DNA of 64,000 bases, from assembly GCA_963677595.1 (NCBI GenBank), contig OY782041.1:4096001-4160000 (forward strand), read 5' to 3'. Source of the stretch: Spirochaetia bacterium (GTDB taxonomy: Bacteria; Spirochaetota; Spirochaetia; CAKZLE01). The position numbers and the translations under genes were made by a program. The notes beneath the pieces are model-generated. The model was given only the letters and a program-made list of their open reading frames with translations, ran no database searches and had not been told where the DNA came from. Shown piece by piece: positions 1 to 64,000 of this stretch (position 1 is the stretch's first letter; each line of letters opens with the position of its first letter).

Positions 1-1
1 C

Positions 2-103
2 GATGAAGATCTTCCCCGTGACCAGTGAAATGACAAAGGCTGTAAGCCCTGCGACTACAGCCCTGAATAGGATAATCTCTGCACCAACTCCCAGATTCAC
101 CAC
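2..103 (-). CDS. mraY: Phospho-N-acetylmuramoyl-pentapeptide transferase, N-terminal fragment (runs off window)
   Basis: Not in the ORF track. Manual translation after the murF stop, with RBS AAGGAG, gives (M)VNLGVGAEIILFRAVVAGLTAFVISLVTGKIFI, resembling the MraY N-terminal FRAxxAxxTAFxISL helix; position follows murF. Confidence 0.7.
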   Translation of the reverse strand, partial: MVNLGVGAEIILFRAVVAGLTAFVISLVTGKIFI

Positions 104-111
104 CAAACTCC

Positions 112-1509
112 TTATGATACAAGGGACAACGGGGAGAGCAGCCTCTCCATGGCCATCGCCCTTGACCCTTTCAGCAGGACCAGGTCCCCTGATTCAACAT
201 AGCCTGTCACATGCTGTTCCAGTTCCTCATACTCATCGGTATAGAACAGCTTCTTCGAATAGTTCTCATCCTTCAGCAGCCGGTAGGCACTCTCCATCTC
301 CTTCCCGAAGAGGAACGCGCCGTCGGGAGACAGCTTCGCCACGCGCCGCCCGATCACGCGGTGGGCCTGTGCCGTGGCGAATCCCAACTCCTTCATGGAG
401 CCGAGTACCACACTCTTCCTCCCGTTCCAGGGAAGCTCGCTCACGTAGTCGATGATCGTGCCGGCAGCCTCCACATTGGAGTTGTAGCTGTCCTCGATCA
501 CCGTCACCTTCCCGTCGATGACCCTGCTCCGGCCTTCCATGGGTTCGAGCCCTTCCAGGCCTGAACGGATCTGTGAGGCCGTTGCCCCGAGTCCCGAGGC
601 AAGGGAGACTGCCGCAAGGGCATTCTTCAGGTTATGCAGCCCGATGAGCCGCAGGTGGATATCCTCCCCGTCATAGCGGAGCTTCCAGCCGCCGAGCCCG
701 AGGGATTCCGCCCCCGTGAAACCCGGGGTGCTCTTCATCCCGAAGGGGGTGAGGTCTACCTGCCTCGACTTCCGGATATAGTTCCTCCAGACGTTATCCT
801 CCCCGATATAGCCCTGCCGCACCGTCTCATGGAAGATCGTGCTCTTCTCGCGGACGATCGCCTCCTGGGAGCCGAACATCCCGATATGGGCAGTCCCGAT
901 GTTGGTCATCAGGCTGATATCGGGGGTATAGACATCGAGCATCCTGCCGATCTCGCCGTGCTGGTTCGTACCCATCTCGAAGACGCCGAACTCATGCTCC
1001 CCCGTTATATTGAACACGGAGAGCGGCAGCCCGATATCGGAGTTGTAGTTCCCGGGGTTCTTCACGGTAGTCCCCAGGCCTGAGAGGATCGCGCTGATCA
1101 TCTCCTTGGTGGTGGTCTTGCCGGAACTCCCGGTCACCGCGACCTTCACCAGTCCCGGGAACCGGCTGACCCAGTTCTCGGCAAGGTCGCGCAGTGACTT
1201 GAAGGTGTCAGGGACGCTGATCACGGAGACTGCGCAGGCATCAAGCTGCAGCTGCTCATAGAGGTGGCGGTTACTGCTGCTTACCAGCAGTGCGACAGCC
1301 CCCGCAGCGACTGCGGCCTTGAGATAGCGGTGCCCGTCCGTACGCTCGCCGGGCAGTGCGATGAAGAGGGAGCCTTTTTGGACGTACCGGGAATCCACGC
1401 AGACGTGCTGAACCCATGGGTTCTCCCGACGCGTCGAGACCAGGGACCCGTTAAGGATCGCTGCGACCTCGGAGACCCGGAACAAGTTCTTCTCAGTACC
1501 ATTCCCCAT
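112..1509 (-). CDS. murF: UDP-N-acetylmuramoyl-tripeptide--D-Ala-D-Ala ligase
   Basis: VDSR...LFIALPGERTDGH, P-loop TGSSGKTTTKE, NYNSDIGLP, DSYNSN, LLKGSRAM; dcw context. Confidence 0.95.
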   Translation of the reverse strand: MGNGTEKNLFRVSEVAAILNGSLVSTRRENPWVQHVCVDSRYVQKGSLFIALPGERTDGHRYLKAAVAAGAVALLVSSSNRHLYEQLQLDACAVSVISVPDTFKSLRDLAENWVSRFPGLVKVAVTGSSGKTTTKEMISAILSGLGTTVKNPGNYNSDIGLPLSVFNITGEHEFGVFEMGTNQHGEIGRMLDVYTPDISLMTNIGTAHIGMFGSQEAIVREKSTIFHETVRQGYIGEDNVWRNYIRKSRQVDLTPFGMKSTPGFTGAESLGLGGWKLRYDGEDIHLRLIGLHNLKNALAAVSLASGLGATASQIRSGLEGLEPMEGRSRVIDGKVTVIEDSYNSNVEAAGTIIDYVSELPWNGRKSVVLGSMKELGFATAQAHRVIGRRVAKLSPDGAFLFGKEMESAYRLLKDENYSKKLFYTDEYEELEQHVTGYVESGDLVLLKGSRAMAMERLLSPLSLVS

Positions 1510-1513
1510 GATG

Positions 1514-1804
1514 CTACCTCTCTTCCAGGATGACTATCTCATCCTCCGTTGCTCTTTCTATCCCGTCCTCACCGATGCTCTTCATCAGTGCTTCCGGACT
1601 CTTCAGGACCGCGATCTCTCCCACGAGCACACGGTTCTTCTCTTCCAGCTCCTGGATCTGCTGTTCCAGGGAGCCGATCTCGAAACTCACCTCGCGGTTA
1701 TAAGCCGCCTGCATGACCGGCAAGAGGATCGAGACGGTCATCACGCAGATGAATACCAGGAAGGAGCCGACCGCCATCAGGTCCCGTCTCCTCACCCTAC
1801 TCAT
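1514..1804 (-). CDS. ftsL: FtsL-like cell division protein
   Basis: Short basic N-terminus, one TM helix, coiled coil ending LKSPE; between rsmH and murF; ATG at 1804 overlaps the rsmH end. Confidence 0.7.
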   Translation of the reverse strand: MSRVRRRDLMAVGSFLVFICVMTVSILLPVMQAAYNREVSFEIGSLEQQIQELEEKNRVLVGEIAVLKSPEALMKSIGEDGIERATEDEIVILEER

Positions 1805-2738
1805 CGCCGAGCCGCTGGGCGAACCTGAACTTCGCACTCCTCGAAGGGGCGTTGCTCTCGACCTCTTCACGGGTCGGCTTCACTGGCTTCTTCGTCAGGA
1901 CCTGCAACAGGGCCTTGCCTGAGCAGGTGCACTGCGGCTGGTCAGGCGGACAGGAACACTCCTTCGCCAGGTTCCGGAAGGTATGCTTGACGATCCGGTC
2001 CTCGAGCGAATGGAAGGTGATGATCCCGATCCTTCCTCCCGGGGCAAGCAGGCGTACCGCCTTCTCGATCGACCGCTCTATCCGGTCGAGTTCCCCGTTC
2101 ACCTCTATCCTCAATGCCTGGAACGTCCTGGTGGCAGGATGGATCCTGCCGTACCGGTAGTTCTTCGGCACTGCGTACTTGATGATCTCAGCAAGCTCCT
2201 GGGAGTTCTTGATCCACTCCTCTTTTCGCCTCCTGCAGATCGCGGATGCTATCCTTCTCGAGTACCGTTCCTCCCCGTACTGGTAGATGACGTCGGCAAG
2301 CCGCTCCTCGGGATAGGAGTTCACGACATCCGCCGCTGAAAGGGCCCCGTCCCTGTCGAGCCGCATGTCGAGCGGTTCGTCCTTCCTGAAGCTGAATCCC
2401 CGCTGGGACTCCTCGTAATGGAAGATCGAGATGCCGTAGTCGAAGAGGATGGCCGTCGGCTTCGGGAGGGACTCCTCATACGATTCCATGAAGGAATCAA
2501 ACCAGGTATTGACCAGGGTCACCCGGTCGCCGAAGACCGAGAGCCGCCTCCCTGCTTTCTTGAGGATCTCCTCATCCCGGTCGAGCCCGATCAGCCTCAT
2601 ATGGGGGAAGTGGCGGAGGAACATCTCGCTGTGGCCCCCCTCCCCGCAGGTGCAGTCTATGAGCATCCCATGCTCTGCAGCAGGTCCAAGGTAGGCCAGG
2701 GCTTCCTGTCTCATTACCGGTACATGTCTGATTTCCAT
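1797..2738 (-). CDS. rsmH: 16S rRNA m4C1402 methyltransferase
   Basis: HVPVM, DCTCGEGGHS, PLDMRLD, HPATRTFQALRIEVN, ITFHSLEDRIVK, SRSAK. Confidence 0.97.
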   Translation of the reverse strand: MEIRHVPVMRQEALAYLGPAAEHGMLIDCTCGEGGHSEMFLRHFPHMRLIGLDRDEEILKKAGRRLSVFGDRVTLVNTWFDSFMESYEESLPKPTAILFDYGISIFHYEESQRGFSFRKDEPLDMRLDRDGALSAADVVNSYPEERLADVIYQYGEERYSRRIASAICRRRKEEWIKNSQELAEIIKYAVPKNYRYGRIHPATRTFQALRIEVNGELDRIERSIEKAVRLLAPGGRIGIITFHSLEDRIVKHTFRNLAKECSCPPDQPQCTCSGKALLQVLTKKPVKPTREEVESNAPSRSAKFRFAQRLGDE

Positions 2739-2750
2739 AGCGTCCGTCCT

Positions 2751-3221
2751 CTAGCCCCTGGAATGTTCCAGATCGAAGAGCATCTTGCCCATCTCTCTCG
2801 TGTACTCAGGCACCTCAGGTTCCGCTGCTTCCAGATACCTGTTGTACTCATCCTCATTCCAGATCTCAATGATCTTGTTGATCCCCAGCAGCAGGGCTTC
2901 CTGCTTGTTCGGCAGGAACACCGGTTCCCGCAGTGACGGCGGTATGTTGATTCTTCCCGCCTTATCTATCTCTACCTCGGCAGATCGTGCTATAATGTTC
3001 CTCTGGATCCACCTGGCCTTCCTGTCGAACATGGTCCATGCCCCACCGGTGAGGTTGGTGGCAAGTTCCTCGAAATCCTCGGCAAGCATCAGCCAGAGGC
3101 AGGTATCCTCAGGTGAACGACATACATGGAGGTTATTATGAGCCAGTGAACTACGAAGACGTGACGGGATCAGGAGTCGACCCTTGTCATCAATCGTATT
3201 TCGATATTCACCAGTTAACAC
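2751..3221 (-). CDS. mraZ: Division/cell wall cluster transcriptional repressor
   Basis: GEYRNTIDDKGRLLIP and IDKAGRINIP repeats; first gene of dcw cluster. Confidence 0.95.
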   Translation of the reverse strand: MLTGEYRNTIDDKGRLLIPSRLRSSLAHNNLHVCRSPEDTCLWLMLAEDFEELATNLTGGAWTMFDRKARWIQRNIIARSAEVEIDKAGRINIPPSLREPVFLPNKQEALLLGINKIIEIWNEDEYNRYLEAAEPEVPEYTREMGKMLFDLEHSRG

Positions 3222-3267
3222 TCTCTACCACCTGTCATCCAAAAACTGGTCAGATCTGGGAATCTCT

Positions 3268-3315
3268 CCCACATCTTCCCACTTCTTATGATAGCGTATC
3301 CACTTTCTAAGTCAA
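3268..3315 (-). promoter_or_regulatory. dcw promoter with MraZ-binding GTGG(G) repeats
   Basis: Minus strand TTGACT-N16-TATCAT, with GTGGA/GTGGG boxes at 3299-3303, 3278-3282 and 3268-3272 on an approximately 10-bp register, typical of MraZ operators. Confidence 0.7.
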
Positions 3316-3438
3316 TAAAGGTGAAAACGGTTTTTTCCCTCCGGGGAAAGTTTTCACCTGTATACTACTTAACAAAGGTTAACACTGAGGTGTGGTGCTG
3401 TAGGGGATCCTGATGTACCCGAGGGTCTGGACGTGAAA

Positions 3439-3462
3439 AGAGGAGGTATCAGAACCTCCTCT
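3439..3462 (-). terminator. Stem-loop downstream of GH57 branching enzyme gene
   Basis: AGAGGAGGT-N6-ACCTCCTCT followed by T-run on the minus strand. Confidence 0.55.
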
Positions 3463-3473
3463 CTCATAATGAT

Positions 3474-5066
3474 TTATTCGTTCTTCTCACCGAATATGCG
3501 GTAGTCTATATCGGGGAAGATGTTGGTCTTCTTCTCCGTCCTGGTGAGCCATTCGGTGTTTACCGAGTTGCGGCACATGTTCTCATAGACCAGGTTGAAG
3601 TTGTGTATATGCTCTTTCATACGCCGTTCGGCATAGGAGACGCTCGTCCCGTTGCTGATGATGAAGGGCCAGTCCGACGCCATGGACAGGAGGACTTCCC
3701 GTGCCGCATGCTGGAGGAACCGCTCCTTCAGCGATGTCTGGTCGGGGAACCGCTGGGCAAGCTCTATCATCCGGTTGATGGAACGGTGGACGTGACGGTA
3801 GATCCAGTCATTGGAACCATCGACCCAGACCGAGGCGTAGCCCCGGTTTCCCCAGCTGGAGATCGCGGGCCGCACGACCTGGTTCTTCGGGTAGCGGGAG
3901 AGGTAGCGGTCGGGCTGCATCATCTCGAGCTGGTCATCGTCTGCCAGCCCCCTCAGGACGAGTTCAAGCCATTCGATCCCCTCGAACCACCAATGGCCGA
4001 AGAGTTCGGCATCGAAGGGGATCGTGAAGTAGGGCTCACGGTCGATGAGGTTCCCCACCCCCTCACTCTTCTTGCGCAGGGAGTAGATGAAGTTATCTGC
4101 ATGTTCCCGGACCCGGACCAAGGCCTCATTCCGGTCATAGACCTCTTTCTGCTCAGAATCCTTGTCGGTGACCGCCCAGTACTTGTAGCCGGTGAACGAC
4201 CGGACATCGGGTTCATGGATATAGGGTCGGACGTAGTTAAGATCGAGGTCATACCCGATGTCCCGGTAGAAGTCCCGGTATACCCCGTCCACGGGATACC
4301 CGCTGTCCTCAGACCAGACCAGCTGCGAGATGCCGAAGTCCCGTGCGAAGAGGTGTACGCCGTTCTCGCAGGAGACGGGTGCGTAGATGCCCCGTTCTGC
4401 CTTCATGTCCGATAACGTGATGCTGTGGGTCGCCCCATAGAAGTATTCGATATTGTTATGGGCCAGGTGCTTCTCGAGCCCCGGGTAGTACCCGCACTCA
4501 GGCAGCCAGAAGCCCTTGGGCTTCCTCCGGAAATGGGCCACATGGGACATCATGGCCAGTTCTATCTGGGCCTTGACGGCAACGGGCATCTCCTTGTAGA
4601 GCGGCAGGAAGGCATGCGTCGCCGAGGTGGTGATCAGGCTGAGGTGCCCGCTGTCCTCGAGTGACCTGAACCCCTGGAGGATGTTGCCGCGGTAGACCCC
4701 GGTGAAGTCCTCGAGATTCTGCTGGTAGAGATTGCGGTACATCTGGGCAAGGGCCTGGATACGGGGCTGGGACTGTGTCCGTTCGAGCTCCCGATCCCCG
4801 AGTTCGATCATGAGTTTGAGGTGCTCTACATACCGGTCCTGCAGCATCTGGTCCGCAAGCATGGCACAGAGGGTCGGGGAGAGCGAGATGGATACCTGGT
4901 ATGGGACCCCTTCCCTCCTCAGCCGGTTGAAGACCCGCAGCAGGGGGAGATAGGTCTCTGATACCGCCTCGAACAGCCAGTCTTCCTCGAGGAATCTCGG
5001 GTATTCAGGGTGTCTCACGAATGGGAGATGGGCATGCAGTGTCAATCCTACGAAACCTGTACTCAT
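3474..5066 (-). CDS. GH57 1,4-alpha-glucan branching enzyme (DUF1957)
   Basis: LHAHLPFVRHPE, EEDWLFEA.SETYLPLL, GFWLPECGY, PFDAELFGHWWFEG, ASDWPFI. Confidence 0.92.
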   Translation of the reverse strand: MSTGFVGLTLHAHLPFVRHPEYPRFLEEDWLFEAVSETYLPLLRVFNRLRREGVPYQVSISLSPTLCAMLADQMLQDRYVEHLKLMIELGDRELERTQSQPRIQALAQMYRNLYQQNLEDFTGVYRGNILQGFRSLEDSGHLSLITTSATHAFLPLYKEMPVAVKAQIELAMMSHVAHFRRKPKGFWLPECGYYPGLEKHLAHNNIEYFYGATHSITLSDMKAERGIYAPVSCENGVHLFARDFGISQLVWSEDSGYPVDGVYRDFYRDIGYDLDLNYVRPYIHEPDVRSFTGYKYWAVTDKDSEQKEVYDRNEALVRVREHADNFIYSLRKKSEGVGNLIDREPYFTIPFDAELFGHWWFEGIEWLELVLRGLADDDQLEMMQPDRYLSRYPKNQVVRPAISSWGNRGYASVWVDGSNDWIYRHVHRSINRMIELAQRFPDQTSLKERFLQHAAREVLLSMASDWPFIISNGTSVSYAERRMKEHIHNFNLVYENMCRNSVNTEWLTRTEKKTNIFPDIDYRIFGEKNE

Positions 5067-5094
5067 ATAACCTATCCTTGTCTCACCTGTCAGC

Positions 5095-5844
5095 TTATCG
5101 TCGGCGCGCCTGTTGGAGCATCTTCTCGATCAGGGCATTGTCAGCCAGCCTGCCGTCATGGTCAGTCAGTCCTGCAAGCACCAGCTCAAGTCCGTCATGG
5201 TCCCCGGTCAACTCCTCGAGATGGTTCAGCCAGTACCCCCCGGGACTCTCGATCCTGTTCGATACGGCGAGCACCTTGGCCTGCGTCTCCCCCGGGCAGG
5301 AGCAGATGAGCTGCACCTCATACCAGCTGCCGGGATTCGGCAGGTTCACGTACCACCGCTGGTCGGTATCGGAGACCGGGATCTCGAACCTGCTCACAGC
5401 CTCTTCCAGCGGTACGGTACCGTCGGGAAGCTCGCTCACCCGCAGGTGCAGGGAGAGCTCGCTGTGATGCTCCTTGAGCTTCGCGAGTTCGAGGCTGTTG
5501 ATGTCCCAGTAGGCAAAGGCCCAGAAGGGATCGCGCAGCAGCAGGGTGATCCTGGTGTCGGCATACTGCTCCGGTATCTCGAAGGTCTGTTCGTCATCAG
5601 GGATGAACTGGTTCTTGTGTACGATATTGTACTTCTTGCTCTTGAGCCGCATGATATCGTTGCTGCTGCTGAGGTTCGCGGTCTTCTCTTCCTGGATCTC
5701 TTCGAGTACCTCGATCAGGTCCTCGACGGAAAAGCTCTCGATATGTCGTACCCCTTCCCTCCTGGCAAGACACTGAAGCGTCTCCAGCGAGAGTGATCGA
5801 TACCAATCTTTTGACATAGAATCGTGCTCCAATATGTTAGACAT
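5095..5844 (-). CDS. DUF4912 domain protein with N-terminal Rho-N-like helix
   Basis: IPEQYADTRITLLLRDPFWAFAYWDI and WYVNL motifs; usual neighbour of GH57 branching enzyme; start reassigned to ATG 5844. Confidence 0.8.
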   Translation of the reverse strand: MSNILEHDSMSKDWYRSLSLETLQCLARREGVRHIESFSVEDLIEVLEEIQEEKTANLSSSNDIMRLKSKKYNIVHKNQFIPDDEQTFEIPEQYADTRITLLLRDPFWAFAYWDINSLELAKLKEHHSELSLHLRVSELPDGTVPLEEAVSRFEIPVSDTDQRWYVNLPNPGSWYEVQLICSCPGETQAKVLAVSNRIESPGGYWLNHLEELTGDHDGLELVLAGLTDHDGRLADNALIEKMLQQARRR

Positions 5845-5968
5845 ATCGCCTTTTTTGATAGAATTCAAGTACACCACCTGATTACAGAACATCGTAGAAA
5901 AAAGGAGGCGTTTAGTCAACCGATTGACTCCCCCAATCCTGAGAGTGGCTGCTTTTGGTCCGTGCCGC

Positions 5969-5997
5969 TGGACTCTGGTGTAGTAACATACTATAAT
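5969..5997 (+). promoter_or_regulatory. Sigma70-type promoter, probably leaderless
   Basis: TGGACT-N17-TATAAT, ATG 6 nt downstream, no SD sequence. Confidence 0.55.
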
Positions 5998-6003
5998 TCC
6001 ACC

Positions 6004-8328
6004 ATGAAAACAGAGATAATAATCCATGGTCATTTCTATCAGCCGCCGCGCGAGATGCCGGACACGGGACTCATCCCCAAGCAACCATCAGCCGAGCCGC
6101 ATACTGACTGGAATGAACGTATACATAGAGAGTGCTACGCAGCCAATGCCTTCTCCCGCTACCTGACCTATGACGGCCGGGTAGAGTCGATCGTGAACAA
6201 CTACGAGTACCTCTCCTTCAATTTCGGGCCCACCCTCCTCCACTGGATCAGGGACTATGATCCCCAAACCTATGAGCGGATCATCACAGCCGACCGGATC
6301 AGTGCCGAGCGGAACAACGGCCACGGGAACGGGATTGCGCAGGGGTTCAACCACACGATCCTCCCCCTCGACACGGTCGAGGATGCGAGGATCCAGATCC
6401 GCTGGGGGATCGATGACTTCACCCACCACTTCAAACGAAGGCCGGAGGGTATCTGGCTCCCAGAGGCTGCCATCAACGGCGACGTCGTCGACATCCTCAT
6501 CGCAGAAGGGATCTCCTTCGTCATCCTCTCGCCCTGGCAGGCTGCCGCGGTCGAAACGAAGCCTGGGATCTGGGAGGAACTCACCGACACATCTGCTCCC
6601 TATGATACCCCTTACATCATCGAGGGGACTTCCGGGAGCATCGCGGCCTTCTTCTACAACCCTGACCTCGCCTCGGGGATCAGTTTCAACCACTATCTCC
6701 GGGATGCCGACCTGCTGTACAACCGGCTGCTCGACATCCAGGAGCAGGACAGCCCGGCCCTCCTCCATTCAGCGACCGACGGGGAGATCCTCGGCCACCA
6801 TGAACCCTTCGGGGACATGTGCTTCGCTGCCCTGGTCCATAAGGTCAGGGAACAGGACCATTTTGAACTGACCAATTACGGCTCCTACCTCGAGCGCCAC
6901 CCGCCGGTACTCCGTGCCAGGCTCAGGCCGGGGGAAGAAGATAAAGGCTCTTCCTGGAGCTGCTTCCACGGGGTATCCCGCTGGTACAAGGACTGCGGCT
7001 GCTCGACCGGCGGCCAGGAGGGATGGGACCAACAGTGGCGGACCCCGCTGAGACGGGCATACACCCTCCTGAGCGAGAAGCTCCTTGCTATCTTCCATGA
7101 CCAGGCTACCAGGCTCACGGGAGCCTACACCCCTGGGCAGCTGCTCAGTGAATACGGTGCAGTCATGTCAGGTAAAGAGAGTCCCGAGGCTTTCGCGAGG
7201 AGGATCCTCGGTTCACGATCCTCTGCCGAAGAGCGCACCGAACTGCTCTACCTGCTCGAAGGCCAGAAGTTCAGGATGTATATGTTCACGTCCTGCGGCT
7301 GGTTCTTCGCCGAGCTCTCAGGGATAGAACCCACGCAGAACATGCGGTATGCAGTACAGGCTGCGCGGCTTTACCAGCATTATACTGAGACTGACCTTAC
7401 CGGGATCCTCTATCACCACCTCAAGGAGGCGAAGAGCAACATCGAGGAGATCGGGGACGGCAGCGATATCCTGGTATCGATCCATCCCACCCTCTCCCGG
7501 GGTCTCGAGGCGGTAGCCTTCTTCACCCTCAACAAGATGCTGGCGAACAAGGACTGCCCCGCCGAACGGTACGGGATGTTCCGCCTGGTCTCGATCAACC
7601 AGGTCGAGAGCCAGGTCTACCTGACGATCCTCGACGAGCCGCTCTGCCGTCAGCACTCCTACCATGTCTCCTGGATCGTGGACAATGAGGAGGGGATCAT
7701 CCTCCATATCCACGACCGTCAGGAAGAGGTCTCACACCCGGGGTACCCGATCAAGGCAGCGGAACTCCCCGAGCGCCTGATCGACACCATCTATCACTGG
7801 ATCAACGACTCCCTCTCCCGGGTGGCGGACAACGACATCCATTCGATCACCGACGATATAAACCACTACTCCTCACTGGTCCACAGCGGGGCGGGCGAGC
7901 CGGATGACGCCTTCTACATCACCAACATGGGAACCTGCCTGAGGTCCCTGCACTCCCTCTTCCGGATGGATGCACCCTTCACGAACCAGGATTCCTGTAT
8001 GCTCGTGCGTAACCTGATGACCTTCATCATCAGGAAGGCTGACGAGAAGATCATCCGCTCGACTGAGCTGAGCCTCAATGCCTATCTTGCTGAACATGCA
8101 GAGTACCTGAAGTACAACCTGGACAGGGAGCACTGCACCCTGATCATCAAGCTGCTGCAGTGCTCACGGGAGATCGGCTTTAAACCCGATATAACCTTCC
8201 TGCAGAACTATGTCTTCGACCATGTCCAGTGGGTACGGGAATCAAAGGCGGAAGCCTCTGAGCTGCTGATCGCTCTGGCGCTCGAGACGAACATCGTAGT
8301 CGACGACCTCATCCTCGCTATCCCATAA
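6004..8328 (+). CDS. GH57-family glycoside hydrolase (DUF3536)
   Basis: IHGHFYQPPRE, SFNFGPTLL.W, GIWLPE, ATDGE..GHH, SWSCFHGV.RW..DCGC, MFTSCGWFF. Confidence 0.9.
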   Translation: MKTEIIIHGHFYQPPREMPDTGLIPKQPSAEPHTDWNERIHRECYAANAFSRYLTYDGRVESIVNNYEYLSFNFGPTLLHWIRDYDPQTYERIITADRISAERNNGHGNGIAQGFNHTILPLDTVEDARIQIRWGIDDFTHHFKRRPEGIWLPEAAINGDVVDILIAEGISFVILSPWQAAAVETKPGIWEELTDTSAPYDTPYIIEGTSGSIAAFFYNPDLASGISFNHYLRDADLLYNRLLDIQEQDSPALLHSATDGEILGHHEPFGDMCFAALVHKVREQDHFELTNYGSYLERHPPVLRARLRPGEEDKGSSWSCFHGVSRWYKDCGCSTGGQEGWDQQWRTPLRRAYTLLSEKLLAIFHDQATRLTGAYTPGQLLSEYGAVMSGKESPEAFARRILGSRSSAEERTELLYLLEGQKFRMYMFTSCGWFFAELSGIEPTQNMRYAVQAARLYQHYTETDLTGILYHHLKEAKSNIEEIGDGSDILVSIHPTLSRGLEAVAFFTLNKMLANKDCPAERYGMFRLVSINQVESQVYLTILDEPLCRQHSYHVSWIVDNEEGIILHIHDRQEEVSHPGYPIKAAELPERLIDTIYHWINDSLSRVADNDIHSITDDINHYSSLVHSGAGEPDDAFYITNMGTCLRSLHSLFRMDAPFTNQDSCMLVRNLMTFIIRKADEKIIRSTELSLNAYLAEHAEYLKYNLDREHCTLIIKLLQCSREIGFKPDITFLQNYVFDHVQWVRESKAEASELLIALALETNIVVDDLILAIP

Positions 8329-9985
8329 GGGACCTAGCATGTTCGAGTGCCGATTCCTCGTTCCGGCTGCCTGAGAGCATCCTCGCGATCTCGATGACCC
8401 GAGTCTCTCCCGAGATCTCCCTGATGGAGGTCTCGGTCCTCCCGTCAGCCTCGTGCTTCTCCACGACGATATGTTTCCGTGCCTTGGCGGCTACGGAGGC
8501 CAGGTGTGAGATACAGAGGATCTGGCGCTTCTCCCCCAGCCGGGCAAGGTGCTCGCCGACGGCGACAGCCACGGTCCCCCCGATCCCGGCATCGATCTCA
8601 TCGAACACCAGAGTACCGATCCGCTCCGAGTCGGAGAAGACGGTCTTCAGGGCCAGCATGATCCTAGAGAGCTCCCCGCCGGAAGCCGCCTGCCGCAGCT
8701 GCTTGAGCTCCTCGCCGAGGTTGGCTGAGATGAGGAACTCGATCGTATCCGCCCCGTTGGCCGTGCAGACCGGGTCGCCGGCATCGCCGACCTTCCCGGA
8801 AAGCTCTACCTTGAAACGGGCCGAGGGCATCCCAAGGCCGGCAAGGTGGGAATCGATCAGTGGTTCGAGCTCGCGGGCTGTCTCAGTCCGTTTCCCCGTG
8901 AGTTCCTTTGCGTCCCGGCTGATCCTCCCCGAGAGGGCCTCGCACCGCTGCTGCAGTTCCCGGTAGTCCTCATCATAGTTGTCGATATCACGAATCCTCG
9001 TGATCGTCTCCTCACGGTACTGCAGGATATCCTCTATGGTCTTCCCATACTTCTTCTTCAGCTTCCGCAGCTCGGCCAGCCGCTCCTGGATCTCATCCAG
9101 CCGCTCTGGCGAGAACACGATATGGTCACTATAGGAGCGGAGCTCCTCGAAGATATCCTCGAGCTCATAGCGGAGGCTCTCCAGTCTCCCTGAGAGCGGT
9201 TCGAGGGACTCGTCGATCTGACTGACGGCAGAGATCTCCCGCGAGGCCGCAATCACGCCGGCAAGAGCTCCCCCTTCGATGTGGAGCCGCTCCTTGGCAA
9301 GCTCCGAGGAGGCAACGAGCCGTTCTGACTCGGAGAGGATCCGAACCTCCCTCTCCAGCTCCTCATCCTCCCCGACTTGTAAGTCGAGGCTGTCGATCTC
9401 ATCGATGGAGAAGGAGAGCATTTCTCGCTCCCTGCGGCGTTCACGCTCATCGCTCCTGCTTCCCTCCAGCTGCTTCCGGGCAGCGAGGTATTCCTTGAAC
9501 AGTTCCGCGAACGCGAGGACTTCGCCCTCGAGGCCGCCATAGCGGTCGAGGAGCCTACGCTGGGCTGCCGGGGCAAGAAGGGACTGATGCTCATGCTGAC
9601 CATGCATGTCCACGAGGAAGCCTGAGAGCTCATCGAGTACCCGGAGGGTCGCCGGCTCTCCCTGGATCGTGATCGCCCCCCGACCGGTGCTCCTGATCGT
9701 CCGCTTGATGATCAGCGCCCCCTCTTCGACAGGTATGTCGTGAGCCTCGAGCCAGGCCTCGAGGTCAGGGTCATCCACGGTCACGACCCCGGAGACCGAG
9801 GCTTCGTCGCAGCCGGTCCTGATCCTGGAGGTGTCAGCCTTGTCTCCCAGCAGGAGCCCCAGGGCCCCGATGAGGATCGACTTCCCCGCCCCGGTCTCGC
9901 CGGTGAGGATGTTGAACCCGGGAGAGAAGCTGATCGTCAGCTTCGTGATCAGGGCATAGTTCCTGATCGTCAGTGTCTCAAGCAT
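8318..9985 (-). CDS. recN: DNA repair protein RecN
   Basis: LTGETGAGKSILI, HGQHEHQSLL, ASGGELSRIMLALK, FDEIDAGIGG. Confidence 0.97.
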   Translation of the reverse strand: MLETLTIRNYALITKLTISFSPGFNILTGETGAGKSILIGALGLLLGDKADTSRIRTGCDEASVSGVVTVDDPDLEAWLEAHDIPVEEGALIIKRTIRSTGRGAITIQGEPATLRVLDELSGFLVDMHGQHEHQSLLAPAAQRRLLDRYGGLEGEVLAFAELFKEYLAARKQLEGSRSDERERRREREMLSFSIDEIDSLDLQVGEDEELEREVRILSESERLVASSELAKERLHIEGGALAGVIAASREISAVSQIDESLEPLSGRLESLRYELEDIFEELRSYSDHIVFSPERLDEIQERLAELRKLKKKYGKTIEDILQYREETITRIRDIDNYDEDYRELQQRCEALSGRISRDAKELTGKRTETARELEPLIDSHLAGLGMPSARFKVELSGKVGDAGDPVCTANGADTIEFLISANLGEELKQLRQAASGGELSRIMLALKTVFSDSERIGTLVFDEIDAGIGGTVAVAVGEHLARLGEKRQILCISHLASVAAKARKHIVVEKHEADGRTETSIREISGETRVIEIARMLSGSRNEESALEHARSLMG

Positions 9986-10829
9986 TTGACTCCCCCGACC
10001 AGTTGAGTTTCGACCGTACGACCTCGTAGAAGTTACGCTTGTCGGAGAGGGCTAACAGTGCCCTGCTCCTCGACTTCTCGATCACGACCTCATCCCCCTC
10101 CTCGAGGTGGAACATCTCCTGCCCATCGACGGTGAGGTTCATCTCCGTCCGCTGGTGAGCGAGGACCTCGATCCTGATGATGTCATCCCCGGAGATCACC
10201 AGCGGCCGGTTCGAGAGGGTGAAGGGGCTGATCGGCGTGACGATGAGCGCCTCCATCTCCGAATCCACGATCGGTCCACCGGCAGCCATGCTGTAGGCGG
10301 TGGAGCCCGTCGGGGTGGCGCAGATGATCCCGTCGGCACGGAAGGTACCGAGATGGGTGTCATTGAGGAAGAGTTTCAGGGTCACGACCTTCGAGATGCC
10401 GGTCGCCGTCACGACGGTGTCATTGAGCCCATGTGCCCGGTAGATGGTCTTTCCCTGACGGATGACCCGTACCCGGTACATCAGCCGTTTGGAGAGGATG
10501 GTCTCCCCGCAGCAGAACTTCTCGAAGGCATCCTGCCACTCATCCACCGACACCTCGGTGATGAAGCCGAAGGTCCCGAGGTTCACCGCGAGAATCGGGA
10601 TCCCCTGGTCCTGGAGCATGCGGGCACAGTAGAGGACCGTCCCGTCGCCGCCGAGGCTGATCGCCAGATCTATATCATTGAGGACGGGTTTGGGGCTGTC
10701 ACGCTTCAGGCCGAGGAAATCGACGGTGATCCCCCTGCCCTCGAGGTAGGCGATGATCTCAGAGCTGAGTCTCTGGGCATCCGGTTTATGCAGGTTCACT
10801 ACAAGAAGAACACGTTCTACAGTTCGCAC
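9978..10829 (-). CDS. nadK: NAD(+) kinase
   Basis: LGGDGT, VNLGTFGF, DGIICATPTGSTAYSMAAGGP. Confidence 0.95.
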   Translation of the reverse strand: MRTVERVLLVVNLHKPDAQRLSSEIIAYLEGRGITVDFLGLKRDSPKPVLNDIDLAISLGGDGTVLYCARMLQDQGIPILAVNLGTFGFITEVSVDEWQDAFEKFCCGETILSKRLMYRVRVIRQGKTIYRAHGLNDTVVTATGISKVVTLKLFLNDTHLGTFRADGIICATPTGSTAYSMAAGGPIVDSEMEALIVTPISPFTLSNRPLVISGDDIIRIEVLAHQRTEMNLTVDGQEMFHLEEGDEVVIEKSRSRALLALSDKRNFYEVVRSKLNWSGESNA

Positions 10830-10848
10830 GGCAACTCTCCAGTATCGT

Positions 10849-11874
10849 TTATGGCAATGTCGACATGACCCGCACCATGGTCATGAGCTGGTCCTTCGAT
10901 AACAGCGGATACAACGGGAATATCATAGCACGTAATATGAACGGGATGCTATTGGGAAATTCATTAGTGTCCCGCCCGTCCAGGGTCAGGGCGCATTCGC
11001 TGAACGGCATGGCCGTCTCGATCTTGTACTTCTTCACATATTTCAGGATATCCTTCATCCTCGAGTCGGCCAGGACGCCGAAGGAGTACCCGTTATGGGC
11101 TGATGACTCACTCATCTCATTGATCAGCAGATGCTTGGTCTTCATGAGCGCCTGCCTGAGCGCATCCAGGTACTCGAGCTGCTTGGCGATATGGTGGTCG
11201 ATCACCTTCAGCTGGTTGCTGATCAGCGCACTGTTAATATCAGGGAGCAGGTCGAACCTGAGGTCCCTCCCGGTCGCAGCCTTCATGTAGGCCATATGCT
11301 TCCGGTCCTTGACGATCACCGCTGCCCCGCCCCCTGCCCCGACGAGGGCGTCGTCCTCGAAGGAGATCACCACGACGGATCCCAGTGATCCTGCAGCCAC
11401 GCCGTTCTTCCTGGAGTGGTAGCTCTGCGATATATCCTCGATGATCGGGATCGACAGTTCCCTGAAACCATCCTCGGAGACTGTATTCCCAAGCGGCTCA
11501 TGGATCAGCACGGCATCGGGAGCAGGGCTCCCGAGTCCTTTCACGGCTTCTGCCGTGATACAGGCAGTCTTCGGGTCGACGTCCACAAACACCGGCTCAA
11601 GGCCTGACTCCTGGAGCAGCCAGAGGTATTCCGGCGGGGAGAGGGGTGAGATGACCACCCGGTCGCCCCGTTTCAGCTGCAGGGATCTCAGCGCGATGAT
11701 GAGTGCCCGCAGGTAGGATCTCAGCACGATGGTATCAGCTGCCGAGAATTCCGAGGTCAGGGTCTTGGCAAGTTCCTGGTTCCTGGCCCCGGGGCCGAGT
11801 TCCTCATCGACGAGGGTGCCCAGGACAGAATCCATATCCTTGCGCTTGATGGTGGGTTTGAAGAGCTTAATCAT
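10849..11874 (-). CDS. DegT/DnrJ/EryC1/StrS-fold protein (degenerate)
   Basis: GDRVVISP, PVFVDVDP, IIEDISQS, SF motif, PLYPLL; PLP-lysine position apparently not Lys. Confidence 0.75.
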   Translation of the reverse strand: MIKLFKPTIKRKDMDSVLGTLVDEELGPGARNQELAKTLTSEFSAADTIVLRSYLRALIIALRSLQLKRGDRVVISPLSPPEYLWLLQESGLEPVFVDVDPKTACITAEAVKGLGSPAPDAVLIHEPLGNTVSEDGFRELSIPIIEDISQSYHSRKNGVAAGSLGSVVVISFEDDALVGAGGGAAVIVKDRKHMAYMKAATGRDLRFDLLPDINSALISNQLKVIDHHIAKQLEYLDALRQALMKTKHLLINEMSESSAHNGYSFGVLADSRMKDILKYVKKYKIETAMPFSECALTLDGRDTNEFPNSIPFILRAMIFPLYPLLSKDQLMTMVRVMSTLP

Positions 11875-11970
11875 ACGTACATAAATTCCTTGAATTCCCA
11901 GTATACCATGTAGAAAGAAGCTGTCTATATGAATTCATGAGAAAGTAGGAGAATCTGTGCAGTATACAGC

Positions 11971-12693
11971 TTAGAACTTCAGCATCAGCGAGAGGTCCAT
12001 GACATTCTGGTTGAAGTAGATCTTCACGTACCCCATCTTCTCATCGAGGAGGTTGTAGTAGATCTCCTCCCAGCAGAACAGGGGGGCACCGGGGATCAGG
12101 GAGAAGCGCTCGGCGACTTCCGGGTTGTGTTCGGCCAGCAGCCAGGCCGTGGTATGGTTGCTCTCGGTCGTGCAGTGGGCGCAGATGAACTCCTTCATGG
12201 ACTCGGTGTACTCCCCCTCTTCAGGGATCACATCCACGATATCTTCAAGGAGTTCCACGTAACAGACCACCGCCAGGACATCATTCGCATAGTAATCCTG
12301 CCTGGATGCGACGACCCGTGCACCATCGGCAGCAGGCATACGTCTAACCATGGCAGCAGAGGCCTCCCTGGTCTCCACCTGAGCCCTGAACGTACGGACA
12401 TCATAGCCGGAGTCGGTAAGGAGGTGCCGAAAGTCCGAGTTCAGGTCTATCCGCATGTTCAGGTTGGACACATCCGGGTGCCCGTAGTTTCCCTTCCCAT
12501 GCCACCGGGTGATGACCCCTTCCTGGATCAGGACGGTCATGGCCTTACGGACCGTCTCCCTGCTCATCCCCAGCTTCTCAGCAAGGGTGTTCTCGGGTTC
12601 GATCTTGTTGGCCCCGGCAGCCATCTTCCTGATCCGGTCGAGAAGGTAGAGTTTTGCCTTGATATATAGCGGTTCTTTATTCTGCTGTTCCAT
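11971..12693 (-). CDS. GntR-family (HutC/UTRA-type) transcriptional regulator
   Basis: PLY...ENTLAEKLGMSRETVRKA...EGVITRWHGKGNY winged HTH plus UTRA-sized C-terminal domain. Confidence 0.9.
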   Translation of the reverse strand: MEQQNKEPLYIKAKLYLLDRIRKMAAGANKIEPENTLAEKLGMSRETVRKAMTVLIQEGVITRWHGKGNYGHPDVSNLNMRIDLNSDFRHLLTDSGYDVRTFRAQVETREASAAMVRRMPAADGARVVASRQDYYANDVLAVVCYVELLEDIVDVIPEEGEYTESMKEFICAHCTTESNHTTAWLLAEHNPEVAERFSLIPGAPLFCWEEIYYNLLDEKMGYVKIYFNQNVMDLSLMLKF

Positions 12694-12788
12694 ATGCTCT
12701 TCTTACCATGCTGATGAGATCGGTACATTATCAGGGGTGTCGCGGCGATCTGTCAAGGTTTATCAGATAATGCGGTCAGTCACGGTAT

Positions 12789-12824
12789 GGATGCAGGCAG
12801 TTCCGCGAGGACCAGCCTGCATCC
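12789..12824 (-). terminator. Stem-loop after carbamoyltransferase gene
   Basis: GGATGCAGGC ... GCCTGCATCC inverted repeat. Confidence 0.5.
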
Positions 12825-12842
12825 CATATACTGACGCTAAAC

Positions 12843-13868
12843 CTACAGGTTAGCCATGGTAGTGGCCATGATCGCCTTCATGATGTGGAGCCGGTTCTCA
12901 GCCTCGTCATAGACGACAGAGTGAGGTCCGTCGACCACTTCACTGGTCACCTCGATGTCACGGTCGAAGGGCATGCAGTGCATGTAGATCGAGTTCGGGT
13001 TCGTCAGGTCCATCTTCCGCTGGTCCACGACCCAGTCCATGTTCCCGTTCTCCCGGTATCGGTCGATGATAGCGATACCTTCTGCCTCGTCCTCAGTATG
13101 CATGATCGGGCCCCAGCCTTTTGCATAGACGATATCTGCACCCTTGCAGGCCTCTTCCATGCTGTCAACGACCTCGAACTTGCTGCCTGCGAGTTCTGCG
13201 TTCTTCTTTGCCTGTTCCATGATCTCCGGTTTCAGCTTGAACTCCGGTGGATGGGCCAGGGTCACGTCAAGCCCGAATCTCGGCATGCAGAGCACCAGTG
13301 ACTGTGCCATGGAGAGCGGCCTGATATAGTTCGGCGCAGAAGTCCAGGAGACGACGATCCTTTTGTTCTTCAGGTTGTTCTGGAATTTCTCCTTGATCGT
13401 CATCAGGTCTGCAAGGACCTGTGTGGGGTGGTAGTCCTCACACTGCATGTTGACGACAGGGATATCAGAGTACTTCGCGAGCTCCCTCATATAGGCATGT
13501 CCGGGACCGAAGGTCTTCCGGACACCGATGCCTTCGCCGTATCTGGAGAGGACCTTGATGGTGTCCTTGGCAGTCTCGCCATGGTCGATCTGGGTAGCCT
13601 TAGGGGTCAGAAAATGGGCATGGCCGCCAAGCTGGTGGATACCGGCTTCGAACGCATTCCTGGTCCTGGTTGATTCTTCGAAGAACAGCATGAAGAATGT
13701 CTTTGCTCTGAGGATCTCATCATGGGTCAATCCGAGGTTCCTCTCCTCTTTCAGCCTGAAAGCGACACTGAGCAGCCGCTCGATCTCCTCGACACTCCAG
13801 TCCTGGGTGCTGAGAAGATGTTTCTTACGTAATGAACTGTACATAATCTTTCTATCCTCCATATCCAT
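12843..13868 (-). CDS. Carbamoyltransferase, YgeW/knotted type
   Basis: STRTR, HPTQVLAD, HCMP, EAENRLH; WTSAPNYIRPLSMAQ resembles the YgeW WAYSPSYGKPLSVPQ loop. Confidence 0.8.
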   Translation of the reverse strand: MDMEDRKIMYSSLRKKHLLSTQDWSVEEIERLLSVAFRLKEERNLGLTHDEILRAKTFFMLFFEESTRTRNAFEAGIHQLGGHAHFLTPKATQIDHGETAKDTIKVLSRYGEGIGVRKTFGPGHAYMRELAKYSDIPVVNMQCEDYHPTQVLADLMTIKEKFQNNLKNKRIVVSWTSAPNYIRPLSMAQSLVLCMPRFGLDVTLAHPPEFKLKPEIMEQAKKNAELAGSKFEVVDSMEEACKGADIVYAKGWGPIMHTEDEAEGIAIIDRYRENGNMDWVVDQRKMDLTNPNSIYMHCMPFDRDIEVTSEVVDGPHSVVYDEAENRLHIMKAIMATTMANL

Positions 13869-13906
13869 TAATCGTCATGCGTACCCGCAGGACAACTAGA
13901 TTCCAA

Positions 13907-14983
13907 CTAAATGACCATGCCCAAGGCACCGGTCGGACAGACGGATGCGCAGAGACCGCAGAGCCTGCAGGTATCCTCGTCCAGGCTCATGACCTTGTCA
14001 CTGAGTTCCCGTGACTGGTAGGGGCAGACCGTGACACATCGCATGCAGGAGGTGCATTTCCCCACCTCGAAGCTGAACGCGAACCGTACATGGTTCTCTG
14101 CCCGTGAGAGGTTCGGCAGGGCTGCCCCGGACACCTCCTCGACGCTCCCATACCCCAGGTGTGCTATCCGCTCCCCGAAGGAACGGATGGTCCGCGGCAT
14201 GATGCCAAGACCTTTCAGCAGCGGCAGGGTGCACACCCCTACTGCAGAAGCCCCTGCCATCAGCATCTCGATCGCATCATCACTGCTCATGACCCCGCCG
14301 AGCCCGATCACCGGGATCCGTACGGCACGGGATATATCAGCGACATACCGGAGGATGATCGGCTTGATCGCACTCCCGGTCAGCCAGCCCTCCCCGCGTT
14401 CGCCGCCTACCATTGGTGCAGCCTTCTCGATATCGATCCGAAGGACCGGGCCGACGGAATCCATCGCCGTGATCGCCTTCGCCCCAGCCTGCTCCGCCTC
14501 GACAGCGCAGGATACCGGGTCACCCCAGTTCGGTGAGAGCTTTGCGATCACGGGAAGGTCCGTGAGCGTGCAGGCAGCGGTTATCATGGGAATCATGGTC
14601 TTCTGCTCGTAGGAGACCAGCTCTATCATATCGGCACCGGCTGCCGTGACGAGGGGGACCCAATGTTCTGCTTCAGCTACGGTGTGCCCGATGCTGGCGA
14701 TGACCACGACTCCATGAGCCTTGGCTTTCGGGATCTCCTGCTCGACCCACTGCTCGCCGGTGATATCGCTCCATTTCTCGGCATTGACCATACTGGAAAC
14801 GGTATTGCATGCCATATGGGGATAGGGGTTGTCTGCGGGAATGTCCCGTATCGTCTTGGTTACCACCGCACCGAACCCATGGTCATGGGCCCTGATCAGG
14901 CCGTCCCCGTCGTAACTCAACGGTCCGGACCCAAGGATGAACGGTGACTGCATCGAAACGGAACAGAAAGTGAATCTCCCCAC
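13907..14983 (-). CDS. DHOD/dihydropyrimidine dehydrogenase (PreA)-like FMN protein with C-terminal 2x[4Fe-4S]
   Basis: SPFILGSGP, GAVVTKT, PVIAKLSPN, GLGGV, C-terminal CxxCxxCxxxCP twice; GTG start with RBS AGAGGG. Confidence 0.85.
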   Translation of the reverse strand: MGRFTFCSVSMQSPFILGSGPLSYDGDGLIRAHDHGFGAVVTKTIRDIPADNPYPHMACNTVSSMVNAEKWSDITGEQWVEQEIPKAKAHGVVVIASIGHTVAEAEHWVPLVTAAGADMIELVSYEQKTMIPMITAACTLTDLPVIAKLSPNWGDPVSCAVEAEQAGAKAITAMDSVGPVLRIDIEKAAPMVGGERGEGWLTGSAIKPIILRYVADISRAVRIPVIGLGGVMSSDDAIEMLMAGASAVGVCTLPLLKGLGIMPRTIRSFGERIAHLGYGSVEEVSGAALPNLSRAENHVRFAFSFEVGKCTSCMRCVTVCPYQSRELSDKVMSLDEDTCRLCGLCASVCPTGALGMVI

Positions 14984-15005
14984 GACGTACCCCTCTAAGC
15001 GGTTT

Positions 15006-15021
15006 ACATGTACATACATGT
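15006..15021. promoter_or_regulatory. Putative GntR/HutC operator
   Basis: Palindrome ACATGTA-CA-TACATGT upstream of the DHOD-like gene. Confidence 0.65.
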
Positions 15022-15125
15022 TTCTCTTAAATTATCATATGGCTATAGTGATGTCAATATAATTGATAGTCCATAATCAACTATACTGCCGGTAGATTTG
15101 CCGCTCCTAAAAAGCCCCTTATAAC

Positions 15126-15175
15126 TTGACGAGTCGGCTGATCTCCTACTACAATAGCTTATGTTGTATATACAA
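15126..15175 (+). promoter_or_regulatory. Sigma70 promoter with downstream GntR/HutC operator
   Basis: TTGACG-N18-TACAAT, then palindrome TTGTATATACAA (15164-15175). Confidence 0.65.
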
Positions 15176-15192
15176 ATAAAGGTGAATAACAG

Positions 15193-15714
15193 ATGGCACA
15201 GGTAACAGACAGCATCACATGCACAGTGAACGGGATCACCCGGGAGATCGGGATCTCACAGAGGTGGACCGCCCTCCACGTGATCAGGGAGGTCCTCGGG
15301 CTGAAGGGCACGAAATACGGCTGCGGGACCGGGGACTGCGGTGCCTGCAAGATCCTGCTAGACGGGAAGGCTGTCAACTCCTGCACGCTGAAGGCCAGTA
15401 AGCTCGACGGGCATGAGGTGATCACCATAGAGGGGATCGGGAAGGACGGGGAGCTGTCAATCGTGCAGCAGGCATTCATCGACGCCGGGGCTGTCCAGTG
15501 CGGGTTCTGCACCCCCGGGATGATCATCACGACCACGGCCCTCCTTGAGGGGGACCCCGCCCCCGACGAGGCGGCAATACGGAAGGCACTGTACAACAAT
15601 CTCTGTCGGTGCACCGGGTATGTGCATATCGTCGAAGCGGTAAAACTGGCATCACAGCGGATGGAGGAGGCAAGACAGTCCCTCGAGAGGCTGAAAGGGG
15701 CACGCAATGGCTGA
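15193..15714 (+). CDS. XDH-family 2x[2Fe-2S] subunit
   Basis: GTKYGCGTGDCGACK, QCGFCTPG, NLCRCTGY. Confidence 0.95.
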   Translation: MAQVTDSITCTVNGITREIGISQRWTALHVIREVLGLKGTKYGCGTGDCGACKILLDGKAVNSCTLKASKLDGHEVITIEGIGKDGELSIVQQAFIDAGAVQCGFCTPGMIITTTALLEGDPAPDEAAIRKALYNNLCRCTGYVHIVEAVKLASQRMEEARQSLERLKGARNG

Positions 15715-18013
15715 TGCGAACCGGTACGTAGGGGCAGCTATCCCGAACAGGGAGTCTGCCATGAAGGTCTCCGGTGAGATCCGGTATATCGACGATATCG
15801 TACTCCCGGGAATGCTCCATGCGAAGATGCTCCTCTCCCCCCACCCCCATGCAAGGATCAAGTCCATCGACACATCAGAGGCGCAAGCCCTGCCGGGTGT
15901 CCATGCGGTCATCCATGCATTCAACACACCGAAGCACCTCTATAACAGTGCTGCCCGGTTCTATCTCGATACCAGCCCGGCCGATATGCCGGAGACAGAA
16001 TATATCTTCGGGGAGACCGTCCACTTCGTCGGCGACCGGGTAGCCGCGGTAGCAGCAGACGACCCCTTCATCGCGGCGCAGGCAGTCCGGCTAATCAAGG
16101 TAGAGTATGAACTGCTTGACCCCGTGATCACGCTGAAGGAGGCGATCGCGGAAGGGGCCCCCCTTGCCAGCGAGTTCGGGATCGATTCCACGAACCTCTG
16201 CGGGGGTGAGCTCGCCTACGGTTCCCACGATGAGCAGGAGGTTCTCGATGCTATCGGGTCCTCCGAGCAGGTGCTGCAGACGACCTTCTACCCCTCACGG
16301 GTCCACCATGCCTATATGGAGCCGGTTGCCCATATCGCAGACTACACCCGAGATGGGAAGCTGACCGTCTATACCTCGACTCAGAACGCGTTCTGTTTCC
16401 GGGATGTGCTCTCGACGGCCCTGCACATGCCGCAACACAAGATCCGGGTCATCAAGACCGTATGCGGCGGGGCCTTCGGCGGGAAGCTTGAGATCATGCA
16501 CGAACCCGTGGTCTCCCTACTCTCCATGAAGACCCGCCGTCCGGTGAAGATACGCCTCGACCGCAGGGAGACCTTCACCTCGACAAGGACCCGTCATGCG
16601 GGGATGCTTACCATCTCCAGCGGGTTCACATCAGACGGGAAGCTCACGGCCCAGCATGTCGACTCCAGGCTGGATACCGGGGCATATGCGACTTCAGGGC
16701 CGAACACCGTAGGGGCCCAGTCAGGCAAGATGTTCATCCTCTACAATGCACCGTACATGTTCTACCGCGGGGCTTCCTACTACACAAACACCCCGGTCGC
16801 CGGGGCAATGCGGGGGTACGGATGTCCCCAGATCATGGTGACCCGTGAGACCCACATGGACCAGATCGCGAAAATACTCTCCATGGACCCGGCACAGCTT
16901 CGCCTGCTGAACTGCATCAAGCCCTATGAGGATAACTGCCTCGGGAACAACATCCACAACGCGAGGGTGAACGACTGCATCATCGCAGGGATCGAGCGGT
17001 TCGACTGGGCAAAACGGCGAGAACAGGCAGAAAGGACCCATTCCTCGCGGATACGCCGCGGTGTCGGCATGGATATCGCGGTGCACGGCAATGGCTGGTA
17101 TCCCGTCTACCAGGATATCACGACGATCACTATACGGATGAACAATGACGGGTCGGCGACCCTGCTCACCGGTACCCATGACCTGGGAACCGGTTCCCGG
17201 ACCATCCTCTCGCAGATCGCGGCCGAGATCCTGAAGATCTCCCCCAATGAAATCGAGGTCATCGAGGCAGATACCGACGTCACCCCGCTCGACCTGGGTG
17301 CCCAGGCTTCCCGAACCACCTATATCGGAGGGAATGCCGCCATCCTCACGGCACAGGAGATCAGGAGGCAGCTGCTCGAGGAAGCCTCCGCCATCCTCAC
17401 AGTACCTGCAGATCTCCTTGAGATCGGAGAGGGGTACATCTCCAACCGGGAGGACCCGGACTGCAGGAGCTCCCTCGTCGATGTCATAGGATCAGCTCAG
17501 GCGGGTACCCACGGGGCTCAGCGGGAGATCATCGCGACTCGGACCTTCGAATCGAAGGATTCGATAGACAGCTATGCTGCCGTCTTCTGCGAAGTCGAGG
17601 TCGATACGGAGACCGGGATCGTCACCCCGATCGAGATCCTGAGCGTCCATAACTCAGGGACCGTCATCAATCCGCTGCTCTTCAACGGGCAGGTACACGG
17701 GGGGATACAGATGGGCCTCGGCTATGCCCTCTCCGAGGAGATGGAGATAGACCCCGGATCGGGGAAGATGAAGAACCCCAATTTCAGGAAGTACAGGATG
17801 TTTACCTCGGACGCTATGCCGAAGGTGGATGTCATTACCGTGGAGGACCCCGAAGCTGCCGGGCCGTTCGGCGCGAAGAGTATCGGGGAGTGCGCGACCG
17901 ACGGGATCGCCGGTGCAGTGGTCAATGCCGCAAGCCATGCCCTTGGAGGTATCTACTTGGACAGGCTGCCGCTCAGACCCGATTATATTCTCTCAAAGCT
18001 TGAAGCAAACTAG
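15707..18013 (+). CDS. XDH-family molybdopterin-binding subunit (no adjacent FAD subunit)
   Basis: HAYMEP, GGAFGGK, AMRGYGCPQ, GAQASR, GQVHGG, GAKSIGE. Confidence 0.95.
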   Translation: MADANRYVGAAIPNRESAMKVSGEIRYIDDIVLPGMLHAKMLLSPHPHARIKSIDTSEAQALPGVHAVIHAFNTPKHLYNSAARFYLDTSPADMPETEYIFGETVHFVGDRVAAVAADDPFIAAQAVRLIKVEYELLDPVITLKEAIAEGAPLASEFGIDSTNLCGGELAYGSHDEQEVLDAIGSSEQVLQTTFYPSRVHHAYMEPVAHIADYTRDGKLTVYTSTQNAFCFRDVLSTALHMPQHKIRVIKTVCGGAFGGKLEIMHEPVVSLLSMKTRRPVKIRLDRRETFTSTRTRHAGMLTISSGFTSDGKLTAQHVDSRLDTGAYATSGPNTVGAQSGKMFILYNAPYMFYRGASYYTNTPVAGAMRGYGCPQIMVTRETHMDQIAKILSMDPAQLRLLNCIKPYEDNCLGNNIHNARVNDCIIAGIERFDWAKRREQAERTHSSRIRRGVGMDIAVHGNGWYPVYQDITTITIRMNNDGSATLLTGTHDLGTGSRTILSQIAAEILKISPNEIEVIEADTDVTPLDLGAQASRTTYIGGNAAILTAQEIRRQLLEEASAILTVPADLLEIGEGYISNREDPDCRSSLVDVIGSAQAGTHGAQREIIATRTFESKDSIDSYAAVFCEVEVDTETGIVTPIEILSVHNSGTVINPLLFNGQVHGGIQMGLGYALSEEMEIDPGSGKMKNPNFRKYRMFTSDAMPKVDVITVEDPEAAGPFGAKSIGECATDGIAGAVVNAASHALGGIYLDRLPLRPDYILSKLEAN

Positions 18014-18015
18014 AA

Positions 18016-18057
18016 AAGGTCCCAGGTACAGGCTTCGACCTGTATATCTGGGACCTT
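18016..18057. terminator. Bidirectional terminator between convergent genes
   Basis: AAGGTCCCAGGTACAGG-loop-CCTGTATATCTGGGACCTT. Confidence 0.75.
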
Positions 18058-18082
18058 CTTTCTCTCACCGACTTGAAGGGAC

Positions 18083-19414
18083 TTACTTAACCACGATCTC
18101 CCACAGACGACGGGACTGCTCATACGCCTGTTCCCGAAGCTGCTTCTTATCTACGTTCTGTACGGTATAGTCACGCTTTGACCAGGAGCCTGCAATGCAG
18201 ACATCCTGCACATGCTGCGGATCGCGATAGAGGATCACCTGGTCGTAGATGTTATGCTCGGTCAGTCCGGTGGGAAGGTCCTCCAGCGAGATCGTGATGA
18301 AATCAGCATCGGCACCCTTCCTGAGACGGTTCATCTCCTTTCCCGGATACATGACATCTGCCCCTGCCTCAGTCGCCATGCGGTAGACAGTCTTCCCGTC
18401 CATGACCGTTGGGTCGCAGCGATGCCCTTTATGCATGAGGAATGCCCCGCGCATGACGGCAAAGAAGTTGTTGATGTAGCCATCCGTCCCCAGTCCGCAG
18501 GTGATCCCCGCTTCCAGGAGGTCCGGGACCGGTGCGATCCCGCCGCCAACTTCGCAGTTACTCAACGGCAGGTGAGCCATCCGCACGGCATGCTTCGCGA
18601 GGATCGCGATCTCCTGGGCATCCACCTGGACGCACTGGGCTGCAAGGATATGCTCTGATAGGACACCATTCTGGTCATACCAGTGACAGGTACGCATCCC
18701 ATGGTGCTTCAAGACCCATTCCGGTTCGTATGAACTCTCATTGAGATGGAGCTGCAGGTCAAAGCCATGGTCCTCAGCCATCGAGACCGCTTCCTTCATG
18801 AACTCACTGCCGCAGGTAAACGCCGTATGGGTGCAGAGCATCCCGCCGATATGGCTGTCATCCTGGTATTCCTTACAGAACTGCAGGTTCTCTTTCAGGA
18901 TCTCCACACCCCGTTCAGGGGTGATCCTCTCGCAGGCCTCGCTGCTGAGGATTGCTCTCATGCCGAGACGCTTCAGGGTCTCGGCCTCGACGCGCAGCCC
19001 CTCGATCCCGGCGTTGGGCGCCTCGAGGATATCACAGAGGGCCGTGACGCCGCTGTCTACCAGCTCAGCCCCGATATAAGCCGTCGCAGCCTCGATCATC
19101 GGTGGGTCGAGCCGATTCTCGACCATCGGCCACCAGTAGTCCTCGAGGAAACTCTCGAAGGTCTCGAGGGGGAACGGCGGTTCGAGCCCGTGGGCGAGTA
19201 CGCCGTAGAGATGCATATGGGTATTGATGAATCCTGGTGAAAGCAGGCAGTGGTGCCGCTCGATCACCTCGGCATCAGGATAGGTACTCCTGGCCTCTTC
19301 CCAGGGGAGGATATCCAAGACATGCGTTCCATCGATGACGAGGGAGCGCTCCTGCTCTGCCTTCAGTCCTGGGGTGATTATCCAACCGGCTTCTATGATC
19401 TGCATGCTATGCAT
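18083..19414 (-). CDS. Amidohydrolase, SsnA/COG0402-like
   Basis: PGFINTHMHLYG, YWWP, HTAF, HLNES, GLGTDG. Confidence 0.9.
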   Translation of the reverse strand: MHSMQIIEAGWIITPGLKAEQERSLVIDGTHVLDILPWEEARSTYPDAEVIERHHCLLSPGFINTHMHLYGVLAHGLEPPFPLETFESFLEDYWWPMVENRLDPPMIEAATAYIGAELVDSGVTALCDILEAPNAGIEGLRVEAETLKRLGMRAILSSEACERITPERGVEILKENLQFCKEYQDDSHIGGMLCTHTAFTCGSEFMKEAVSMAEDHGFDLQLHLNESSYEPEWVLKHHGMRTCHWYDQNGVLSEHILAAQCVQVDAQEIAILAKHAVRMAHLPLSNCEVGGGIAPVPDLLEAGITCGLGTDGYINNFFAVMRGAFLMHKGHRCDPTVMDGKTVYRMATEAGADVMYPGKEMNRLRKGADADFITISLEDLPTGLTEHNIYDQVILYRDPQHVQDVCIAGSWSKRDYTVQNVDKKQLREQAYEQSRRLWEIVVK

Positions 19415-20624
19415 CCTTCTTCTTGTTCTGTGCGAAACAGAGGGGTATCATCGCATACACGCTCGATGCGGCTGCAAGCTCCTCGACTGACAGGCTCTCC
19501 TCCGTGCCGTGGCAGAGGGATTCATCCCCAGGTCCATAGCCGACGCTTGGTATCCCGGTTATCCCGCAGAGGTAGGTGGCGTTGGTACAGAAGTCCCATT
19601 TGCCCACTACCGGGGTCTTCCCGGTCGTCAGCTCGACAGCCTTTACCGCGGAGGTAACGACAGGATGGTCCTCAGGCATGACCCAGCTCGGGAAATAGTC
19701 CTCCTGGATGATGCGGTAGCCGGTATAGGTCGTCACATCCTCGGTATCGATCGTTGCCGAGGCATCGCTCAATGCCAGCAGGCCTGAGAGTTCCTCGAGG
19801 AGCTCTTCCTTGCTCTCCCCGCAGGAGATCCGCCGGTCAGCGACAATGGTCGCACCGCCGGGGATCGTGTTCAGCGAAGGGGTATCGCATACAACAGTGG
19901 TGACCTCGATGGAGCCCTTTCCCAGAAACTCATCTTCCCGGCTGGCCTGCATCTCATCGATACCGCTGATCAGCGGGAGCGCCTTGATCAGGGCGTTCTC
20001 CCCTCTCCAGGCGGCAGAGGCATGCGCTGCCTTCCCCTTGACCTGCATACGGATGAGCGCCCTGCCCTTGTGGCCCCTGATCACCCTGCCCTCACTGGCC
20101 TCGCCAACGAGGATCATATCAGGCTTGATATCAGGGTTGAGTTCCATCATGGCCTTCACGCAGCTGCCCTCGACGTCCTCTTCCGAGATCGACCCGGAAA
20201 CCCAGTAGCTGATCTCACTATCCAGGCCAAGTTCCTTCACCGCACGGGCGGCGAACACCATGGCACAAAGGCATCCCTTGTCATCGATGATCCCGCGGCC
20301 GCTAATCATGCCGTCAGCAAGACGGGGCTGCAGGGGGTCGAATCCCCAGTCCTCGGCATCTCCCGGCTCAACCGTGTCTATATGGGCATCAGCCAGGATG
20401 ACGGCAGGTCCTGTCCCGACACAGCCGAGGCAGTTGCCGGCCTCATCGATCCGTACGTCATCGAACCCGTACTCCTTCATCTTACCTGCGAGGTACTCCA
20501 CTGCTTCCTTCTCATGGTAGGTCTCGCTGTTGATGCTCATCAATCCCATGGTGAACTGTGCAAGCTCATCCTGGTGCTCCTTCATCCACTGGTTCAGTGC
20601 TGTCGCTGTCGTTTCCAGATTCAT
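19407..20624 (-). CDS. YgeY-like M20 metallohydrolase
   Basis: DAHIDTV, DDKG, SEEDVEG, GEAS, GHKGR, W.FCTN, GPG.E.LCH. Confidence 0.88.
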   Translation of the reverse strand: MNLETTATALNQWMKEHQDELAQFTMGLMSINSETYHEKEAVEYLAGKMKEYGFDDVRIDEAGNCLGCVGTGPAVILADAHIDTVEPGDAEDWGFDPLQPRLADGMISGRGIIDDKGCLCAMVFAARAVKELGLDSEISYWVSGSISEEDVEGSCVKAMMELNPDIKPDMILVGEASEGRVIRGHKGRALIRMQVKGKAAHASAAWRGENALIKALPLISGIDEMQASREDEFLGKGSIEVTTVVCDTPSLNTIPGGATIVADRRISCGESKEELLEELSGLLALSDASATIDTEDVTTYTGYRIIQEDYFPSWVMPEDHPVVTSAVKAVELTTGKTPVVGKWDFCTNATYLCGITGIPSVGYGPGDESLCHGTEESLSVEELAAASSVYAMIPLCFAQNKKKDA

Positions 20625-20639
20625 AACGTATCGTGCCTC

Positions 20640-21113
20640 CTACTTGCTGTTCATGATTCCTGCAGCCTGTTTGACTGCATCGAAGATCTGATGGTACCCG
20701 GTACACCTGCAGAGGTTCCCGCTCAACCCGACCCGGATCGCCTCCTCAGTCGGTTCAGGGTCATCCTGCAGCAGGGCATAGGCGCTCATGATCATACCTG
20801 GGGTACAGAACCCGCACTGTACTGCACTGCAGTCGATGAACGCCTGCTGCAGGGGGTGGAGTTCCCCGTTCGGGGCAGCTATGCCCTCTATGGTCAGTAT
20901 ATCGGCTCCTTCGGCCGCCCCGGCGGGAACGGTGCACGAGGCTACCGCCCTCCCGTCCATGAGCACGGTACACGCACCGCACTCGCCTATCCCGCAGCCC
21001 TCCTTCGTCCCAGCCAGGCTCAGGTAGTCCCTCAGCAGGTCGACCAGCCGCTTCTCAGCGGGGAGGGTCACGGATTCGTTCTTCCCATTCACGGTAAGGT
21101 TCACTGTGATCAT
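20640..21113 (-). CDS. XDH-family 2x[2Fe-2S] subunit
   Basis: GTKEGCGIGECGACTV, QCGFCTPG, NLCRCTGY; ATG at 21113 with RBS AAGGAG. Confidence 0.95.
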   Translation of the reverse strand: MITVNLTVNGKNESVTLPAEKRLVDLLRDYLSLAGTKEGCGIGECGACTVLMDGRAVASCTVPAGAAEGADILTIEGIAAPNGELHPLQQAFIDCSAVQCGFCTPGMIMSAYALLQDDPEPTEEAIRVGLSGNLCRCTGYHQIFDAVKQAAGIMNSK

Positions 21114-21118
21114 CTTCG

Positions 21119-21991
21119 CTACTCCTTGATCCCGCTGCACTGGCAGAGAAGTCGATACATGACATCCCTGATCACAGGCTGCTTATAGGGGGTACTCCAG
21201 CGGTTCCCTGTCACTTCCAGCACGTAGTCCGCGCACATCCCGGCGGCCGCATGGAACACCTCGTTCCCCGCCCGTTTCCCGACCAGGGCCTGTTCCACAG
21301 GACTGAACCTGTCGGGAACAGAGAGCGCTGAACCGACTGCGATCCGTACATCCTCGATTGTGAGGTCATCCTGCAGCTTCATGAGGAGTGAGAAGTTCAG
21401 CCGTGACTTGGCTACCGCCTCACGCCTGATCAGCTTGAAGAACCTGCCGGTATACCCCTTCCCTTCGAGGCTCTGGTAGGAGATGCCCGTGAGCAGCTCC
21501 CCCTCTCTGATATCGGTCTGCTTGGGACCGGTGAAGAAATCACCGATCTTCACGTCTCTCGTGCTGCCGTCTACTCCCATCAGGTGGAGGACCGCATCAA
21601 GGGTGAGGAGGACCGGGATCGTATCCGAACACTGCGCGGCAGTGATGATATTCCCACCGATCGTCCCCCGGTTCCTGATCTGGGGCGAGCCAACCTGCCC
21701 GGCAGCGTAGTCGAGGACCAGCGAGGTCCTCCTGATCTCCTCATGCTTCGCGATCTCCCCCAGGAGCATCCCGGCACCGATATATACTTCAGCACCATCG
21801 GTGCTGAACTCTTTCAGCTCCTGGACACTGGAGATATCGATGCAGGAGAACTCCTCTTCTGATCCGCCGACATGCTGCTCGATCATGAGGTCGGTTCCCC
21901 CGTTGAGGATCAGCGGCCTGCAGGAGGCTGCCTGTATATAGACAAGGGTCTCCGCTATGGTCTTACTCTTCTGGTATGTGTTGAATTTCAT
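21119..21991 (-). CDS. XDH-family FAD-binding subunit
   Basis: GGTDL, VGSPQIRNRGTIGGN, FFTGP. Confidence 0.95.
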   Translation of the reverse strand: MKFNTYQKSKTIAETLVYIQAASCRPLILNGGTDLMIEQHVGGSEEEFSCIDISSVQELKEFSTDGAEVYIGAGMLLGEIAKHEEIRRTSLVLDYAAGQVGSPQIRNRGTIGGNIITAAQCSDTIPVLLTLDAVLHLMGVDGSTRDVKIGDFFTGPKQTDIREGELLTGISYQSLEGKGYTGRFFKLIRREAVAKSRLNFSLLMKLQDDLTIEDVRIAVGSALSVPDRFSPVEQALVGKRAGNEVFHAAAGMCADYVLEVTGNRWSTPYKQPVIRDVMYRLLCQCSGIKE

Positions 21992-21994
21992 GGT

Positions 21995-24292
21995 TTACCT
22001 CTTGAGACTCCTTCCGATCTTCACCCGCTCAAGGTTCAGGGGAAGGGACCTCAGTCTCCTGCCTGTCGCATGATAGAGCGCGTTCCCGATCGATGGTGCT
22101 GCGAGTTCGATCCCGATCTCCCCGATACCCTTCGCGCCGTAAGGCCCTTCCGGGTTGGTCGTCTCATAGATCTTCAGGTCGATCGGCGGGACATCCACGG
22201 TCGTGGGGATCATGTAGTCATCAAAGTTACGTGTCAGCAGTTCTCCGTCCCGTTCTGCCATCTCCTCATATAACGCATAGCCGATCCCCTGGACGAGTCC
22301 TCCGACGAACTGCCCGTAGGCCAGGTCAGGGTTGATGGCGGTCCCAAGCTCATAGGCAACGGTCATCCGGTCCACGGTGATCTTCCCTGTGGCCTCATCG
22401 ACGGTCACCTCAGTGATCGCGACCCCGTTTGTATAGGTCTGGTAGCAGTCACCCTGCTGGGTATCTGCGTCGATATGGGCCAGCGGCGGGTTGTACCAAC
22501 CCTGTGCCGACAGGTTCGTGCCCAGTGGGTATACGCAGTAATCTATGAGTTCCTTGAACCCGCAGATCACCTTCCCGTCCTTGCCAACGAGCTGGTCATC
22601 CTTGATCATGAGTTCATCTGCCGGGATGCCGGTCTTCTTCTCGGCTGCTTCCAGCAGGGCAGCGGTCAGTTTACGGGCAGCATCGAGGACAGCCCGCCCG
22701 CCTGACTGGGTGCCACGGCTTGCCACTGTCGGGCCGCCGTCCAGGGTGATGGAGGTATCGGAATGCCTGAAATCTATCCTCTCGATATTCACTCCCAGCG
22801 CCTCGGCGGCGATCTGGGAATGGGCGGTACGCATACCCTGCCCCATCTCGGTATGCCCGGAGAACAGGAGGATGCTCCCGTCATGACATACGGTGAGCAT
22901 GGCGCTCGAGGAATCGACTCCCTCGCCCCCGAGCCCGGCACCCCGGTAGGTCACCGCGATACCGATCCCTTTCTTCAGGCTTCCCGAGGACTCATTCGTC
23001 TTGGGATAGTTCTGCCATTTCGTATCGAAACCAGCCCGTTCGGAGGTCTCATTGATCATCATCTCCAGCGGGGCGGCGATATAGCCGTCCTTGAGGACCT
23101 GTCCGCAGGCTATCGAGTTCCCTTCCCGCAGGACGTTCAGCAGCCTGAAGTCCTTGGGGTTCAGCTGCCGTTCCGAAGCGATCTCATCGATCAGGGTCTC
23201 GATGGCGAAGAGGACCTGAGGACCGGAGAAACCGCGATAGGCACCGCCGTAGATGGTATTGGTATATTTCCCAAAGAGGTCCGCCCTGATGTTCGGGATG
23301 TTATAGGCTCCGGCTGTATGGACGACTGCCCTCCAGTTGGAGAAGCGCGCCTTGTTGTTGTAGGCACCACCCTGGCAGGTCAGCCGGGACTTGAGGGCTG
23401 TTATGATGTTATCGTCATCTAACCCCACCTCATATTCCATCCGGAAGGGATGCCGCTTGCAGCTCTCGAGGAAGGATTCCTCCCTGGTGAGGTCCATGCG
23501 TACCGGTCTCCCGGTCATTGATGAGAGGACTGCACAGCGTGCGGCCATGTTCATCACGGACTCATCCTTGCCGCCGAAACTCCCGCCTACCGCAGTCAGC
23601 ACCACGCGGACCTGGCTCTCGGGGATACCGAGGGCAGTTGCCACGTTCGCCCTGATGGTATAGGGGTTCTGGATCGTGCCGTACACCTCATACCCGTGGT
23701 GGAATGGTGCCGGCAGTACGGTGATGGATTCAGGCTCGATATAGGCCTGGTCCTGGAACCCTACTTCGTAGGTCCCGGAGAAGTGGTTCGGCGCAGATGC
23801 GAACCCATTCTCGAAATCACCCTTGCGCAGGGGGAACTTGGTCAGCTCCATCTCGTTGTCCGTTGCATCAGCATGCACGAGAAGCTCCTGCTCACCGATA
23901 GCCTGGTCGAGGCTCCAGATACCTGGAAGCTCCTCATACTCGACCCTGATCAATGCGGCGGCCTTCTGGGCAATCTCGCGCGTCTCGGCGGCGACAGCCG
24001 CTATGGCATCCCCGGTATACTTTGCCTCTGACTCAGCAAAGACGGGGAATCTCCCGTACATCTCGTTGTTCCCGGGAACGTCATCTGCGGTAGCCACAGC
24101 CGCGACTCCCTGGAGCCTGAGCGCTTCAGAGGTATCGATGGACGCTATCCTGATATGGGGTTTCGGGGAATACAGCGACACTGCATGCAGCTGCTTTGAC
24201 ACCGTGAAGTCAGCGCCGAAGACGGCTTTCCCCGTGACCTTCTCATAGCCGTCGACTCTCTTGCAGCTTTTGCCGACATAGGTATAACTCAT
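21995..24292 (-). CDS. XDH-family molybdopterin-binding subunit
   Basis: QAYIEPE, GGSFGGK, AYRGFSGPQ, EMGQG, GPTVASRGT, GAKGIGE. Confidence 0.95.
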   Translation of the reverse strand: MSYTYVGKSCKRVDGYEKVTGKAVFGADFTVSKQLHAVSLYSPKPHIRIASIDTSEALRLQGVAAVATADDVPGNNEMYGRFPVFAESEAKYTGDAIAAVAAETREIAQKAAALIRVEYEELPGIWSLDQAIGEQELLVHADATDNEMELTKFPLRKGDFENGFASAPNHFSGTYEVGFQDQAYIEPESITVLPAPFHHGYEVYGTIQNPYTIRANVATALGIPESQVRVVLTAVGGSFGGKDESVMNMAARCAVLSSMTGRPVRMDLTREESFLESCKRHPFRMEYEVGLDDDNIITALKSRLTCQGGAYNNKARFSNWRAVVHTAGAYNIPNIRADLFGKYTNTIYGGAYRGFSGPQVLFAIETLIDEIASERQLNPKDFRLLNVLREGNSIACGQVLKDGYIAAPLEMMINETSERAGFDTKWQNYPKTNESSGSLKKGIGIAVTYRGAGLGGEGVDSSSAMLTVCHDGSILLFSGHTEMGQGMRTAHSQIAAEALGVNIERIDFRHSDTSITLDGGPTVASRGTQSGGRAVLDAARKLTAALLEAAEKKTGIPADELMIKDDQLVGKDGKVICGFKELIDYCVYPLGTNLSAQGWYNPPLAHIDADTQQGDCYQTYTNGVAITEVTVDEATGKITVDRMTVAYELGTAINPDLAYGQFVGGLVQGIGYALYEEMAERDGELLTRNFDDYMIPTTVDVPPIDLKIYETTNPEGPYGAKGIGEIGIELAAPSIGNALYHATGRRLRSLPLNLERVKIGRSLKR

Positions 24293-24334
24293 AGATTCTC
24301 CTTATGGTCGTCCTCTCTCTGCAGGGATGATCAA

Positions 24335-24437
24335 GGTACATACATGTCCATGCATAAACCCCAAGCGATTCCACCAATTCATCCACTCCAGAGCATATAT
24401 CGTGCGTACTATCTAGGATATACTTGTACATACATGT
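24335..24437. promoter_or_regulatory. Two putative GntR/HutC operators upstream of the xdh operon
   Basis: GGTACATACATG (24335-24346) and ACTTGTACATACATGT (24422-24437), matching the 15006 box. Confidence 0.6.
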
Positions 24438-24582
24438 TGTCAATAATAAATAGCACGGTTTGAGCAATCCAACGAGATCATATATCTGGAGGTATGAGGA
24501 ACAAGAGCTGGGAAGGCCATAGAGGGACCTTCCAGCACATATGAAAAGAGACAGTATGTGGGGGATTATATTGATGACCCGG

Positions 24583-25758
24583 TTATTCTGCGAGCGTCCC
24601 CATGATGATCTCGTATCCTTCCCTAGCTTTCTCGAGCTGGTCGATCTCGATGTACTCATCGATCGTGTGGGCGAGAAACTCATCCGAGGGACCGAATCCG
24701 ATGGTCTTTATGTGCGCTTCCCCGGCATAATGGCTTCCGTTCGTACAGAAGTCATAATGGGTGAGCACCGTATCGAACCCCTGTTCGATGAGGGCATTAT
24801 AGACTGAGGAGACAAAGGGTTCGCTCTTCTGATAGGCCCACCCGGGGAAGAATCGCTCATCACCGATCGTATCGCCGGTATAGCAGAGGAGTTCAGCCTT
24901 TGCCAGGGAGACCTTCACATCAAGCTCAGGCATCGTCTCTTTCAGCGCCTCTACCGCTTGATTGATCGGGGCTAAGACGCTCTCTTTCGTCTCTCCAACC
25001 AGAAGTCTCCTGTCCCAGGTAGTCCGGCAATAGTCCGGGACGACAGAAGCCCCTGGGTACGGGGAAGAGATGATATCGACCAGCACGAGAATCCCATCCC
25101 CGAGGTCTTCGTCATGTACCGGGGGGATCACCTTGACGGCATTGACGACCTCAGCCATCTGATAGACGGCATTGATCCCGTGCTGGGGGTTTGCGCTGTG
25201 GGCAGGTTTACCGAATGTCTCGATGACGATCTCAGCCCGGCCTCGCTGACCATGTTTCACATTGAGACGGGAAGCCTCCCCGATGATGACATAATCAGGA
25301 TGGTGGTTCCTGCTGATCTCACGGGCGGCGACCCCTTCGAAGCACTCCTCATGGCAGACCCCGGCAACACAGATACTGCCCTTGAAGTTCCGGTTAGTCT
25401 TTGCTGCGAAATCACGAGCCCCGACAAGCATCGCGGCAAGGGCCCCCTTCATATCAGAAGCCCCGCGGCCGTAGACCCTGCCTTCAGAGACCTCCCCGCT
25501 GAACGGGGCATGGGTCCATTTAGACTCATCGGGGACAGGCACTGTATCGATGTGTGCATCATACAGCTGGACCGGGCCAGCTTCAGATCCGATAATGGTT
25601 CCGACAACATTCCCGTACCTGTCGCGCTCGACCCTGTCGAACGACAGTTCCCTCATCACCTCTTCGAGCACATCCGCTACCTGGCCCTCTTCACCTGAAT
25701 AGCTCTTTGCCCTGATAAGCCTCTGACAGATCTCTACTACTTCATCGCTATAACTCAT
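24583..25758 (-). CDS. YgeY-like M20 metallohydrolase (second paralog)
   Basis: DAHIDTV, GRGASDMKG, HEECFEG, GQRGR, FCTNGSHY, AHTIDE. Confidence 0.88.
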   Translation of the reverse strand: MSYSDEVVEICQRLIRAKSYSGEEGQVADVLEEVMRELSFDRVERDRYGNVVGTIIGSEAGPVQLYDAHIDTVPVPDESKWTHAPFSGEVSEGRVYGRGASDMKGALAAMLVGARDFAAKTNRNFKGSICVAGVCHEECFEGVAAREISRNHHPDYVIIGEASRLNVKHGQRGRAEIVIETFGKPAHSANPQHGINAVYQMAEVVNAVKVIPPVHDEDLGDGILVLVDIISSPYPGASVVPDYCRTTWDRRLLVGETKESVLAPINQAVEALKETMPELDVKVSLAKAELLCYTGDTIGDERFFPGWAYQKSEPFVSSVYNALIEQGFDTVLTHYDFCTNGSHYAGEAHIKTIGFGPSDEFLAHTIDEYIEIDQLEKAREGYEIIMGTLAE

Positions 25759-26245
25759 ATATTTATACTCCCGACGACTGCTCCACAGCTAAGGATCCGA
25801 ACAGTCATTCTTTCATGCTCAGTATCACCCTCTGCAGATCGTCCTAAGGAACCCCTTTTTGGCATGTTCTGTTAGGTGCTATATGTGAGAATTCCTGATT
25901 ACCAAGAAAAAAGCTCATTACTATCGCACACTGATATGGGCAATGCAAAAAAAAGATATCGTAACTAAAGTCCATGAGTCAATACAAAGATTCGGAGGAA
26001 CCTCTAAAAAGCAAATCTTTGCTACATTTATGTAACTTTTATACAGACTAAAAAAAGAATTTTGCTTGTTAAAATTCAATAATACCTTGTATTTTAGAGT
26101 ATTTCTCTATACAACTTCAGCATTTTAAGAAAAATCCATCTTAAATTCTATCATACAGCATCTATCCTAAAGGTCTATTGACCAACATACGTTTCAAAGG
26201 TATTGACCTCGTTGCTGGATTTTCATAAAGTTCTACTCGACAGTG

Positions 26246-26263
26246 ATTGACAACGCTGTCAAT
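26246..26263. promoter_or_regulatory. Putative LacI-family operator
   Basis: ATTGACAACGCTGTCAAT, near-perfect palindrome with central CG, in the AT-rich intergenic region. Confidence 0.65.
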
Positions 26264-26364
26264 TTCTATATTGCAATTAATTTTCATATAATAATACAAT
26301 ATTGTAGTTTTACTATATATTTCATACATTTATGTATCTATTCTAACAGGGAAAGGAGCTGATT

Positions 26365-27027
26365 ATGGAGAAAGTGAAGATCGTTGGGATCTGCGGGAGC
26401 TCACGGAAGGGAGCAACCCAGTATGCGTTGGAACAGGCTTTGACTGAAGCTGAGAAGTATGGTGCTGAGGTCGAAATGATCACCTTACGGGGAAAAAAGA
26501 TCAATTTCTGTATCCAGTGTGATAAATGCGTCCGAGAGAAACAGGACCACTGCGTGATCTATGATGATGACATGCAGGACTACTATGAGAAAGTATACCA
26601 GGCAGATGGCATCATTATTGCATCTCCTGTGTATAACATGGCAGCCAATGCACTGACGTTAGCGTTCATCAACCGATTCCGCTCAAGCTTCCTGATTGCA
26701 CAGGAGAAACCTGAGTTCTTCAGTACCAAGCTTGCAGCGGCGATTACCACGGGAGGGACGCGAAACGGCGGCGAGGAGACAGCCAACGGTTCGATCGTGA
26801 ATGCTTGCAGTTCGCTCGGGTTCACCTGCGTCAGCGGTGGGATCGGTACCTACACCGGGGGCTGTGTATGGAGTCAGGACCGGAAGGCGGAAGGTGCCAA
26901 GGAAGATACGATCGGCATAAACAACTGCCGGAAGATCGGCAGAAAGATCACGGTGATGGCAAGCATCATCAAGGAAGGCAAGAAGGTAACAGGGGAGTTC
27001 CCTGTTGAGGAATATGTGATCAGGTAA
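26365..27027 (+). CDS. Iron-sulfur flavoprotein / flavodoxin-like FMN reductase
   Basis: GICGSSRKG, CIQCDKC...C, ASPVY, GGTRNGGEE. Confidence 0.88.
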   Translation: MEKVKIVGICGSSRKGATQYALEQALTEAEKYGAEVEMITLRGKKINFCIQCDKCVREKQDHCVIYDDDMQDYYEKVYQADGIIIASPVYNMAANALTLAFINRFRSSFLIAQEKPEFFSTKLAAAITTGGTRNGGEETANGSIVNACSSLGFTCVSGGIGTYTGGCVWSQDRKAEGAKEDTIGINNCRKIGRKITVMASIIKEGKKVTGEFPVEEYVIR

Positions 27028-27056
27028 GCCTTTATCAGGCAGTATGGAGGATTATT

Positions 27057-28145
27057 TTGGCTGACTTGAAAACGACGTTGTGCGGGATGGAGCTTGAGAG
27101 CCCGTTCGTACTGGGGTCCGGACCGCTCGGCTTTGATGCAGAGAGTCTGATAGAGGCAACTGCATGGGGTGCCGGGGCGGTCGTGACCAAGTCGATCGCG
27201 GCAGAACCGTTCGTGAACACCACACAGCATATGGCAATGAATGGCCCCCTTGCGCTGATCAACAACGAACTGGGATCCGACCTTCCCTTGAAGCAGTGGA
27301 CCTCCACGGAGATCCCCAAGGCGAAGGACGGCGGTGTGAAGGTCCTGATAGCCAGCGTATACGGGTATGAGTCCGATGACGAGGCGATCTATGTGGCTAA
27401 GGAGTGTGAACGCGCCGGTGCTGACATGATCGAGATCGTAAGCGGGTACCTGGAAGCAGGTAAGCTCTCTGGACTGATCAGATCCCTGAAGAGCTCAGTG
27501 AGCATACCGGTGATCGCGAAGGTGAATGCGAACTGGACGAATACCGACGATGTCGCCTACGCCTGTTCAGAGGCCGGGGCAGATGCGATCACCGCCATCG
27601 ACTCGATGGGGCCGGCGTATCGGCTGAACCTGGCTACCGCTCAGCCGGTACTCGGCGGCAGCGGCTACGGATGGGTCTCGGGGTCAAGGATCCTCCCCTT
27701 CGCACTGCGGTATGTACATGACATCGCCCTGAAGAGCACGGTAGACATCATCGGGACCGGCGGCATCACGACGCCGAAGGATGCCCTTGAGATGCTCCTT
27801 GCAGGTGCGTCCTGCTGCGGAGTATGCAGTCTTCCCATCATCAGGGGTGCATCGGTCTTCAAGACCCTGAACGAGGGGCTTGCCAAGCTTCTGGACCAGT
27901 ACGGCTACGGCAGTGTCAAACATGCGAGCAGGAGATCCCTGCAAGCGGATACCCTGCCGGAGCGGAGCATAGCAGATTTCAGGTTCAATGCGGAGACCTG
28001 CACCAGGTGCATGAAATGTGTCACGGTATGCCCATACAAAGCAAGGACGCTGGCTGGGGACGAGAACACCGTAGACGGTGATGCATGCAGGATCTGCGGG
28101 CTGTGCTTCGATGCATGCCCGAACGGATCCATTTCGATTATGTAA
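27057..28145 (+). CDS. DHOD/PreA-like FMN protein with C-terminal 2x[4Fe-4S] (paralog of 13907-14983)
   Basis: SPFVLGSGP, GAVVTKS, PVIAKVN, GTGGI, two CxxCxxCxxxCP. Confidence 0.85.
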   Translation: MADLKTTLCGMELESPFVLGSGPLGFDAESLIEATAWGAGAVVTKSIAAEPFVNTTQHMAMNGPLALINNELGSDLPLKQWTSTEIPKAKDGGVKVLIASVYGYESDDEAIYVAKECERAGADMIEIVSGYLEAGKLSGLIRSLKSSVSIPVIAKVNANWTNTDDVAYACSEAGADAITAIDSMGPAYRLNLATAQPVLGGSGYGWVSGSRILPFALRYVHDIALKSTVDIIGTGGITTPKDALEMLLAGASCCGVCSLPIIRGASVFKTLNEGLAKLLDQYGYGSVKHASRRSLQADTLPERSIADFRFNAETCTRCMKCVTVCPYKARTLAGDENTVDGDACRICGLCFDACPNGSISIM

Positions 28146-28171
28146 AGAACTAAGTATAAGGAGAATAACAG

Positions 28172-29497
28172 ATGAGCAATACAACAGGTATCAAAGCCGG
28201 ATGGCTTGTGGTTTCCTCAGAGACGGTACTCAAGGATCATGGGTTCCTCATCGAGGACGGGATCATCACTGATGTGGTCCCCAATGCAAAATTGGACGGG
28301 AAAGCAGGTATCGTCGATGCCTCGGATAAGATCGTGTGTCCGAGTTTCACCAATACCCATACCCATATGTACGAAGTGATGAAGCATGGAGCATTATGGC
28401 CTGCACTGAGCCTGAAACCGCTCCTGGAACAATTCTGGTGGCCATGTGCCGAAGACAGGCAGACCGTCGAGACGATCAAGCTGACAAGTGAGTACGCGAC
28501 GATCGAGCACCTGAGGACCGGGGTCACCATGATCAATGACATCCTCGAAGGACCGAACGCCGAGAACGGCAAACGCCTCACCACTGAGGAAGCCGTGCTC
28601 AACCGTGCCGGTGTGAAAGGTGTGCTGTCGCTGGAATCGAACGAGCGGATCAGCACGGAGAACGGGATCGAGAACCTCACCGAGAACTACGATTTCTGTA
28701 AGACAAGGAAGAACGCCAAGAACATCCGCGGGACGATCTGTACACACACCACCTTCAGTTCATCGATCCCCTTCCTGAAGAAGGCAGCCTCTATGGCACG
28801 GGAACTCGATGAGTTCCTCCAGTGCCATATGAACGAGGGACCGGATGAGGGTAATTACTGTTTCGACAAGTATGGGGTCACCACCGCGGAACTCTATAAG
28901 CAGATCGGGTACTGGAACAAGGACACCAAGGCTTTTGCGAACCAGTGCGTCTGCATGGATCCTGTCGAACTCAGCATCATGGCTGAATTCGGCGTGGGTA
29001 TCTCTACCCAGCCCCTGAGCAATGCGATCTGGGGCAACGGTATCGCCCCGGTCGAGGACATGATCAACTACGGCATCCAGGTCGGGATCGGTACTGATGA
29101 CGGTGAATGCAATTTCTTCGAGCAGATGCGCCTGATCGCCCTCCTGCAGAGAGGAAAGCGGATGCAGCCGACTGCCATGCCGACGAAGACCGTATTCAAG
29201 ATGGCTACCGAGATGGGCCCGAGAGCCATCGGGTTCGACAATGTCGGTACACTCGAGCAGGGCATGAGTGCGGACTTCATCGTATTGTCAGCGGACTCAC
29301 CAGTTCACCTGAAGGAACGCCATATCATTGATGAGATCGTCTGGTACAAGAACCCGAAAGACGTGCTCTCAGTCTACGTCAACGGGGAATGCACCTTCAG
29401 CGACGACACCGTTGCCAACCTCGATGAAGCAAGGATCAAGTCCGAGTTCAAGGACATGAACCGGGACTTCTGGAAGGGACAGCCGTACCAGGATTAG
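28172..29497 (+). CDS. Amidohydrolase, SsnA/COG0402-like (paralog of 18083-19414)
   Basis: NTHTHMY, FWWP, HTTFS, HMNEG, GIGTDD. Confidence 0.88.
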   Translation: MSNTTGIKAGWLVVSSETVLKDHGFLIEDGIITDVVPNAKLDGKAGIVDASDKIVCPSFTNTHTHMYEVMKHGALWPALSLKPLLEQFWWPCAEDRQTVETIKLTSEYATIEHLRTGVTMINDILEGPNAENGKRLTTEEAVLNRAGVKGVLSLESNERISTENGIENLTENYDFCKTRKNAKNIRGTICTHTTFSSSIPFLKKAASMARELDEFLQCHMNEGPDEGNYCFDKYGVTTAELYKQIGYWNKDTKAFANQCVCMDPVELSIMAEFGVGISTQPLSNAIWGNGIAPVEDMINYGIQVGIGTDDGECNFFEQMRLIALLQRGKRMQPTAMPTKTVFKMATEMGPRAIGFDNVGTLEQGMSADFIVLSADSPVHLKERHIIDEIVWYKNPKDVLSVYVNGECTFSDDTVANLDEARIKSEFKDMNRDFWKGQPYQD

Positions 29498-29506
29498 TCA
29501 GGCAGG

Positions 29507-29557
29507 TTTCAGGCTGCAGCCAAGGCAACGGACAGTTGCCAAGGCTGCAGCCTGAAA
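29507..29557. repeat. Intra-operon inverted repeat
   Basis: TTTCAGGCTGCAGCC ... GGCTGCAGCCTGAAA enclosing GGCAAC/GTTGCC. Confidence 0.7.
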
Positions 29558-29573
29558 ACAAGGAAGTATATGA

Positions 29574-31919
29574 ATGAAGAATGACGGATATAGATATATA
29601 TCAAAACCTGTGGAGCGTGTGGATGGTATGCATATCGCCATGGGGGGCCCCGTGTATGCGGATGACCTTGCCCCGGCAGACTGCCTGGTCATCAAACTGC
29701 TTCGCTCCCCCTACCCTTCAGCAGCGGTCTCATCGATAGATGTGGCTGCCGCCCGGAAGATGGAGGGAGTCGCAGCTGTGTACACCTGGGAGGATACCCA
29801 GATACAGTGCACCACCGGGTTTGATTACTGCAAGTATGACCATACCCTGCTGACCAGGGTTGCACGCTATCAGGGCGACCCGGTCGCCATGGTAGTCGCT
29901 GAGGACCTGAAGACCGCAGAGCGAGCTATCGCCCGCATCAGGGTGAAGTGGGAGGTGTACGAACCTCTCACCGATCCGGAAGAGGCCCTGGACAGTGAGA
30001 AGGTGGTCCATGGTGACCAGCTCGGGAAGATCATACGTCACGGAGAACTCAAAGACCCTGAGACCGATTACCATCCTGAACGAAACCAGATCGCACGGGT
30101 GAAATATGATTTCGATGATGTGGACGCGGCCTTCGCTGAAAGTGAGGTTGTCGTCGAGACCCGGATCACGACCCAGCAGCAGGCACACGCCATGCTGGAG
30201 TCACACAGGACCTTCGCCTATATAGACCGGAGGGACAAACTCGTCATCGTCGGGTCACTCCAATCCTCGTTTGCCGTACAGCGCACGGTCGCCGTAGCCC
30301 TGGGCATAGACAGCAGGGAGATCATCGTAACCAAGGCACAGGTCGGCGGGGGCTTCGGTGGGAAGGACATGATCATCCCGGAACTCTTCACCGCATTCGC
30401 CACCTATCGGCTCAGGAGACCGACGAAGATCATCTTCACCCGACAGGAATCCCTGGCAGATACGGGAACTCGGCATGCGACCATCTTCGATATGAAGATG
30501 GGTGCAGACAAGGAAGGGAACATCACGGGGATCGACTCGACGCTCATCATGGACGGCGGCGCATACTCGGATTATTCCTTTGACGTGATCCTGACAGGGA
30601 TCTTTAACGCTTACCCACTTTTTCCGAGGACGAAGGCCATGCGGTTCAACCACCTTGGCGTCATGACGAACAAAGTCCTGGGATGCCCCCTGCGAGGCAT
30701 GGGGGCTACGCAAAACCTCTTCGCGCTGAATCGGGCTATCAGCCAGATCTCCGGGAAGCTTGATATGGACATCTCCGAGATATTCCTGAAGAACATCGGG
30801 ATGGAAGGTGATACCCATCCCCTGCTGAACGGGAACCTCCCTGAGGACCCGCGGGTGATCAACAGCAGTTCGCTCTCACGATGCATCACCAGGGCTAAGG
30901 AACTGATCGACTGGGATACCACCTACCGGAAACAGAAGAACAACGGGAATATCGTACGCGGGATCGGGATGTCAGTGGCATCCCACGCTTCGAGTGTCGC
31001 TCGGGATGACCGCGGAGCAGTCAATGTCACCTTCAACTCTGACGGGTCCTTCACGGTGTTCACCGGCCATGCCGATATCGGGACCGGTTCCGATACCGGT
31101 ATCATCCAGATCGTCGCAGAAGTCCTCCAGATGCCCATGAAGTACATCCATATCAAGGCTGCATGCACCGACACCTCCCCTCATGACAACGGCACCTATG
31201 CCTCTTCCAATATATACCGGACAGGTGGGGCGGCAAAGAAAGCGGCAGAGAAGATGAAGGGGATGCTGATCGAGAACGGCCGCCGTCTGATGGGGCTCCC
31301 TGATGAGGCTGAGATCGAATACGGCGAGAAGGGGTTCTATGCACCTGCGACCAAGGAGTTCCTCTCCATTCCAGACTTTGCCAGGAAGATGGTCTCCTAC
31401 TGGCATGGTCGTGAACAGCTGGTCGCAAGCGAGTCATTCGCCTGCGATGTCGCACCCAGCCCCTATATCGCCTGTGTCGCGGAAGTCGAGGTAGACAAGA
31501 TGACTGGAACTGTCAATCTGCTGCAGTGCATCTCCGTCGTGGACTGCGGGACGGTGATCAACAGCAACTTGGCCCGTGTGCAGGTTGACGGGGGCACTGC
31601 CCAGAGTATCGGCATGTGCCTCTATGAGAGGTTCCCTTATGTGAGTGACGGTCGACTGGCGAAGACGAACTTCCAGTCATACAAGATCCCGTCCCAGATG
31701 GATATCCCGAAGATCAGGACGGAACTGCTGCCGAGTTTCGAGCATACCGGTCCGTTCGGGGCTAAGGGTATCGGGGAGATCGCCGCGAATGCTGCCGCCC
31801 CTGCCATTGCGGATGCCGTGTTCAATGCGACCGGCGTCCATGTCAACTCTCTCCCGATCACTCCTGAGAAGATGTTCCGGGCCCTTTGGGAATCTGAGAA
31901 AGGAAGTGTCCTGTCATGA
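29574..31919 (+). CDS. XDH-family molybdopterin-binding subunit (XdhD-like)
   Basis: QAHAMLE, GGGFGGK, LRGMGATQ, DIGTGSDT, GTYASS, GAKGIGE. Confidence 0.93.
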   Translation: MKNDGYRYISKPVERVDGMHIAMGGPVYADDLAPADCLVIKLLRSPYPSAAVSSIDVAAARKMEGVAAVYTWEDTQIQCTTGFDYCKYDHTLLTRVARYQGDPVAMVVAEDLKTAERAIARIRVKWEVYEPLTDPEEALDSEKVVHGDQLGKIIRHGELKDPETDYHPERNQIARVKYDFDDVDAAFAESEVVVETRITTQQQAHAMLESHRTFAYIDRRDKLVIVGSLQSSFAVQRTVAVALGIDSREIIVTKAQVGGGFGGKDMIIPELFTAFATYRLRRPTKIIFTRQESLADTGTRHATIFDMKMGADKEGNITGIDSTLIMDGGAYSDYSFDVILTGIFNAYPLFPRTKAMRFNHLGVMTNKVLGCPLRGMGATQNLFALNRAISQISGKLDMDISEIFLKNIGMEGDTHPLLNGNLPEDPRVINSSSLSRCITRAKELIDWDTTYRKQKNNGNIVRGIGMSVASHASSVARDDRGAVNVTFNSDGSFTVFTGHADIGTGSDTGIIQIVAEVLQMPMKYIHIKAACTDTSPHDNGTYASSNIYRTGGAAKKAAEKMKGMLIENGRRLMGLPDEAEIEYGEKGFYAPATKEFLSIPDFARKMVSYWHGREQLVASESFACDVAPSPYIACVAEVEVDKMTGTVNLLQCISVVDCGTVINSNLARVQVDGGTAQSIGMCLYERFPYVSDGRLAKTNFQSYKIPSQMDIPKIRTELLPSFEHTGPFGAKGIGEIAANAAAPAIADAVFNATGVHVNSLPITPEKMFRALWESEKGSVLS

Positions 31920-32710
31920 GAATACAGAACTATGTACGAGCGGCCTCCCTCGAGGAAGCTTTTAAACTGATAACCACATCTAAGTTCAATAAGATCGTTG
32001 CCGGCGTTACCTGGCTGAAAGGGACCGGGATGAACATCAAGACTGCCGTCGACCTGATGGATCTCGATCTGAAATATATCCGCGAGGATGATGAGCATAT
32101 CCATATCGGGACGCTCTCCACCCTCCGCATGCTCGAGACCAGCGAGATCATCGAACGTGAGTGTGGATCCCTGATCCAGGATGCCGTCTCTCACCTGATT
32201 GGCATCCAGCTGAGGAACCAGATCACCATCGGAGCCCATGTCTATTCCCGGTTCGGGTTCTCCGACATCATCCCGACGTTATACGTACTCGATGCATCAG
32301 TCAGGCTATTCAAGCATGGCGAGATGAAGCTCTCCGAGTTCCTCACCTGCGATATCAGGAAGGATATCCTCATAGAGGTGCTGATCCCGAAGAAAAACCG
32401 GTCTGCACGCGTAAAGATGGTCAGGAACGCCTACAGTGACTATTCCATCCTCTGTGCTGCAGCATCAAGGACCGGGCATGCATGGATCATCTCCGTCGGG
32501 GCCCGTCCAGGACGTGCCGTACCGGCAGTGAATGCGATGGCATACCTTGCAGGCAGGGAAGATGTCGATATCGACCCCCAGGCTGCGGCTAACCTTGCGG
32601 CGGGGGAGTTGAGTTTCGCTACAAACCAGCGAGGCAGTTCCTCATACCGGAAGGAGCTGTGCAGGAACCTGATAAGACAGGAGATCGAGGAGATCATCAG
32701 TGAAAGTTAA
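31916..32710 (+). CDS. XDH-family FAD-binding subunit (YgfM-like)
   Basis: LRNQITIG...SRFGFSD, VGARP. Confidence 0.88.
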   Translation: MRIQNYVRAASLEEAFKLITTSKFNKIVAGVTWLKGTGMNIKTAVDLMDLDLKYIREDDEHIHIGTLSTLRMLETSEIIERECGSLIQDAVSHLIGIQLRNQITIGAHVYSRFGFSDIIPTLYVLDASVRLFKHGEMKLSEFLTCDIRKDILIEVLIPKKNRSARVKMVRNAYSDYSILCAAASRTGHAWIISVGARPGRAVPAVNAMAYLAGREDVDIDPQAAANLAAGELSFATNQRGSSSYRKELCRNLIRQEIEEIISES

Positions 32711-33155
32711 CCTTTGGGTAAATGATAAGCAGGTGGAGTGGGATGTTGCTCCAGATGACTTCCTGGCAGATACGCTCCGTTCCCATGGATTCAAGAGCGT
32801 GAAGACCGGCTGCGATGAGGGGGCCTGCGGGACCTGTACGGTCTGGATGGACGGCACCCCCATCCTCTCATGCCAGATGCTCACGGTGAAGGCTGCAGGC
32901 AGCCGTATCACCACGATCGAGGGCGTGAAGGAAGAGGCGGAAGAGCTGGCGAGGTTCATGGTTTCGAAAGGTACGGAAGCCTGCGGGTACTGTGCCCCGG
33001 GATTCATCATGCAGGTCCTGGCCATGAAGCGGGAATTGAAAGACCCCACCTATGATGAGATACGGGAATACCTGAACGGGAACCTATGCAGGTGTACCGG
33101 GTATGCGAGCCGGAATGAATCGATTGATGAATACCTGAAACAGGTCAACCTGTAG
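32700..33155 (+). CDS. XDH-family 2x[2Fe-2S] subunit
   Basis: GCDEGACGTCTV, CGYCAPG, NLCRCTGY. Confidence 0.93.
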   Translation: MKVNLWVNDKQVEWDVAPDDFLADTLRSHGFKSVKTGCDEGACGTCTVWMDGTPILSCQMLTVKAAGSRITTIEGVKEEAEELARFMVSKGTEACGYCAPGFIMQVLAMKRELKDPTYDEIREYLNGNLCRCTGYASRNESIDEYLKQVNL

Positions 33156-33172
33156 GAAGGAGACGAACAGCA

Positions 33173-34705
33173 GTGAACGTCATTGAGATGAAGGGCATCA
33201 GCAAGTATTTCGGGAACTTCGCCGCCAACGACCATGTCGATTTCAACCTGAAGAAGGGAGAGATCCACGCACTGCTCGGGGAGAACGGCGCGGGGAAGAC
33301 CACGCTCATGAACGTGCTGTATGGGCTGTACCACCCGAGCGAGGGGAATATCCTCGTGGATGGGGAGACCGTGTCCCTCACCAGTCCCAATGTGGCGATC
33401 AACCATGGGATCGGGATGGTACACCAGCATTTCATGCTGATCCCGCAGCTGACTGTTGCTCAGAACATCTTCCTGGGGATGAAGGGCAGCGGGTTCTTCT
33501 TCAATGCCGCGCGTAAGGCTGAGCGGGTCCGTAAACTGGAGAGCCGGTATGATTTCGATATCGACCCGAATGCCGAAGTGTCAGATCTCTCGGTAGGGAT
33601 GCAGCAGAAGGTAGAAATCCTCAAGGCTCTCATGCGCGATATCAACGTGCTCATCCTTGATGAACCGACCGCAGTCCTCACGCCGCAGGAGGTGGAGAGA
33701 CTCTTCACCTCCCTGAAGTCGATGACCCGTGAGGGGTATTCCATCATCCTCATCACCCACCGTATGGAGGAGGTCATGGCATACTGTGACCGTGTCACGG
33801 TCATGCGGGCAGGCAGGGTCGTTGCCACCGAGAACATCAAGGATGTGAACGAGGCAAAGCTTGCCAACATGATGATCGGCAGGGATGTGCTGCTGGAGAT
33901 CGAGAAAGAGGAGTCGAAACCGGGAGACCCTATCCTGAAGACCCACAACATCTGTGTATGCGGGAAACACGGCATCAATGCCGTGGAGGATGTCTCCTTC
34001 CAGGTCCATGCAGGGGAGATAGTCGGCATCGCGGGAGTCGACGGCAACGGCCAGCTTGAACTGGGCGAGACCCTTGCAGGCCTGCGCAGGATGGATTCTG
34101 GGATCCTCGAGATGAACGGGGAGACGGTCCACCTTCCCACGACAGCCAAGATGATGGGACACGGCCTCGGATATATCCCCGATGACCGCCAGAAGAAGGG
34201 CCTCGTGATGCCGTTCTCGATCAAAGAGAACATCCTGCTCGGTACCCACACATCACCCGATTACTGCAAGCGTAATTTCATCGACTACAAGTGCCTGAAC
34301 AGACGTGCCACCGATCTGGTGAACGCGTTTGACGTCCGGTACCAGAGTGTGGAGCAGAAAGCGCACGACCTGTCAGGAGGAAACCAGCAGAAGGTCATCC
34401 TGGCACGCGTCTTCTCACGGGACCCCAAGCTCATCCTCGCCATCCAGCCGACCCGCGGTCTCGATATCGGGGCGATAGAGTTCGTACGGCAGCAGCTCGT
34501 CCATGCGAGAGCCCAGGGCAAGGGCATACTGCTCATATCGACGGACCTCGACGAGATCATGAGCCTGAGCGATAGAGTACTGGTCATGTTCAAGGGGAAG
34601 ATATCCGAATCCTACCCCACACGTGAGATAACCGGGACGAAGATCGGGCTGCTGATGTCGGGGAAGAAACTGATCGATACTGAAGAAAAAGAATTGAGAG
34701 CGTAG
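33173..34705 (+). CDS. ABC transporter ATPase, nucleoside/purine (CUT2) type
   Basis: GENGAGKTT, LSVGMQQKVEILK, LDEPT, LSGGNQQK, QPTRGLDIGA. Confidence 0.95.
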   Translation: MNVIEMKGISKYFGNFAANDHVDFNLKKGEIHALLGENGAGKTTLMNVLYGLYHPSEGNILVDGETVSLTSPNVAINHGIGMVHQHFMLIPQLTVAQNIFLGMKGSGFFFNAARKAERVRKLESRYDFDIDPNAEVSDLSVGMQQKVEILKALMRDINVLILDEPTAVLTPQEVERLFTSLKSMTREGYSIILITHRMEEVMAYCDRVTVMRAGRVVATENIKDVNEAKLANMMIGRDVLLEIEKEESKPGDPILKTHNICVCGKHGINAVEDVSFQVHAGEIVGIAGVDGNGQLELGETLAGLRRMDSGILEMNGETVHLPTTAKMMGHGLGYIPDDRQKKGLVMPFSIKENILLGTHTSPDYCKRNFIDYKCLNRRATDLVNAFDVRYQSVEQKAHDLSGGNQQKVILARVFSRDPKLILAIQPTRGLDIGAIEFVRQQLVHARAQGKGILLISTDLDEIMSLSDRVLVMFKGKISESYPTREITGTKIGLLMSGKKLIDTEEKELRA

Positions 34706-34710
34706 AGCAT

Positions 34711-35787
34711 ATGATAAGACGAATACTTGATACGATGAAGAAACCGCTCCTGTCGGCAGTCCTCGCAGTCGCCGTGGTGGCATTGATCCTGATCGCTGCA
34801 GGCTATGATGCATCGAACGGGTTCTATGCCATGTTCTCTGCCACCTTCGGCAAGTTGAAGGGTTTCACCAACACCCTCAACAAAGCTACCCCCCTGATGC
34901 TCTGCGCCCTGGCTTTTGCCGTCGGGAGCAAAGGCAGCATCATGAACATGGGAATGGACGGACAGCTGCTGATCGGGGCAGTGCTCGCGTCAATCATCGG
35001 GATCAGTTTCGGAGGCCTCCCCTTCTATATCCTGATCCCCCTTGTCTGTATCGCCGGGGCAATAGGCGGAGCTATCTGGTCGTTCGTTCCAGGTCTGCTC
35101 AAGTCCCGGTTCGGTATTTCAGAGATCATCACGACCATCATGTTCAACTATATTGCCAGAGGCATCGTCGCATATCTTTGTGCCGGTCCGATGAAGAGTC
35201 CTGACACCTCACAGAATATCTCGCGGTATATCTCGGAGAACGCACAGTTCAGGAATCTCATACCGCATACCAAACTGCATGTGAGCTTCTTCATCGCTGT
35301 GGTGCTGGCGATCGGCTTGTTCATATTCCTCTACAAGACCCGCTACGGGTTCGAGATGCGGGCGGTCGGACTGAACAGGATCGCGGCTCAGGCCAATGGG
35401 ATCAGCACGGAACGGACAATGCTCACCACGATGCTGCTCAGCGGGGCCATAGCCGGGTTCGCAGGGTCACTGGAGGTCATGGGTACCACGCATTACATGA
35501 TCGAGACCCTCACCGACAGCTTCGGGTTCACGGGGATCGCCGTATCGATCCTGGTGAACAACAACCCGATCGGCATCATATTCAGCTCATTCATCTTCGG
35601 GATCCTGCGTACAGGAGCTACTGCCATGCAGCGGCTTGCTGATATCTCAAGCTCCTTCGTCGGTGTGTTCGAGGGCATGATCATCATCTTCATCGCCGTG
35701 GCGACCGTGAAGGACCCGAATAGGAAGGAAGCTGTTCTGAAACAGCCTGAGACACCAGAACCTGGTGATGAGGAGGTACTGTCATGA
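34711..35787 (+). CDS. ABC permease (BMP/nucleoside system)
   Basis: NMGMDGQ, EIITTIMFNY, GFEMRAVG.N; hydrophobic. Confidence 0.92.
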   Translation: MIRRILDTMKKPLLSAVLAVAVVALILIAAGYDASNGFYAMFSATFGKLKGFTNTLNKATPLMLCALAFAVGSKGSIMNMGMDGQLLIGAVLASIIGISFGGLPFYILIPLVCIAGAIGGAIWSFVPGLLKSRFGISEIITTIMFNYIARGIVAYLCAGPMKSPDTSQNISRYISENAQFRNLIPHTKLHVSFFIAVVLAIGLFIFLYKTRYGFEMRAVGLNRIAAQANGISTERTMLTTMLLSGAIAGFAGSLEVMGTTHYMIETLTDSFGFTGIAVSILVNNNPIGIIFSSFIFGILRTGATAMQRLADISSSFVGVFEGMIIIFIAVATVKDPNRKEAVLKQPETPEPGDEEVLS

Positions 35788-36716
35788 CACTGGACTGGAT
35801 CATATCGTTCGCATCTTCAGTCATCCGTTTCTCGACCCCGCTCATGATCGCGACCCTGGCGTTGATCCTCTCGGAGAAGGCCGGGATGCTCAATATCGGG
35901 GTGGAGGGGCTCATGGCCACAGGGGCATTCTTCGCCTATGCATGTACGATCTTCTTCCATGACTCACCTGTGACGGGCTTGCTGCTCGCGATCCTTATCA
36001 CCGGTCTGATGAACCTGATCTATGCTGTGACCACCGTATCGTTCAAAGCCGAACAGGCGATCATAGGAATGGCCTTGAACATATTCTGCGTGGGTCTCGG
36101 GTCCTTCCTGTACCGCAGGATCTTCATGACCGGGGGACTGACGACTAAATGCTCGACCTTCCCGACTATCGAGATCCCCCTACTGTCAAAGATCCCGGTG
36201 ATCGGCCCCATCCTGTTCACCCAGTCCTGGTACGGGTACTTCGCCATCATCCTCGCGATCGCTATCTGGATCCTGCTAAAGAAGACGAACATCGGCAATT
36301 CGATCATCGCGATCGGGGAATACCCCGAGGCAGCGGACAGCCTGGCTATCCCTGTACGCCTCTACCGGTATGGCATCTGTTTCGTGAGCGGCGCGTTGTG
36401 GGGAGTGGCAGGGAGTGCCCTCTCCCTGAGCATCACCGGGTCGTATACCGACAACATCGTCAGCGGCCGCGGCTATATCGCCCTCGGACTGGTGATCCTG
36501 GGGAAATGGCATCCCCGTGGTGTCATCCTTGGGGCCCTGATCTTCGGGTTCTCCTATATCCTGCAGATCAATCTCCAGATCATCGGTATCAGCATCGACT
36601 ACAACCTCGTCAAGATTCTGCCGTACGTCCTGACTGTTTTCGTCGTTATCCTGGGTGGGCGGAAACGTATCGCATCCCCCAAGGCCCTCGGAGTCCCGTA
36701 TGTGAAGTCGAAATAG
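35784..36716 (+). CDS. ABC permease (BMP/nucleoside system)
   Basis: SEKAGMLNIGVEG, GRGYIAL, GKWHP, LPYVLT, PKALG.PY. Confidence 0.92.
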   Translation: MTLDWIISFASSVIRFSTPLMIATLALILSEKAGMLNIGVEGLMATGAFFAYACTIFFHDSPVTGLLLAILITGLMNLIYAVTTVSFKAEQAIIGMALNIFCVGLGSFLYRRIFMTGGLTTKCSTFPTIEIPLLSKIPVIGPILFTQSWYGYFAIILAIAIWILLKKTNIGNSIIAIGEYPEAADSLAIPVRLYRYGICFVSGALWGVAGSALSLSITGSYTDNIVSGRGYIALGLVILGKWHPRGVILGALIFGFSYILQINLQIIGISIDYNLVKILPYVLTVFVVILGGRKRIASPKALGVPYVKSK

Positions 36717-36794
36717 ACACCCATTGGGATCCCGGGGTCCAATTACCTTAGAAGCTTTTTTTAGAAAATAGATAATTCATTGATGGAGGAAATT

Positions 36795-37913
36795 ATGAGA
36801 CTCAAAAAGCTACTTGTTCTTGTTCTGATCATGGGTTTGGCATGTTCAGTAGTATTCGCCGGTGGTACAAAAGAGACGACCGCAGCTGCTGCACCTACTG
36901 AAGAGACTGCTCTGACTCCAGCTTCTATCGCGAAAGCTGCGTCAAACGTGGTAGTTCCTGCGTCCTTCGATGGTCTTGCATATAAAGACCTGAAGGCAGC
37001 CATCCTGGTTCCCGATTCATACACCGAACCCGGCTGGAGCCAGACCGGTGCGTTGGGGATGGACAGTATCGAGGCGGCCCTCGGCTGTACAACGACCATC
37101 GTCGAAGCTGCATCGCCTGACCAGATGAAGACTGAGGCTGAAGCCCTCGCTGACGACGGCTACCAGCTGATCGTCGGTCACGGCAACCAGTACGAGGATG
37201 CGTTCAACGAGATCTGCGGTGACTATCCTGACACCCTCTTCGTCACGATGGGCGGTACTACCTTCAGCAGTAACCAGCTGCCGATCTACAGCGCACTGGG
37301 GCAGCCCTATTACCTGCTAGGTATCATCGCCGGCGCGATGACCGAATCAAACAAGACCGCATTCATCGCCGGAGCAAACTGGAACTCCTTCCTGAAGGAA
37401 GCATACTCCTATTATGAAGGTGTGAAGGCTGTCAATCCCGACTGTGAGTACTCACTGGTCGTCATGAACGACTACACCGATGCCAATGAGGCATACGAGA
37501 CTGCCGTGAGCCTTGTCAACTCAGGCTGCGACTACATTGCCGTCAGTGCCAATGCCTCGAACAGTTCCGTGATGCAGGCTTGTGAGGAGTATGGTGTGGC
37601 ATGTGCGTCAGATGGTGTCGACTACAGCTCTGATTATCCCAATGCCACCTTCGGGTCAGTCTATACCTCTTTCGAGAGCTGTTTCCCCGTATTCGCCAAG
37701 GAGCTCTGTGACGGTACCTTCGAGGTCGATCCTACCGGGAACACCTCATTCGGCTATTCCGACGGCTACTGGGAGGTGATCATGAACCCCAACTTCCCGC
37801 TCTCAGCTGAAGCACAGGCGAAGATCGATGAGATCATGGCTGATCCCGACAATGTACCGGAAGTCTCTGAGCTGGACATCACACTTGGGACCTATGTCTT
37901 TGATGGTTCATAA
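36795..37913 (+). CDS. BMP-family (purine nucleoside-type) solute-binding protein
   Basis: Signal peptide ...VFAGGTKE, LIVGHG, YLLG..AG.MT..NK, G.KAVNPD; operon context. Confidence 0.88.
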   Translation: MRLKKLLVLVLIMGLACSVVFAGGTKETTAAAAPTEETALTPASIAKAASNVVVPASFDGLAYKDLKAAILVPDSYTEPGWSQTGALGMDSIEAALGCTTTIVEAASPDQMKTEAEALADDGYQLIVGHGNQYEDAFNEICGDYPDTLFVTMGGTTFSSNQLPIYSALGQPYYLLGIIAGAMTESNKTAFIAGANWNSFLKEAYSYYEGVKAVNPDCEYSLVVMNDYTDANEAYETAVSLVNSGCDYIAVSANASNSSVMQACEEYGVACASDGVDYSSDYPNATFGSVYTSFESCFPVFAKELCDGTFEVDPTGNTSFGYSDGYWEVIMNPNFPLSAEAQAKIDEIMADPDNVPEVSELDITLGTYVFDGS

Positions 37914-37941
37914 GAAGTAGCGATATACACTCGTTCTAAAA

Positions 37942-37973
37942 GAAACCTTCGATCGTCAGTGATCGAAGGTTTC
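37942..37973. terminator. Bidirectional terminator
   Basis: GAAACCTTCGATC-N6-GATCGAAGGTTTC between convergent genes. Confidence 0.8.
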
Positions 37974-37978
37974 CTTGT

Positions 37979-40285
37979 TTATTCCCGGTTCAGGGACCTG
38001 ACAAGATCCTCGACATCCTCATAGCTGACACTTCCGTCAGTGTTCATGTCGATATAGGAGTAGATACCCCAGAAGGTCTTCAGGAGTGATGCCTTCACCA
38101 GGGACCTGTCCTCATCAGCCCCGATGAGGCCATGGTCGAGGAGAAAGGAAAAGACGAGATCGTCAGCCCCGGAGACCCTGAAGATCTCCGTGAACCCGCT
38201 CTCTGTCGTGAGCAACGGGTACTTCTCTACAGGGTTGATCCATGCGATCTCGGCAGTCAGCCTGATATCGCGGCTTGATGATGCAAGACTGATCGTATAG
38301 GTCCCGGATGGGGCATCCCAGGACCCGAGAAGCTCATCATAATAGGCAAAGTCGCGGTACTCAAGCTGGAATTCGACACTTTCTGTCTCGCCCGGCTCCA
38401 AGGAGACCCGGGTGAAGCCTTTCAGTTCCCTGACAGGCCTGGCAACCTCGGGACCAACCTGCCCCACATAGAGCTGGACTATCTCATCTCCGGTACTATT
38501 TCCGGTATTCCTGATGTCCGCACGTATCTGGTACACAACGTCCGTAGTTCCCGAGGCAATCGGTGTTAGTACCATGTGGGAATACTCGAAGTTCGTGTAG
38601 GAAAGTCCGAAGCCGAACGGGAACTGCGGTTCGGTTCCCCGGTAGTCGTAGTAGCGATACCCGACAAATACACTCTCCCCATAGTCCTGCTGGAACCGGT
38701 TTCCTGGGAAGCAGCCATACACTGGAGTGTCCTCCACCCGTGCAGGGAACGTCGCAGACAGCTTGCCTGACGGGGACCTCATCCCGAGCAGGATATCAGC
38801 GAGGGCCCATCCCAGTCCTTCCCCGGCGAACCCTGTGTACAGCAGTCCCTGCACATGGTCTATCCACGGCATCACGACCGCATCACCGGAAGCAAGGACC
38901 ACCACGACGGGGGTACCCCTGCCGGAGAGTTCCTCGATAAGCTCTGAATGGGCTGGTTCGATGGATAGGTCCGTCCTGTTATAAGTATCTGATTCCTCCG
39001 GCAGGCGGCAGCCGGCAAATATGATCACCGTATCGGCTTCCTGTATACGTTCGACTGCCTCAGCCAGATAGGTAGGATTTCTTGACAGGTCAGCGTTATA
39101 ACCGGGAAGGTAATCGATAGAGAAATCATCTCCGGCAGCAGACTGCAGCTCTCCCAGGGGAGAGTCCACCGCAGCAGCATTGATGATGGCACAGCCTGTC
39201 CCCTGGTAGAGCGGGTCCACTGCCAAAGTCCCTACAACACACACCTTCGTTCCGGGCTTCAATGGAAGGACACTCCCTTCATTCTTCAGGAGCACCAGTG
39301 AACGGATGGCCGCTTCCCGGGCAAGTTCATGGTTCCGGGTGAAATCAGCTGCAGCTTGCCGGGGCTGCTGTCCCTGCAGGGAGAAGACGACAGACAGGAT
39401 CCTTTCCACCCGCTCGTCCAGGGCCTCAAGGGAGAGCTCCCCACGTTCATATGCTTGCCTCAAGCGATTGAGTGAAGCATGTGATTCAGGCATATGCAGG
39501 TCCAGTCCGCCATCATGGGCCTTGAGAGGATGCGGCACACCGCCCCAATCACTTATGGTCATCCCCTCGAAGCCCCACTCACCTTTGAGGATATCACGCA
39601 GGATATGATGGTTCTCGGAGGCATATTCCCCGTTCACCTTATTATAGGCTGTCATGACCGCTTTCGGCCTGCCCTTTCTCACGACACGCTCGAAGGAGGA
39701 GAGATAGATCTCCCTGAGAGCCCGTTCATCTATACGGGCATCGACCCTGGTCCGGAAATCATCACTGGTATGGCAGACGAAGTGCTTCGGGCAGGCTCCG
39801 ATCCCCTTGGATGCTAACCCTGAGACCACCGCAGCTCCCAAGTCCCCCGATAGACACGGGTCCTCCGAGTAGTATTCGAAATTCCGTCCCGTGAACGGGT
39901 GACGTCGTATGTTCACACCTGGTCCAAGGAGCAGGGAGATCCCAAGGGTGTGGCACTCATCAGCTATGGCTTGACCAGTCTGCCTGATGAGATCCGTATC
40001 CCAGGAACAGGAGATCGTCGACCCGGAGGGGAAACAGGTTGCCTTATGGGTCTTAGCTAGGGCTTCAGCAGTATCGAACCCCTCGCTGCCGTCGATGAAG
40101 CCTGATGATGACTCACCACCAGACTCTATCTGGAACCGGATTCCGTTCGTCCCGTCGCTCATGATGATCGATGGTATCCCCAGATGGGGGAATGCTGCAG
40201 TCCTCCACAACCCGAGTCCTGTCGTCAGCCTGAGTTTCTCTTCCCATGACATGGCCTGGACCAGCGTTTTGATCGTACTGTCCAT
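37979..40285 (-). CDS. GH3 beta-glycosidase with Fn3-like domain
   Basis: SDGTNGIR, GRNFEYYSEDP, KHF, nucleophile SDWG, PSGKL, FPFGFGLSYT, RPVRELKGF. Confidence 0.93.
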   Translation of the reverse strand: MDSTIKTLVQAMSWEEKLRLTTGLGLWRTAAFPHLGIPSIIMSDGTNGIRFQIESGGESSSGFIDGSEGFDTAEALAKTHKATCFPSGSTISCSWDTDLIRQTGQAIADECHTLGISLLLGPGVNIRRHPFTGRNFEYYSEDPCLSGDLGAAVVSGLASKGIGACPKHFVCHTSDDFRTRVDARIDERALREIYLSSFERVVRKGRPKAVMTAYNKVNGEYASENHHILRDILKGEWGFEGMTISDWGGVPHPLKAHDGGLDLHMPESHASLNRLRQAYERGELSLEALDERVERILSVVFSLQGQQPRQAAADFTRNHELAREAAIRSLVLLKNEGSVLPLKPGTKVCVVGTLAVDPLYQGTGCAIINAAAVDSPLGELQSAAGDDFSIDYLPGYNADLSRNPTYLAEAVERIQEADTVIIFAGCRLPEESDTYNRTDLSIEPAHSELIEELSGRGTPVVVVLASGDAVVMPWIDHVQGLLYTGFAGEGLGWALADILLGMRSPSGKLSATFPARVEDTPVYGCFPGNRFQQDYGESVFVGYRYYDYRGTEPQFPFGFGLSYTNFEYSHMVLTPIASGTTDVVYQIRADIRNTGNSTGDEIVQLYVGQVGPEVARPVRELKGFTRVSLEPGETESVEFQLEYRDFAYYDELLGSWDAPSGTYTISLASSSRDIRLTAEIAWINPVEKYPLLTTESGFTEIFRVSGADDLVFSFLLDHGLIGADEDRSLVKASLLKTFWGIYSYIDMNTDGSVSYEDVEDLVRSLNRE

Positions 40286-40337
40286 CGTAGATCCCTCCTT
40301 CAATGTTTCATGTATGCATCAGCGAGACAGGGTTTTG

Positions 40338-42194
40338 TTATCTCGCAATATGATCGAGCAGCCCAAGTCTCCTCAGCGTACGCTCTTCAGGTTTCCCGCC
40401 CTCATCCCAGCCGCGCAGGGCGTAGTATTCAGATTTCATCCTCTCGAGCTGGTTCACGATTCCCATGTGCTCTCCGGTCGATTCCAGCCCAGTCAGACGG
40501 TCCCCTGTGAATTTCTCGATACTGACTGGTTCATGTAAAAACCGGTCAGGGAGGACATCATCCTCACCGGAAAGTCCCTCGCGCAGGTTGAACAGCCGCT
40601 CCATATTGATGATCCGCTCGCCGAGCGCCATCAATGAGTCGAGTGTGATCTGTTCGCCGAAGATCGCGTTATAGCCTTCCAGGAGATCATCAGGCATGAT
40701 CGCAAAGGTCTCTGGACAGGAGAACTTGCAGAGGCCGAATGAATCAGATAGAGCGTTGAATTCTTCCGAGAACTTCACCAGCTGCGGTTTATGCACCGGA
40801 CTTGTCACTTCCAGGATCTCAGGCAGGAGCTCAGGGAAGAGCTTCTCCGCTGCTTTCAGGTTGTGGGAGACATCCAGAGTCGGCAGTCCATAACCCCAGT
40901 CACCTCCCCAGTTGGATACAGCAAGAGAGAGGCCGAATGCCTGTGACTGGCGCGGTTCCTGGCCGGAGAGCTCGACACCCTTCACTTCCATGGCATATGG
41001 CCGTGTTTCGAGGTGATGCAAGGTAAACTCCCTGCTTCCGTCCCTCAACTCTCCGCCGAGACCTTCACCGGAGACTACTTCTGCAAGAAGGCGTCGTACG
41101 GCGTCTTTGTCTCCCCAAGGGAGTACTCGCCCTTCGAGGAGATCCCGCTGGGAACATTCCATGGCAAAAGCGGTTATTCCACCGAAACCGACCGGATCGA
41201 TCCCATACTTGAGGCACTCCTCATAGATTTCTATGATGAAGGGCAGGTCACCGTTCCCGATCCTGGGACCAAGGCCCCACAATGGTTCATAACCAAGAGC
41301 TTCTGTCACGGTGGTCCCCGTATCGACTCTCTTGATGCATTCGATAGCACATCCGGGACACGGCTTGTTCCCCACGACATACTTCCGCAGCTCTTCCACC
41401 CCGATGGTATCGAGCCCGTCGAAATGGGTGAGCTGGTGGTTGTTCGTCGCCAGGTCCCCCACCTGGTTCTTGCTCTCAAGCAGCATCGCTTTCCCGAGAT
41501 TCTTCAGCTTGACTGAAGCGGGATGCTCCATGACCTGTTTTCTTTTAACCTGTACCAGTCCCTGGAAATCCCTTGGGACCTGCGGATTCGGGGTATTGGG
41601 GTATATCGTCAGGGACTTGAGCTGCTTGCTCCCCATGACAGCTCCCAATCCTGTACGGGGGGAGGTGTGGTATTCGTCGAACACGATGGTCCCGAGCCCG
41701 GCAAGCTGTTCCCCTGCAGGGCCGATGATCGCTGTAGAGGCCCCGGGATATCTCTCCCGCAGGACTACGGAAGTTTCCCGCGTGTCCAACCCCCAGAGAC
41801 CTGCTGCATCCTCGAAATAGACAGAACCCTTCTCGATATGGCAGGAGACCGGCTCTGAGGCCTTTCCGGTGATCACGATCCCCGTAAGGCCTTGACTCGC
41901 AAGGTCCTTGCCAAAGCTTCCCCAGGTGAATGCACCTCCGAGAGCATGGGTGAGGGGAGACTTCGCCGTGATCTGGGTCTGTACGGAACTCGGCCAGTCG
42001 GTCCCGCAGAACGGGCCGATGGTCAAGATCAGGGGATTTGCAGGATCCAGAGCATCTATACCGCTCCTGCAGTATTCGAAGAGAAGCTCGATACCAAGCC
42101 CCCTGCCCCCGATCACCTGTTTCATGACTGCTTCATCGAGCTCCCGCACTTGAGCATCTCGCTTTCCAAGATCTATATGTACAATACGATTCAT
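40338..42194 (-). CDS. Aldehyde:ferredoxin oxidoreductase (tungstopterin) family
   Basis: IGGRGLG, KSPLT, IGPAGE, GAVMGSK, CxxCxxxC, DSFGLCKF, ERLFNLREG, YY.LRGWD. Confidence 0.9.
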   Translation of the reverse strand: MNRIVHIDLGKRDAQVRELDEAVMKQVIGGRGLGIELLFEYCRSGIDALDPANPLILTIGPFCGTDWPSSVQTQITAKSPLTHALGGAFTWGSFGKDLASQGLTGIVITGKASEPVSCHIEKGSVYFEDAAGLWGLDTRETSVVLRERYPGASTAIIGPAGEQLAGLGTIVFDEYHTSPRTGLGAVMGSKQLKSLTIYPNTPNPQVPRDFQGLVQVKRKQVMEHPASVKLKNLGKAMLLESKNQVGDLATNNHQLTHFDGLDTIGVEELRKYVVGNKPCPGCAIECIKRVDTGTTVTEALGYEPLWGLGPRIGNGDLPFIIEIYEECLKYGIDPVGFGGITAFAMECSQRDLLEGRVLPWGDKDAVRRLLAEVVSGEGLGGELRDGSREFTLHHLETRPYAMEVKGVELSGQEPRQSQAFGLSLAVSNWGGDWGYGLPTLDVSHNLKAAEKLFPELLPEILEVTSPVHKPQLVKFSEEFNALSDSFGLCKFSCPETFAIMPDDLLEGYNAIFGEQITLDSLMALGERIINMERLFNLREGLSGEDDVLPDRFLHEPVSIEKFTGDRLTGLESTGEHMGIVNQLERMKSEYYALRGWDEGGKPEERTLRRLGLLDHIAR

Positions 42195-42229
42195 GTGATA
42201 TGTGACTCCATGCAATAGGTCGAGCCGAT

Positions 42230-42439
42230 TCAGAGGTTCACTGAGACTCGGTACACGCGATGATCACCATGATCTATCGGTGCAGTGTTCATGAGAGCCT
42301 CATTAAGACATCTGACGAGGATACTTTCCTGAAGGTCCGGATGCAGATTCAGGATATCCAAAGGGAATTTCGGATGCTGTTCATTATACTGGTCCACAAG
42401 CAGCCAGGTGCTTACTTCATACTCAGGCACACGTTTCAT
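42230..42439 (-). CDS. Small hypothetical protein (69 aa)
   Basis: Fills the operon gap between ADH and AOR genes; RBS GAGGAG 6 nt upstream. Confidence 0.55.
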   Translation of the reverse strand: MKRVPEYEVSTWLLVDQYNEQHPKFPLDILNLHPDLQESILVRCLNEALMNTAPIDHGDHRVYRVSVNL

Positions 42440-42462
42440 GTCTCACTCCTCTGGTCTGTACG

Positions 42463-43587
42463 CTATACTCCTGCAGCCTTCCTCAGCAGCGCTGAACAGG
42501 CTTCCGGGGAAGCCGGCTTGATGTTGTTCTTCATGAGGAACATCGCAGACCCGATCTTCCCGAGCGCATCGAAGTCCCCTTCTTCCTTCAGCTGGGCCCG
42601 GACCTTCTCCAAGGCTTCCTGCAGTCCCAGCTCCTCCTGCAGGCTTTGCAGGATCGGGATGCAATCTGTATGGTCCTTCCCTCCAAGCAGCACCGCCAGC
42701 TCATCATAGACAGCTTCATTCCCGGCAACATTGAACTCAAGGGCATACGGCAGCAGGAAGGTGTTTCCCAGCCCGTGCGAGACATGCAGCGCACTGCAGA
42801 ACGGCGCTGAGATCGAGTGCACGATCCCCAGACCTCCCAGGTCCATCGCGATCCCAGCCATCATGGCAGCCTTTGCCATATCGCTCCTTGCCTCAAGGTC
42901 ACTCCCGTCCTTCACCACCTTCGCGAGAGAGCCCATGACCAGCTTGATCGCTGATTCGGCCAAGCTCAGGATGATCGGGTTCCGGTTGACGCCCGTGAAC
43001 GCCTCGATCCCGTGCGTGAGCGCATCCATCCCGGTGATCGCCGTCAAAAACGGCGGCAGTCCCGCCATCAGTTCCGGGTCGATCACCGCAAGGTCTGCGA
43101 AGATCGCATCCTGCTTGATCCCCTTCTTCGTGTTCCTGCTCCCGATCACCGCGACCCCGGTAACTTCACTTCCCGTCCCGGCTGTAGTGGGTACGGCAGC
43201 CAATGGCAGCGGGGTGGTCTCAAAGACCCGGTTATTCCACTGGTAGTCTTCCATCGGCCCGTCATTCACCGCCAGGCAGCATGCTGCCTTCGCCGTGTCG
43301 ATCACGCTCCCGCCTCCAAGTGCCACTACTTGACGGTACCCACCATCACGCAGCACCTGTACTAAGGCCATGACCATATCCTCATCAGGGTCAGGCAGCA
43401 CTGCATCATAGATACCAGTCTCCAGCCCTGAATCCTCAAGGGTCTTTTGCATCGTTCCCGCGAGTCCTGCTGCTACCAGCCCCTTGTCGGTGACCAGCAG
43501 CGTCTTCCCATTCCCGAGCGCCTTCGCGATCTCCTTCGATGCCCCTGTTCCCTCTATGATCCGTACCGGAAGGTAAAAACTTGTCAT
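42463..43587 (-). CDS. Iron-containing alcohol dehydrogenase
   Basis: GGGSVIDTAK, PTTAGTGSEVT, DALTHGIEA, HG. Confidence 0.93.
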   Translation of the reverse strand: MTSFYLPVRIIEGTGASKEIAKALGNGKTLLVTDKGLVAAGLAGTMQKTLEDSGLETGIYDAVLPDPDEDMVMALVQVLRDGGYRQVVALGGGSVIDTAKAACCLAVNDGPMEDYQWNNRVFETTPLPLAAVPTTAGTGSEVTGVAVIGSRNTKKGIKQDAIFADLAVIDPELMAGLPPFLTAITGMDALTHGIEAFTGVNRNPIILSLAESAIKLVMGSLAKVVKDGSDLEARSDMAKAAMMAGIAMDLGGLGIVHSISAPFCSALHVSHGLGNTFLLPYALEFNVAGNEAVYDELAVLLGGKDHTDCIPILQSLQEELGLQEALEKVRAQLKEEGDFDALGKIGSAMFLMKNNIKPASPEACSALLRKAAGV

Positions 43588-43597
43588 TTCTTCGCTC

Positions 43598-45079
43598 CTA
43601 TTTCGCGGTGTTGACCCATACCGATCGCAGTTCCGTCACCGCCTCGATCGCGGCCGTCCCGTTATCCCGTCCGTATCCGCTCTCCTTGAACCCGCCGAAC
43701 GGCACGTTCGCCGAGAACATATCATAGGTGTTCACCCAGACGGCTCCGGCCTCAAGCGCAGAGGAGACTCTCATCGCCTTCCCCACGTTTTCAGTCCATA
43801 CCGCAGCGGCCAGCCCGTATCTGGTGTCATTGGCCCGCTCGATCACTTCCTCTTCGGTCTTGAAGGAATAGATGCATACCACCGGCCCGAAGATCTCCTC
43901 TTTCGAGATCACCGCATCATCCGGTACATCCGTGAACACGGTCGGCTCGATATAGTACCCGCCAGACGGCAGGTCCCCGCCGCTCATGGCGTTGCCGCCT
44001 GTTACCAGCGTTCCCTCGTCTTTCCCCGTCTCGATATACTCCATCACTGTCTTGTACTGGTGCTTATCGATGATCGGTCCCAGCACGGTTCCCTCATCCA
44101 TCGCGATCCCCGTCTTGGCTTCCTCGATCTTCTTCAGCAGTCCAGAGAGCACCTGCTCATAGATCCCTTCCTGGACATACAGACGGCTCCCGGCCACGCA
44201 GCTCTGCCCGGTATTCCCGAAAGCTGCCAGAAACGCTCCGTTGACCGCTTTCTCGATATCGGCATCGTTGAAGACGATGTTCGGCGCCTTGCTCCCCAGT
44301 TCGAGGGTCACCCGTTTCAGGTCCTCTGCCCCCGCCTTGATGATCGCCTTCCCTACCGGCGTTGATCCCGTGATCTGTACTTTCCGGATTCCCGGATGAT
44401 GTGCGATCGCGTTCCCGATCACACTTCCCCTTCCCGTCACGATGTTCAACACTCCTGCCGGCATCCCAGCCTCGCAAGCCAGTTCCCCCAGCCTGAGGAT
44501 ACATAATGACGCCACTGATGCCGGCTTGATGATCACGCAGTTCCCTGCTGCCAGCGCAGGGCCCGCCTTCTGAGAGAAGTGGATCAACGGGTAGTTCCAC
44601 GGCAGGATGATACCTATCGTACCAAGCGGGTGCCGCGTCGAATAGACGAACAGGTTCGGGATAGAAACAGGGATCGTTTCTCCGTTGATCCTGCTCGGGA
44701 TCCCTGAGGCATGCATCATATTCCGCGATGATACCGGTGCGTCGATCTTCATCGTATGGTTGATCGGTTTCCCCGTCTCCAGCGATTCGAGCTGCGCCAG
44801 CTCATCCTGATGTACTTCGATCAGCTGCGCAAACTTCCGAAGAACACTCTCACGGTACCCCGGTGCCGCTTTTGACCAACCCGGGAAAGCTGCTGCTGCA
44901 GCTGCTACAGCCGCATCGACATCAGACGCATCTGACGATGCGGTCAGCCCCAACCGGCTCCCGTCCGAGGCATTCCTCGCTGCCGCCTGTCCCCCGCTTA
45001 TCGCCGGGACGAAGGCCCCGCCTATCAGGTTCCCTTTCGCTTCACGTAAGAAACCCTCTACCTGTTCCAACATCTCCAT
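43598..45079 (-). CDS. NAD(P)-dependent aldehyde dehydrogenase
   Basis: PWNYP, TGST.VG, LELG.K, GQSCVAG, EEIFGPV, PFGGFKESG. Confidence 0.95.
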   Translation of the reverse strand: MEMLEQVEGFLREAKGNLIGGAFVPAISGGQAAARNASDGSRLGLTASSDASDVDAAVAAAAAAFPGWSKAAPGYRESVLRKFAQLIEVHQDELAQLESLETGKPINHTMKIDAPVSSRNMMHASGIPSRINGETIPVSIPNLFVYSTRHPLGTIGIILPWNYPLIHFSQKAGPALAAGNCVIIKPASVASLCILRLGELACEAGMPAGVLNIVTGRGSVIGNAIAHHPGIRKVQITGSTPVGKAIIKAGAEDLKRVTLELGSKAPNIVFNDADIEKAVNGAFLAAFGNTGQSCVAGSRLYVQEGIYEQVLSGLLKKIEEAKTGIAMDEGTVLGPIIDKHQYKTVMEYIETGKDEGTLVTGGNAMSGGDLPSGGYYIEPTVFTDVPDDAVISKEEIFGPVVCIYSFKTEEEVIERANDTRYGLAAAVWTENVGKAMRVSSALEAGAVWVNTYDMFSANVPFGGFKESGYGRDNGTAAIEAVTELRSVWVNTAK

Positions 45080-45122
45080 CTTCTCCACCTCGTTATCTCT
45101 ATATCGTCTCTTCCGTATTCTG

Positions 45123-46463
45123 TTATGAGAAGTCCAGCGTACTCAAATCATAGGATGGGTACACCACTTTCTTCAAATCCTTCATATGGGCTTTCGATGT
45201 GGCATCGATCCCGGTCTTGTTCTGTACTCCCACTGAGTCGCTGCACGGATCGAGCTCATGCCCCTGCGAGTTCGGAATCACGAAGACATCCTCCCGCGGG
45301 TTCACCCGGTTGGTCACGGCCCACCAGACCTCTGCTGCGTTGTAGATATCTGTATCCTCATCTACCACGATCACGTTCTTGATGTTCACATGGCTCGTCA
45401 TCGCAGCCATCGCTACGTTCTTCGGTTCCCCGTCATTGGACTTCCGCATCTGCACGATCGCCAGGAACCCTGACCCGTACGGAGGGATATGGACATCCAG
45501 CACATTCGCGGACACGTAGGTGCAGTGTTTTTCCAGCAGTGGTTCCCTCGGCAGCACGTTCCCCAGGTTGATATGCTCGAACGAGCCCCCGTTCATCGTC
45601 TGCCAGATCGCCCCATCGCGTCGGCAGATCGCTTTCAACTTGAAGACAGGGCTCTCCCAGAGTTTACCGTAGTGTCCCGTGAACTCAGCGAGCGGGCCCT
45701 CTTTTTCCAGCGTATCGGGGAGGATCTCCCCTTCAAGCACAAACTCGGCATGTGCCGGCACCATGATATCGCTCGTCTGGCACTTCACCACCTTGATGGG
45801 CTGCTTCCTGATCGCTGAGGCGATCTCCATCTCATCCCCGTCATACCGGAAACCTGCCGCGATCAGGATCGCCGGGTCCACGCCGACCGCTACGGCGATC
45901 GGCAGTCCCTCACCCTTCGCCCAGGCCTTCTTCATCATCTCCCGCAGATGCCGCCACTCATTGATCATGATCCCCGAACGGTTTGCACTCTTGATGTGCA
46001 TCCGCTGGAAGGAGACGTTCTGGCGCCCGGTCTCGGGGTCCTTTGAGATACATGCCCCCGCGGTGATGAACGGACCCCCGTCAAGGGGTGCATGGGTCGG
46101 TATCGGCAACTCCAGCAGGGAAGCTTCAGTCCCTGTCAGGATGTTCGCATGGAATTCGGCTGTCGCCACTTCTTTCGGCTTCACCGGGTGCTCATAGGCT
46201 TCCATCAGCACCTTGGAGATCTCGTTCGTCTCACATCCAAGCGCCAGGGCGATCTTCTTATGGCTTGAGAGCAGGCCGCCAACCACTTCTCCGGGTCTCC
46301 CCTTCAGGTTCTTGAAATGGACTGCCGGCAGGCCGCCCTTCTCGACCGTTGCCAGAATACTTCCCAGCTCCTGCTCGAGGTCGACCGGGCTCTCCAGCAG
46401 GTTCAATTCCCCCTGCTTTCTGAGCAGCTCCATATATGTTCGTAAATCGCTTACCACAGGCAT
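45123..46463 (-). CDS. UbiD-family prFMN-dependent (de)carboxylase
   Basis: DGGPFIT, NVSFQR, AVAVGVDP, EFVLEG, EGPLAEFTGHY, VIVVDED.DI, GIDAT. Confidence 0.93.
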   Translation of the reverse strand: MPVVSDLRTYMELLRKQGELNLLESPVDLEQELGSILATVEKGGLPAVHFKNLKGRPGEVVGGLLSSHKKIALALGCETNEISKVLMEAYEHPVKPKEVATAEFHANILTGTEASLLELPIPTHAPLDGGPFITAGACISKDPETGRQNVSFQRMHIKSANRSGIMINEWRHLREMMKKAWAKGEGLPIAVAVGVDPAILIAAGFRYDGDEMEIASAIRKQPIKVVKCQTSDIMVPAHAEFVLEGEILPDTLEKEGPLAEFTGHYGKLWESPVFKLKAICRRDGAIWQTMNGGSFEHINLGNVLPREPLLEKHCTYVSANVLDVHIPPYGSGFLAIVQMRKSNDGEPKNVAMAAMTSHVNIKNVIVVDEDTDIYNAAEVWWAVTNRVNPREDVFVIPNSQGHELDPCSDSVGVQNKTGIDATSKAHMKDLKKVVYPSYDLSTLDFS

Positions 46464-46548
46464 CCCCTTATTCGTTATTCTTATCATGACCATTCTACCA
46501 AGCTGAATCAATAGATGCAAAAAGAATCAACCAGCATGCAATACCTGG

Positions 46549-46923
46549 TTAGAAATCAGAGGGTTCCCGTACGATGGAGACAGCAGAGTAATCGACCAGC
46601 CCTCCGATCGCCACTGACGGCTTCTTCACCGTGATCCGGATCTGTTTCACCGGGTATGCGGCATTGATCTCCTCAGCAATCCGGTATGCCAGACGCTGCA
46701 GCAGCTTATGCTCCTCGGTAGTCACGACTTTCTTCACGATGTTGAACACCGATACATAGCTGAATCCCTTCTCCAGGTCATCAGTCAGGCACATCTCGGT
46801 CATGTCGAGTACGACTTCCGCATCCACGATGAACTTCTGTCCCAGCGTGTTCTCCTCGGCGAAATGTCCATGAGTTGCCCACAGCTGGATGTTCTTCACG
46901 ATCAACACATCTTCTTTTACCAT
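46549..46923 (-). CDS. FolB (dihydroneopterin aldolase) T-fold homolog, Gln variant
   Basis: HG..AEE..LGQKF.VD, DDL...SY, LLQRLA, VKKP. Confidence 0.85.
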   Translation of the reverse strand: MVKEDVLIVKNIQLWATHGHFAEENTLGQKFIVDAEVVLDMTEMCLTDDLEKGFSYVSVFNIVKKVVTTEEHKLLQRLAYRIAEEINAAYPVKQIRITVKKPSVAIGGLVDYSAVSIVREPSDF

Positions 46924-46996
46924 TGTATTCACCTCTTATTCATAAAATCATTCACGGTCATCGTTGTCCTCTATGATAACCGCCTCCATCCTGCAC

Positions 46997-48862
46997 CTAA
47001 ACGAATAGCTTTTCGCCCTCCAGGGCAGCCTCTTTCGCTTCACGGTCGGCAGGGATGCCTCCATCCCAGCCCCGAAGCGCGTAATATTCCTCTTTCATCT
47101 CATCCAGAAAACTGAGGCAGGTCCTCGTCTCCCCGGTCTTGACGAGTCCCTTCAGCCGGTCCCCGTCGTATATATCGACGGTGATGGGTTCGGTCAGGAA
47201 CCGCTCAGGGAGCCTGTCCTCCTCCGGGGAGATACCTTCCCGGAGATTGAATAACCGCTCCATTTCGATGATGCCGTCACCAAGTGTCATTATCCCCTTT
47301 GCATCCATGGGCTCCTTGAAGATATGGCTCCAGGCTTCAGCCAAGTCGGACGGCATGATGGCATAACTCTCCGGACAGGCGAACTTGCAGATCCCCAAAG
47401 AGTCTGAAAGGGCATTGACCTCTTCCGAGATGATCTGCACGGCCCCCTTATGGGTAGGCGTGTGGGTTTCCAATGCGTCCGGCAGCAGTTCCGGGGCAAT
47501 AACCTCCATTGCCGCTACATTGTTCGCCACGTCAAGGGTCGGCAGGGCGTACAGCCCGTCACCGCCCCAGCTGGAGACCGCATTGTTCAGCCCGAAGGTC
47601 TGCGACTGCCTCGGTTCCTGGGCTGAGAGCTCCACCCCTTTCACCTGCATGGCATACGGCAGGCATTCAGGGTGTGCTTCACAGAACTTTCTTGTCCCGT
47701 TCCGAAGCATACCCCCGAGTCCCTTGTCCTCGATCATCTCTTCCCAGAGCCTGTCGATATCTTCAGGGTTCCCCCACTGAACTCTATAGTCCCTGGGAAG
47801 GATCCCCCGCTGTGAGCATTCCATGGCAAAGGCTACGATCCCACCGAAGCCAGACGGGTCGACGCCGTCTTTCAGGCAGCGGTCATAGAGGTCAACCAGG
47901 TATGCCAGGTCTCCGTTGCCGATCCTCGCCCCCAGGGTCCAGATCGGTTCGAGTTCCAAGCCTTCGGTATCCACCCGCTCGGTCCGCGTCTTCCTGATAC
48001 AACCGATATCGCAGCTCTCACAGCTCTTCGTCCCCACCGTTATATCCTTGATCGCTTCCGCGTTGAAGTTCTCGATCATCTCGAAGGAGGGCTGCTGATA
48101 GTTCCTCGTCGGCCAGTCCCCACGCAGATTCTTACTGCTGATGAACAGGGCTTTCCCCACATCCCGCAGCCTCACCGATGTCTGGTGGGTAGCTACCTTT
48201 TCCCTGACGACTTCAGATAACGACAGCCATTCCTTTTCTTGAATCCATGAAGGAGTGTACTCGCCTGGTTCGGCTACGATCCCCTTGAGCCTCTTACTGC
48301 CCATTATGGTCCCGCAGCCACGCAAGGTCATCGAGTAACCATCCGCGATTGCCGCCGCAAGCCCCGTCATGGCTTCTCCTGCTCGCCCGATCGCAAGGCT
48401 TGAACTGCCTGTGTAGACTTCTGCCATCCGTGCGGCAAATACCTGCGTATCAGTTCCCTGATAGGCTTCCGCATTCTTGAACCGGACTTCCTTCCCTGCA
48501 AGGTGCAGATAGACTGGAGTCTCTGATCTCCCCTGGATGATCACCGCGGCATACCCGAGACTGTGCAATACGATACCAAACCGTCCCCACGCCAGGCTGC
48601 TCCGGATCCCCCCGGTCAGGGAGGATTTCTCCGTGACATGCCACTGTACCGCTGAGGGCCAGCCGCTGCCCGCTAGCAGCCCTGTGGTGATGATCATCGG
48701 TGATGATCCTGCAAGGGGATCCTCGCCTGCGGTGGTATATTCATACAGCAGCCGGGCCCCGAGACCGCGACCGCCGAGATACTGCTTCAGTACTTTCTCC
48801 TCAAGTGTCCTCGTCCTGAAAGTTTGTGTGTGCAGGTCTATTTCCAGGCAACGGTTATTCAA
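46997..48862 (-). CDS. Aldehyde:ferredoxin oxidoreductase family (second paralog)
   Basis: YLGGRGLG, IG.AGE, MGSKRLK, CESCDIGC, DSLGICKF, YYALRGWD; TTG start at 48862 overlapping the upstream stop, RBS GGGAGG. Confidence 0.88.
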   Translation of the reverse strand: MNNRCLEIDLHTQTFRTRTLEEKVLKQYLGGRGLGARLLYEYTTAGEDPLAGSSPMIITTGLLAGSGWPSAVQWHVTEKSSLTGGIRSSLAWGRFGIVLHSLGYAAVIIQGRSETPVYLHLAGKEVRFKNAEAYQGTDTQVFAARMAEVYTGSSSLAIGRAGEAMTGLAAAIADGYSMTLRGCGTIMGSKRLKGIVAEPGEYTPSWIQEKEWLSLSEVVREKVATHQTSVRLRDVGKALFISSKNLRGDWPTRNYQQPSFEMIENFNAEAIKDITVGTKSCESCDIGCIRKTRTERVDTEGLELEPIWTLGARIGNGDLAYLVDLYDRCLKDGVDPSGFGGIVAFAMECSQRGILPRDYRVQWGNPEDIDRLWEEMIEDKGLGGMLRNGTRKFCEAHPECLPYAMQVKGVELSAQEPRQSQTFGLNNAVSSWGGDGLYALPTLDVANNVAAMEVIAPELLPDALETHTPTHKGAVQIISEEVNALSDSLGICKFACPESYAIMPSDLAEAWSHIFKEPMDAKGIMTLGDGIIEMERLFNLREGISPEEDRLPERFLTEPITVDIYDGDRLKGLVKTGETRTCLSFLDEMKEEYYALRGWDGGIPADREAKEAALEGEKLFV

Positions 48863-49496
48863 GGGAGCTCCCTCCCTGGGACCGTCCATGCTCAAGGAGT
48901 ATAGCTGCCTTTCCCAGGCACCTGCCGATGTCCTGCATGCTGGTGATGCCGACCTCGTCCTCCCGGGCACCTTTCAGTCCCCGGTTCTGGGTCCACATCT
49001 TACCGCCGGTGTAGTTGAAGTTCGCGCTCGACCCGCCGACCACGAAGATATTCCTCGCCAGGCACAGGTTGATCATGCAGTTGATCGTCAACTCCTGGCC
49101 TCCTGCCCTGCTGCCGCCGACGGCCAGGGCAGATGCAGGCTTACCGAACAATCCGGGCACCTTCTCTCGCATGGCCCGCATCTTATTGAACAGGAGCAGC
49201 ATCGAAGGGGTCGGGTTATAGGAATAGACCGGGGATGCCAGAATGTAGCCATCCGCATCGAAGAACTTCGTCAGCATCGCTGCGGTATCGTCTTCATGAA
49301 TACACTTCCCGGGGTTCCTGAGACAGTAGTTGCACCCGTTGCAGGGCTTGATGTCATAGTCCCTCAGTTTCATCACATCGGTCACGATATCTTCATGGAC
49401 CTCCGCTGCAGCTTCTAGGGACAGGCCTAGCGCATAGTCAGTGACCCCCTTGGTATAGCTTGAGGAGATCCCTAGGATCTTGATCTTCTTACTCAT
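48855..49496 (-). CDS. Iron-sulfur flavoprotein / flavodoxin-like FMN reductase
   Basis: CNGCNYC...C, ASPVY, GGSRAGGQE. Confidence 0.88.
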   Translation of the reverse strand: MSKKIKILGISSSYTKGVTDYALGLSLEAAAEVHEDIVTDVMKLRDYDIKPCNGCNYCLRNPGKCIHEDDTAAMLTKFFDADGYILASPVYSYNPTPSMLLLFNKMRAMREKVPGLFGKPASALAVGGSRAGGQELTINCMINLCLARNIFVVGGSSANFNYTGGKMWTQNRGLKGAREDEVGITSMQDIGRCLGKAAILLEHGRSQGGSSLE

Positions 49497-49540
49497 TGTG
49501 CACCTCGCATTTATCTTGGAGATTGTTCTCAGGATTCGAA

Positions 49541-50131
49541 TCAGGTAGAGAACCCGTCTCTCAGGATCTCTTCGGCTTCATCGAGCCAGGACTCCCTCTG
49601 GGCCTGGCTGCTCATGAACACCCGGCAGAAATCTTTCTTTATGACCTTCCGGGCACCACAGTTCCCGAACACCACGGTATCCCAGAACCGACCGATGGGA
49701 TCTCCCAGCTCCGCCAATTCCTCCTCGGGACAGTCAGAGGTATTGAATACTGTAACCAATCTGGTACGCAGCAGTGGGACGAATCTCCCGTCCTCACCCC
49801 GTTTCCCGATGAACTTGAAGGCAACACCGGCACGTATGATACGGTCTACCCACCCTTTCAGCACAGCTGGAGGCTGGTGCCTCCAGTTGGGATGCACGAT
49901 GACGACGCCATCTGCGCGTTTGAGCTCATCGCAATGTTCCTTCATCTGTCCGACCGGTACATAGCTGTCTTCCAACTCCTCCATTGAGAGGAGCGGGTCG
50001 AAGCCCTCAGCATACAGGTCATGATAGAAGACTTCGTGACCCAAGCTCTCAAGTACGGATACTGCCCGCCCGGCTATCCCATGGTTCAGGCTCCCCTGTT
50101 TGGGATGCCCGACCAATACCATAATATTCAC
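49541..50131 (-). CDS. NAD(P)H dehydrogenase (quinone), flavodoxin-2 fold
   Basis: GHP...SLN, DLYAEGFDP, HPNW..PPAVLKGWVDR. Confidence 0.88.
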   Translation of the reverse strand: MNIMVLVGHPKQGSLNHGIAGRAVSVLESLGHEVFYHDLYAEGFDPLLSMEELEDSYVPVGQMKEHCDELKRADGVVIVHPNWRHQPPAVLKGWVDRIIRAGVAFKFIGKRGEDGRFVPLLRTRLVTVFNTSDCPEEELAELGDPIGRFWDTVVFGNCGARKVIKKDFCRVFMSSQAQRESWLDEAEEILRDGFST

Positions 50132-50204
50132 AACACGTTCCTTATAGCTTTCCAGGTGCCAAGTGATCAAAACACATCCTGTACGCAATCAGCCCTGAAG
50201 TATG

Positions 50205-50237
50205 AACAGCGGAAACTGCCAAGGCGTTTCCGCTGTT
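50205..50237 (-). terminator. Stem-loop after the sugar ABC operon
   Basis: AACAGCGGAAAC-N9-GTTTCCGCTGTT. Confidence 0.65.
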
Positions 50238-50391
50238 AGTATGTTCATGAACCGTTACTCAGCCAGTACCTTCTGCCTGGGAGACAGTCAGGTTGACACC
50301 CCTAAGCGGTCAGCACTTCCTACAGATACCGGTGATAACGGCAGTCAAGGTCTGTTCCTTCATCGATCGTTCTCTCAATACCTGCAATGGA

Positions 50392-51294
50392 TCAGGATTT
50401 GATCGCCCCGGCCATCACACCGTTCACGAATGCCTTCTGGGCCGTGAGAAACACAATCAGCGGCGGCAGCATCAGCAGTACCGCACCGGCAGCCTGTACC
50501 GTGATATACTCGCCATACCCGCCGGCAGAGTTTGCCAGGACAGCAGTCAGCGGCCTGATTGAAGAATCAGGGATGATGATCAAGGCTCGCAGGAGATCAT
50601 TCCAGACCCACAGGAAATCGAAGATAGCAAGGGATGCGATTGCAGGTCCTGAAAGCGGCAGTACGATGTTGAAGAGCATATGCCTCGTCTTGGCTCCGTC
50701 TATTTTGGCAGCATTCAGCAGCTCCCTGGGGATCTGTATCATGAAACTGCCCAGGAGGAAGACTCCGAACGGGACTGTCGATGCGATATAACTCATCCAT
50801 ACACCGGGATAGGTATTGACCAGATGGGTCATCTTCAGGATTACCAGCGTCGGGTACAGGGTAATCTCTGGCGGTATGATGATAAGGCCTGTAACGAAGG
50901 CGAACAGCATCAGGCGGCCAGGGAAATCTGTCAGGGTGAACACATATGCAGCTGATGCACAGACCAGTACAACCCCCAAGGTCGTTGGGAAGGTGATCAG
51001 CACACTGTTGATCAGTCCCGTTGAGAGGTTCTGCATCCCCAGCATGGCCTTATAGTTCGACAGGTCGAATTTCGGGTTTATGAACACAGTCCACCATCCG
51101 GATCCTGTCGCATCGGTGAACGGCCTGAACGAGTTTATCACTAGCCCGATGAGGGGGATGAGCCATACCAGCACGACGAAGAGGACTACGATCCTGATGA
51201 TAAGCACAGACGGCTTCAGTGCCGGTCTCTTCACGGGATACACCTGCGCGGTCCCCGCGGTCATATTACTATTTTGGAGAGTTCTCTGATTCAT
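50392..51294 (-). CDS. Carbohydrate ABC permease (MalG-like)
   Basis: IPRELLNAAKIDGA EAA loop, FLWVWNDLL. Confidence 0.93.
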   Translation of the reverse strand: MNQRTLQNSNMTAGTAQVYPVKRPALKPSVLIIRIVVLFVVLVWLIPLIGLVINSFRPFTDATGSGWWTVFINPKFDLSNYKAMLGMQNLSTGLINSVLITFPTTLGVVLVCASAAYVFTLTDFPGRLMLFAFVTGLIIIPPEITLYPTLVILKMTHLVNTYPGVWMSYIASTVPFGVFLLGSFMIQIPRELLNAAKIDGAKTRHMLFNIVLPLSGPAIASLAIFDFLWVWNDLLRALIIIPDSSIRPLTAVLANSAGGYGEYITVQAAGAVLLMLPPLIVFLTAQKAFVNGVMAGAIKS

Positions 51295-52232
51295 TTTTCC
51301 TCCCCTATCTTTCTGGTTATACTGAACACGGTAACGATGATCAGACTCATGATAGTCACGATCGCTGCTCCGTATTGCGGTTTCATGAAACGGAACGTCT
51401 GCTCGAAAAACAGGAGCGCCATCGTCCGGCTCATGCCGGCAGGACCGCCCTCGGTCGTCACATAGACTACATCGAACACCTTCAATACTTGGACGAGCTG
51501 GGTCACGAGCAAGAATGATATCGGCTGCCTGATCGAAGGCACCGTTATATGCCAGAACCGCTGCCAGCTGGTAGTCCCGTCCACTTTTCCTGCATCAAGC
51601 AGGTCCTGGCTCACACCCTTCAGGGCTGCCGAGAGGATGATCACGGACATACCGCACTGGCTCCAGACCCACGCAGCGATCTGTGAGGGTATGACCAGTT
51701 CGGGGTCTCCCAGCCATGAGTAGGATCCATGCAGCACCGCATTGAGGAACCCGATCTTCGGGCTCGGTGCATACATGAACATCCAGATGATCCCGATGAC
51801 CGTTCCGGAGATGACCATGGGCAGGAAGAAGGTACTCCTGACCAGGGCCTGAAGCCTCCTGTTCCGTTTGTCTACGAACGACAGGTTCACATTATCTGCA
51901 ACGAGGGCAACGATCATCCCTATGATGATAACCGCCGGCACAGCCACGATTATCCACTTCAGACTGACAACAAGGGCACCGGTCGGGAATGATGCCGGGA
52001 AATCCTCAAGATTCAGGAATTTATTGTCAGAAAATAATTTGACGAAGTTCTCAAACCCGACATACCCTTTCAGCTTAAAACCTGTTGGTTCAGCGACACT
52101 CAACCTCAATGTATAGAGGACAGGTACCAGCTGAAAGGCTAACACTAAGATCAATGCCGGGGCGGCAAGAAGCAGCCCCGACAGGTTTGAACTACGTCTT
52201 TGTTTTCTTTTAAACAAGTAACGTAATTTCAC
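51291..52232 (-). CDS. Carbohydrate ABC permease (MalF-like)
   Basis: VGFENF, FFLPMVIS, LLDAGKVDG, LKVFD.V...T.GGP. Confidence 0.93.
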   Translation of the reverse strand: MKLRYLFKRKQRRSSNLSGLLLAAPALILVLAFQLVPVLYTLRLSVAEPTGFKLKGYVGFENFVKLFSDNKFLNLEDFPASFPTGALVVSLKWIIVAVPAVIIIGMIVALVADNVNLSFVDKRNRRLQALVRSTFFLPMVISGTVIGIIWMFMYAPSPKIGFLNAVLHGSYSWLGDPELVIPSQIAAWVWSQCGMSVIILSAALKGVSQDLLDAGKVDGTTSWQRFWHITVPSIRQPISFLLVTQLVQVLKVFDVVYVTTEGGPAGMSRTMALLFFEQTFRFMKPQYGAAIVTIMSLIIVTVFSITRKIGEEK

Positions 52233-52235
52233 TAT

Positions 52236-53510
52236 CTACATATCTCCATAGTTCTTCTGGAATTCAGCAAGAGAAGCTTCGATACCAGCAGGATTAAGGA
52301 TCGCTGACTGGATCACTTCCATCAGAGCCCCTCTCTTCTCGTTTGCAAGCATAGCCCCGTTTGAAGGTGCGATCTGTGCTGTAGGTGATGAAAGGTACTC
52401 AGCTGATCGTGCGGTAAGACCTGTGTAGAGTGAAGGGCTTACATTGTAGTTAGCTACAGTATACCCTGATGGTGCGAATAATGCCTGACCTTCAGCGCTG
52501 ATCAGGTATTCCATCAGCTGGGTTGCCTCAGAACTGTCTGAGAACTGTACTGCGACATCCGCTGCAGCGATGACAGCACCCTTTCCTGCGTCTGATCCTG
52601 GAGGGAATACGATGAAGTCGATAGTCTCGCCTTCAACGAGATTCTCATTGATAGCACTCTTAGCAATACCTGCTACCCAGCCGCCGCCGATAACGAACTT
52701 TGCATCTGCATCGGTACCGAAGACTCGGGAGATACCGCCTACAAGATCTGTACCCATAGCGCCTTCTCCGCCGCCTGCAACATAGGACCCACCGTAGTAA
52801 TCAGCGATCTTCTCGAATGCTGCCACGACCTTCGGGTCAGTCCAGGGAGTCTGATTCGTCATGAGCTTAACCCACTCGTCAACTCCGTAAGAACCGAGGA
52901 ACATATCCTCAATGAGACCGGTAAGGGTCCAGGATGTCTTCGCGATACTTGCAACAGGTTTCTCCCCTGCAGCTACCAGTTTATCAGCATAATCGGTGAA
53001 GTCATCATACATCCAGGTACTTGGGTCCCCGTCGATCTTAGAGGGATCGAACCAGAACAGGTTCGAGACACTTGCACGTGTCGGGATAGCCATGATCTCA
53101 CCATCGAAGGTGAACTGGTCTAACCAGCCCTGGCTGAAACTGGACTCGATCTCGCTCTTCATACTGTTCAAGCTGACAATAGCATCCTGAGCTACGAGTT
53201 CCTTGAGTCCATTAGCAACCGGAAGGATCGCCAGGTCAGGAGTCTCATCGGCTGCAAGCCTGGGTCCAAGGACCTTGATCACATCCTCAGCCGCCTCGTA
53301 TCGAACTTCGATACCGGTCTTCTCTGTGAATCCATCAAGCACTACCTGGAACGCTTCCTGTTCAGAAGCACTCCACGGCCCCATGATATCCAACACGACA
53401 GGTTCTGAACTTGCTTCCTTCTGACCGGCTGCAAAAACCATTGAACCAGACAATACCAACATGAAAACTGCAAACAACACACTGCATACATTCTTTCTCA
53501 GCACTTTCAT
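52236..53510 (-). CDS. Carbohydrate ABC solute-binding protein (alpha-glucoside/AglE-like)
   Basis: Signal ...VFAAGQKE, GPWS..EQ.AF...L..F..KTGI.V.YE, PDLAILP. Confidence 0.88.
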   Translation of the reverse strand: MKVLRKNVCSVLFAVFMLVLSGSMVFAAGQKEASSEPVVLDIMGPWSASEQEAFQVVLDGFTEKTGIEVRYEAAEDVIKVLGPRLAADETPDLAILPVANGLKELVAQDAIVSLNSMKSEIESSFSQGWLDQFTFDGEIMAIPTRASVSNLFWFDPSKIDGDPSTWMYDDFTDYADKLVAAGEKPVASIAKTSWTLTGLIEDMFLGSYGVDEWVKLMTNQTPWTDPKVVAAFEKIADYYGGSYVAGGGEGAMGTDLVGGISRVFGTDADAKFVIGGGWVAGIAKSAINENLVEGETIDFIVFPPGSDAGKGAVIAAADVAVQFSDSSEATQLMEYLISAEGQALFAPSGYTVANYNVSPSLYTGLTARSAEYLSSPTAQIAPSNGAMLANEKRGALMEVIQSAILNPAGIEASLAEFQKNYGDM

Positions 53511-53626
53511 CTCTAGCCTCCCATTCTTATTGCGCAAGGTCTTGCCGTACTCGGCGAATCCCCTGCTTTGATTAACATGTATTTAACAACCTGTATCTCG
53601 AATGTGCACCTACTCGATACGGGTAA

Positions 53627-54646
53627 TTAACAGATTTTTGTAGAGTCCCTCACGACCAGCTTCGTTTCCAAAACCGTATGGAACGGGCCGGAAGCAGGGT
53701 CATCTATCAATTGGAGCAGCTGCGTGACGGCAGCTTCCGCGATCTCTTCTATAGGCTGATGGATCGTCGTCAACTGTGGGACGACCATCGTCGCATAGTA
53801 GATGTCATCGAAGCCTATGATCGAGACATCCTCGGGGACCCGCTTCCCTGACTGCCACACAGCACTGATCGCACCCATGGCAGTCTCATCAGTCTGGCAG
53901 AATATAGCCGTCATGTCCTTATTCACTGCCAGGAGATGCTTTGCTCCTTCATAGCCTCCATTGAACGATGCTCCACCAGTTTGCCCGCAAAGGTAAATCA
54001 GGTCCTCCTGGTTAGTCATCCCATTGGCAGACATAACATCCTCATAAGCCTTGAATCGCCTTATCGAATAATTGTAATCAGACTGCAGCAGGATGCATCC
54101 TACAGATGTATGTCCAAGAGTTGTGAGATACTTGACGGCATTCTCAGTACTCTTATAGTCATCAATCGCTACATATGAGATCTCAGGCTCCAGTTCTACC
54201 TGTCCTGGGTGGATGATCATGAACGGTATGTTGTTCTCCTTCAGGTAGGAGATCAGTTCTTCATTGATACCGGCTATGGTATCAAGGAGCAGACCTTCAA
54301 TCTGCTTCCCGCCGTATGCAGCCTTGACCAGGTCGATGACATGTTCATCAAGCTTGAACAGGCTCAAACGGTAATTGATCGACTGGCAGGTCGCCAGCAG
54401 GGCTTCCATCAGCGTTGCATAGAAGGCTGTCTGTATTCCCCAACCCATGACAATACCGATCGAAAGGGCCCGGCCCCTGGAGAAGATGGTCGCTACCTGA
54501 TTCGGGACGAAGTTAAGCTCATCAATGACTTTCTGTACTTTTGTCTTCGTTGTCGTGGAGACATTCACTTCCCCATTGACGACACGTGAAACGGTCTTAA
54601 GTGATACTCCAGCCCTGCTGGCAACATCCCGCATAGTAACAGCCAA
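53627..54646 (-). CDS. LacI-family transcriptional regulator
   Basis: TMRDVA.RAGVSLKTVSRVVN, VPEDVSIIGFDD, LTTIHQP. Confidence 0.95.
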   Translation of the reverse strand: MAVTMRDVASRAGVSLKTVSRVVNGEVNVSTTTKTKVQKVIDELNFVPNQVATIFSRGRALSIGIVMGWGIQTAFYATLMEALLATCQSINYRLSLFKLDEHVIDLVKAAYGGKQIEGLLLDTIAGINEELISYLKENNIPFMIIHPGQVELEPEISYVAIDDYKSTENAVKYLTTLGHTSVGCILLQSDYNYSIRRFKAYEDVMSANGMTNQEDLIYLCGQTGGASFNGGYEGAKHLLAVNKDMTAIFCQTDETAMGAISAVWQSGKRVPEDVSIIGFDDIYYATMVVPQLTTIHQPIEEIAEAAVTQLLQLIDDPASGPFHTVLETKLVVRDSTKIC

Positions 54647-54666
54647 AACGCATCCTCCTCTCTGAC

Positions 54667-54726
54667 TGACACCGGTGTCAATCAGTCTGTAATCAGATGG
54701 TAAGTCATATTGACACCGGTGTCAAT
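54667..54726. promoter_or_regulatory. Two perfect LacI-type operators upstream of lacI
   Basis: TGACACCGGTGTCA (54667-54680) and ATTGACACCGGTGTCAAT (54709-54726). Confidence 0.8.
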
Positions 54727-54974
54727 GTTTTTTTTAATAACCCGATGAAATATATTATATTTCCCACATATATGTAGTTTTTATACGTTTCCCAGATAGT
54801 TATATTCTGCGTAAAAATGTGCTTAACTTCTTTTCAACACATAATTTATAAATACTTTCAAGAATCAAGCTGAAATGGAAGAAAAATCACTAAAAATATT
54901 ATCGCACCATAGCAGAACCTACTTAAATGTAGCTTTTGCATGAGAGTAATCAGGCAAATCGCGATACTCGGCAT

Positions 54975-56345
54975 CTAGGTTTTCGAGATTCCCATCTGCA
55001 TTCGATGCAATTCTTCAATTTTCCGGTAGTTCCTCAGCAGTGCGATCGTTGTGATCACGATCGCCAACCCATCCGCTGCAGGGACTGCAGCCCAGACACC
55101 GGTCAGGCCGAACTGGTAAGGCAGTACGGTCAGCAGCGGTACCAGACAGATGAACTGGCGAAGCATACTCAAGATGAGGGCCTTCTTGCCCTGGTCAGTG
55201 GCCTGGAAGAATGTGATCCCCAGGATGTTCAGACCCAGCAGGGGAAGCATGATGACATAGATCCTCAAGCCTCGTACTGCAACTCCCATGGTAGGTGATG
55301 ATGGGTTGATGAACATGCCCATGAAGAACTGCGGGAAGATCTGAAGGGCGAGGAAGATGAGCGTGGAGAAGCCTACAGCCCATAGGATCCCGAGCTTCAG
55401 GGTCCTGTTCACGCGGTCGTGCTTATCTGCCCCGAAGTTATACCCGATGATAGGCTGCATCCCCTGCTGCAGCCCCATCAGGGGAAGGAAGAAGAGGGTG
55501 AACAGGCCATTGATCGCCCCCATCGAGGTAATGGCTTCTGTCCCGCCGTAGATTGAGAGTCTCTGGTTCAGGAAGCCGAGGGCTATGCTGTTCCCCATGG
55601 TCCCGATGAAGGTCGCCATCCCGGTGATCATGATCTGCTTCACGATCACGGCATGGATGATGAAGTCGGAGATCGTGAGTTCGAGATGGCTCTTTCCCCG
55701 AAGATAGAAGGGTATCAGTATGAAGAATCCGGACATCTGGCCGATCGCCGTAGCTGCTGCCGCACCCATGACTCCCCATCCGAACACGATGATGAACAGC
55801 GCATCGAGAACAATGTTCACAACTGCAGAAGCCAGCATCGCCACCATCGGCAGGTGGGCGTTTCCCTCAGTCCGTATGGTATGGTTGAAGATGAAGGCGA
55901 TCATATTAAAGATGAACCCGCCAAGGATGATCTTCATGTAGATATTCGCCTGGCTCAGGATACTCTCATCGGCACCGAAGAGCTGCAGGATGTTGTCCAG
56001 CTGCCAGAAGAGTACGGCGACCAGAGCGATCACGATGATGATCCCGATGCTGATACCGTTGGCAAAATAGCGTCCGGCCTTCTTCACATCCTTCCTGCCG
56101 AACTGGATGGCCATGCAGGCAGACACACCGCCTGCGAGCAGCCCGCCGAGGGCGAAGAGGATCATCATCACGGGGAACGCTACCGTCAGGGCAGCAAGTG
56201 CGCCCTCCCCTACGAACCTCCCGATGAAGATCCTGTCCACCACGTTGTAGACTGCGTTCACCACCATGGCGAAGATCGAAGGGAATGAGAATGCCCAAAG
56301 GAGCTTACCGACCGGCTTCGTCCCCAGTTCTTCCTGTCTTTTCAT
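54975..56345 (-). CDS. MATE-family efflux transporter (MepA-like)
   Basis: YNVVDRIFIG, RTEGN, NIVLD.LFI, GAAAATAIGQ, QPIIGYNFGA. Confidence 0.93.
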   Translation of the reverse strand: MKRQEELGTKPVGKLLWAFSFPSIFAMVVNAVYNVVDRIFIGRFVGEGALAALTVAFPVMMILFALGGLLAGGVSACMAIQFGRKDVKKAGRYFANGISIGIIIVIALVAVLFWQLDNILQLFGADESILSQANIYMKIILGGFIFNMIAFIFNHTIRTEGNAHLPMVAMLASAVVNIVLDALFIIVFGWGVMGAAAATAIGQMSGFFILIPFYLRGKSHLELTISDFIIHAVIVKQIMITGMATFIGTMGNSIALGFLNQRLSIYGGTEAITSMGAINGLFTLFFLPLMGLQQGMQPIIGYNFGADKHDRVNRTLKLGILWAVGFSTLIFLALQIFPQFFMGMFINPSSPTMGVAVRGLRIYVIMLPLLGLNILGITFFQATDQGKKALILSMLRQFICLVPLLTVLPYQFGLTGVWAAVPAADGLAIVITTIALLRNYRKIEELHRMQMGISKT

Positions 56346-56496
56346 AATTAACACCTATCTCTTTATCTTATGAGGATTTCTAACTAGCTAAAGAAGCGGT
56401 GTGTCTGTAGGGTTCTTTTTTAACATTCAGCGGATCTCCCGTCTTGGAGGGAGAACGATCTGTCTCTGTTTGTAGATCACGTACAGATACAATCTG

Positions 56497-56527
56497 CTGT
56501 CCCTGCAGAATTTCACGGCAGGAACAG
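56497..56527 (-). terminator. Stem-loop after second folB cassette copy
   Basis: CTGTCCCTGC...GCAGGAACAG, a degenerate copy of the 57636-57667 hairpin. Confidence 0.5.
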
Positions 56528-56568
56528 TCATATATGTATCAGATTATGGAAGTTTAGCCAAGGCTAGA

Positions 56569-56582
56569 GTTGTATATACAAC
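56569..56582. promoter_or_regulatory. Putative GntR/HutC operator upstream of MATE
   Basis: Perfect palindrome GTTGTATATACAAC, same core as 15164-15175. Confidence 0.55.
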
Positions 56583-56587
56583 ATAAT

Positions 56588-56956
56588 TTATGCAGTCAGG
56601 GTGAACCCGACATACTCAACATTCGAACCTGGGATGGCAGGATACGGCTCCTTCACGGTGACGGTGACCTGCTCGATGGGGGTGCCAGAAGCACCCCTGA
56701 CCTCATCAGCGATACGCTGGGCGACCCTCTGGATGGTCTTGTAATGCTCTTGGGTGATCACCTGCTGCGTGATCTGAAAGAGGTCCGTATAGGTAAGGCC
56801 GCTGGAGAGCTGGTCTTCGGCGAACTGGTTGGACATATCGAGGACCACCTCGATATCGATGATGAACTTGGTCCCCATGACGTTCTGCTCATGGGTGAGC
56901 CCGTGGTTCCCCCAAAAGATCATGCCGTTAGATTTCAATATATCCAGGTCTCTCAT
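56588..56956 (-). CDS. FolB T-fold homolog, type B, copy 2
   Basis: FWGNHG, KF.ID, LTY, TIQRVA, VKEPYPAIPG. Confidence 0.8.
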   Translation of the reverse strand: MRDLDILKSNGMIFWGNHGLTHEQNVMGTKFIIDIEVVLDMSNQFAEDQLSSGLTYTDLFQITQQVITQEHYKTIQRVAQRIADEVRGASGTPIEQVTVTVKEPYPAIPGSNVEYVGFTLTA

Positions 56957-57384
56957 ATGCTCCCCTCTTCTCCACCAGGGAAGGTCCGTACCAGCGTCAC
57001 CCCGCAGCCCTCGTCATCGGGGAAGAAACCTCCCCCTCCGGGAACGGTACTGCAGTCACGATAGAATGAGCAGAGGGCCTTCCGTGCCGAGACACTGACC
57101 CTGCTTACGGCAGGGTACTCTTCCCTGATCTGCTCGATGATCCGCAATGCGAGCTTCTGCATGAGGTTGAACCGTTCCTTGGTCGTGATCCTCTCTATGA
57201 TCGCGAAGATCTCTGGATAATTCACGATCCCGTTGATGGAATCCTCATCGCAGGCTGCGCTCATGTCGGCGCTGACTTCGGCATCGATGACGAATCGCTG
57301 GCCTTGCTTGATCTGTTCCGGTGTCGCCCCGTGATAGGCATAGAACACCGCTCCCTGTACCAGTATGGTATATTGTGAACTCAT
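56953..57384 (-). CDS. FolB T-fold homolog, type A, copy 2
   Basis: FYAYHG, GQRF.ID, VNY, FNLMQKLA, ARK plus Cys/Gly-rich insertion. Confidence 0.82.
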   Translation of the reverse strand: MSSQYTILVQGAVFYAYHGATPEQIKQGQRFVIDAEVSADMSAACDEDSINGIVNYPEIFAIIERITTKERFNLMQKLALRIIEQIREEYPAVSRVSVSARKALCSFYRDCSTVPGGGGFFPDDEGCGVTLVRTFPGGEEGSI

Positions 57385-57413
57385 AGTCCCTCCAATCCTG
57401 TCGGATACCGGTG

Positions 57414-57608
57414 CTAATCCGGAAACTTGTCCGAAGCCAGGGATCCCCCGATCGCCCAGTCTGATTTCTTATAGTCACTGAACGAGATGATGACGCTCTC
57501 CCTAGGAACTTTCGCGATCTCCACCACGCTTTCAGTGATCTCGTTGGTGAGCTCCCGTTTCTGTTCCACGGTCCGGCCTTCCCATAACATGACATTGATG
57601 AACGGCAT
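57414..57608 (-). CDS. 4-oxalocrotonate tautomerase family protein, copy 2
   Basis: N-terminal Pro, EGRTVEQKREL, WAIGG. Confidence 0.9.
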   Translation of the reverse strand: MPFINVMLWEGRTVEQKRELTNEITESVVEIAKVPRESVIISFSDYKKSDWAIGGSLASDKFPD

Positions 57609-57635
57609 ATGTGACTTCTCCTTCGTAACGTATAT

Positions 57636-57667
57636 CTGTCCCTGCAGCCTCGTATCTGCAGGGACAG
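57636..57667 (-). terminator. Stem-loop between duplicated cassettes
   Basis: CTGTCCCTGCAG-N8-CTGCAGGGACAG. Confidence 0.65.
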
Positions 57668-57681
57668 GGTAAGTCAGTACA

Positions 57682-58059
57682 TTATGTGGTCAGGGTGAAC
57701 CCGATAAACTCCACATTCGAGCCAGGTATAGCAGGATACGGTTCCTTCACAGTGACAGTGACCTGCTCTATGGGTGTGCTGGAAGCACCCCTGACCTCAT
57801 CAGAGATACGCTGGGCAACCTTCTGGATGGTCTTGTAGTGCTCCTGGGTGATCACCTGCTGCGTGATCTGGAAGAGGTCCGTATACGTAAGACCACTGGA
57901 GAGCTTGTCTTCGGCGAACTGGTTGGACATATCGAGGACGACCTCGATATCAACGATGAATTTGGTTCCCATGACGTTCTGCTCATGGGTGAGTCCGTGG
58001 TTCCCCCAGAAGATCATGCCGTTCGATTTCAATATATCCATATCTTTCATGTGTTCCAT
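57682..58059 (-). CDS. FolB T-fold homolog, type B, copy 1
   Basis: About 10 substitutions in 122 aligned residues versus 56588-56956 (counted by eye). Confidence 0.8.
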   Translation of the reverse strand: MEHMKDMDILKSNGMIFWGNHGLTHEQNVMGTKFIVDIEVVLDMSNQFAEDKLSSGLTYTDLFQITQQVITQEHYKTIQKVAQRISDEVRGASSTPIEQVTVTVKEPYPAIPGSNVEFIGFTLTT

Positions 58060-58065
58060 CCTCCC

Positions 58066-58479
58066 CTAGTTCTCGAAATTCCGTAGTAATGTGACACCGC
58101 TTCCCCCGTCATCGGAGATGAAGCCGCCGCCGCCGGGAATAGTCTTGCAGTCCCGGTAATAGGGGCACAATGACTTCCTGGCCGAGATCTTGACACTGCT
58201 CACATCCGGGAACTCTGCCTTGACCTGCTCGATGATCCGCAATGCGAGTTTCTGCATGAGGTTGAACCGCTCATTGGTCGTGATCTTCTCGACGATGTCG
58301 TAGATTGCCGGGTAGTTCACCAGCCCCTCTACGGAATCTTCCTCACAGGCCTTACTCATGTCAGCACTGACTTCAGCGTCGATGATGAACCGCTGGCCCT
58401 GCTTGATCTGTTCCGGTGTCGCCCCATGGTAGGCATAGAACACCGCACCCTGCACTAATACTGTATGCTTCATACTCAT
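58066..58479 (-). CDS. FolB T-fold homolog, type A, copy 1
   Basis: FYAYHG, GQRFIID, VNYP, FNLMQKLA, ARKSLCPYYRDC..PGGGGF. Confidence 0.82.
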   Translation of the reverse strand: MSMKHTVLVQGAVFYAYHGATPEQIKQGQRFIIDAEVSADMSKACEEDSVEGLVNYPAIYDIVEKITTNERFNLMQKLALRIIEQVKAEFPDVSSVKISARKSLCPYYRDCKTIPGGGGFISDDGGSGVTLLRNFEN

Positions 58480-58545
58480 AGTTTCCTCTTCCTCCTGTTC
58501 CTTATTTCATAGGTTACGTGTTATGTCTTAGCTTCAAACTGTATG

Positions 58546-58743
58546 TTATGAATGCATGATCTTGTCGGAGGCGAGATAGCCCCCCTCTGCCCAATCGGAT
58601 CTCCGGTAATCGGTGAACGCGATGATCACGCTCTCCCTGGGTACTTTCGCGATCTTCACCACACTATCGGTGATCGCTGTAGTGAGTTCCCGTTTCTGCT
58701 CCACGGTCCTTCCTTCCCATAACATGACTTCTACAAATGGCAT
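58546..58743 (-). CDS. 4-oxalocrotonate tautomerase family protein, copy 1
   Basis: N-terminal Pro, EGRTVEQKREL, WAEGG. Confidence 0.9.
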   Translation of the reverse strand: MPFVEVMLWEGRTVEQKRELTTAITDSVVKIAKVPRESVIIAFTDYRRSDWAEGGYLASDKIMHS

Positions 58744-59125
58744 TGTGTGCTCCTTTCTGCATCATAAGTGCCAGAATGACGAACGGTTCTTCTTCTCATC
58801 CCATCCTCACATCTATTTTTCTCATATCATACATTTTAGTATGTTTTTAACATCATGCATCCTCTCCATCACATAAGCATGTATCTGGAAAAGCTTGCAA
58901 ATCACTTGGAAAAACTACGTATTATGCTCTATAAAAACAATTTATTCAAAATCATTGATAGCAGCTCACGTAGTGAGCTGGTGTTGCTGCATCTACAGTA
59001 TTATCTGTTTTCTACTCCAAGGTCAATCATAAATGAGAATTTATTTCATATATATTATTATTTATGAAATTTTTTCTCTTGCAGTATGACAAGTAACCCC
59101 CTTCACTAATAGAACCGGCTGCCCC

Positions 59126-60460
59126 TTACTGCTTCAGGAACGCATCCAGATCCACTGCAGGATAGGTGACTCGCTTGTAATCATCCTTGATCTTGAGGTC
59201 GATGGTCGCATCGATCGCGAACTTCGTCTGCATCCCCTCCTCATCAGTTGTTGGATCGTTCTCCATGCCCTGGGCATAGGGGATGGTGATGATGTCCTTC
59301 TTCGCATCCACCCTGGTAGACATGGCCCAGAGGATGTCGCTCGGCATGTAGATGTTCACATCGGGATCGACGATAACGGCGATCTTGATGTTCACATGCG
59401 TCATGAGCGCTGCAAGGGCAACATTCTTCGGTTCCCCCGAATTGGTCTTGTTCAGGGCGATGACCGCCATGAAGCCGCCGGTATAGGGGGTAAGATGAAC
59501 GTCCGTTACATTGGGTGAGACGTGAGTGACCATCCGTTTCAGCATGGGTTCTCGAGAAAGCACGTTGCCGACATTCACATGTTCGTTGGATGCAGGGACG
59601 ATGGTCTGGTAGATCGGGTCATTCCGGTATGAGATGGAAGTCACCTCGATGACCGGCATATCTCTATGCTCGCCGTAGTGCCCGGTGAACTCAGCCAGGG
59701 GACCTTCGTCCTCCCACTCCTTCACCTTCACATAGCCTTCGACGAGGATCTCGGTATCGGCAGGCACATTGATACCGACAGAGCCGGCAGCGACTTTCAG
59801 GGGTGCCCCGTTCAGTGCCCCTGCCAACATGGCCTCATCCTCATCGATACGGAACCCTGTGGACATCTCGACAGCCGGGTCCACGCCGATAGCGATCGCT
59901 ATGGGCATATTCTCCCCTTTTGCCTCATATTTCCGGAAGAACTGGAAGATATGCCGCCATTCGTTCATCATGAGACCCAGTTTCCTCGGCCCTTTCACCT
60001 GCAGGCGGTTGAACGAGAAGTTCTGCCGGCCTGTCTCGGGGTCCTTGGAGACGATGATGCCCCCCGTGATATAGGGGCCGGCATCGCCGGGATTATGATA
60101 GGGGATGGGCAGCTGTTCCCGGAGGTTGATATCATCACCAGTGATGCGGTTCTCCAAAAACGGAGGGTTCTCAACAAGTTCCGGCTCGATCAGGTTCCCC
60201 AGGGCGGCATCCACCTTCTGGTTGATCTCCGGTTCTCTACAGTCGAGTGCCAATGCGATACGCTTCATCGTACCAAGGACACCCCCGATCACCGGGATCC
60301 CCGAGGGGTGGTCGGTATTGGTGAACAAGCCTGCAGGCCTGCTCTCCTTCTCCATGGCATCCTCGATCGCCGCGAACTCGAAGTCGAGCTTCACACGTTT
60401 ATCTATCTCGAGCAATTGCCCGTTCTGTCTCAGTTTCTCCAGGAATGATCTCAATTCCAT
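59126..60460 (-). CDS. UbiD-family prFMN-dependent (de)carboxylase (second paralog)
   Basis: DAGPYIT, NFSFNR, IGVDP, EGPLAEFTGHY, VIVDPDVNI, AIDAT. Confidence 0.93.
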   Translation of the reverse strand: MELRSFLEKLRQNGQLLEIDKRVKLDFEFAAIEDAMEKESRPAGLFTNTDHPSGIPVIGGVLGTMKRIALALDCREPEINQKVDAALGNLIEPELVENPPFLENRITGDDINLREQLPIPYHNPGDAGPYITGGIIVSKDPETGRQNFSFNRLQVKGPRKLGLMMNEWRHIFQFFRKYEAKGENMPIAIAIGVDPAVEMSTGFRIDEDEAMLAGALNGAPLKVAAGSVGINVPADTEILVEGYVKVKEWEDEGPLAEFTGHYGEHRDMPVIEVTSISYRNDPIYQTIVPASNEHVNVGNVLSREPMLKRMVTHVSPNVTDVHLTPYTGGFMAVIALNKTNSGEPKNVALAALMTHVNIKIAVIVDPDVNIYMPSDILWAMSTRVDAKKDIITIPYAQGMENDPTTDEEGMQTKFAIDATIDLKIKDDYKRVTYPAVDLDAFLKQ

Positions 60461-60519
60461 ATTCTTCTCCTCACCATGAATCGTTCGTTCCCTGTATAGA
60501 TCGACCGTAAGGGCTATCT

Positions 60520-61326
60520 CTATTTCAGGATCCCCTCTTTCACGAATGTCTGCCGAATCTCGGAGGCATGCTTCTGGAACTCCGGGGTATCCTGGATACT
60601 CAGGTCCCTCGGACGTTTCAGGTCAACAAGTTCTTTCTTGTACAGCACCTTGCCGGGCCGTTTCGACATGACCAGGACCCGGTCTGCCAGGAAGACAGCC
60701 TCGTATATATTGTGGGTGATGAACAGGAGCGTATTACAGTTTTTCTGCCAGATCTTGACCAGGTCGGCAGTCATCTGTTCCCGGGTGAGGGAATCGAGAG
60801 CTCCGAACGGTTCATCCATCAGCAGTAAGGGGGGGCTTGTTATCAGCGCCCTGCAGATCGACACGCGCTGTCTCATCCCCCCGGACAGTTCATAGGGGTA
60901 CCGGTTCTCGAAGCCAGCGAGCCCCACCATGTCGAGGAGCTCGAATGCCCGCTCACGATACTTCTCTGCCGGTCCGAGCTTCTTTATCTCTATTGGGAGC
61001 AGGATATTGTCCAGCACCGTCCGCCAGTCCATCAGGAAGTCCTGCTGGAAGACGAACCCGATATCGGTGTAGGGATTCTTCACCACCGTATCGGCGATCT
61101 TGATCTCCCCGGTTGTGCTCTTGATAAGCCCGCTGATGAGCATCAGCAGCGTACTCTTGCCGCAGCCGCTCGGGCCCACTATCGAGAGGAACTCTCCCGC
61201 CTTGATATCAAGGGAGATCTCATCAAGGGCCAGCAGCGGCCCGTCAGACGTATCATATACCTTGCTTACTCCTGAGATGCTTATAGGAAGGCCTTTTGAA
61301 CGGCCGTCTTTTTCAATGTCAGTCAC
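60520..61326 (-). CDS. ABC ATPase, NitT/TauT family
   Basis: GPSGCGKST, YP.ELSGGMRQR, LMDEPFGALD, ITH...EAVFLADR. Confidence 0.95.
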   Translation of the reverse strand: MTDIEKDGRSKGLPISISGVSKVYDTSDGPLLALDEISLDIKAGEFLSIVGPSGCGKSTLLMLISGLIKSTTGEIKIADTVVKNPYTDIGFVFQQDFLMDWRTVLDNILLPIEIKKLGPAEKYRERAFELLDMVGLAGFENRYPYELSGGMRQRVSICRALITSPPLLLMDEPFGALDSLTREQMTADLVKIWQKNCNTLLFITHNIYEAVFLADRVLVMSKRPGKVLYKKELVDLKRPRDLSIQDTPEFQKHASEIRQTFVKEGILK

Positions 61327-61399
61327 AGTTCTCTCCTCTTCAACACGTCGCCATGTGTTGTGATCCGTTGTCATCGTATGCTCTCATACGTAGATCGTA

Positions 61400-62236
61400 T
61401 TATTCTTTCCTGCTTGGGTCACCCTTGATGGCGACTCGTTCGATCATATTGACGATGTTAAACAGGACGATCCCCATCAGGGACAGCAGGATCAGTATGG
61501 CGAAGACCATGGGTGTGTCGAGGTTCCCCCCGGCTACTACCTGGTAATAGCCAAGTCCCTTGTTTGCCGCAACATACTCCCCTACTACGGCACCGACGAC
61601 CGAGAGGGTGATCCCGACCTTCAAGCCGCCGAAGATGTTCGGCAATGCCTGCGGTACACGGAACTTCCAGAACTGCTGCATCCCGCTCGCCCCGAGCGAC
61701 CTCGCAAGGTACAGCATTTCCCGGCTGATCGACTTGAGGCCGATGACCGTGTTCACGATGATCGGGAAGAAACAGACCAGGAACGCCACGAAGAGCTTCG
61801 GAAAAATGCTGAATCCCCACCAGGATACCAGGATAGGCGCTAATGCCACCTTAGGGATCGCCTGGGCGGAGACAAGCAGCGCATAAGCCGTCTTCTCGAA
61901 GAGGGGGACATAGACGATCAGGATCGCCAGGGGGAACCCGATACCCATGGCGATACCGAACCCGAGCAGCACTTCATACAGGGTCACCCAGCCATGTTTG
62001 GCCAGGACCTGCCAGTGCGCGGCAACAGCCTTGACGATCACTGAAGGTGCCGGGACCAGGTATTCAGGCGTATTGAGCACCCGGACCAGGACCTCCCACA
62101 GGATTACCAGGAAAACAACTGATAGGATCGTGTACATATTATTCTTGAAGAACGTGAGGAATATCCCGTTCTTCTTTTTCTTAGCCGCCTCACTTCGTTT
62201 ATCAGCGGTCACGTTAGTTCCTGATATCTCTGCCAT
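61400..62236 (-). CDS. ABC permease, NitT/TauT family
   Basis: PAPS, IPKVALAP, FFPIIVNT..GL, GAVVGE....KGLG. Confidence 0.93.
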   Translation of the reverse strand: MAEISGTNVTADKRSEAAKKKKNGIFLTFFKNNMYTILSVVFLVILWEVLVRVLNTPEYLVPAPSVIVKAVAAHWQVLAKHGWVTLYEVLLGFGIAMGIGFPLAILIVYVPLFEKTAYALLVSAQAIPKVALAPILVSWWGFSIFPKLFVAFLVCFFPIIVNTVIGLKSISREMLYLARSLGASGMQQFWKFRVPQALPNIFGGLKVGITLSVVGAVVGEYVAANKGLGYYQVVAGGNLDTPMVFAILILLSLMGIVLFNIVNMIERVAIKGDPSRKE

Positions 62237-62336
62237 AAAGCGTATCACCTCATATGTTGGATTTCAGTAGTGGGGCCAGACCCGTCATGTGTCCAGCCCC
62301 ATGCTGGATGTTTATCATCTCACGTTCTCTGCGTCC

Positions 62337-63368
62337 CTACATCTCTATGAATTCATTCGTGTAGTAGTTGCCGACCGGTTCTCGAGAGTCGATAGCACCA
62401 TTGTCATACAGGATCGAGATAGTCTGCTCGAGGCTGTCCTCAGAGATCCAACCCAATGGTTTGCCCTCGGTCTCCGGGGTAGTGAACAGTTCGATGGTCC
62501 TCTCGACCTGCTTTCGCGTGATCTCCTTCACGAGAGAATCAGGGAAGAGTGCAGACATGATATCTGCAGCTTCCACAGGATGTGCTACCGTGTATTCTGC
62601 ACCTCTCCGGACAGCCCGGTTGACAGCTGCGACGATCTCAGGATTCTCCTCGATATATTCTGTCGAAGCAACGATACCGTGGGCCATCATGTTGAACCCG
62701 TAATCGCCGAGGAAGAAATAGTTGAATTCCATCCCCATCTTCGCTTCCATGGTAGCGAGGTCATTGGTAGCGTATCCACCCATCATCTCTACGTCCCCGT
62801 TCAGGAAAGCAGCAGTCTTGGCACCCCAGTCTGCGATGACCAGTTCCACACTGTCAGGATCAACTCCATTGTATGACAGGAACGCATCCAGGACTACCGG
62901 CAGTGACCCTCCAGCTGTCTCAACAACCTTCTTCCCAGCCATATCGGCAGGCCCGTCCAGTTTCACGTCCGGCATCGCCATGACGACCTGGGGAAGCTTC
63001 TGCAGGATACAGGAGGTCATCTTGACATCCATGCCTTTCGTTCGTGCCACGATCATGTCATCAGCTGCAAGATAGGAGAACTGGTCATCCCCGGAGATGA
63101 GCAGCTGGATAGGAGTCGCTTTCTCAGAACCTTCGAGGATGTTGATGTCTATCCCCTCCTCCTCGAAGTACCCCTTCTCCTGGGCTACGAAGAGATGCGA
63201 ATATTCACCCTTAACCAGCCAGCTGAGCCTCAGGTTGATCGGGGTGAGCCCACCCTCTTCTTCGACTGTCTCTGCTGCCCCGCCTGCGAAACAGAGCGCT
63301 GAGACACTTAATACCATCAATACGACCATAGCCGTCTTCCAGAATCTTTTTCCTCGTACCATACTCAT
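62337..63368 (-). CDS. ABC solute-binding protein, NMT1/THI5-like
   Basis: LRLSW.......FVAQEKGYFEEEGI; signal ...CFAGGAAE. Confidence 0.88.
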   Translation of the reverse strand: MSMVRGKRFWKTAMVVLMVLSVSALCFAGGAAETVEEEGGLTPINLRLSWLVKGEYSHLFVAQEKGYFEEEGIDINILEGSEKATPIQLLISGDDQFSYLAADDMIVARTKGMDVKMTSCILQKLPQVVMAMPDVKLDGPADMAGKKVVETAGGSLPVVLDAFLSYNGVDPDSVELVIADWGAKTAAFLNGDVEMMGGYATNDLATMEAKMGMEFNYFFLGDYGFNMMAHGIVASTEYIEENPEIVAAVNRAVRRGAEYTVAHPVEAADIMSALFPDSLVKEITRKQVERTIELFTTPETEGKPLGWISEDSLEQTISILYDNGAIDSREPVGNYYTNEFIEM

Positions 63369-63445
63369 CTTCTCCTCCTGTGGAATATATATATGATCGG
63401 TCTTTCATATTGCCGTCACATACCAAACATCATAAGCCGTAAGGA

Positions 63446-64000
63446 TCACGACCTGCTCTCTACCCCTGCTTTCATGCACAAGGATACTTCCGCTAAGCGA
63501 TTACCGACATTGATAAGGCTCTCACAGCCGATCTCGTCATCGTCCACGCCCTTCCTACCATTGTCCTTCGACCAGACCATCGCCCCGGTGTAGTTCCCCG
63601 GTTCATTGCCTACGAAGATGATGCCTCGTGTCAGACACGCATGCGCGATAGCACTCACGGTCATCTCCTGACCCCCGTGGCGTGTCCCGCCGACCGAGAT
63701 CGCTGAGGCGAGCTTGTTCCGTAAGACCCCACCCTTCAGCTTATGCAGGCATCGCATCCTGGTGAACAGCGCATGGAGCTGCGGTGTCACACTCATCACA
63801 TACACCGGGCTTGCGAAGAGGAAGGCATCAGCCTCCTTCAGCTTGGGATACAGCTGCTGCATGTCATCATCGATGATGCAGAGACTGTCGTGCTTCTTAC
63901 AGTAGTTGCAGTGGTTGCATGGCGCTATATCCATGCCCTTCAATGCCACGATCTCCGTCTCCACTCCCTCATGCTTCGCAGCCTCTGAGAGGGCGATCTC
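63446..64000 (-). CDS. Iron-sulfur flavoprotein, 5' end outside window
   Basis: CNHCNYC....C, ASPVY, GGTRHGGQE, YTGAMVWS; frame open to window edge. Confidence 0.88.
   Translation of the reverse strand, partial: EIALSEAAKHEGVETEIVALKGMDIAPCNHCNYCKKHDSLCIIDDDMQQLYPKLKEADAFLFASPVYVMSVTPQLHALFTRMRCLHKLKGGVLRNKLASAISVGGTRHGGQEMTVSAIAHACLTRGIIFVGNEPGNYTGAMVWSKDNGRKGVDDDEIGCESLINVGNRLAEVSLCMKAGVESRS

Follow-up and report, generated by a model that had tools for sequence, protein, structure and literature searches.

A candidate spirochaete gene island for breaking down pterins and lumazines anaerobically through reductive ring cleavage

Introduction

Cluster I of Cupriavidus sp. LA-1, described in 2025, degrades pterins and lumazines aerobically and includes a deaminase, an XOR-family Mo-hydroxylase, UbiD/UbiX and nucleobase-type uptake (PMC12391406); genes of these general classes also occur in the locus reported here. 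The reductive urate pathway XdhD-YgfK/UacX-SsnA-HyuA-YgeY-YgeW-YgeX is a 2,8-dioxopurine route (bioRxiv 10.1101/2025.05.19.654654; 10.1101/2025.04.24.650524), and the fin neighbourhood of Clostridium scindens is riboflavin-induced and converts riboflavin anaerobically to lumichrome (bioRxiv 10.64898/2026.02.13.705874). In the literature searched, we found no oxygen-independent pterin route of the kind considered here; such a route, if real, would break down 6-substituted pterins without oxygen. Pterin rings occur in folate-type cofactors and in pigments.

Methods

The window is the whole analysed stretch of 64,000 nucleotides, and its genes were called by Pfam and NCBIfam profile searches. Neighbourhoods were compared across 80 loci of one UbiD clade (33 of them shorter than 15 kb) and 50 clade genomes, counts in which related genomes are non-independent samples. 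Cluster I was represented by Ensifer copies identified by synteny rather than by the LA-1 sequence, and the fin neighbourhood was compared by description. The substrate was inferred from protein sequence and gene neighbourhoods.

Results and discussion

An island of ~66 kb, hosted by an anaerobe-type spirochaete, begins at window position 11971 and extends ~14 kb beyond the window end, where UbiX, further deaminases and one more Mo-hydroxylase are added (Table 1). We lean, if slightly, towards reading it as a system that catabolises pterins or lumazines anaerobically and cleaves the ring reductively, and it is likely that the substrate is some pteridine. The gene inventory given in a preliminary description of this DNA was confirmed by Pfam and NCBIfam in the window, with some qualifications: the sugar ABC importer has a binding protein and two permeases but lacks an ATPase in its cluster, and the two tautomerases are a 4-OT-like pair whose top profile matches fall slightly below the cut-offs. 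The window holds three FMN_red/ISF-like proteins and one flavodoxin_2, and the whole island five ISF-like flavoproteins, two SsnA paralogues, two YgeY, two PreA-like enzymes, four Mo-hydroxylases and at least four regulators (LacI, RpiR, two GntR). The binding proteins are distant matches to ThiY and atrazine/nucleoside binders, ThiY being the top relative of the NMT1 protein among solved structures.

Table 1. Features of the island, in window coordinates unless stated otherwise
Feature	Position	Strand	Basis
GntR/UTRA regulator, left edge of island	11971..12693	-	Pfam
Carbamoyltransferase paralogue, predicted ureido phosphorolysis	12843..13868	-	NCBIfam
PreA/UacX-like FMN-4Fe4S reductase copy a, predicted ring dearomatisation	13907..15019	-	Pfam, NCBIfam
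Fe-S subunit and Mo-hydroxylase large subunit	15193..18013	+	Pfam
SsnA-paralogue amidohydrolase copy a, predicted ring hydrolysis	18083..19414	-	NCBIfam
YgeY-family M20 hydrolase	19407..20624	-	above NCBIfam cut-off
XdhABC-like Mo-hydroxylase	20640..24292	-	Pfam, NCBIfam
YgeY-family M20 hydrolase, second copy	24583..25758	-	above NCBIfam cut-off
LacI-type palindromic operator (TGACA-n-CG-n-TGTCA), upstream of plus-strand operon	26247..26262		
ISF-like flavoprotein (FMN_red)	26365..27027	+	Pfam
PreA/UacX-like (DHOD/PreA-like) reductase copy b	27057..28145	+	Pfam, NCBIfam
SsnA-paralogue amidohydrolase copy b	28172..29497	+	NCBIfam
XdhABC-like Mo-hydroxylase	29574..33155	+	Pfam, NCBIfam
BMP-family ABC importer: ATPase, two permeases, binding protein	33173..37913	+	Pfam
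GH3 glycosidase, closing the long minus-strand operon	37979..40303	-	Pfam
AOR-family aldehyde:ferredoxin oxidoreductase 1	40338..42215	-	Pfam
Fe-alcohol dehydrogenase	42463-43587	-	Pfam
Aldehyde dehydrogenase	43598-45088	-	Pfam
UbiD1, prFMN decarboxylase, W-R-H motif	45123..46520	-	above TIGR00148
FolB1	46549..46932	-	above Pfam cut-off
AOR-family enzyme 2	46997..48970	-	Pfam
ISF-like flavoprotein	48855-49496	-	Pfam
Flavodoxin_2 reductase	49541-50188	-	Pfam
Sugar-type ABC: two permeases and binding protein	50392..53537	-	Pfam
LacI regulator	53627..54646	-	Pfam
LacI-type operator, two copies (54666, 54710) upstream of lacI	54666..54725		
MATE exporter	54975..56354	-	Pfam
Cassette copy 2: 4-OT-like 57414-57608, FolB-A 56953-57384, FolB-B 56588-56956	56588..57608	-	
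Cassette copy 1: 4-OT-like 58546-58743, FolB-A 58066-58479, FolB-B 57682-58059	57682..58743	-	
UbiD2, same clade as UbiD1	59126..60460	-	above TIGR00148
NMT1/THI5-like ABC importer	60520..63368	-	Pfam
ISF-like flavoprotein, truncated by window end	63446..64000	-	Pfam
ISF, RpiR, UbiX, TRZ/ATZ-type amidohydrolase, ISF, XdhA, GntR, second BMP ABC, CodA-like deaminase	beyond window, G000:C1:4160583-4173919		

All FolB matches of the 4.3 Mb genome, five of five, lie inside the island, beyond chance. The absence of folK, folP and folE, first noted for the window, holds genome-wide: profile searches of the whole genome (completeness 95.4%; folE sought in its PF01227 form) found none of them, and the sole Pterin_bind match belongs to a frame of 1210 aa that was taken for MetH. 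The five FolB proteins are, therefore, not for folate synthesis. They share the T-fold of EC 4.1.2.25 FolB, as all pass the PF02152 cut-off and the top Foldseek match of FolB1 is 1dhn. The binding and catalytic residues of DHNA are Glu22, Tyr54, Glu74 and Lys100 (PMC11328599, PMC2713229), a full set that no island copy retains: Glu22 and Tyr54 are kept in all five, but Gln occupies the Glu74 position of solved DHNAs in all five, and Lys100, kept in FolB1 and both FolB-A, is Glu in the two FolB-B copies. Four of the FolBs and both tautomerases go back to one 4OT-FolB(A)-FolB(B) cassette that was duplicated in tandem, so that the island holds three FolB types; the A and B genes of copy 2 overlap by 4 bp. 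Glu74 of DHNA recognises the 2-amino edge, and uricase carries Gln at the equivalent position; the uniform Glu74 to Gln change suggests a deaminated (lumazine) substrate for these proteins, which also differ from EC 4.1.2.25 enzymes in their catabolic context.

Position 74 is Gln in 22 and Asn in one of the 23 closest FolB homologues. The 150 best representatives gave 161 domains, 143 with Glu and 17 with Gln. In a quick tree, a single clade (SH-aLRT 89) holds 61 of the 62 Gln/Asn rows, and one of its members carries Glu (L083/L201). Genes for folK or folP were nearby for none of 19 Gln-FolBs, against 58 of 77 Glu-FolBs, and both types coexist in three Bacillota genomes, two of them from the Moorella group. 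Since FolB lies within 10 kb of a clade UbiD in just 2 of 80 loci, and the Gln type was found in 8 of 50 UbiD-clade genomes (none in Chloroflexota), FolB is an accessory module of the system.

UbiD1 and UbiD2 (45% identical) belong to one clade spanning anaerobic Chloroflexota, Bacillota and Spirochaetota. They have the UbiD domains and the catalytic Arg/Glu motif, and a UbiX partner is encoded in the island. Their top solved relative is the 2,5-furandicarboxylate decarboxylase HmfF (PDB 6h6v), a sister group in the tree that acts on a heteroaromatic carboxylate and whose prFMN catalytic motif they retain; unlike HmfF, to which they are 35-39% identical, they have W-R-H and G-F-R motifs of their own and no furoyl-CoA ligase or further hmf genes nearby.

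Across the clade, UbiD co-occurs with PTR1/FolM-motif reductases, Mch and paralogues of reductive urate enzymes. SDRs with TGX3RXG, the PTR1/FolM motif (PMC1971073), were present in 24 of 80 loci. Their top NCBIfam match is pteridine reductase, but at 208 bits against a cut-off of 288; the motif Arg is invariant in 19 proteins selected for having the motif, and in the same alignment the catalytic Tyr of YxxxK was not found, an invariant His standing instead. In PDB sequence and fold searches FabG ranked first and FolM 17th in one, with PTR1 absent among the matches listed. Of the 50 clade genomes, 22 encode Mch homologues (six of the eight labelled Spirochaetota among them), compared with 0 of 301 in a phylum sample; in L085, L086, L088 and L202, Mch and a Gln-FolB share a strand and lie no more than ~9 kb apart. 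The island's own genome has no Mch, and its one TGX3RXG SDR seen is outside the island. No pteridine marker was seen in 51 of 80 loci within the DNA examined, 33 of the 80 being under 15 kb. Deaminase-type enzymes were found in 44 of the 80. The pteridine/lumazine class proposed in the preliminary description, and its order of uptake, deamination, side-chain trimming, oxidation and UbiD decarboxylation, are both supported by the Glu74Gln clade, the missing folate genes and the SDR and Mch companions of UbiD.

The same families may be read otherwise. The substrate of a UbiD and reductive ring-opening core could be a different heterocycle with a C1 substituent, for instance a furan, a 7-deazapurine, thiamine-derived HMP or (glucosyl)hydroxymethylpyrimidine; the folds of the pteridine-binding families would then have been repurposed. 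PreA, dihydropyrimidinase and the M20 hydrolase are pyrimidine-type, ThiY and HmfF are the relatives named above, any Het-CH2OH would suit ADH/ALDH/AOR with UbiD, and the SDR His and FolB Gln indicate altered specificity. We nevertheless consider this unlikely: three unrelated pteridine-handling families join the same UbiD clade, the paired SsnA, YgeY and PreA genes and four Mo-hydroxylases suggest a bicyclic ring, and the canonical pyrimidine cluster is located elsewhere in the genome.

Rather unlikely is a substrate that combines a ribityl chain with a 2,4-dioxo heterocycle (riboflavin/FMN, 8-ribityllumazine or F420/FO): oxidation and phosphorylation of the chain would precede its cleavage by a class I aldolase, the uracil-like ring would be opened, and UbiD would decarboxylate a quinoxaline or pyrazine carboxylate. 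Zn-ADH, FGGY kinase and DhnA aldolase do recur around Gln-FolB and Mch, DhnA and UshA-like nucleotidase occur in 14 and 10 of 80 loci, the ISF-like proteins would fit, and Gln74 is compatible with any 2,4-dioxo edge. BMP and THI5-like proteins can bind riboflavin. The fin neighbourhood likewise encodes a class I aldolase, ADH and ALDH and strips the side chain from a pteridine-type ring under anaerobic conditions, but it has RibF and glycine-reductase-like genes, and the available text of its description reports no FolB, UbiD or ring opening (bioRxiv 10.64898/2026.02.13.705874). Moreover, the island has no DhnA, kinase or RibF, its FolBs retain C6-side-chain aldolase residues, PTR1-motif SDRs and Mch use pterins rather than flavins, and flavins offer no amino group to the deaminase-type enzymes.

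The preliminary description noted an adjacent purine-degradation-like cluster. Because the true YgeW (urate) cluster lies at G000:3961501, ~135 kb before the window, these neighbouring genes are better read as the system's own paralogous reductive ring-opening module. Like the reductive urate pathway, this module has XDH-family enzymes, PydA/UacX-like reductases, SsnA-like and M20 hydrolases and a carbamoyltransferase. It differs in its duplicated, UbiD-linked paralogues and in missing the diagnostic models: the carbamoyltransferase scores 203 against 453 for YgeW and 268 against 306 for OTC (ArgF), and SsnA copies a and b score 217 and 171 against 444, so that the enzyme earlier called SsnA-like (copy b) is present as a paralogue and not as SsnA. 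Both YgeY copies exceed the NF009555 cut-off, and neither a YgeX diaminopropionate lyase nor HyuA was among the island genes in Pfam and NCBIfam. Dihydropyrimidinase was found in 31 of 80 related loci, and the host's own homologues are encoded outside the island. A close carbamoyltransferase homologue (E<=1e-100) was present in 33 of 50 clade genomes compared with 0 of 300 phylum genomes, with no match at this threshold in the Oceanispirochaeta MAG (G061). Homologues of the SsnA paralogue (copy a) occur in 39 of 50 genomes, a count taken in clade genomes alone, and those of copy b directly adjoin Gln-FolB in L088 and L089.

This bears on the ending proposed earlier, in which hydroxylation would turn lumazine into 6,7-dihydroxylumazine (tetrahydroxypteridine), contraction (EC 5.5.1.3) would give xanthine-8-carboxylate, and decarboxylation by UbiD would deliver xanthine to purine degradation, as in LA-1. 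The Ensifer lumazine-type cluster finds its best matches in this genome within the island. Its CDA-like deaminase matches the island CodA (36%, the only match in the genome) and its BMP protein the island BMP2 (34%, best of eight), which speaks for the pterin/lumazine reading in general. In favour of this particular ending, its LuDH-like subunit best matches the Mo-hydroxylase with a separate Fe-S subunit (37.7%), the canonical urate cluster is present, and in one Bacillota locus (L004) a clade UbiD has as neighbour a second UbiD with 40% identity to the XCDC type; closure of an imidazole ring by an Mch-like cyclohydrolase is also conceivable. However, the DHLI amidohydrolase_2 pair with its GTP-binding helper was found neither in the island nor in the related loci examined, the best genome matches to DHLI queries being 22-24% and outside the island, and UbiD1 and UbiD2 group apart from the XCDC type at 30-31% identity. 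This route is therefore unsupported and, with the island carrying its own ring-opening paralogues, very improbable. Relative to cluster I, the island further adds Gln-FolB, 4-OT, AOR/ADH/ALDH, GH3, ISFs and the reductive set, and hosts of its type are anaerobe lineages absent from the available text of that study (PMC12391406).

Gene content, residue changes, missing folate genes, co-occurrence and the shared operator described below are direct observations, around which the pterin/lumazine route can be drawn as follows. After ABC uptake, and GH3 hydrolysis if the substrate is a glycoside, the CodA-like and/or TRZ/ATZ-type amidohydrolase would remove the 2-amino group to give lumazines, and flavoproteins (ISF, flavodoxin_2), or PTR1-type SDRs in relatives, would set the 7,8-dihydro state. 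Gln74-FolB, whose A/B pair probably forms a mixed oligomer with the lysine from A and the tyrosine from B, would catalyse retro-aldol cleavage at C1'-C2', yielding 6-hydroxymethyl-dihydrolumazine and a two-carbon aldehyde. Fe-ADH, ALDH and AOR may convert CH2OH to COOH by oxidation and also clear the aldehyde, and UbiD, with prFMN from UbiX, would remove CO2. Mo-hydroxylases would then set the oxygenation of the ring, which would be reduced by PreA/UacX-like enzymes and hydrolysed by SsnA paralogues and the dihydropyrimidinase encoded elsewhere; YgeY-type hydrolases and the carbamoyltransferase would release the ureido groups, partly as carbamoyl phosphate for ATP.

It is improbable, finally, that the island consists of separate operons for different heterocycles, with FolBs in side-chain repair or detoxification and no single pathway. 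The number of regulators would fit this, gene sets differ widely among relatives, and the closest named relative, the Oceanispirochaeta MAG, has no GH3, AOR or FolB1 in the stretch examined. Against it, single operons in relatives unite the components: L016 combines FolB(Gln), UbiD, deaminase, BMP importer, YgeY, carbamoyltransferase and SsnA paralogue, with partial versions in L084 (minus UbiD) and in L007, L010 and L023 (minus FolB). Within the island, one LacI-type operator is common to two operons, the one with the glycosidase, FolB and UbiD genes and one of those for ring opening. Three of its five genomic copies lie in the island (0.25 expected), and the match in the 605-bp gap before the plus-strand operon has an expectation of 3e-5. 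The glycoside idea of the preliminary description gains from this but is a local matter: GH3 is near a clade UbiD in 1 of 80 loci and GH31 in 13.

Extent and distribution of the island

The host genome, a single 4.33 Mb contig of Spirochaetota, carries a real and conserved system of anaerobic heterocycle catabolism, apparently undescribed although built from known enzyme families, whose substrates are most likely pterins or lumazines. The RsmH encoded in the flank has named relatives that are mostly spirochaetal. All gene classes listed in the preliminary description were found in the window using Pfam and NCBIfam profiles, and the region that it delimited belongs to the island but proved too narrow, as the island extends on both sides. 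Four of the FolB genes and both 4-OT-like genes derive from a three-gene cassette duplicated in tandem, a duplication missed by Tandem Repeats Finder and revealed by direct alignment; the FolB-A subunits of the two copies are 74% identical and the FolB-B subunits 92%. An Oceanispirochaeta MAG carries the cassette once, with the same NMT1 importer next to it along with the two UbiDs, UbiX, Fe-ADH and ALDH. The island is sporadically distributed, given that FolB had no match in five of five same-family genomes and UbiD1, encoded in one operon with FolB1 and GH3, had none in 300 Spirochaetota genomes at E≤1e-90. GC content does not mark it out (55.3% vs 54.6%). Genome-wide there are ten XdhA-like paralogues, nine AOR-like ones and eight BMP proteins, besides a third UbiD unrelated to the island pair, a wealth that suggests a scavenger of heterocycles and aldehydes.

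Positions of features, in window coordinates unless the source genome (G000, contig C1) is named
Feature	Position	Remarks
DUF4912 gene, two GH57 genes	5095-8328	flank; unrelated to the island
GntR	11971	left start of the island
Carbamoyltransferase, PreA-like reductase, Mo-hydroxylases, SsnA paralogue, two YgeY-family hydrolases		left part, after GntR
Region of the preliminary description	26365..64000	follows the left part
ISF-XdhABC-PreA-SsnA run	26365-33155	
Operator palindrome copies	26247, 54666, 54710	
69-aa operon gene	42230-42439 (-)	no Pfam match; two paralogues elsewhere in the genome (70%, 62%)
Palindrome GTTGTATATACAAC	56568-56583	upstream of MATE gene
ISFs, RpiR, UbiX, TRZ/ATZ-type amidohydrolase, XdhA, GntR, BMP ABC, CodA-like deaminase	to ~14 kb beyond the window end	right part
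FolM-like SDR (L216)	G000:C1:839709-840434	
PreA-dihydropyrimidinase cluster	~1.765 Mb, G000	from BLAST matches and gene order
Third UbiD	2724821, G000	
LacI paralogue, another GH3 (L224)	G000:C1:2794205-2797283	2.79 Mb
True YgeW cluster	~3.96 Mb, G000	SsnA-, YgeY- and Xdh-like neighbours

Gln-type FolB proteins

The five FolB matches of the genome all lie within the island, and a role in folate synthesis or salvage was rejected, since a profile search of the genome found no HPPK (folK), GTP cyclohydrolase I (folE) or DHPS (folP). Elsewhere, this genome without folE, folK and folP encodes a FolM-like SDR (TGX3RXG, Tyr-containing motif) that possibly serves pterin salvage.

Glu22, Tyr54, Glu74 and Lys100 are described as the binding and catalytic set of dihydroneopterin aldolase, DHNA (PMC11328599, PMC2713229). 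All five island FolBs have Gln at the Glu74 position, that of FolB1 aligning with the LLE/LVE glutamate of solved DHNAs, and retain the equivalents of Glu22 and Tyr54; FolB1 and the A subunits also retain Lys100, where the B subunits carry Glu. In DHNA, Glu74 reads the 2-amino/N3 edge of the pterin, and in uricase a Gln reads the 2-oxo edge. If the proposed reading is true, the change from Glu to Gln would be a one-residue specificity switch of the T-fold from pterin to lumazine. Because DHNA active-site residues are reported to come from neighbouring chains (PMC11328599), a mixed FolB-A/FolB-B oligomer is plausible.

Gln occupies this position in 22 and Asn in one of the 23 nearest homologues (counting the protein itself), and the best 150 matches of a profile search covering 1.84 billion representatives comprised 161 domains (143 Glu, 17 Gln, one gap). 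In a quick tree of 121 columns, excluding rows with <85 aligned residues, 61 of the 62 Gln/Asn rows grouped in one 63-row clade (SH-aLRT 89). In the fetched loci, folK or folP lay within 3 kb of none of 19 Gln-FolBs vs 58 of 77 Glu-FolBs. Three genomes (G063, G064 and G074) have one Glu and one Gln copy each, the latter in a catabolic operon. A Gln-clade member with Glu (L083/L201) adjoins PLP enzymes and a BMP ABC, not folK/folP. Tandem two-domain Gln-FolB fusions were also detected (P0144-P0146), and two-domain fusions occur in both the Gln and Glu lineages (P0144-P0146, L212:4723-5451, P0149, P0151, P0154, P0158, P0194, P0224, P0225).

A UbiD clade and the genes around it

Scanning GTDB genomes yielded 357 related UbiD-clade stretches, and the best 80 of these, which were retained, derive mostly from Chloroflexota (Anaerolineae), Bacillota and Spirochaetota. 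The clade has FastTree support 0.98 in a tree built from 43 of its rows and references, where it is sister to HmfF-context proteins. A furan role like that of HmfF was retained as no more than a minor rival, the best plasmid matches being hmf-type clusters at 34–39% with other neighbours. One Bacillota MAG (L004:1-3015) has, directly upstream of a clade UbiD, another UbiD that shares 40% identity with the XCDC type.

Gene families near the clade UbiD, in the best 80 of 357 loci (at most 10 kb on either side; 47 of the loci span 15 kb or more)
Family	Loci (of 80)
TRZ/ATZ-type amidohydrolase	44
SsnA paralogue	33
Dihydropyrimidinase	31
Carbamoyltransferase	29
AOR	29
E1-beta	25
YgeY-like	24
TGX3RXG SDR	24
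XdhA	20
UbiX	14
DhnA	14
PreA	13
GH31	13
Mch	3
FolB	2
GH3	1

At least one pteridine marker occurs in 29 of these 80 loci. Of the gene set first suggested for a neighbourhood search, XdhA lies near the clade UbiD in 20 of the 80 loci and FolB in two. Across the whole genomes of 50 of the 80, the SsnA paralogue was found in 39, Gln-FolB in eight and a carbamoyltransferase homologue in 33 (E≤1e-100), compared with none of 300 phylum controls at that threshold and 13 weaker matches at 44–48%. Mch was present in 22 of the 50, including six of the eight labelled Spirochaetota, vs 0 of 301 control genomes, the controls being Spirochaetota only and related genomes non-independent samples.

TGX3RXG is given as the PTR1/FolM motif (PMC1971073). 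For the SDRs of related loci, the top model is pteridine reductase, with a score under its cut-off, and His replaces the catalytic Tyr; they did not retrieve PTR1 in PDB searches, nor did a predicted structure and fold search single it out. Mch and Gln-FolB lie on the same strand, ~9 kb or less apart, in L085, L086, L088 and L202, and L088 has the ISF-XdhABC-PreA-SsnA run of the island with Mch inside and Gln-FolB at its end. The counts for SDR, Mch and Gln-FolB therefore show three unrelated pteridine-handling families converging on one UbiD clade, each with its caveat.

Mch homologues (L231, L233, L234, L236, L239, L020; ≤5 matches per genome) recur in linkage with E1/E2/E3, lipoate enzymes, SDRs and amidohydrolases, in bacterial hosts with no known methanopterin chemistry. 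Related loci also contain a RibD-C/DHFR-fold protein (L230:5882-6862), an ECF S-component (L232:8117-8875), and UroD-like and pterin-binding methyltransferase genes with GH31 (L231:22-4506).

Ring opening and known systems

The ring-opening module is, on sequence grounds, a paralogous set. It shares its families with the reductive urate pathway as described in a preprint (bioRxiv 10.1101/2025.05.19.654654) and is alike in ring chemistry, but the island is not a member, and its proteins score below the cut-offs of the SsnA and YgeW models. That the island serves as the urate or the pyrimidine pathway of this genome was likewise rejected, as canonical clusters lie elsewhere (first table). Relatives join the ring module and UbiD in one operon, with Gln-FolB as well in L016 and, in L010, a carbamate-kinase-like gene assigned from its sequence start rather than by profile; that the island is a set of unrelated operons without a single pathway is quite improbable. 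PDB searches with the island's binding proteins and amidohydrolases retrieved no more than remote matches, to generic binders of heterocycles and to deaminases. Some other heterocycle as substrate is rather unlikely.

Cupriavidus LA-1 cluster I (PMC12391406) is reported to degrade pteridines with a deaminase, a Mo-hydroxylase and UbiD/UbiX, the enzyme types that the island would use in the same way, and the deaminase and BMP protein of an Ensifer copy have island proteins as their best match in this genome. The island is not a member of that cluster, since it has no DHLI-type genes and its UbiDs do not group with the XCDC type; the XCDC-type UbiD of the Ensifer plasmid cluster, the reference used in place of the LA-1 proteins as it has the same gene set, falls outside the clade at 30–31% identity. 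The ending through xanthine-8-carboxylate first proposed finds no support, and this route is highly improbable.

In the sources consulted, the riboflavin-induced fin neighbourhood comes nearest to an anaerobic precedent for removing the side chain. A ribityl flavin or lumazine as substrate is unlikely. Searches of the open literature, with most subscription papers outside their scope, turned up no anaerobic route for pterins that involves FolB or UbiD; a term search of one urate preprint returned no mention of pterin or UbiD.

Proposed pathway

We infer all steps of the following route. A pterin substrate would be imported and deglycosylated, 2-deaminated and reduced to the 7,8-dihydro form, followed by retro-aldol cleavage by Gln-FolB, oxidation of the C6-CH2OH to COOH and UbiD decarboxylation. 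A Mo-enzyme would then hydroxylate or dehydroxylate the ring, a PreA-type enzyme reduce it, an SsnA-type enzyme and dihydropyrimidinase hydrolyse it, and ureido release would allow capture of carbamoyl phosphate. Lumazine-6-carboxylate has been put forward as a candidate intermediate of folate degradation (PMC9513972). Other side chains could be cut back to this acid in relatives, either by an E1/E2/E3 complex together with SDRs or by a Zn-ADH with FGGY kinase and DhnA. Alternatively, ring opening may come first and leave a pyrazine carboxylate for UbiD, and the two UbiD paralogues would allow both orders.

Catabolism of 6-substituted pterins or lumazines with reductive ring opening is somewhat favoured. 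More tentatively, necromass-recycling Chloroflexota, Bacillota and Spirochaetota might share an anaerobic funnel mineralizing pteridine cofactors (neopterin and biopterin glycosides, folate and methanopterin remnants). Its swappable trimming modules would be a heteromeric Gln-switched dihydrolumazine aldolase, an acetoin-dehydrogenase-like complex, a polyol dehydrogenase-kinase-aldolase and Mch-like cyclohydrolases, feeding a new prFMN decarboxylase and reductive lumazine cleavage with ATP from carbamoyl phosphate. Such a route would join the reductive pathways for pyrimidines and urate as a third branch.

The genes by which pterins and lumazines are degraded aerobically, like those for the reductive degradation of urate, were reported as late as 2025 (PMC12391406, bioRxiv 10.1101/2025.05.19.654654), and no account of pteridine destruction in anoxic sediments, digesters or guts was found in the literature searched. 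If the reading is true, the island supplies candidate enzymes for each step, a substrate class for a UbiD clade whose members, several hundred or more, are labelled furandicarboxylate decarboxylase, and a reason why bacteria that lack methanopterin chemistry encode Mch homologues. Testing is practical because clade genes occur in cultured carriers of the Moorella and Thermanaeromonas type.

Operator and probable LacI control

The palindrome TGACA-n-CG-n-TGTCA occurs in five copies genome-wide, with 0.25 expected. As it lies upstream of both operons, the LacI heading the sugar-ABC/AOR/FolB1/UbiD1/GH3 operon, whose genes from lacI to GH3 are separated by ≤89 bp with one exception of 203 bp, probably also controls the convergent ISF-PreA-SsnA-XDH-BMP operon. 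The glycoside substrate proposed initially is supported in this genome by the common operator, but the idea is local, with GH3 near the clade UbiD in one of 80 loci. The two copies outside the island precede a LacI paralogue (46% identical) and another GH3, next to which a sugar ABC runs divergently and has a LacI of its own, and cross-talk of the paralogue with the island operators is possible. A separate palindrome upstream of the MATE gene resembles a GntR-type operator.

Follow-up and report, generated by a model that had tools for sequence, protein, structure and literature searches.

Dihydroneopterin aldolase (DHNA, FolB) holds its pterin substrate through a glutamate. In the Escherichia coli enzyme, Glu73 bonds both N3-H and the 2-amino group and is considered the residue that matters most for binding, and the backbone carbonyl of Leu51' accepts a bond from the same 2-amino group in 96% of molecular dynamics frames (available portions of PMC4176595). 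The first-pass annotation of the DNA studied here had likewise assigned the pterin 2-amino/N3 edge to this glutamate, in agreement with that description. FolB-like proteins share membership of the T-fold family with urate oxidase (available text of PMC2229834), in which Gln228 holds urate-like ligands (available text of PMC2490695). In the literature that we searched, the pteridine-degrading route described operates aerobically and makes no provision for side chains. The aerobic route of the soil proteobacterium Cupriavidus LA-1 proceeds through a pterin deaminase, a XOR-family dehydrogenase, an isomerase and a UbiD enzyme (PDA, LuDH, DHLI and XCDC), acts on unsubstituted or hydroxylated rings and appears to lack an aldolase, the available text of PMC12391406 containing no match for folB or aldolase. 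The 2,8-dioxopurine pathway comprises Xdh, YgfK, SsnA, HyuA, YgeW and YgeY, as well as YgeX, and the available text describing it (10.1101/2025.04.24.650524) names neither FolB nor UbiD.

The window analysed here, a stretch of 64,000 nucleotides from a Spirochaetia bacterium (contig OY782041.1), encodes five FolB homologs, F1 to F5, in which glutamine occupies the anchor position. No paper on Gln-type FolB was found in the literature searched, a search whose scope largely excluded subscription journals. A role outside folate synthesis is very likely for the clade to which these proteins belong. We give roughly even chances to the more specific proposal that this Gln-anchored clade consists of catabolic aldolases that cut side chains from dihydrolumazines, substrates that we infer, and that hand the product on to oxidation, decarboxylation by UbiD and ring breakdown of the purine type.

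The anchor residue and the Gln-type clade

All features located here between 37979 and 64000 lie on the reverse strand. F1 (46549..46932; anchor motif LLQR) is a single-domain Gln-type protein that keeps the equivalents of Glu22, Tyr54 and Lys100, its anchor Gln79 being encoded by CAG at 46696-46698. F2 (56588..56956; TIQR) keeps Tyr54, and F3 (56953..57384; LMQK) keeps Lys100, which is followed by an insert. F4 (57682..58059; TIQK) is a duplicate of F2 with 92% identity, and F5 (58066..58479; LMQK) a duplicate of F3 with 73–74% identity. Two further changes, absent from the first-pass annotation, are the replacement of Lys100 by Glu in F2 and F4 and that of Glu22 by Gln in F2 to F5. In a profile search the five proteins, 122–143 amino acids long, all match PF02152 above the Pfam cut-off, and F1 and F3 also pass the TIGR00525 folB cut-off.

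The annotation had claimed that Gln replaces the anchor Glu in all five proteins, and gapless alignments to solved DHNAs bear this out. F1 aligns its anchor Gln with Glu74 of Staphylococcus aureus DHNA (1dhn), as do the F5-type and F4-type profiles; this Gln is an invariant column in the F1–F5 alignment, and none of the five has Glu at the anchor site. The codon is CAG in 5/5 genes. In the alignment of F1 homologues, 25 of the 26 rows carry Gln and the remaining one Asn. When the F5-type alignment was used to scan metagenomes, it yielded no F5-type locus and 80 Glu-type loci, which serve as control only; their FolB domains have Glu at the anchor in 80/80 cases. Chance or sequencing error as the source of Gln is ruled out by the five CAG codons and the conserved clade.

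The fold and size of these proteins, the Glu22/Tyr54/Lys100 set in F1 and the predicted ring assembly resemble those of FolB (S. aureus 1dhn, E. coli 2o90), and 1dhn is the first structural match of the predicted F1 structure (TM 0.80) and of the F5 model. They differ from FolB by the Gln in place of Glu74, by a position Thr51 that is mostly Gly, by complementary catalytic losses in paired subunits, and by a missing folP/folK context, with catabolic neighbours instead. Uricases are distant matches, found at rank 38 and below in the structure search (TMq ≤0.62, the best being 0.62 with E 5.5e-4). Gln228 of urate oxidase is presumably the positional equivalent of the Glu74 anchor; that enzyme is larger (~300 versus ~125 residues) and catalyses a different chemistry.

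Gln-type domains form one clade (support 98/97) of 43 Gln/Asn domains and a single nested Glu member, locus L006 of genome G061, set against 68 Glu domains outside it. The single-domain members retain Glu22 (40/41), Tyr54 (40/41) and Lys100 (39/41). The pocket position equivalent to S. aureus Thr51 co-varies with the anchor, being Gly in 49/72 Gln/Asn domains and Thr in 167/208 Glu domains. The compared genomes are mostly incomplete MAGs and are not independent. One locus of the clade, L165, is degenerate. Gln-type proteins are labelled dihydroneopterin aldolase, which is likely a misannotation that inflates folate-pathway predictions.

Folate synthesis in the host and related genomes

The host genome (G000, 95.4% complete) has no match for FolE, FolE2, FolK (HPPK) or PTPS, nor for FolP, its one Pterin_bind match falling inside a 1210-aa frame. 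A hidden canonical folB is ruled out by the genome search, which found no FolB other than F1–F5, and genome-wide contamination by the GC content of the cluster (0.51–0.57 versus 0.546 for the genome) and its location on one contig. folP adjoins 41/66 Glu-type loci versus 0/20 Gln-type loci, and 5/14 clade genomes possess a separate Glu-type folB. The lack of folate-synthesis matches, the folP counts and the separate Glu-type folB support well the earlier statement that the five proteins are not folate-biosynthetic; the other part of that interpretation, a putative 2-oxo substrate, is plausible and agrees with the gene context.

The clade might still act on 2-amino pterins, as a more weakly anchored aldolase or epimerase working in pterin catabolism or salvage, which we consider improbable. 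Gln could still serve as acceptor for N3-H, the contact between the backbone carbonyl and the 2-amino group may persist (available portions of PMC4176595), F1 and F3 reach the folB cut-off mentioned above, and two genomes (G062 and G073) have folP-folK and solely Gln-type FolB, neither with a FolE match. Against this, the glutamate that the same portions of PMC4176595 rank first for binding is kept in all the control domains, and five clade genomes retain a separate Glu-type FolB. In addition, L006, the sole FolB match of a genome that has FolE and folP-folK, without a PTPS match, is precisely the clade member that carries Glu.

Catabolic neighbourhood and a proposed lumazine route

The genes around F1–F5 point to catabolism. 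F1 is flanked directly downstream by UbiD1, a prFMN decarboxylase family protein whose best solved relative is 6h6v (45123..46520), and directly upstream by the aldehyde:ferredoxin oxidoreductase family protein AFOR2 (46997..48970). An NAD(P) aldehyde dehydrogenase (43598..45088), an iron-containing alcohol dehydrogenase (42463..43587), AFOR1, of the same family as AFOR2 (40338..42215), and a co-oriented GH3 glycosidase of unproven role, the last gene in the F1 gene run (37979..40303), are also present, together with an FMN_red flavoprotein and a flavodoxin-fold protein (48855..50188). The two FolB groups are separated by a sugar-type ABC transporter, a LacI regulator and a MATE exporter (50392..56354), likewise of unproven role. 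Beyond them come UbiD2, a second decarboxylase 45% identical to UbiD1 (59126..60460), an NMT1/THI5-type ABC transporter with ATPase, permease and binding protein (60520..63368) and another FMN_red flavoprotein that extends beyond the window end (63446..64000). Past that end, locus L098 carries UbiX and an amidohydrolase together with a subunit of the xanthine dehydrogenase family, a BMP ABC transporter and a CodA-like deaminase. The molybdenum dehydrogenase (MoCoBD) subunits in L098 and in the window can be assigned to the XOR family at family level only.

The window further contains XDH-, SsnA-, YgeW- and YgeY-like genes at 11971-37913, a likeness to the 2,8-dioxopurine pathway in which only YgeY passes its NCBIfam cut-off (383 bits versus 321), SsnA (217 versus 444) and YgeW (203 versus 453) remaining below theirs. 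The neighbouring deaminases, amidohydrolases of the CodA-like and AtzA/TRZ-like kinds, match best AtzA/8-oxoguanine-deaminase and cytosine-deaminase structures, and weakly 2paj, presumably an isoxanthopterin-deaminase candidate. The clustering of transporters with genes of the deaminase and XOR families and with UbiD/UbiX, and deamination as the putative first step, recall the LA-1 route (available text of PMC12391406); however, LA-1 uses an Amidohydro_2 DHLI, a family with four matches in the host genome and none inside the cluster. UbiD matches on plasmids, sought as a link to XCDC, reach ≤39% identity among the matches listed, and the three contexts inspected are not the LA-1 cluster.

The neighbours of Gln-type loci include ABC transporters of the nucleoside type, deaminase-like amidohydrolases, Mo/W oxidoreductases and proteins resembling Mch. 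BMP transporters and FMN_red proteins each occur in 11/20 Gln loci versus 0/66 Glu loci, and amidohydrolases and Mch-like proteins each in 6/20 versus 0/66, Mch having no match in the host genome; core catabolic neighbours are absent from 5/20 Gln loci (L007, L014, L165, L166 and L292). Orthologues of UbiD1/2 (at least 54% identity) are found in 10/14 clade genomes. This subfamily occurs in 0/399 other sampled Clostridia-class genomes (best identity 36%), a control class that does not match all 14 clade genomes. UbiD lies inside the flank examined in only 3/20 Gln loci, and in several genomes the co-occurring UbiDs adjoin SsnA-, XDH-, YgeW- and YgeY-like genes.

In the route that we propose, imported pterins of the neopterin, monapterin or biopterin type would be deaminated by an amidohydrolase, and the resulting 2,4-dioxo dihydropteridine would be recognized by the anchor Gln at its N3-H/C2=O edge. 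Lys100 and Tyr54 would then carry out the usual retro-aldol cut, yielding 6-hydroxymethyl-dihydrolumazine and a two-carbon aldehyde. The hydroxymethyl group would be oxidized to a carboxylate by the Fe-ADH, ALDH and AFOR enzymes, the carboxylate removed by UbiD/UbiX, and the ring dismantled by enzymes of the xanthine dehydrogenase family with a reductive module of the purine type (SsnA/YgeW/YgeY-like). As the backbone carbonyl also binds the 2-amino group, a contact that the first-pass annotation had overlooked, Gln alone would be insufficient for the switch to a 2-oxo substrate; the change of Thr51 to Gly accompanies it, and a backbone shift has to be assumed, since the Leu51' carbonyl would face the 2-oxo group. 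More tentatively, with odds somewhat below even, anaerobic Firmicutes and spirochaetes may possess an undescribed pathway fermenting side-chain pterins, whose committed step would be a catabolic FolB in which one Glu-to-Gln swap at the anchor had changed the specificity from pterin to lumazine, with one natural reversion to folate synthesis, repeated splitting into complementary heteromeric subunits, a linked new UbiD subfamily, and an outlet into reductive purine-type ring breakdown. The clade would supply named candidate proteins, small and expressible, for what becomes of neopterin- and biopterin-type compounds under anaerobic conditions in sediments, digesters and guts, and the linked UbiD subfamily is a candidate heteroaromatic decarboxylase. 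Nature would here provide a clean test of specificity in the T-fold (Glu reading 2-amino, Gln 2-oxo), with a natural revertant for comparison.

Much of the same context would suit an oxopurine of the xanthine or urate type bearing a hydroxyalkyl side chain, which would lead into a decarboxylation of the xanthine-carboxylate type and into the reductive purine pathway. Urate has the same dioxo edge, guanine and 9-methylguanine are bound in solved DHNAs according to their structure titles, the neighbours include BMP/PnrA-like transporters as well as XDH-, SsnA-, YgeW- and YgeY-like genes, and a purine riboswitch occurs in locus L009, from a cultured Moorella strain (Rfam detects no riboswitch in the window). 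Nevertheless, DHNA chemistry requires an imine sink beside the side chain, a feature that 7,8-dihydropteridines offer, the residues handling the side chain are retained in F1-type proteins, and we know of no abundant natural C-hydroxyalkyl xanthine, so that such a substrate seems unlikely.

Compounds of the riboflavin pathway (ribityl-lumazine, flavin or deazaflavin fragments) are already 2,4-dioxo and would make the deamination step unnecessary, and riboflavin-binding members exist in both the BMP and the NMT1 family. However, an N-linked ribityl chain is unfit for the DHNA retro-aldol geometry, and the amidohydrolases enriched beside the clade also argue against this assignment, which we regard as quite improbable. 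Of the 20 Gln loci, 4 contain a DeoC/DhnA aldolase and 3 an FGGY kinase, which recalls the riboflavin-induced aldolase and dehydrogenase neighbourhood of PMC13492142, but this aldolase/kinase module is absent from the G000 cluster and "dihydroneopterin" occurs 0 times in the available text of that paper. A dihydrolumazine side-chain aldolase stays our preferred reading.

Tandem cassette and predicted paired subunits

F1–F5 correspond to three types (F1, F5/F3 and F4/F2) rather than five independent cases. A tandem duplication of ~1.1 kb (77.6% DNA identity) produced two copies of a cassette made of a 4-oxalocrotonate-tautomerase-family gene (58546..58743 in copy 1; 57414..57608, with Pro after Met, in copy 2), F5/F3 and F4/F2, which rules out five independent Gln events.

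Lys100 and Tyr54 have been differently lost in the paired types: F3-type proteins have Lys100 in 13/13 and Tyr54 in 3/13 cases, F2-type proteins Lys100 in 0/6 and Tyr54 in 6/6, and in fusion proteins Tyr54 is found in 0/4 second domains and Lys100 in 4/4 first domains. Because these losses are complementary between the F5/F3 and F4/F2 types, the sequences suggest a heteromer. The prediction is a homo-oligomer for F1 and alternating hetero-rings for F5 with F4 and for F3 with F2, F3 and F5 being the putative Lys/Gln donors and F2 and F4 the putative Tyr donors. An obligate heteromer is a weaker reading, because F3, F5 and P0025 keep Tyr54 and the first fusion domain keeps Lys100. It is very unlikely that F1–F5 are non-catalytic or decaying paralogues binding or channelling an intermediate, as might be suspected from the missing Lys100 in F2/F4, the missing Tyr54 in many F3-type proteins and the degenerate L165, since F1-type proteins keep all catalytic residues (39–40/41) and the losses in paired genes are complementary.

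A 2+2 model of the F5/F4 complex scored 0.81, with 0.00 for the best control, the mark being reached by 116/157 solved complexes and 2/215 mismatches. Its runs share at least 90% of contacts, with a partner pLDDT of at least 85. Such a pass is expected, given the resemblance to solved DHNA rings, and is no sign that hetero-assembly is preferred to homo-assembly. The anchor residue of one F2-type protein, L128, is Glu.

The anchor position in the five FolB genes

The five FolB-family genes of the window, all on the minus strand and over the Pfam cut-off, are F1 (46549-46932), F2 (56588-56956), F3 (56953-57384), F4 (57682-58059) and F5 (58066-58479). The first-pass annotation had read glutamine in each of them in place of the substrate-anchoring glutamate (Glu74 of S. 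aureus dihydroneopterin aldolase, DHNA), and this replacement is real: the column is invariant in the F1-F5 alignment, the codon is CAG in 5/5 genes, and alignment with Glu74 is gapless for F1 and for F5-type and F4-type profiles. AlphaFold models of F1 (pLDDT 89.4) and F5 (pLDDT 78.6) both have S. aureus DHNA as top structural match (TMq 0.80 and 0.76, respectively); in the F5 list no uricase ranks above 38. F1 keeps the equivalents of S. aureus Glu22, Tyr54 and Lys100. F2-F5 form a tandemly duplicated cassette (tautomerase - F5/F3 - F4/F2; 77.6% DNA identity over 1080 bases), including two small tautomerase genes with PF01361 matches (58546-58743 and 57414-57608); here Gln replaces Glu22 and, in F2 and F4, Glu replaces Lys100. 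The five genes are of three types.

Urate oxidase has, at what we take to be the position equivalent to the anchor, Gln228. Together with Arg176, this residue holds urate-like ligands (PMC2490695), and urate oxidase and DHNA are both T-fold proteins (PMC2229834). The DHNAs compared in PMC9937910 all share the anchor Glu; in the E. coli enzyme it is Glu73, described as the most important binding residue, which bonds N3-H and 2-NH2, the latter being bonded also by the Leu51' carbonyl (PMC4176595). Because a 2-oxo ligand would face this backbone carbonyl, a second change would be needed. The adjacent residue, at the S. aureus Thr51 position, is Gly in 49/72 Gln/Asn domains versus Thr in 167/208 Glu domains, a sequence pattern that is consistent with such a change and does not prove it.

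A rare clade, probably outside folate synthesis

Homologue searches retrieved 281 FolB domains, 209 with Glu, 71 with Gln and one with Asn at the anchor, a set collected with Gln-type queries and thus overstating the Gln-type frequency. After removal of duplicates, a tree was built from 112 domains (43 of the 70 full-length Gln/Asn and 69 of the 209 Glu domains), based on 130 columns only and with bootstrap short of full convergence. A long branch in it (support 98/97) separates all 43 Gln/Asn domains and one Glu protein (locus L006) from the remaining Glu domains. The clade is rare: a metagenome scan gave Glu in 80/80 FolB domains, and Glu is also the residue in each of the 15 further genomes that match at E 1e-28 or better among the 399 scored for the class of the compared genome G067. 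In 400 genomes of the class of our organism, six others match (three Gln, three Glu), and none of five genomes in its family does. A literature search, with most subscription papers outside its reach, found no description of the clade. Seven Glu-type homologues (P0046, P0048, P0051, P0054, P0086, P0119 and P0122) have two domains, are 282-296 aa long and end in a Cys-rich, possibly metal-binding tail.

The earlier claim that these genes are not folate-biosynthetic is borne out by the genome (one contig, 95.4% complete, 6.28% contamination), where F1-F5 are the only FolB genes, HPPK, FolE, FolE2 and PTPS have no match, and the single Pterin_bind match lies in a MetH-sized frame of 1210 aa. In the fetched flanks, a verified folP adjoins 41/66 Glu-type loci (L053, without a readable anchor, included) versus 0/20 Gln-type loci, 7 of the latter being additions from those genomes or from a subsequent search. 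Gln-type loci have instead BMP transporters and FMN_red (11/20 each), amidohydrolases and Mch-like proteins, resembling methenyl-H4MPT cyclohydrolase (6/20 each), Fe-ADH (5/20) and PreA-like proteins (4/20), versus 0/66 Glu-type loci for each; five of the 20 lack any core neighbour. A non-folate, catabolic role for Gln-type FolB is probable.

Among the 14 clade genomes, five have a separate Glu-type folB, adjoining or fused with HPPK in four, and six lack an HPPK match. Three (G061, G062 and G073) have folP-folK without canonical folB; in G062 and G073 (loci L159 and L160 being such pairs) neither FolE nor FolE2 was matched, which suggests pterin salvage. G061 has FolE and folP-folK and no PTPS match, and its sole FolB match is the Glu-bearing clade member (L006 9847-10227), a possible natural reversion to a folate role in one incomplete MAG.

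Predicted pairing of subunits

F3-type homologues keep Lys100 in 13/13 and Tyr54 in 3/13, F2-type homologues keep Tyr54 in 6/6 and Lys100 in 0/6, and two-domain fusions have Tyr54 in domain 1 (4/4) and never in domain 2 (0/4). Since the DHNA site combines Glu/Lys from one subunit with Tyr from the next (PMC4176595), an alternating ring would hold one complete site per pair. F3-type and F2-type genes are paired in our genome (twice), G074 and G067. A 2+2 F5/F4 model scored 0.81 against 0.00 for the best control (with 90% or more of contacts in agreement and a partner pLDDT of 85 or higher), passing a mark reached by 116/157 solved complexes and 2/215 mismatches, as would be expected from resemblance to solved DHNA rings. 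F3 and F5 keep Tyr54 and so might also work alone.

A putative lumazine route and the surrounding genes

F1 lies between an aldehyde:ferredoxin oxidoreductase (AFOR) gene and UbiD1, a prFMN-decarboxylase-family gene, after which come ALDH, Fe-ADH, another AFOR and GH3. UbiD2 and an NMT1-type transporter lie upstream of the cassettes; past the window end come UbiX, an amidohydrolase, an XDH-family subunit, a BMP transporter and a CodA-like deaminase. Among solved structures, UbiD1 is closest to 6h6v, which we take to be the furan-dicarboxylate decarboxylase HmfF. UbiD1/UbiD2 orthologues (at least 54% identity; 30 of 33 UbiD matches from the main comparison plus one more) occur in 10/14 clade genomes, of which related ones are not independent cases. 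Elsewhere in the class of G067 (399 genomes) identity reaches 36% at best, a control not matched to all 14. Three of eight further UbiD contexts have SsnA/XDH/YgeW/YgeY-like genes, two a BMP gene and FMN_red, and the others are sparse.

The simplest chemistry keeping the retro-aldol residues with a changed ring edge would be to cleave a 7,8-dihydroneopterin-type compound that has been deaminated, and we give even chances to Gln-type FolB being a lumazine side-chain aldolase. The substrate would be deaminated, its side chain cleaved by FolB, the hydroxymethyl group oxidised before prFMN decarboxylation, and the ring hydroxylated by a Mo-dependent enzyme; the enzyme families present are exactly those for these steps. 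The aerobic Cupriavidus LA-1 route, as described, uses a pterin deaminase, an XOR-family dehydrogenase, an Amidohydro_2 isomerase and UbiD without an aldolase (PMC12391406), whereas our cluster has no Amidohydro_2. Sequence and structure comparison tied the neighbouring deaminases and UbiDs to no characterised pteridine enzyme.

XDH-, SsnA-, YgeW- and YgeY-like genes in the left half of the window resemble the 2,8-dioxopurine pathway, in what is described of it (10.1101/2025.04.24.650524), and are a plausible sink for the ring. An oxopurine substrate is unlikely. Equally unlikely is a weakly anchored pterin aldolase. Ribityl-lumazine or flavin fragments are a slightly more doubtful substrate. 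A non-catalytic role, which the replacements in F2-F5 might evoke, is improbable given the intact residues of F1.

Also inside the cluster are a GH3 glycosidase (37979-40303) and genes for LacI and a sugar ABC transporter (50392-54646), which could serve aglycone release from a pterin glycoside; no GH3 was found in the 20 other Gln loci. At its greatest length, the AFOR2 ORF shares 116 bases (48855-48970) with the FMN_red gene upstream of it, and AFOR2 probably starts at a more downstream position. Another large block for N-heterocycle catabolism (11971-37913) comprises three XDH-family Mo subunits, two SsnA-like amidohydrolases, a carbamoyltransferase, two YgeY-like proteins, two DHODH/PreA-like proteins with ferredoxin domains and a BMP ABC transporter. 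Together, this block, the FolB block and L098, the locus including DNA past the window end, cover ~66 kb.

In Firmicutes, Mch-like genes lie beside Gln-type FolB (L009 7522-9340, L010 12014-13768, L012, L015, L019 and L164), as a full and a degenerate copy in at least three loci; they are candidate ring-opening or ring-contracting enzymes, and our genome has no Mch match. A module of DeoC/DhnA aldolase, Zn-dehydrogenase and LacI also recurs beside Gln-type FolB (L009, L011, L016 and L167), with an added FGGY kinase in the last two of these loci; it may act on the side chain once this is released. In L009, a purine riboswitch (6135-6236) precedes an NCS2 permease gene adjoining the Gln-FolB operon.
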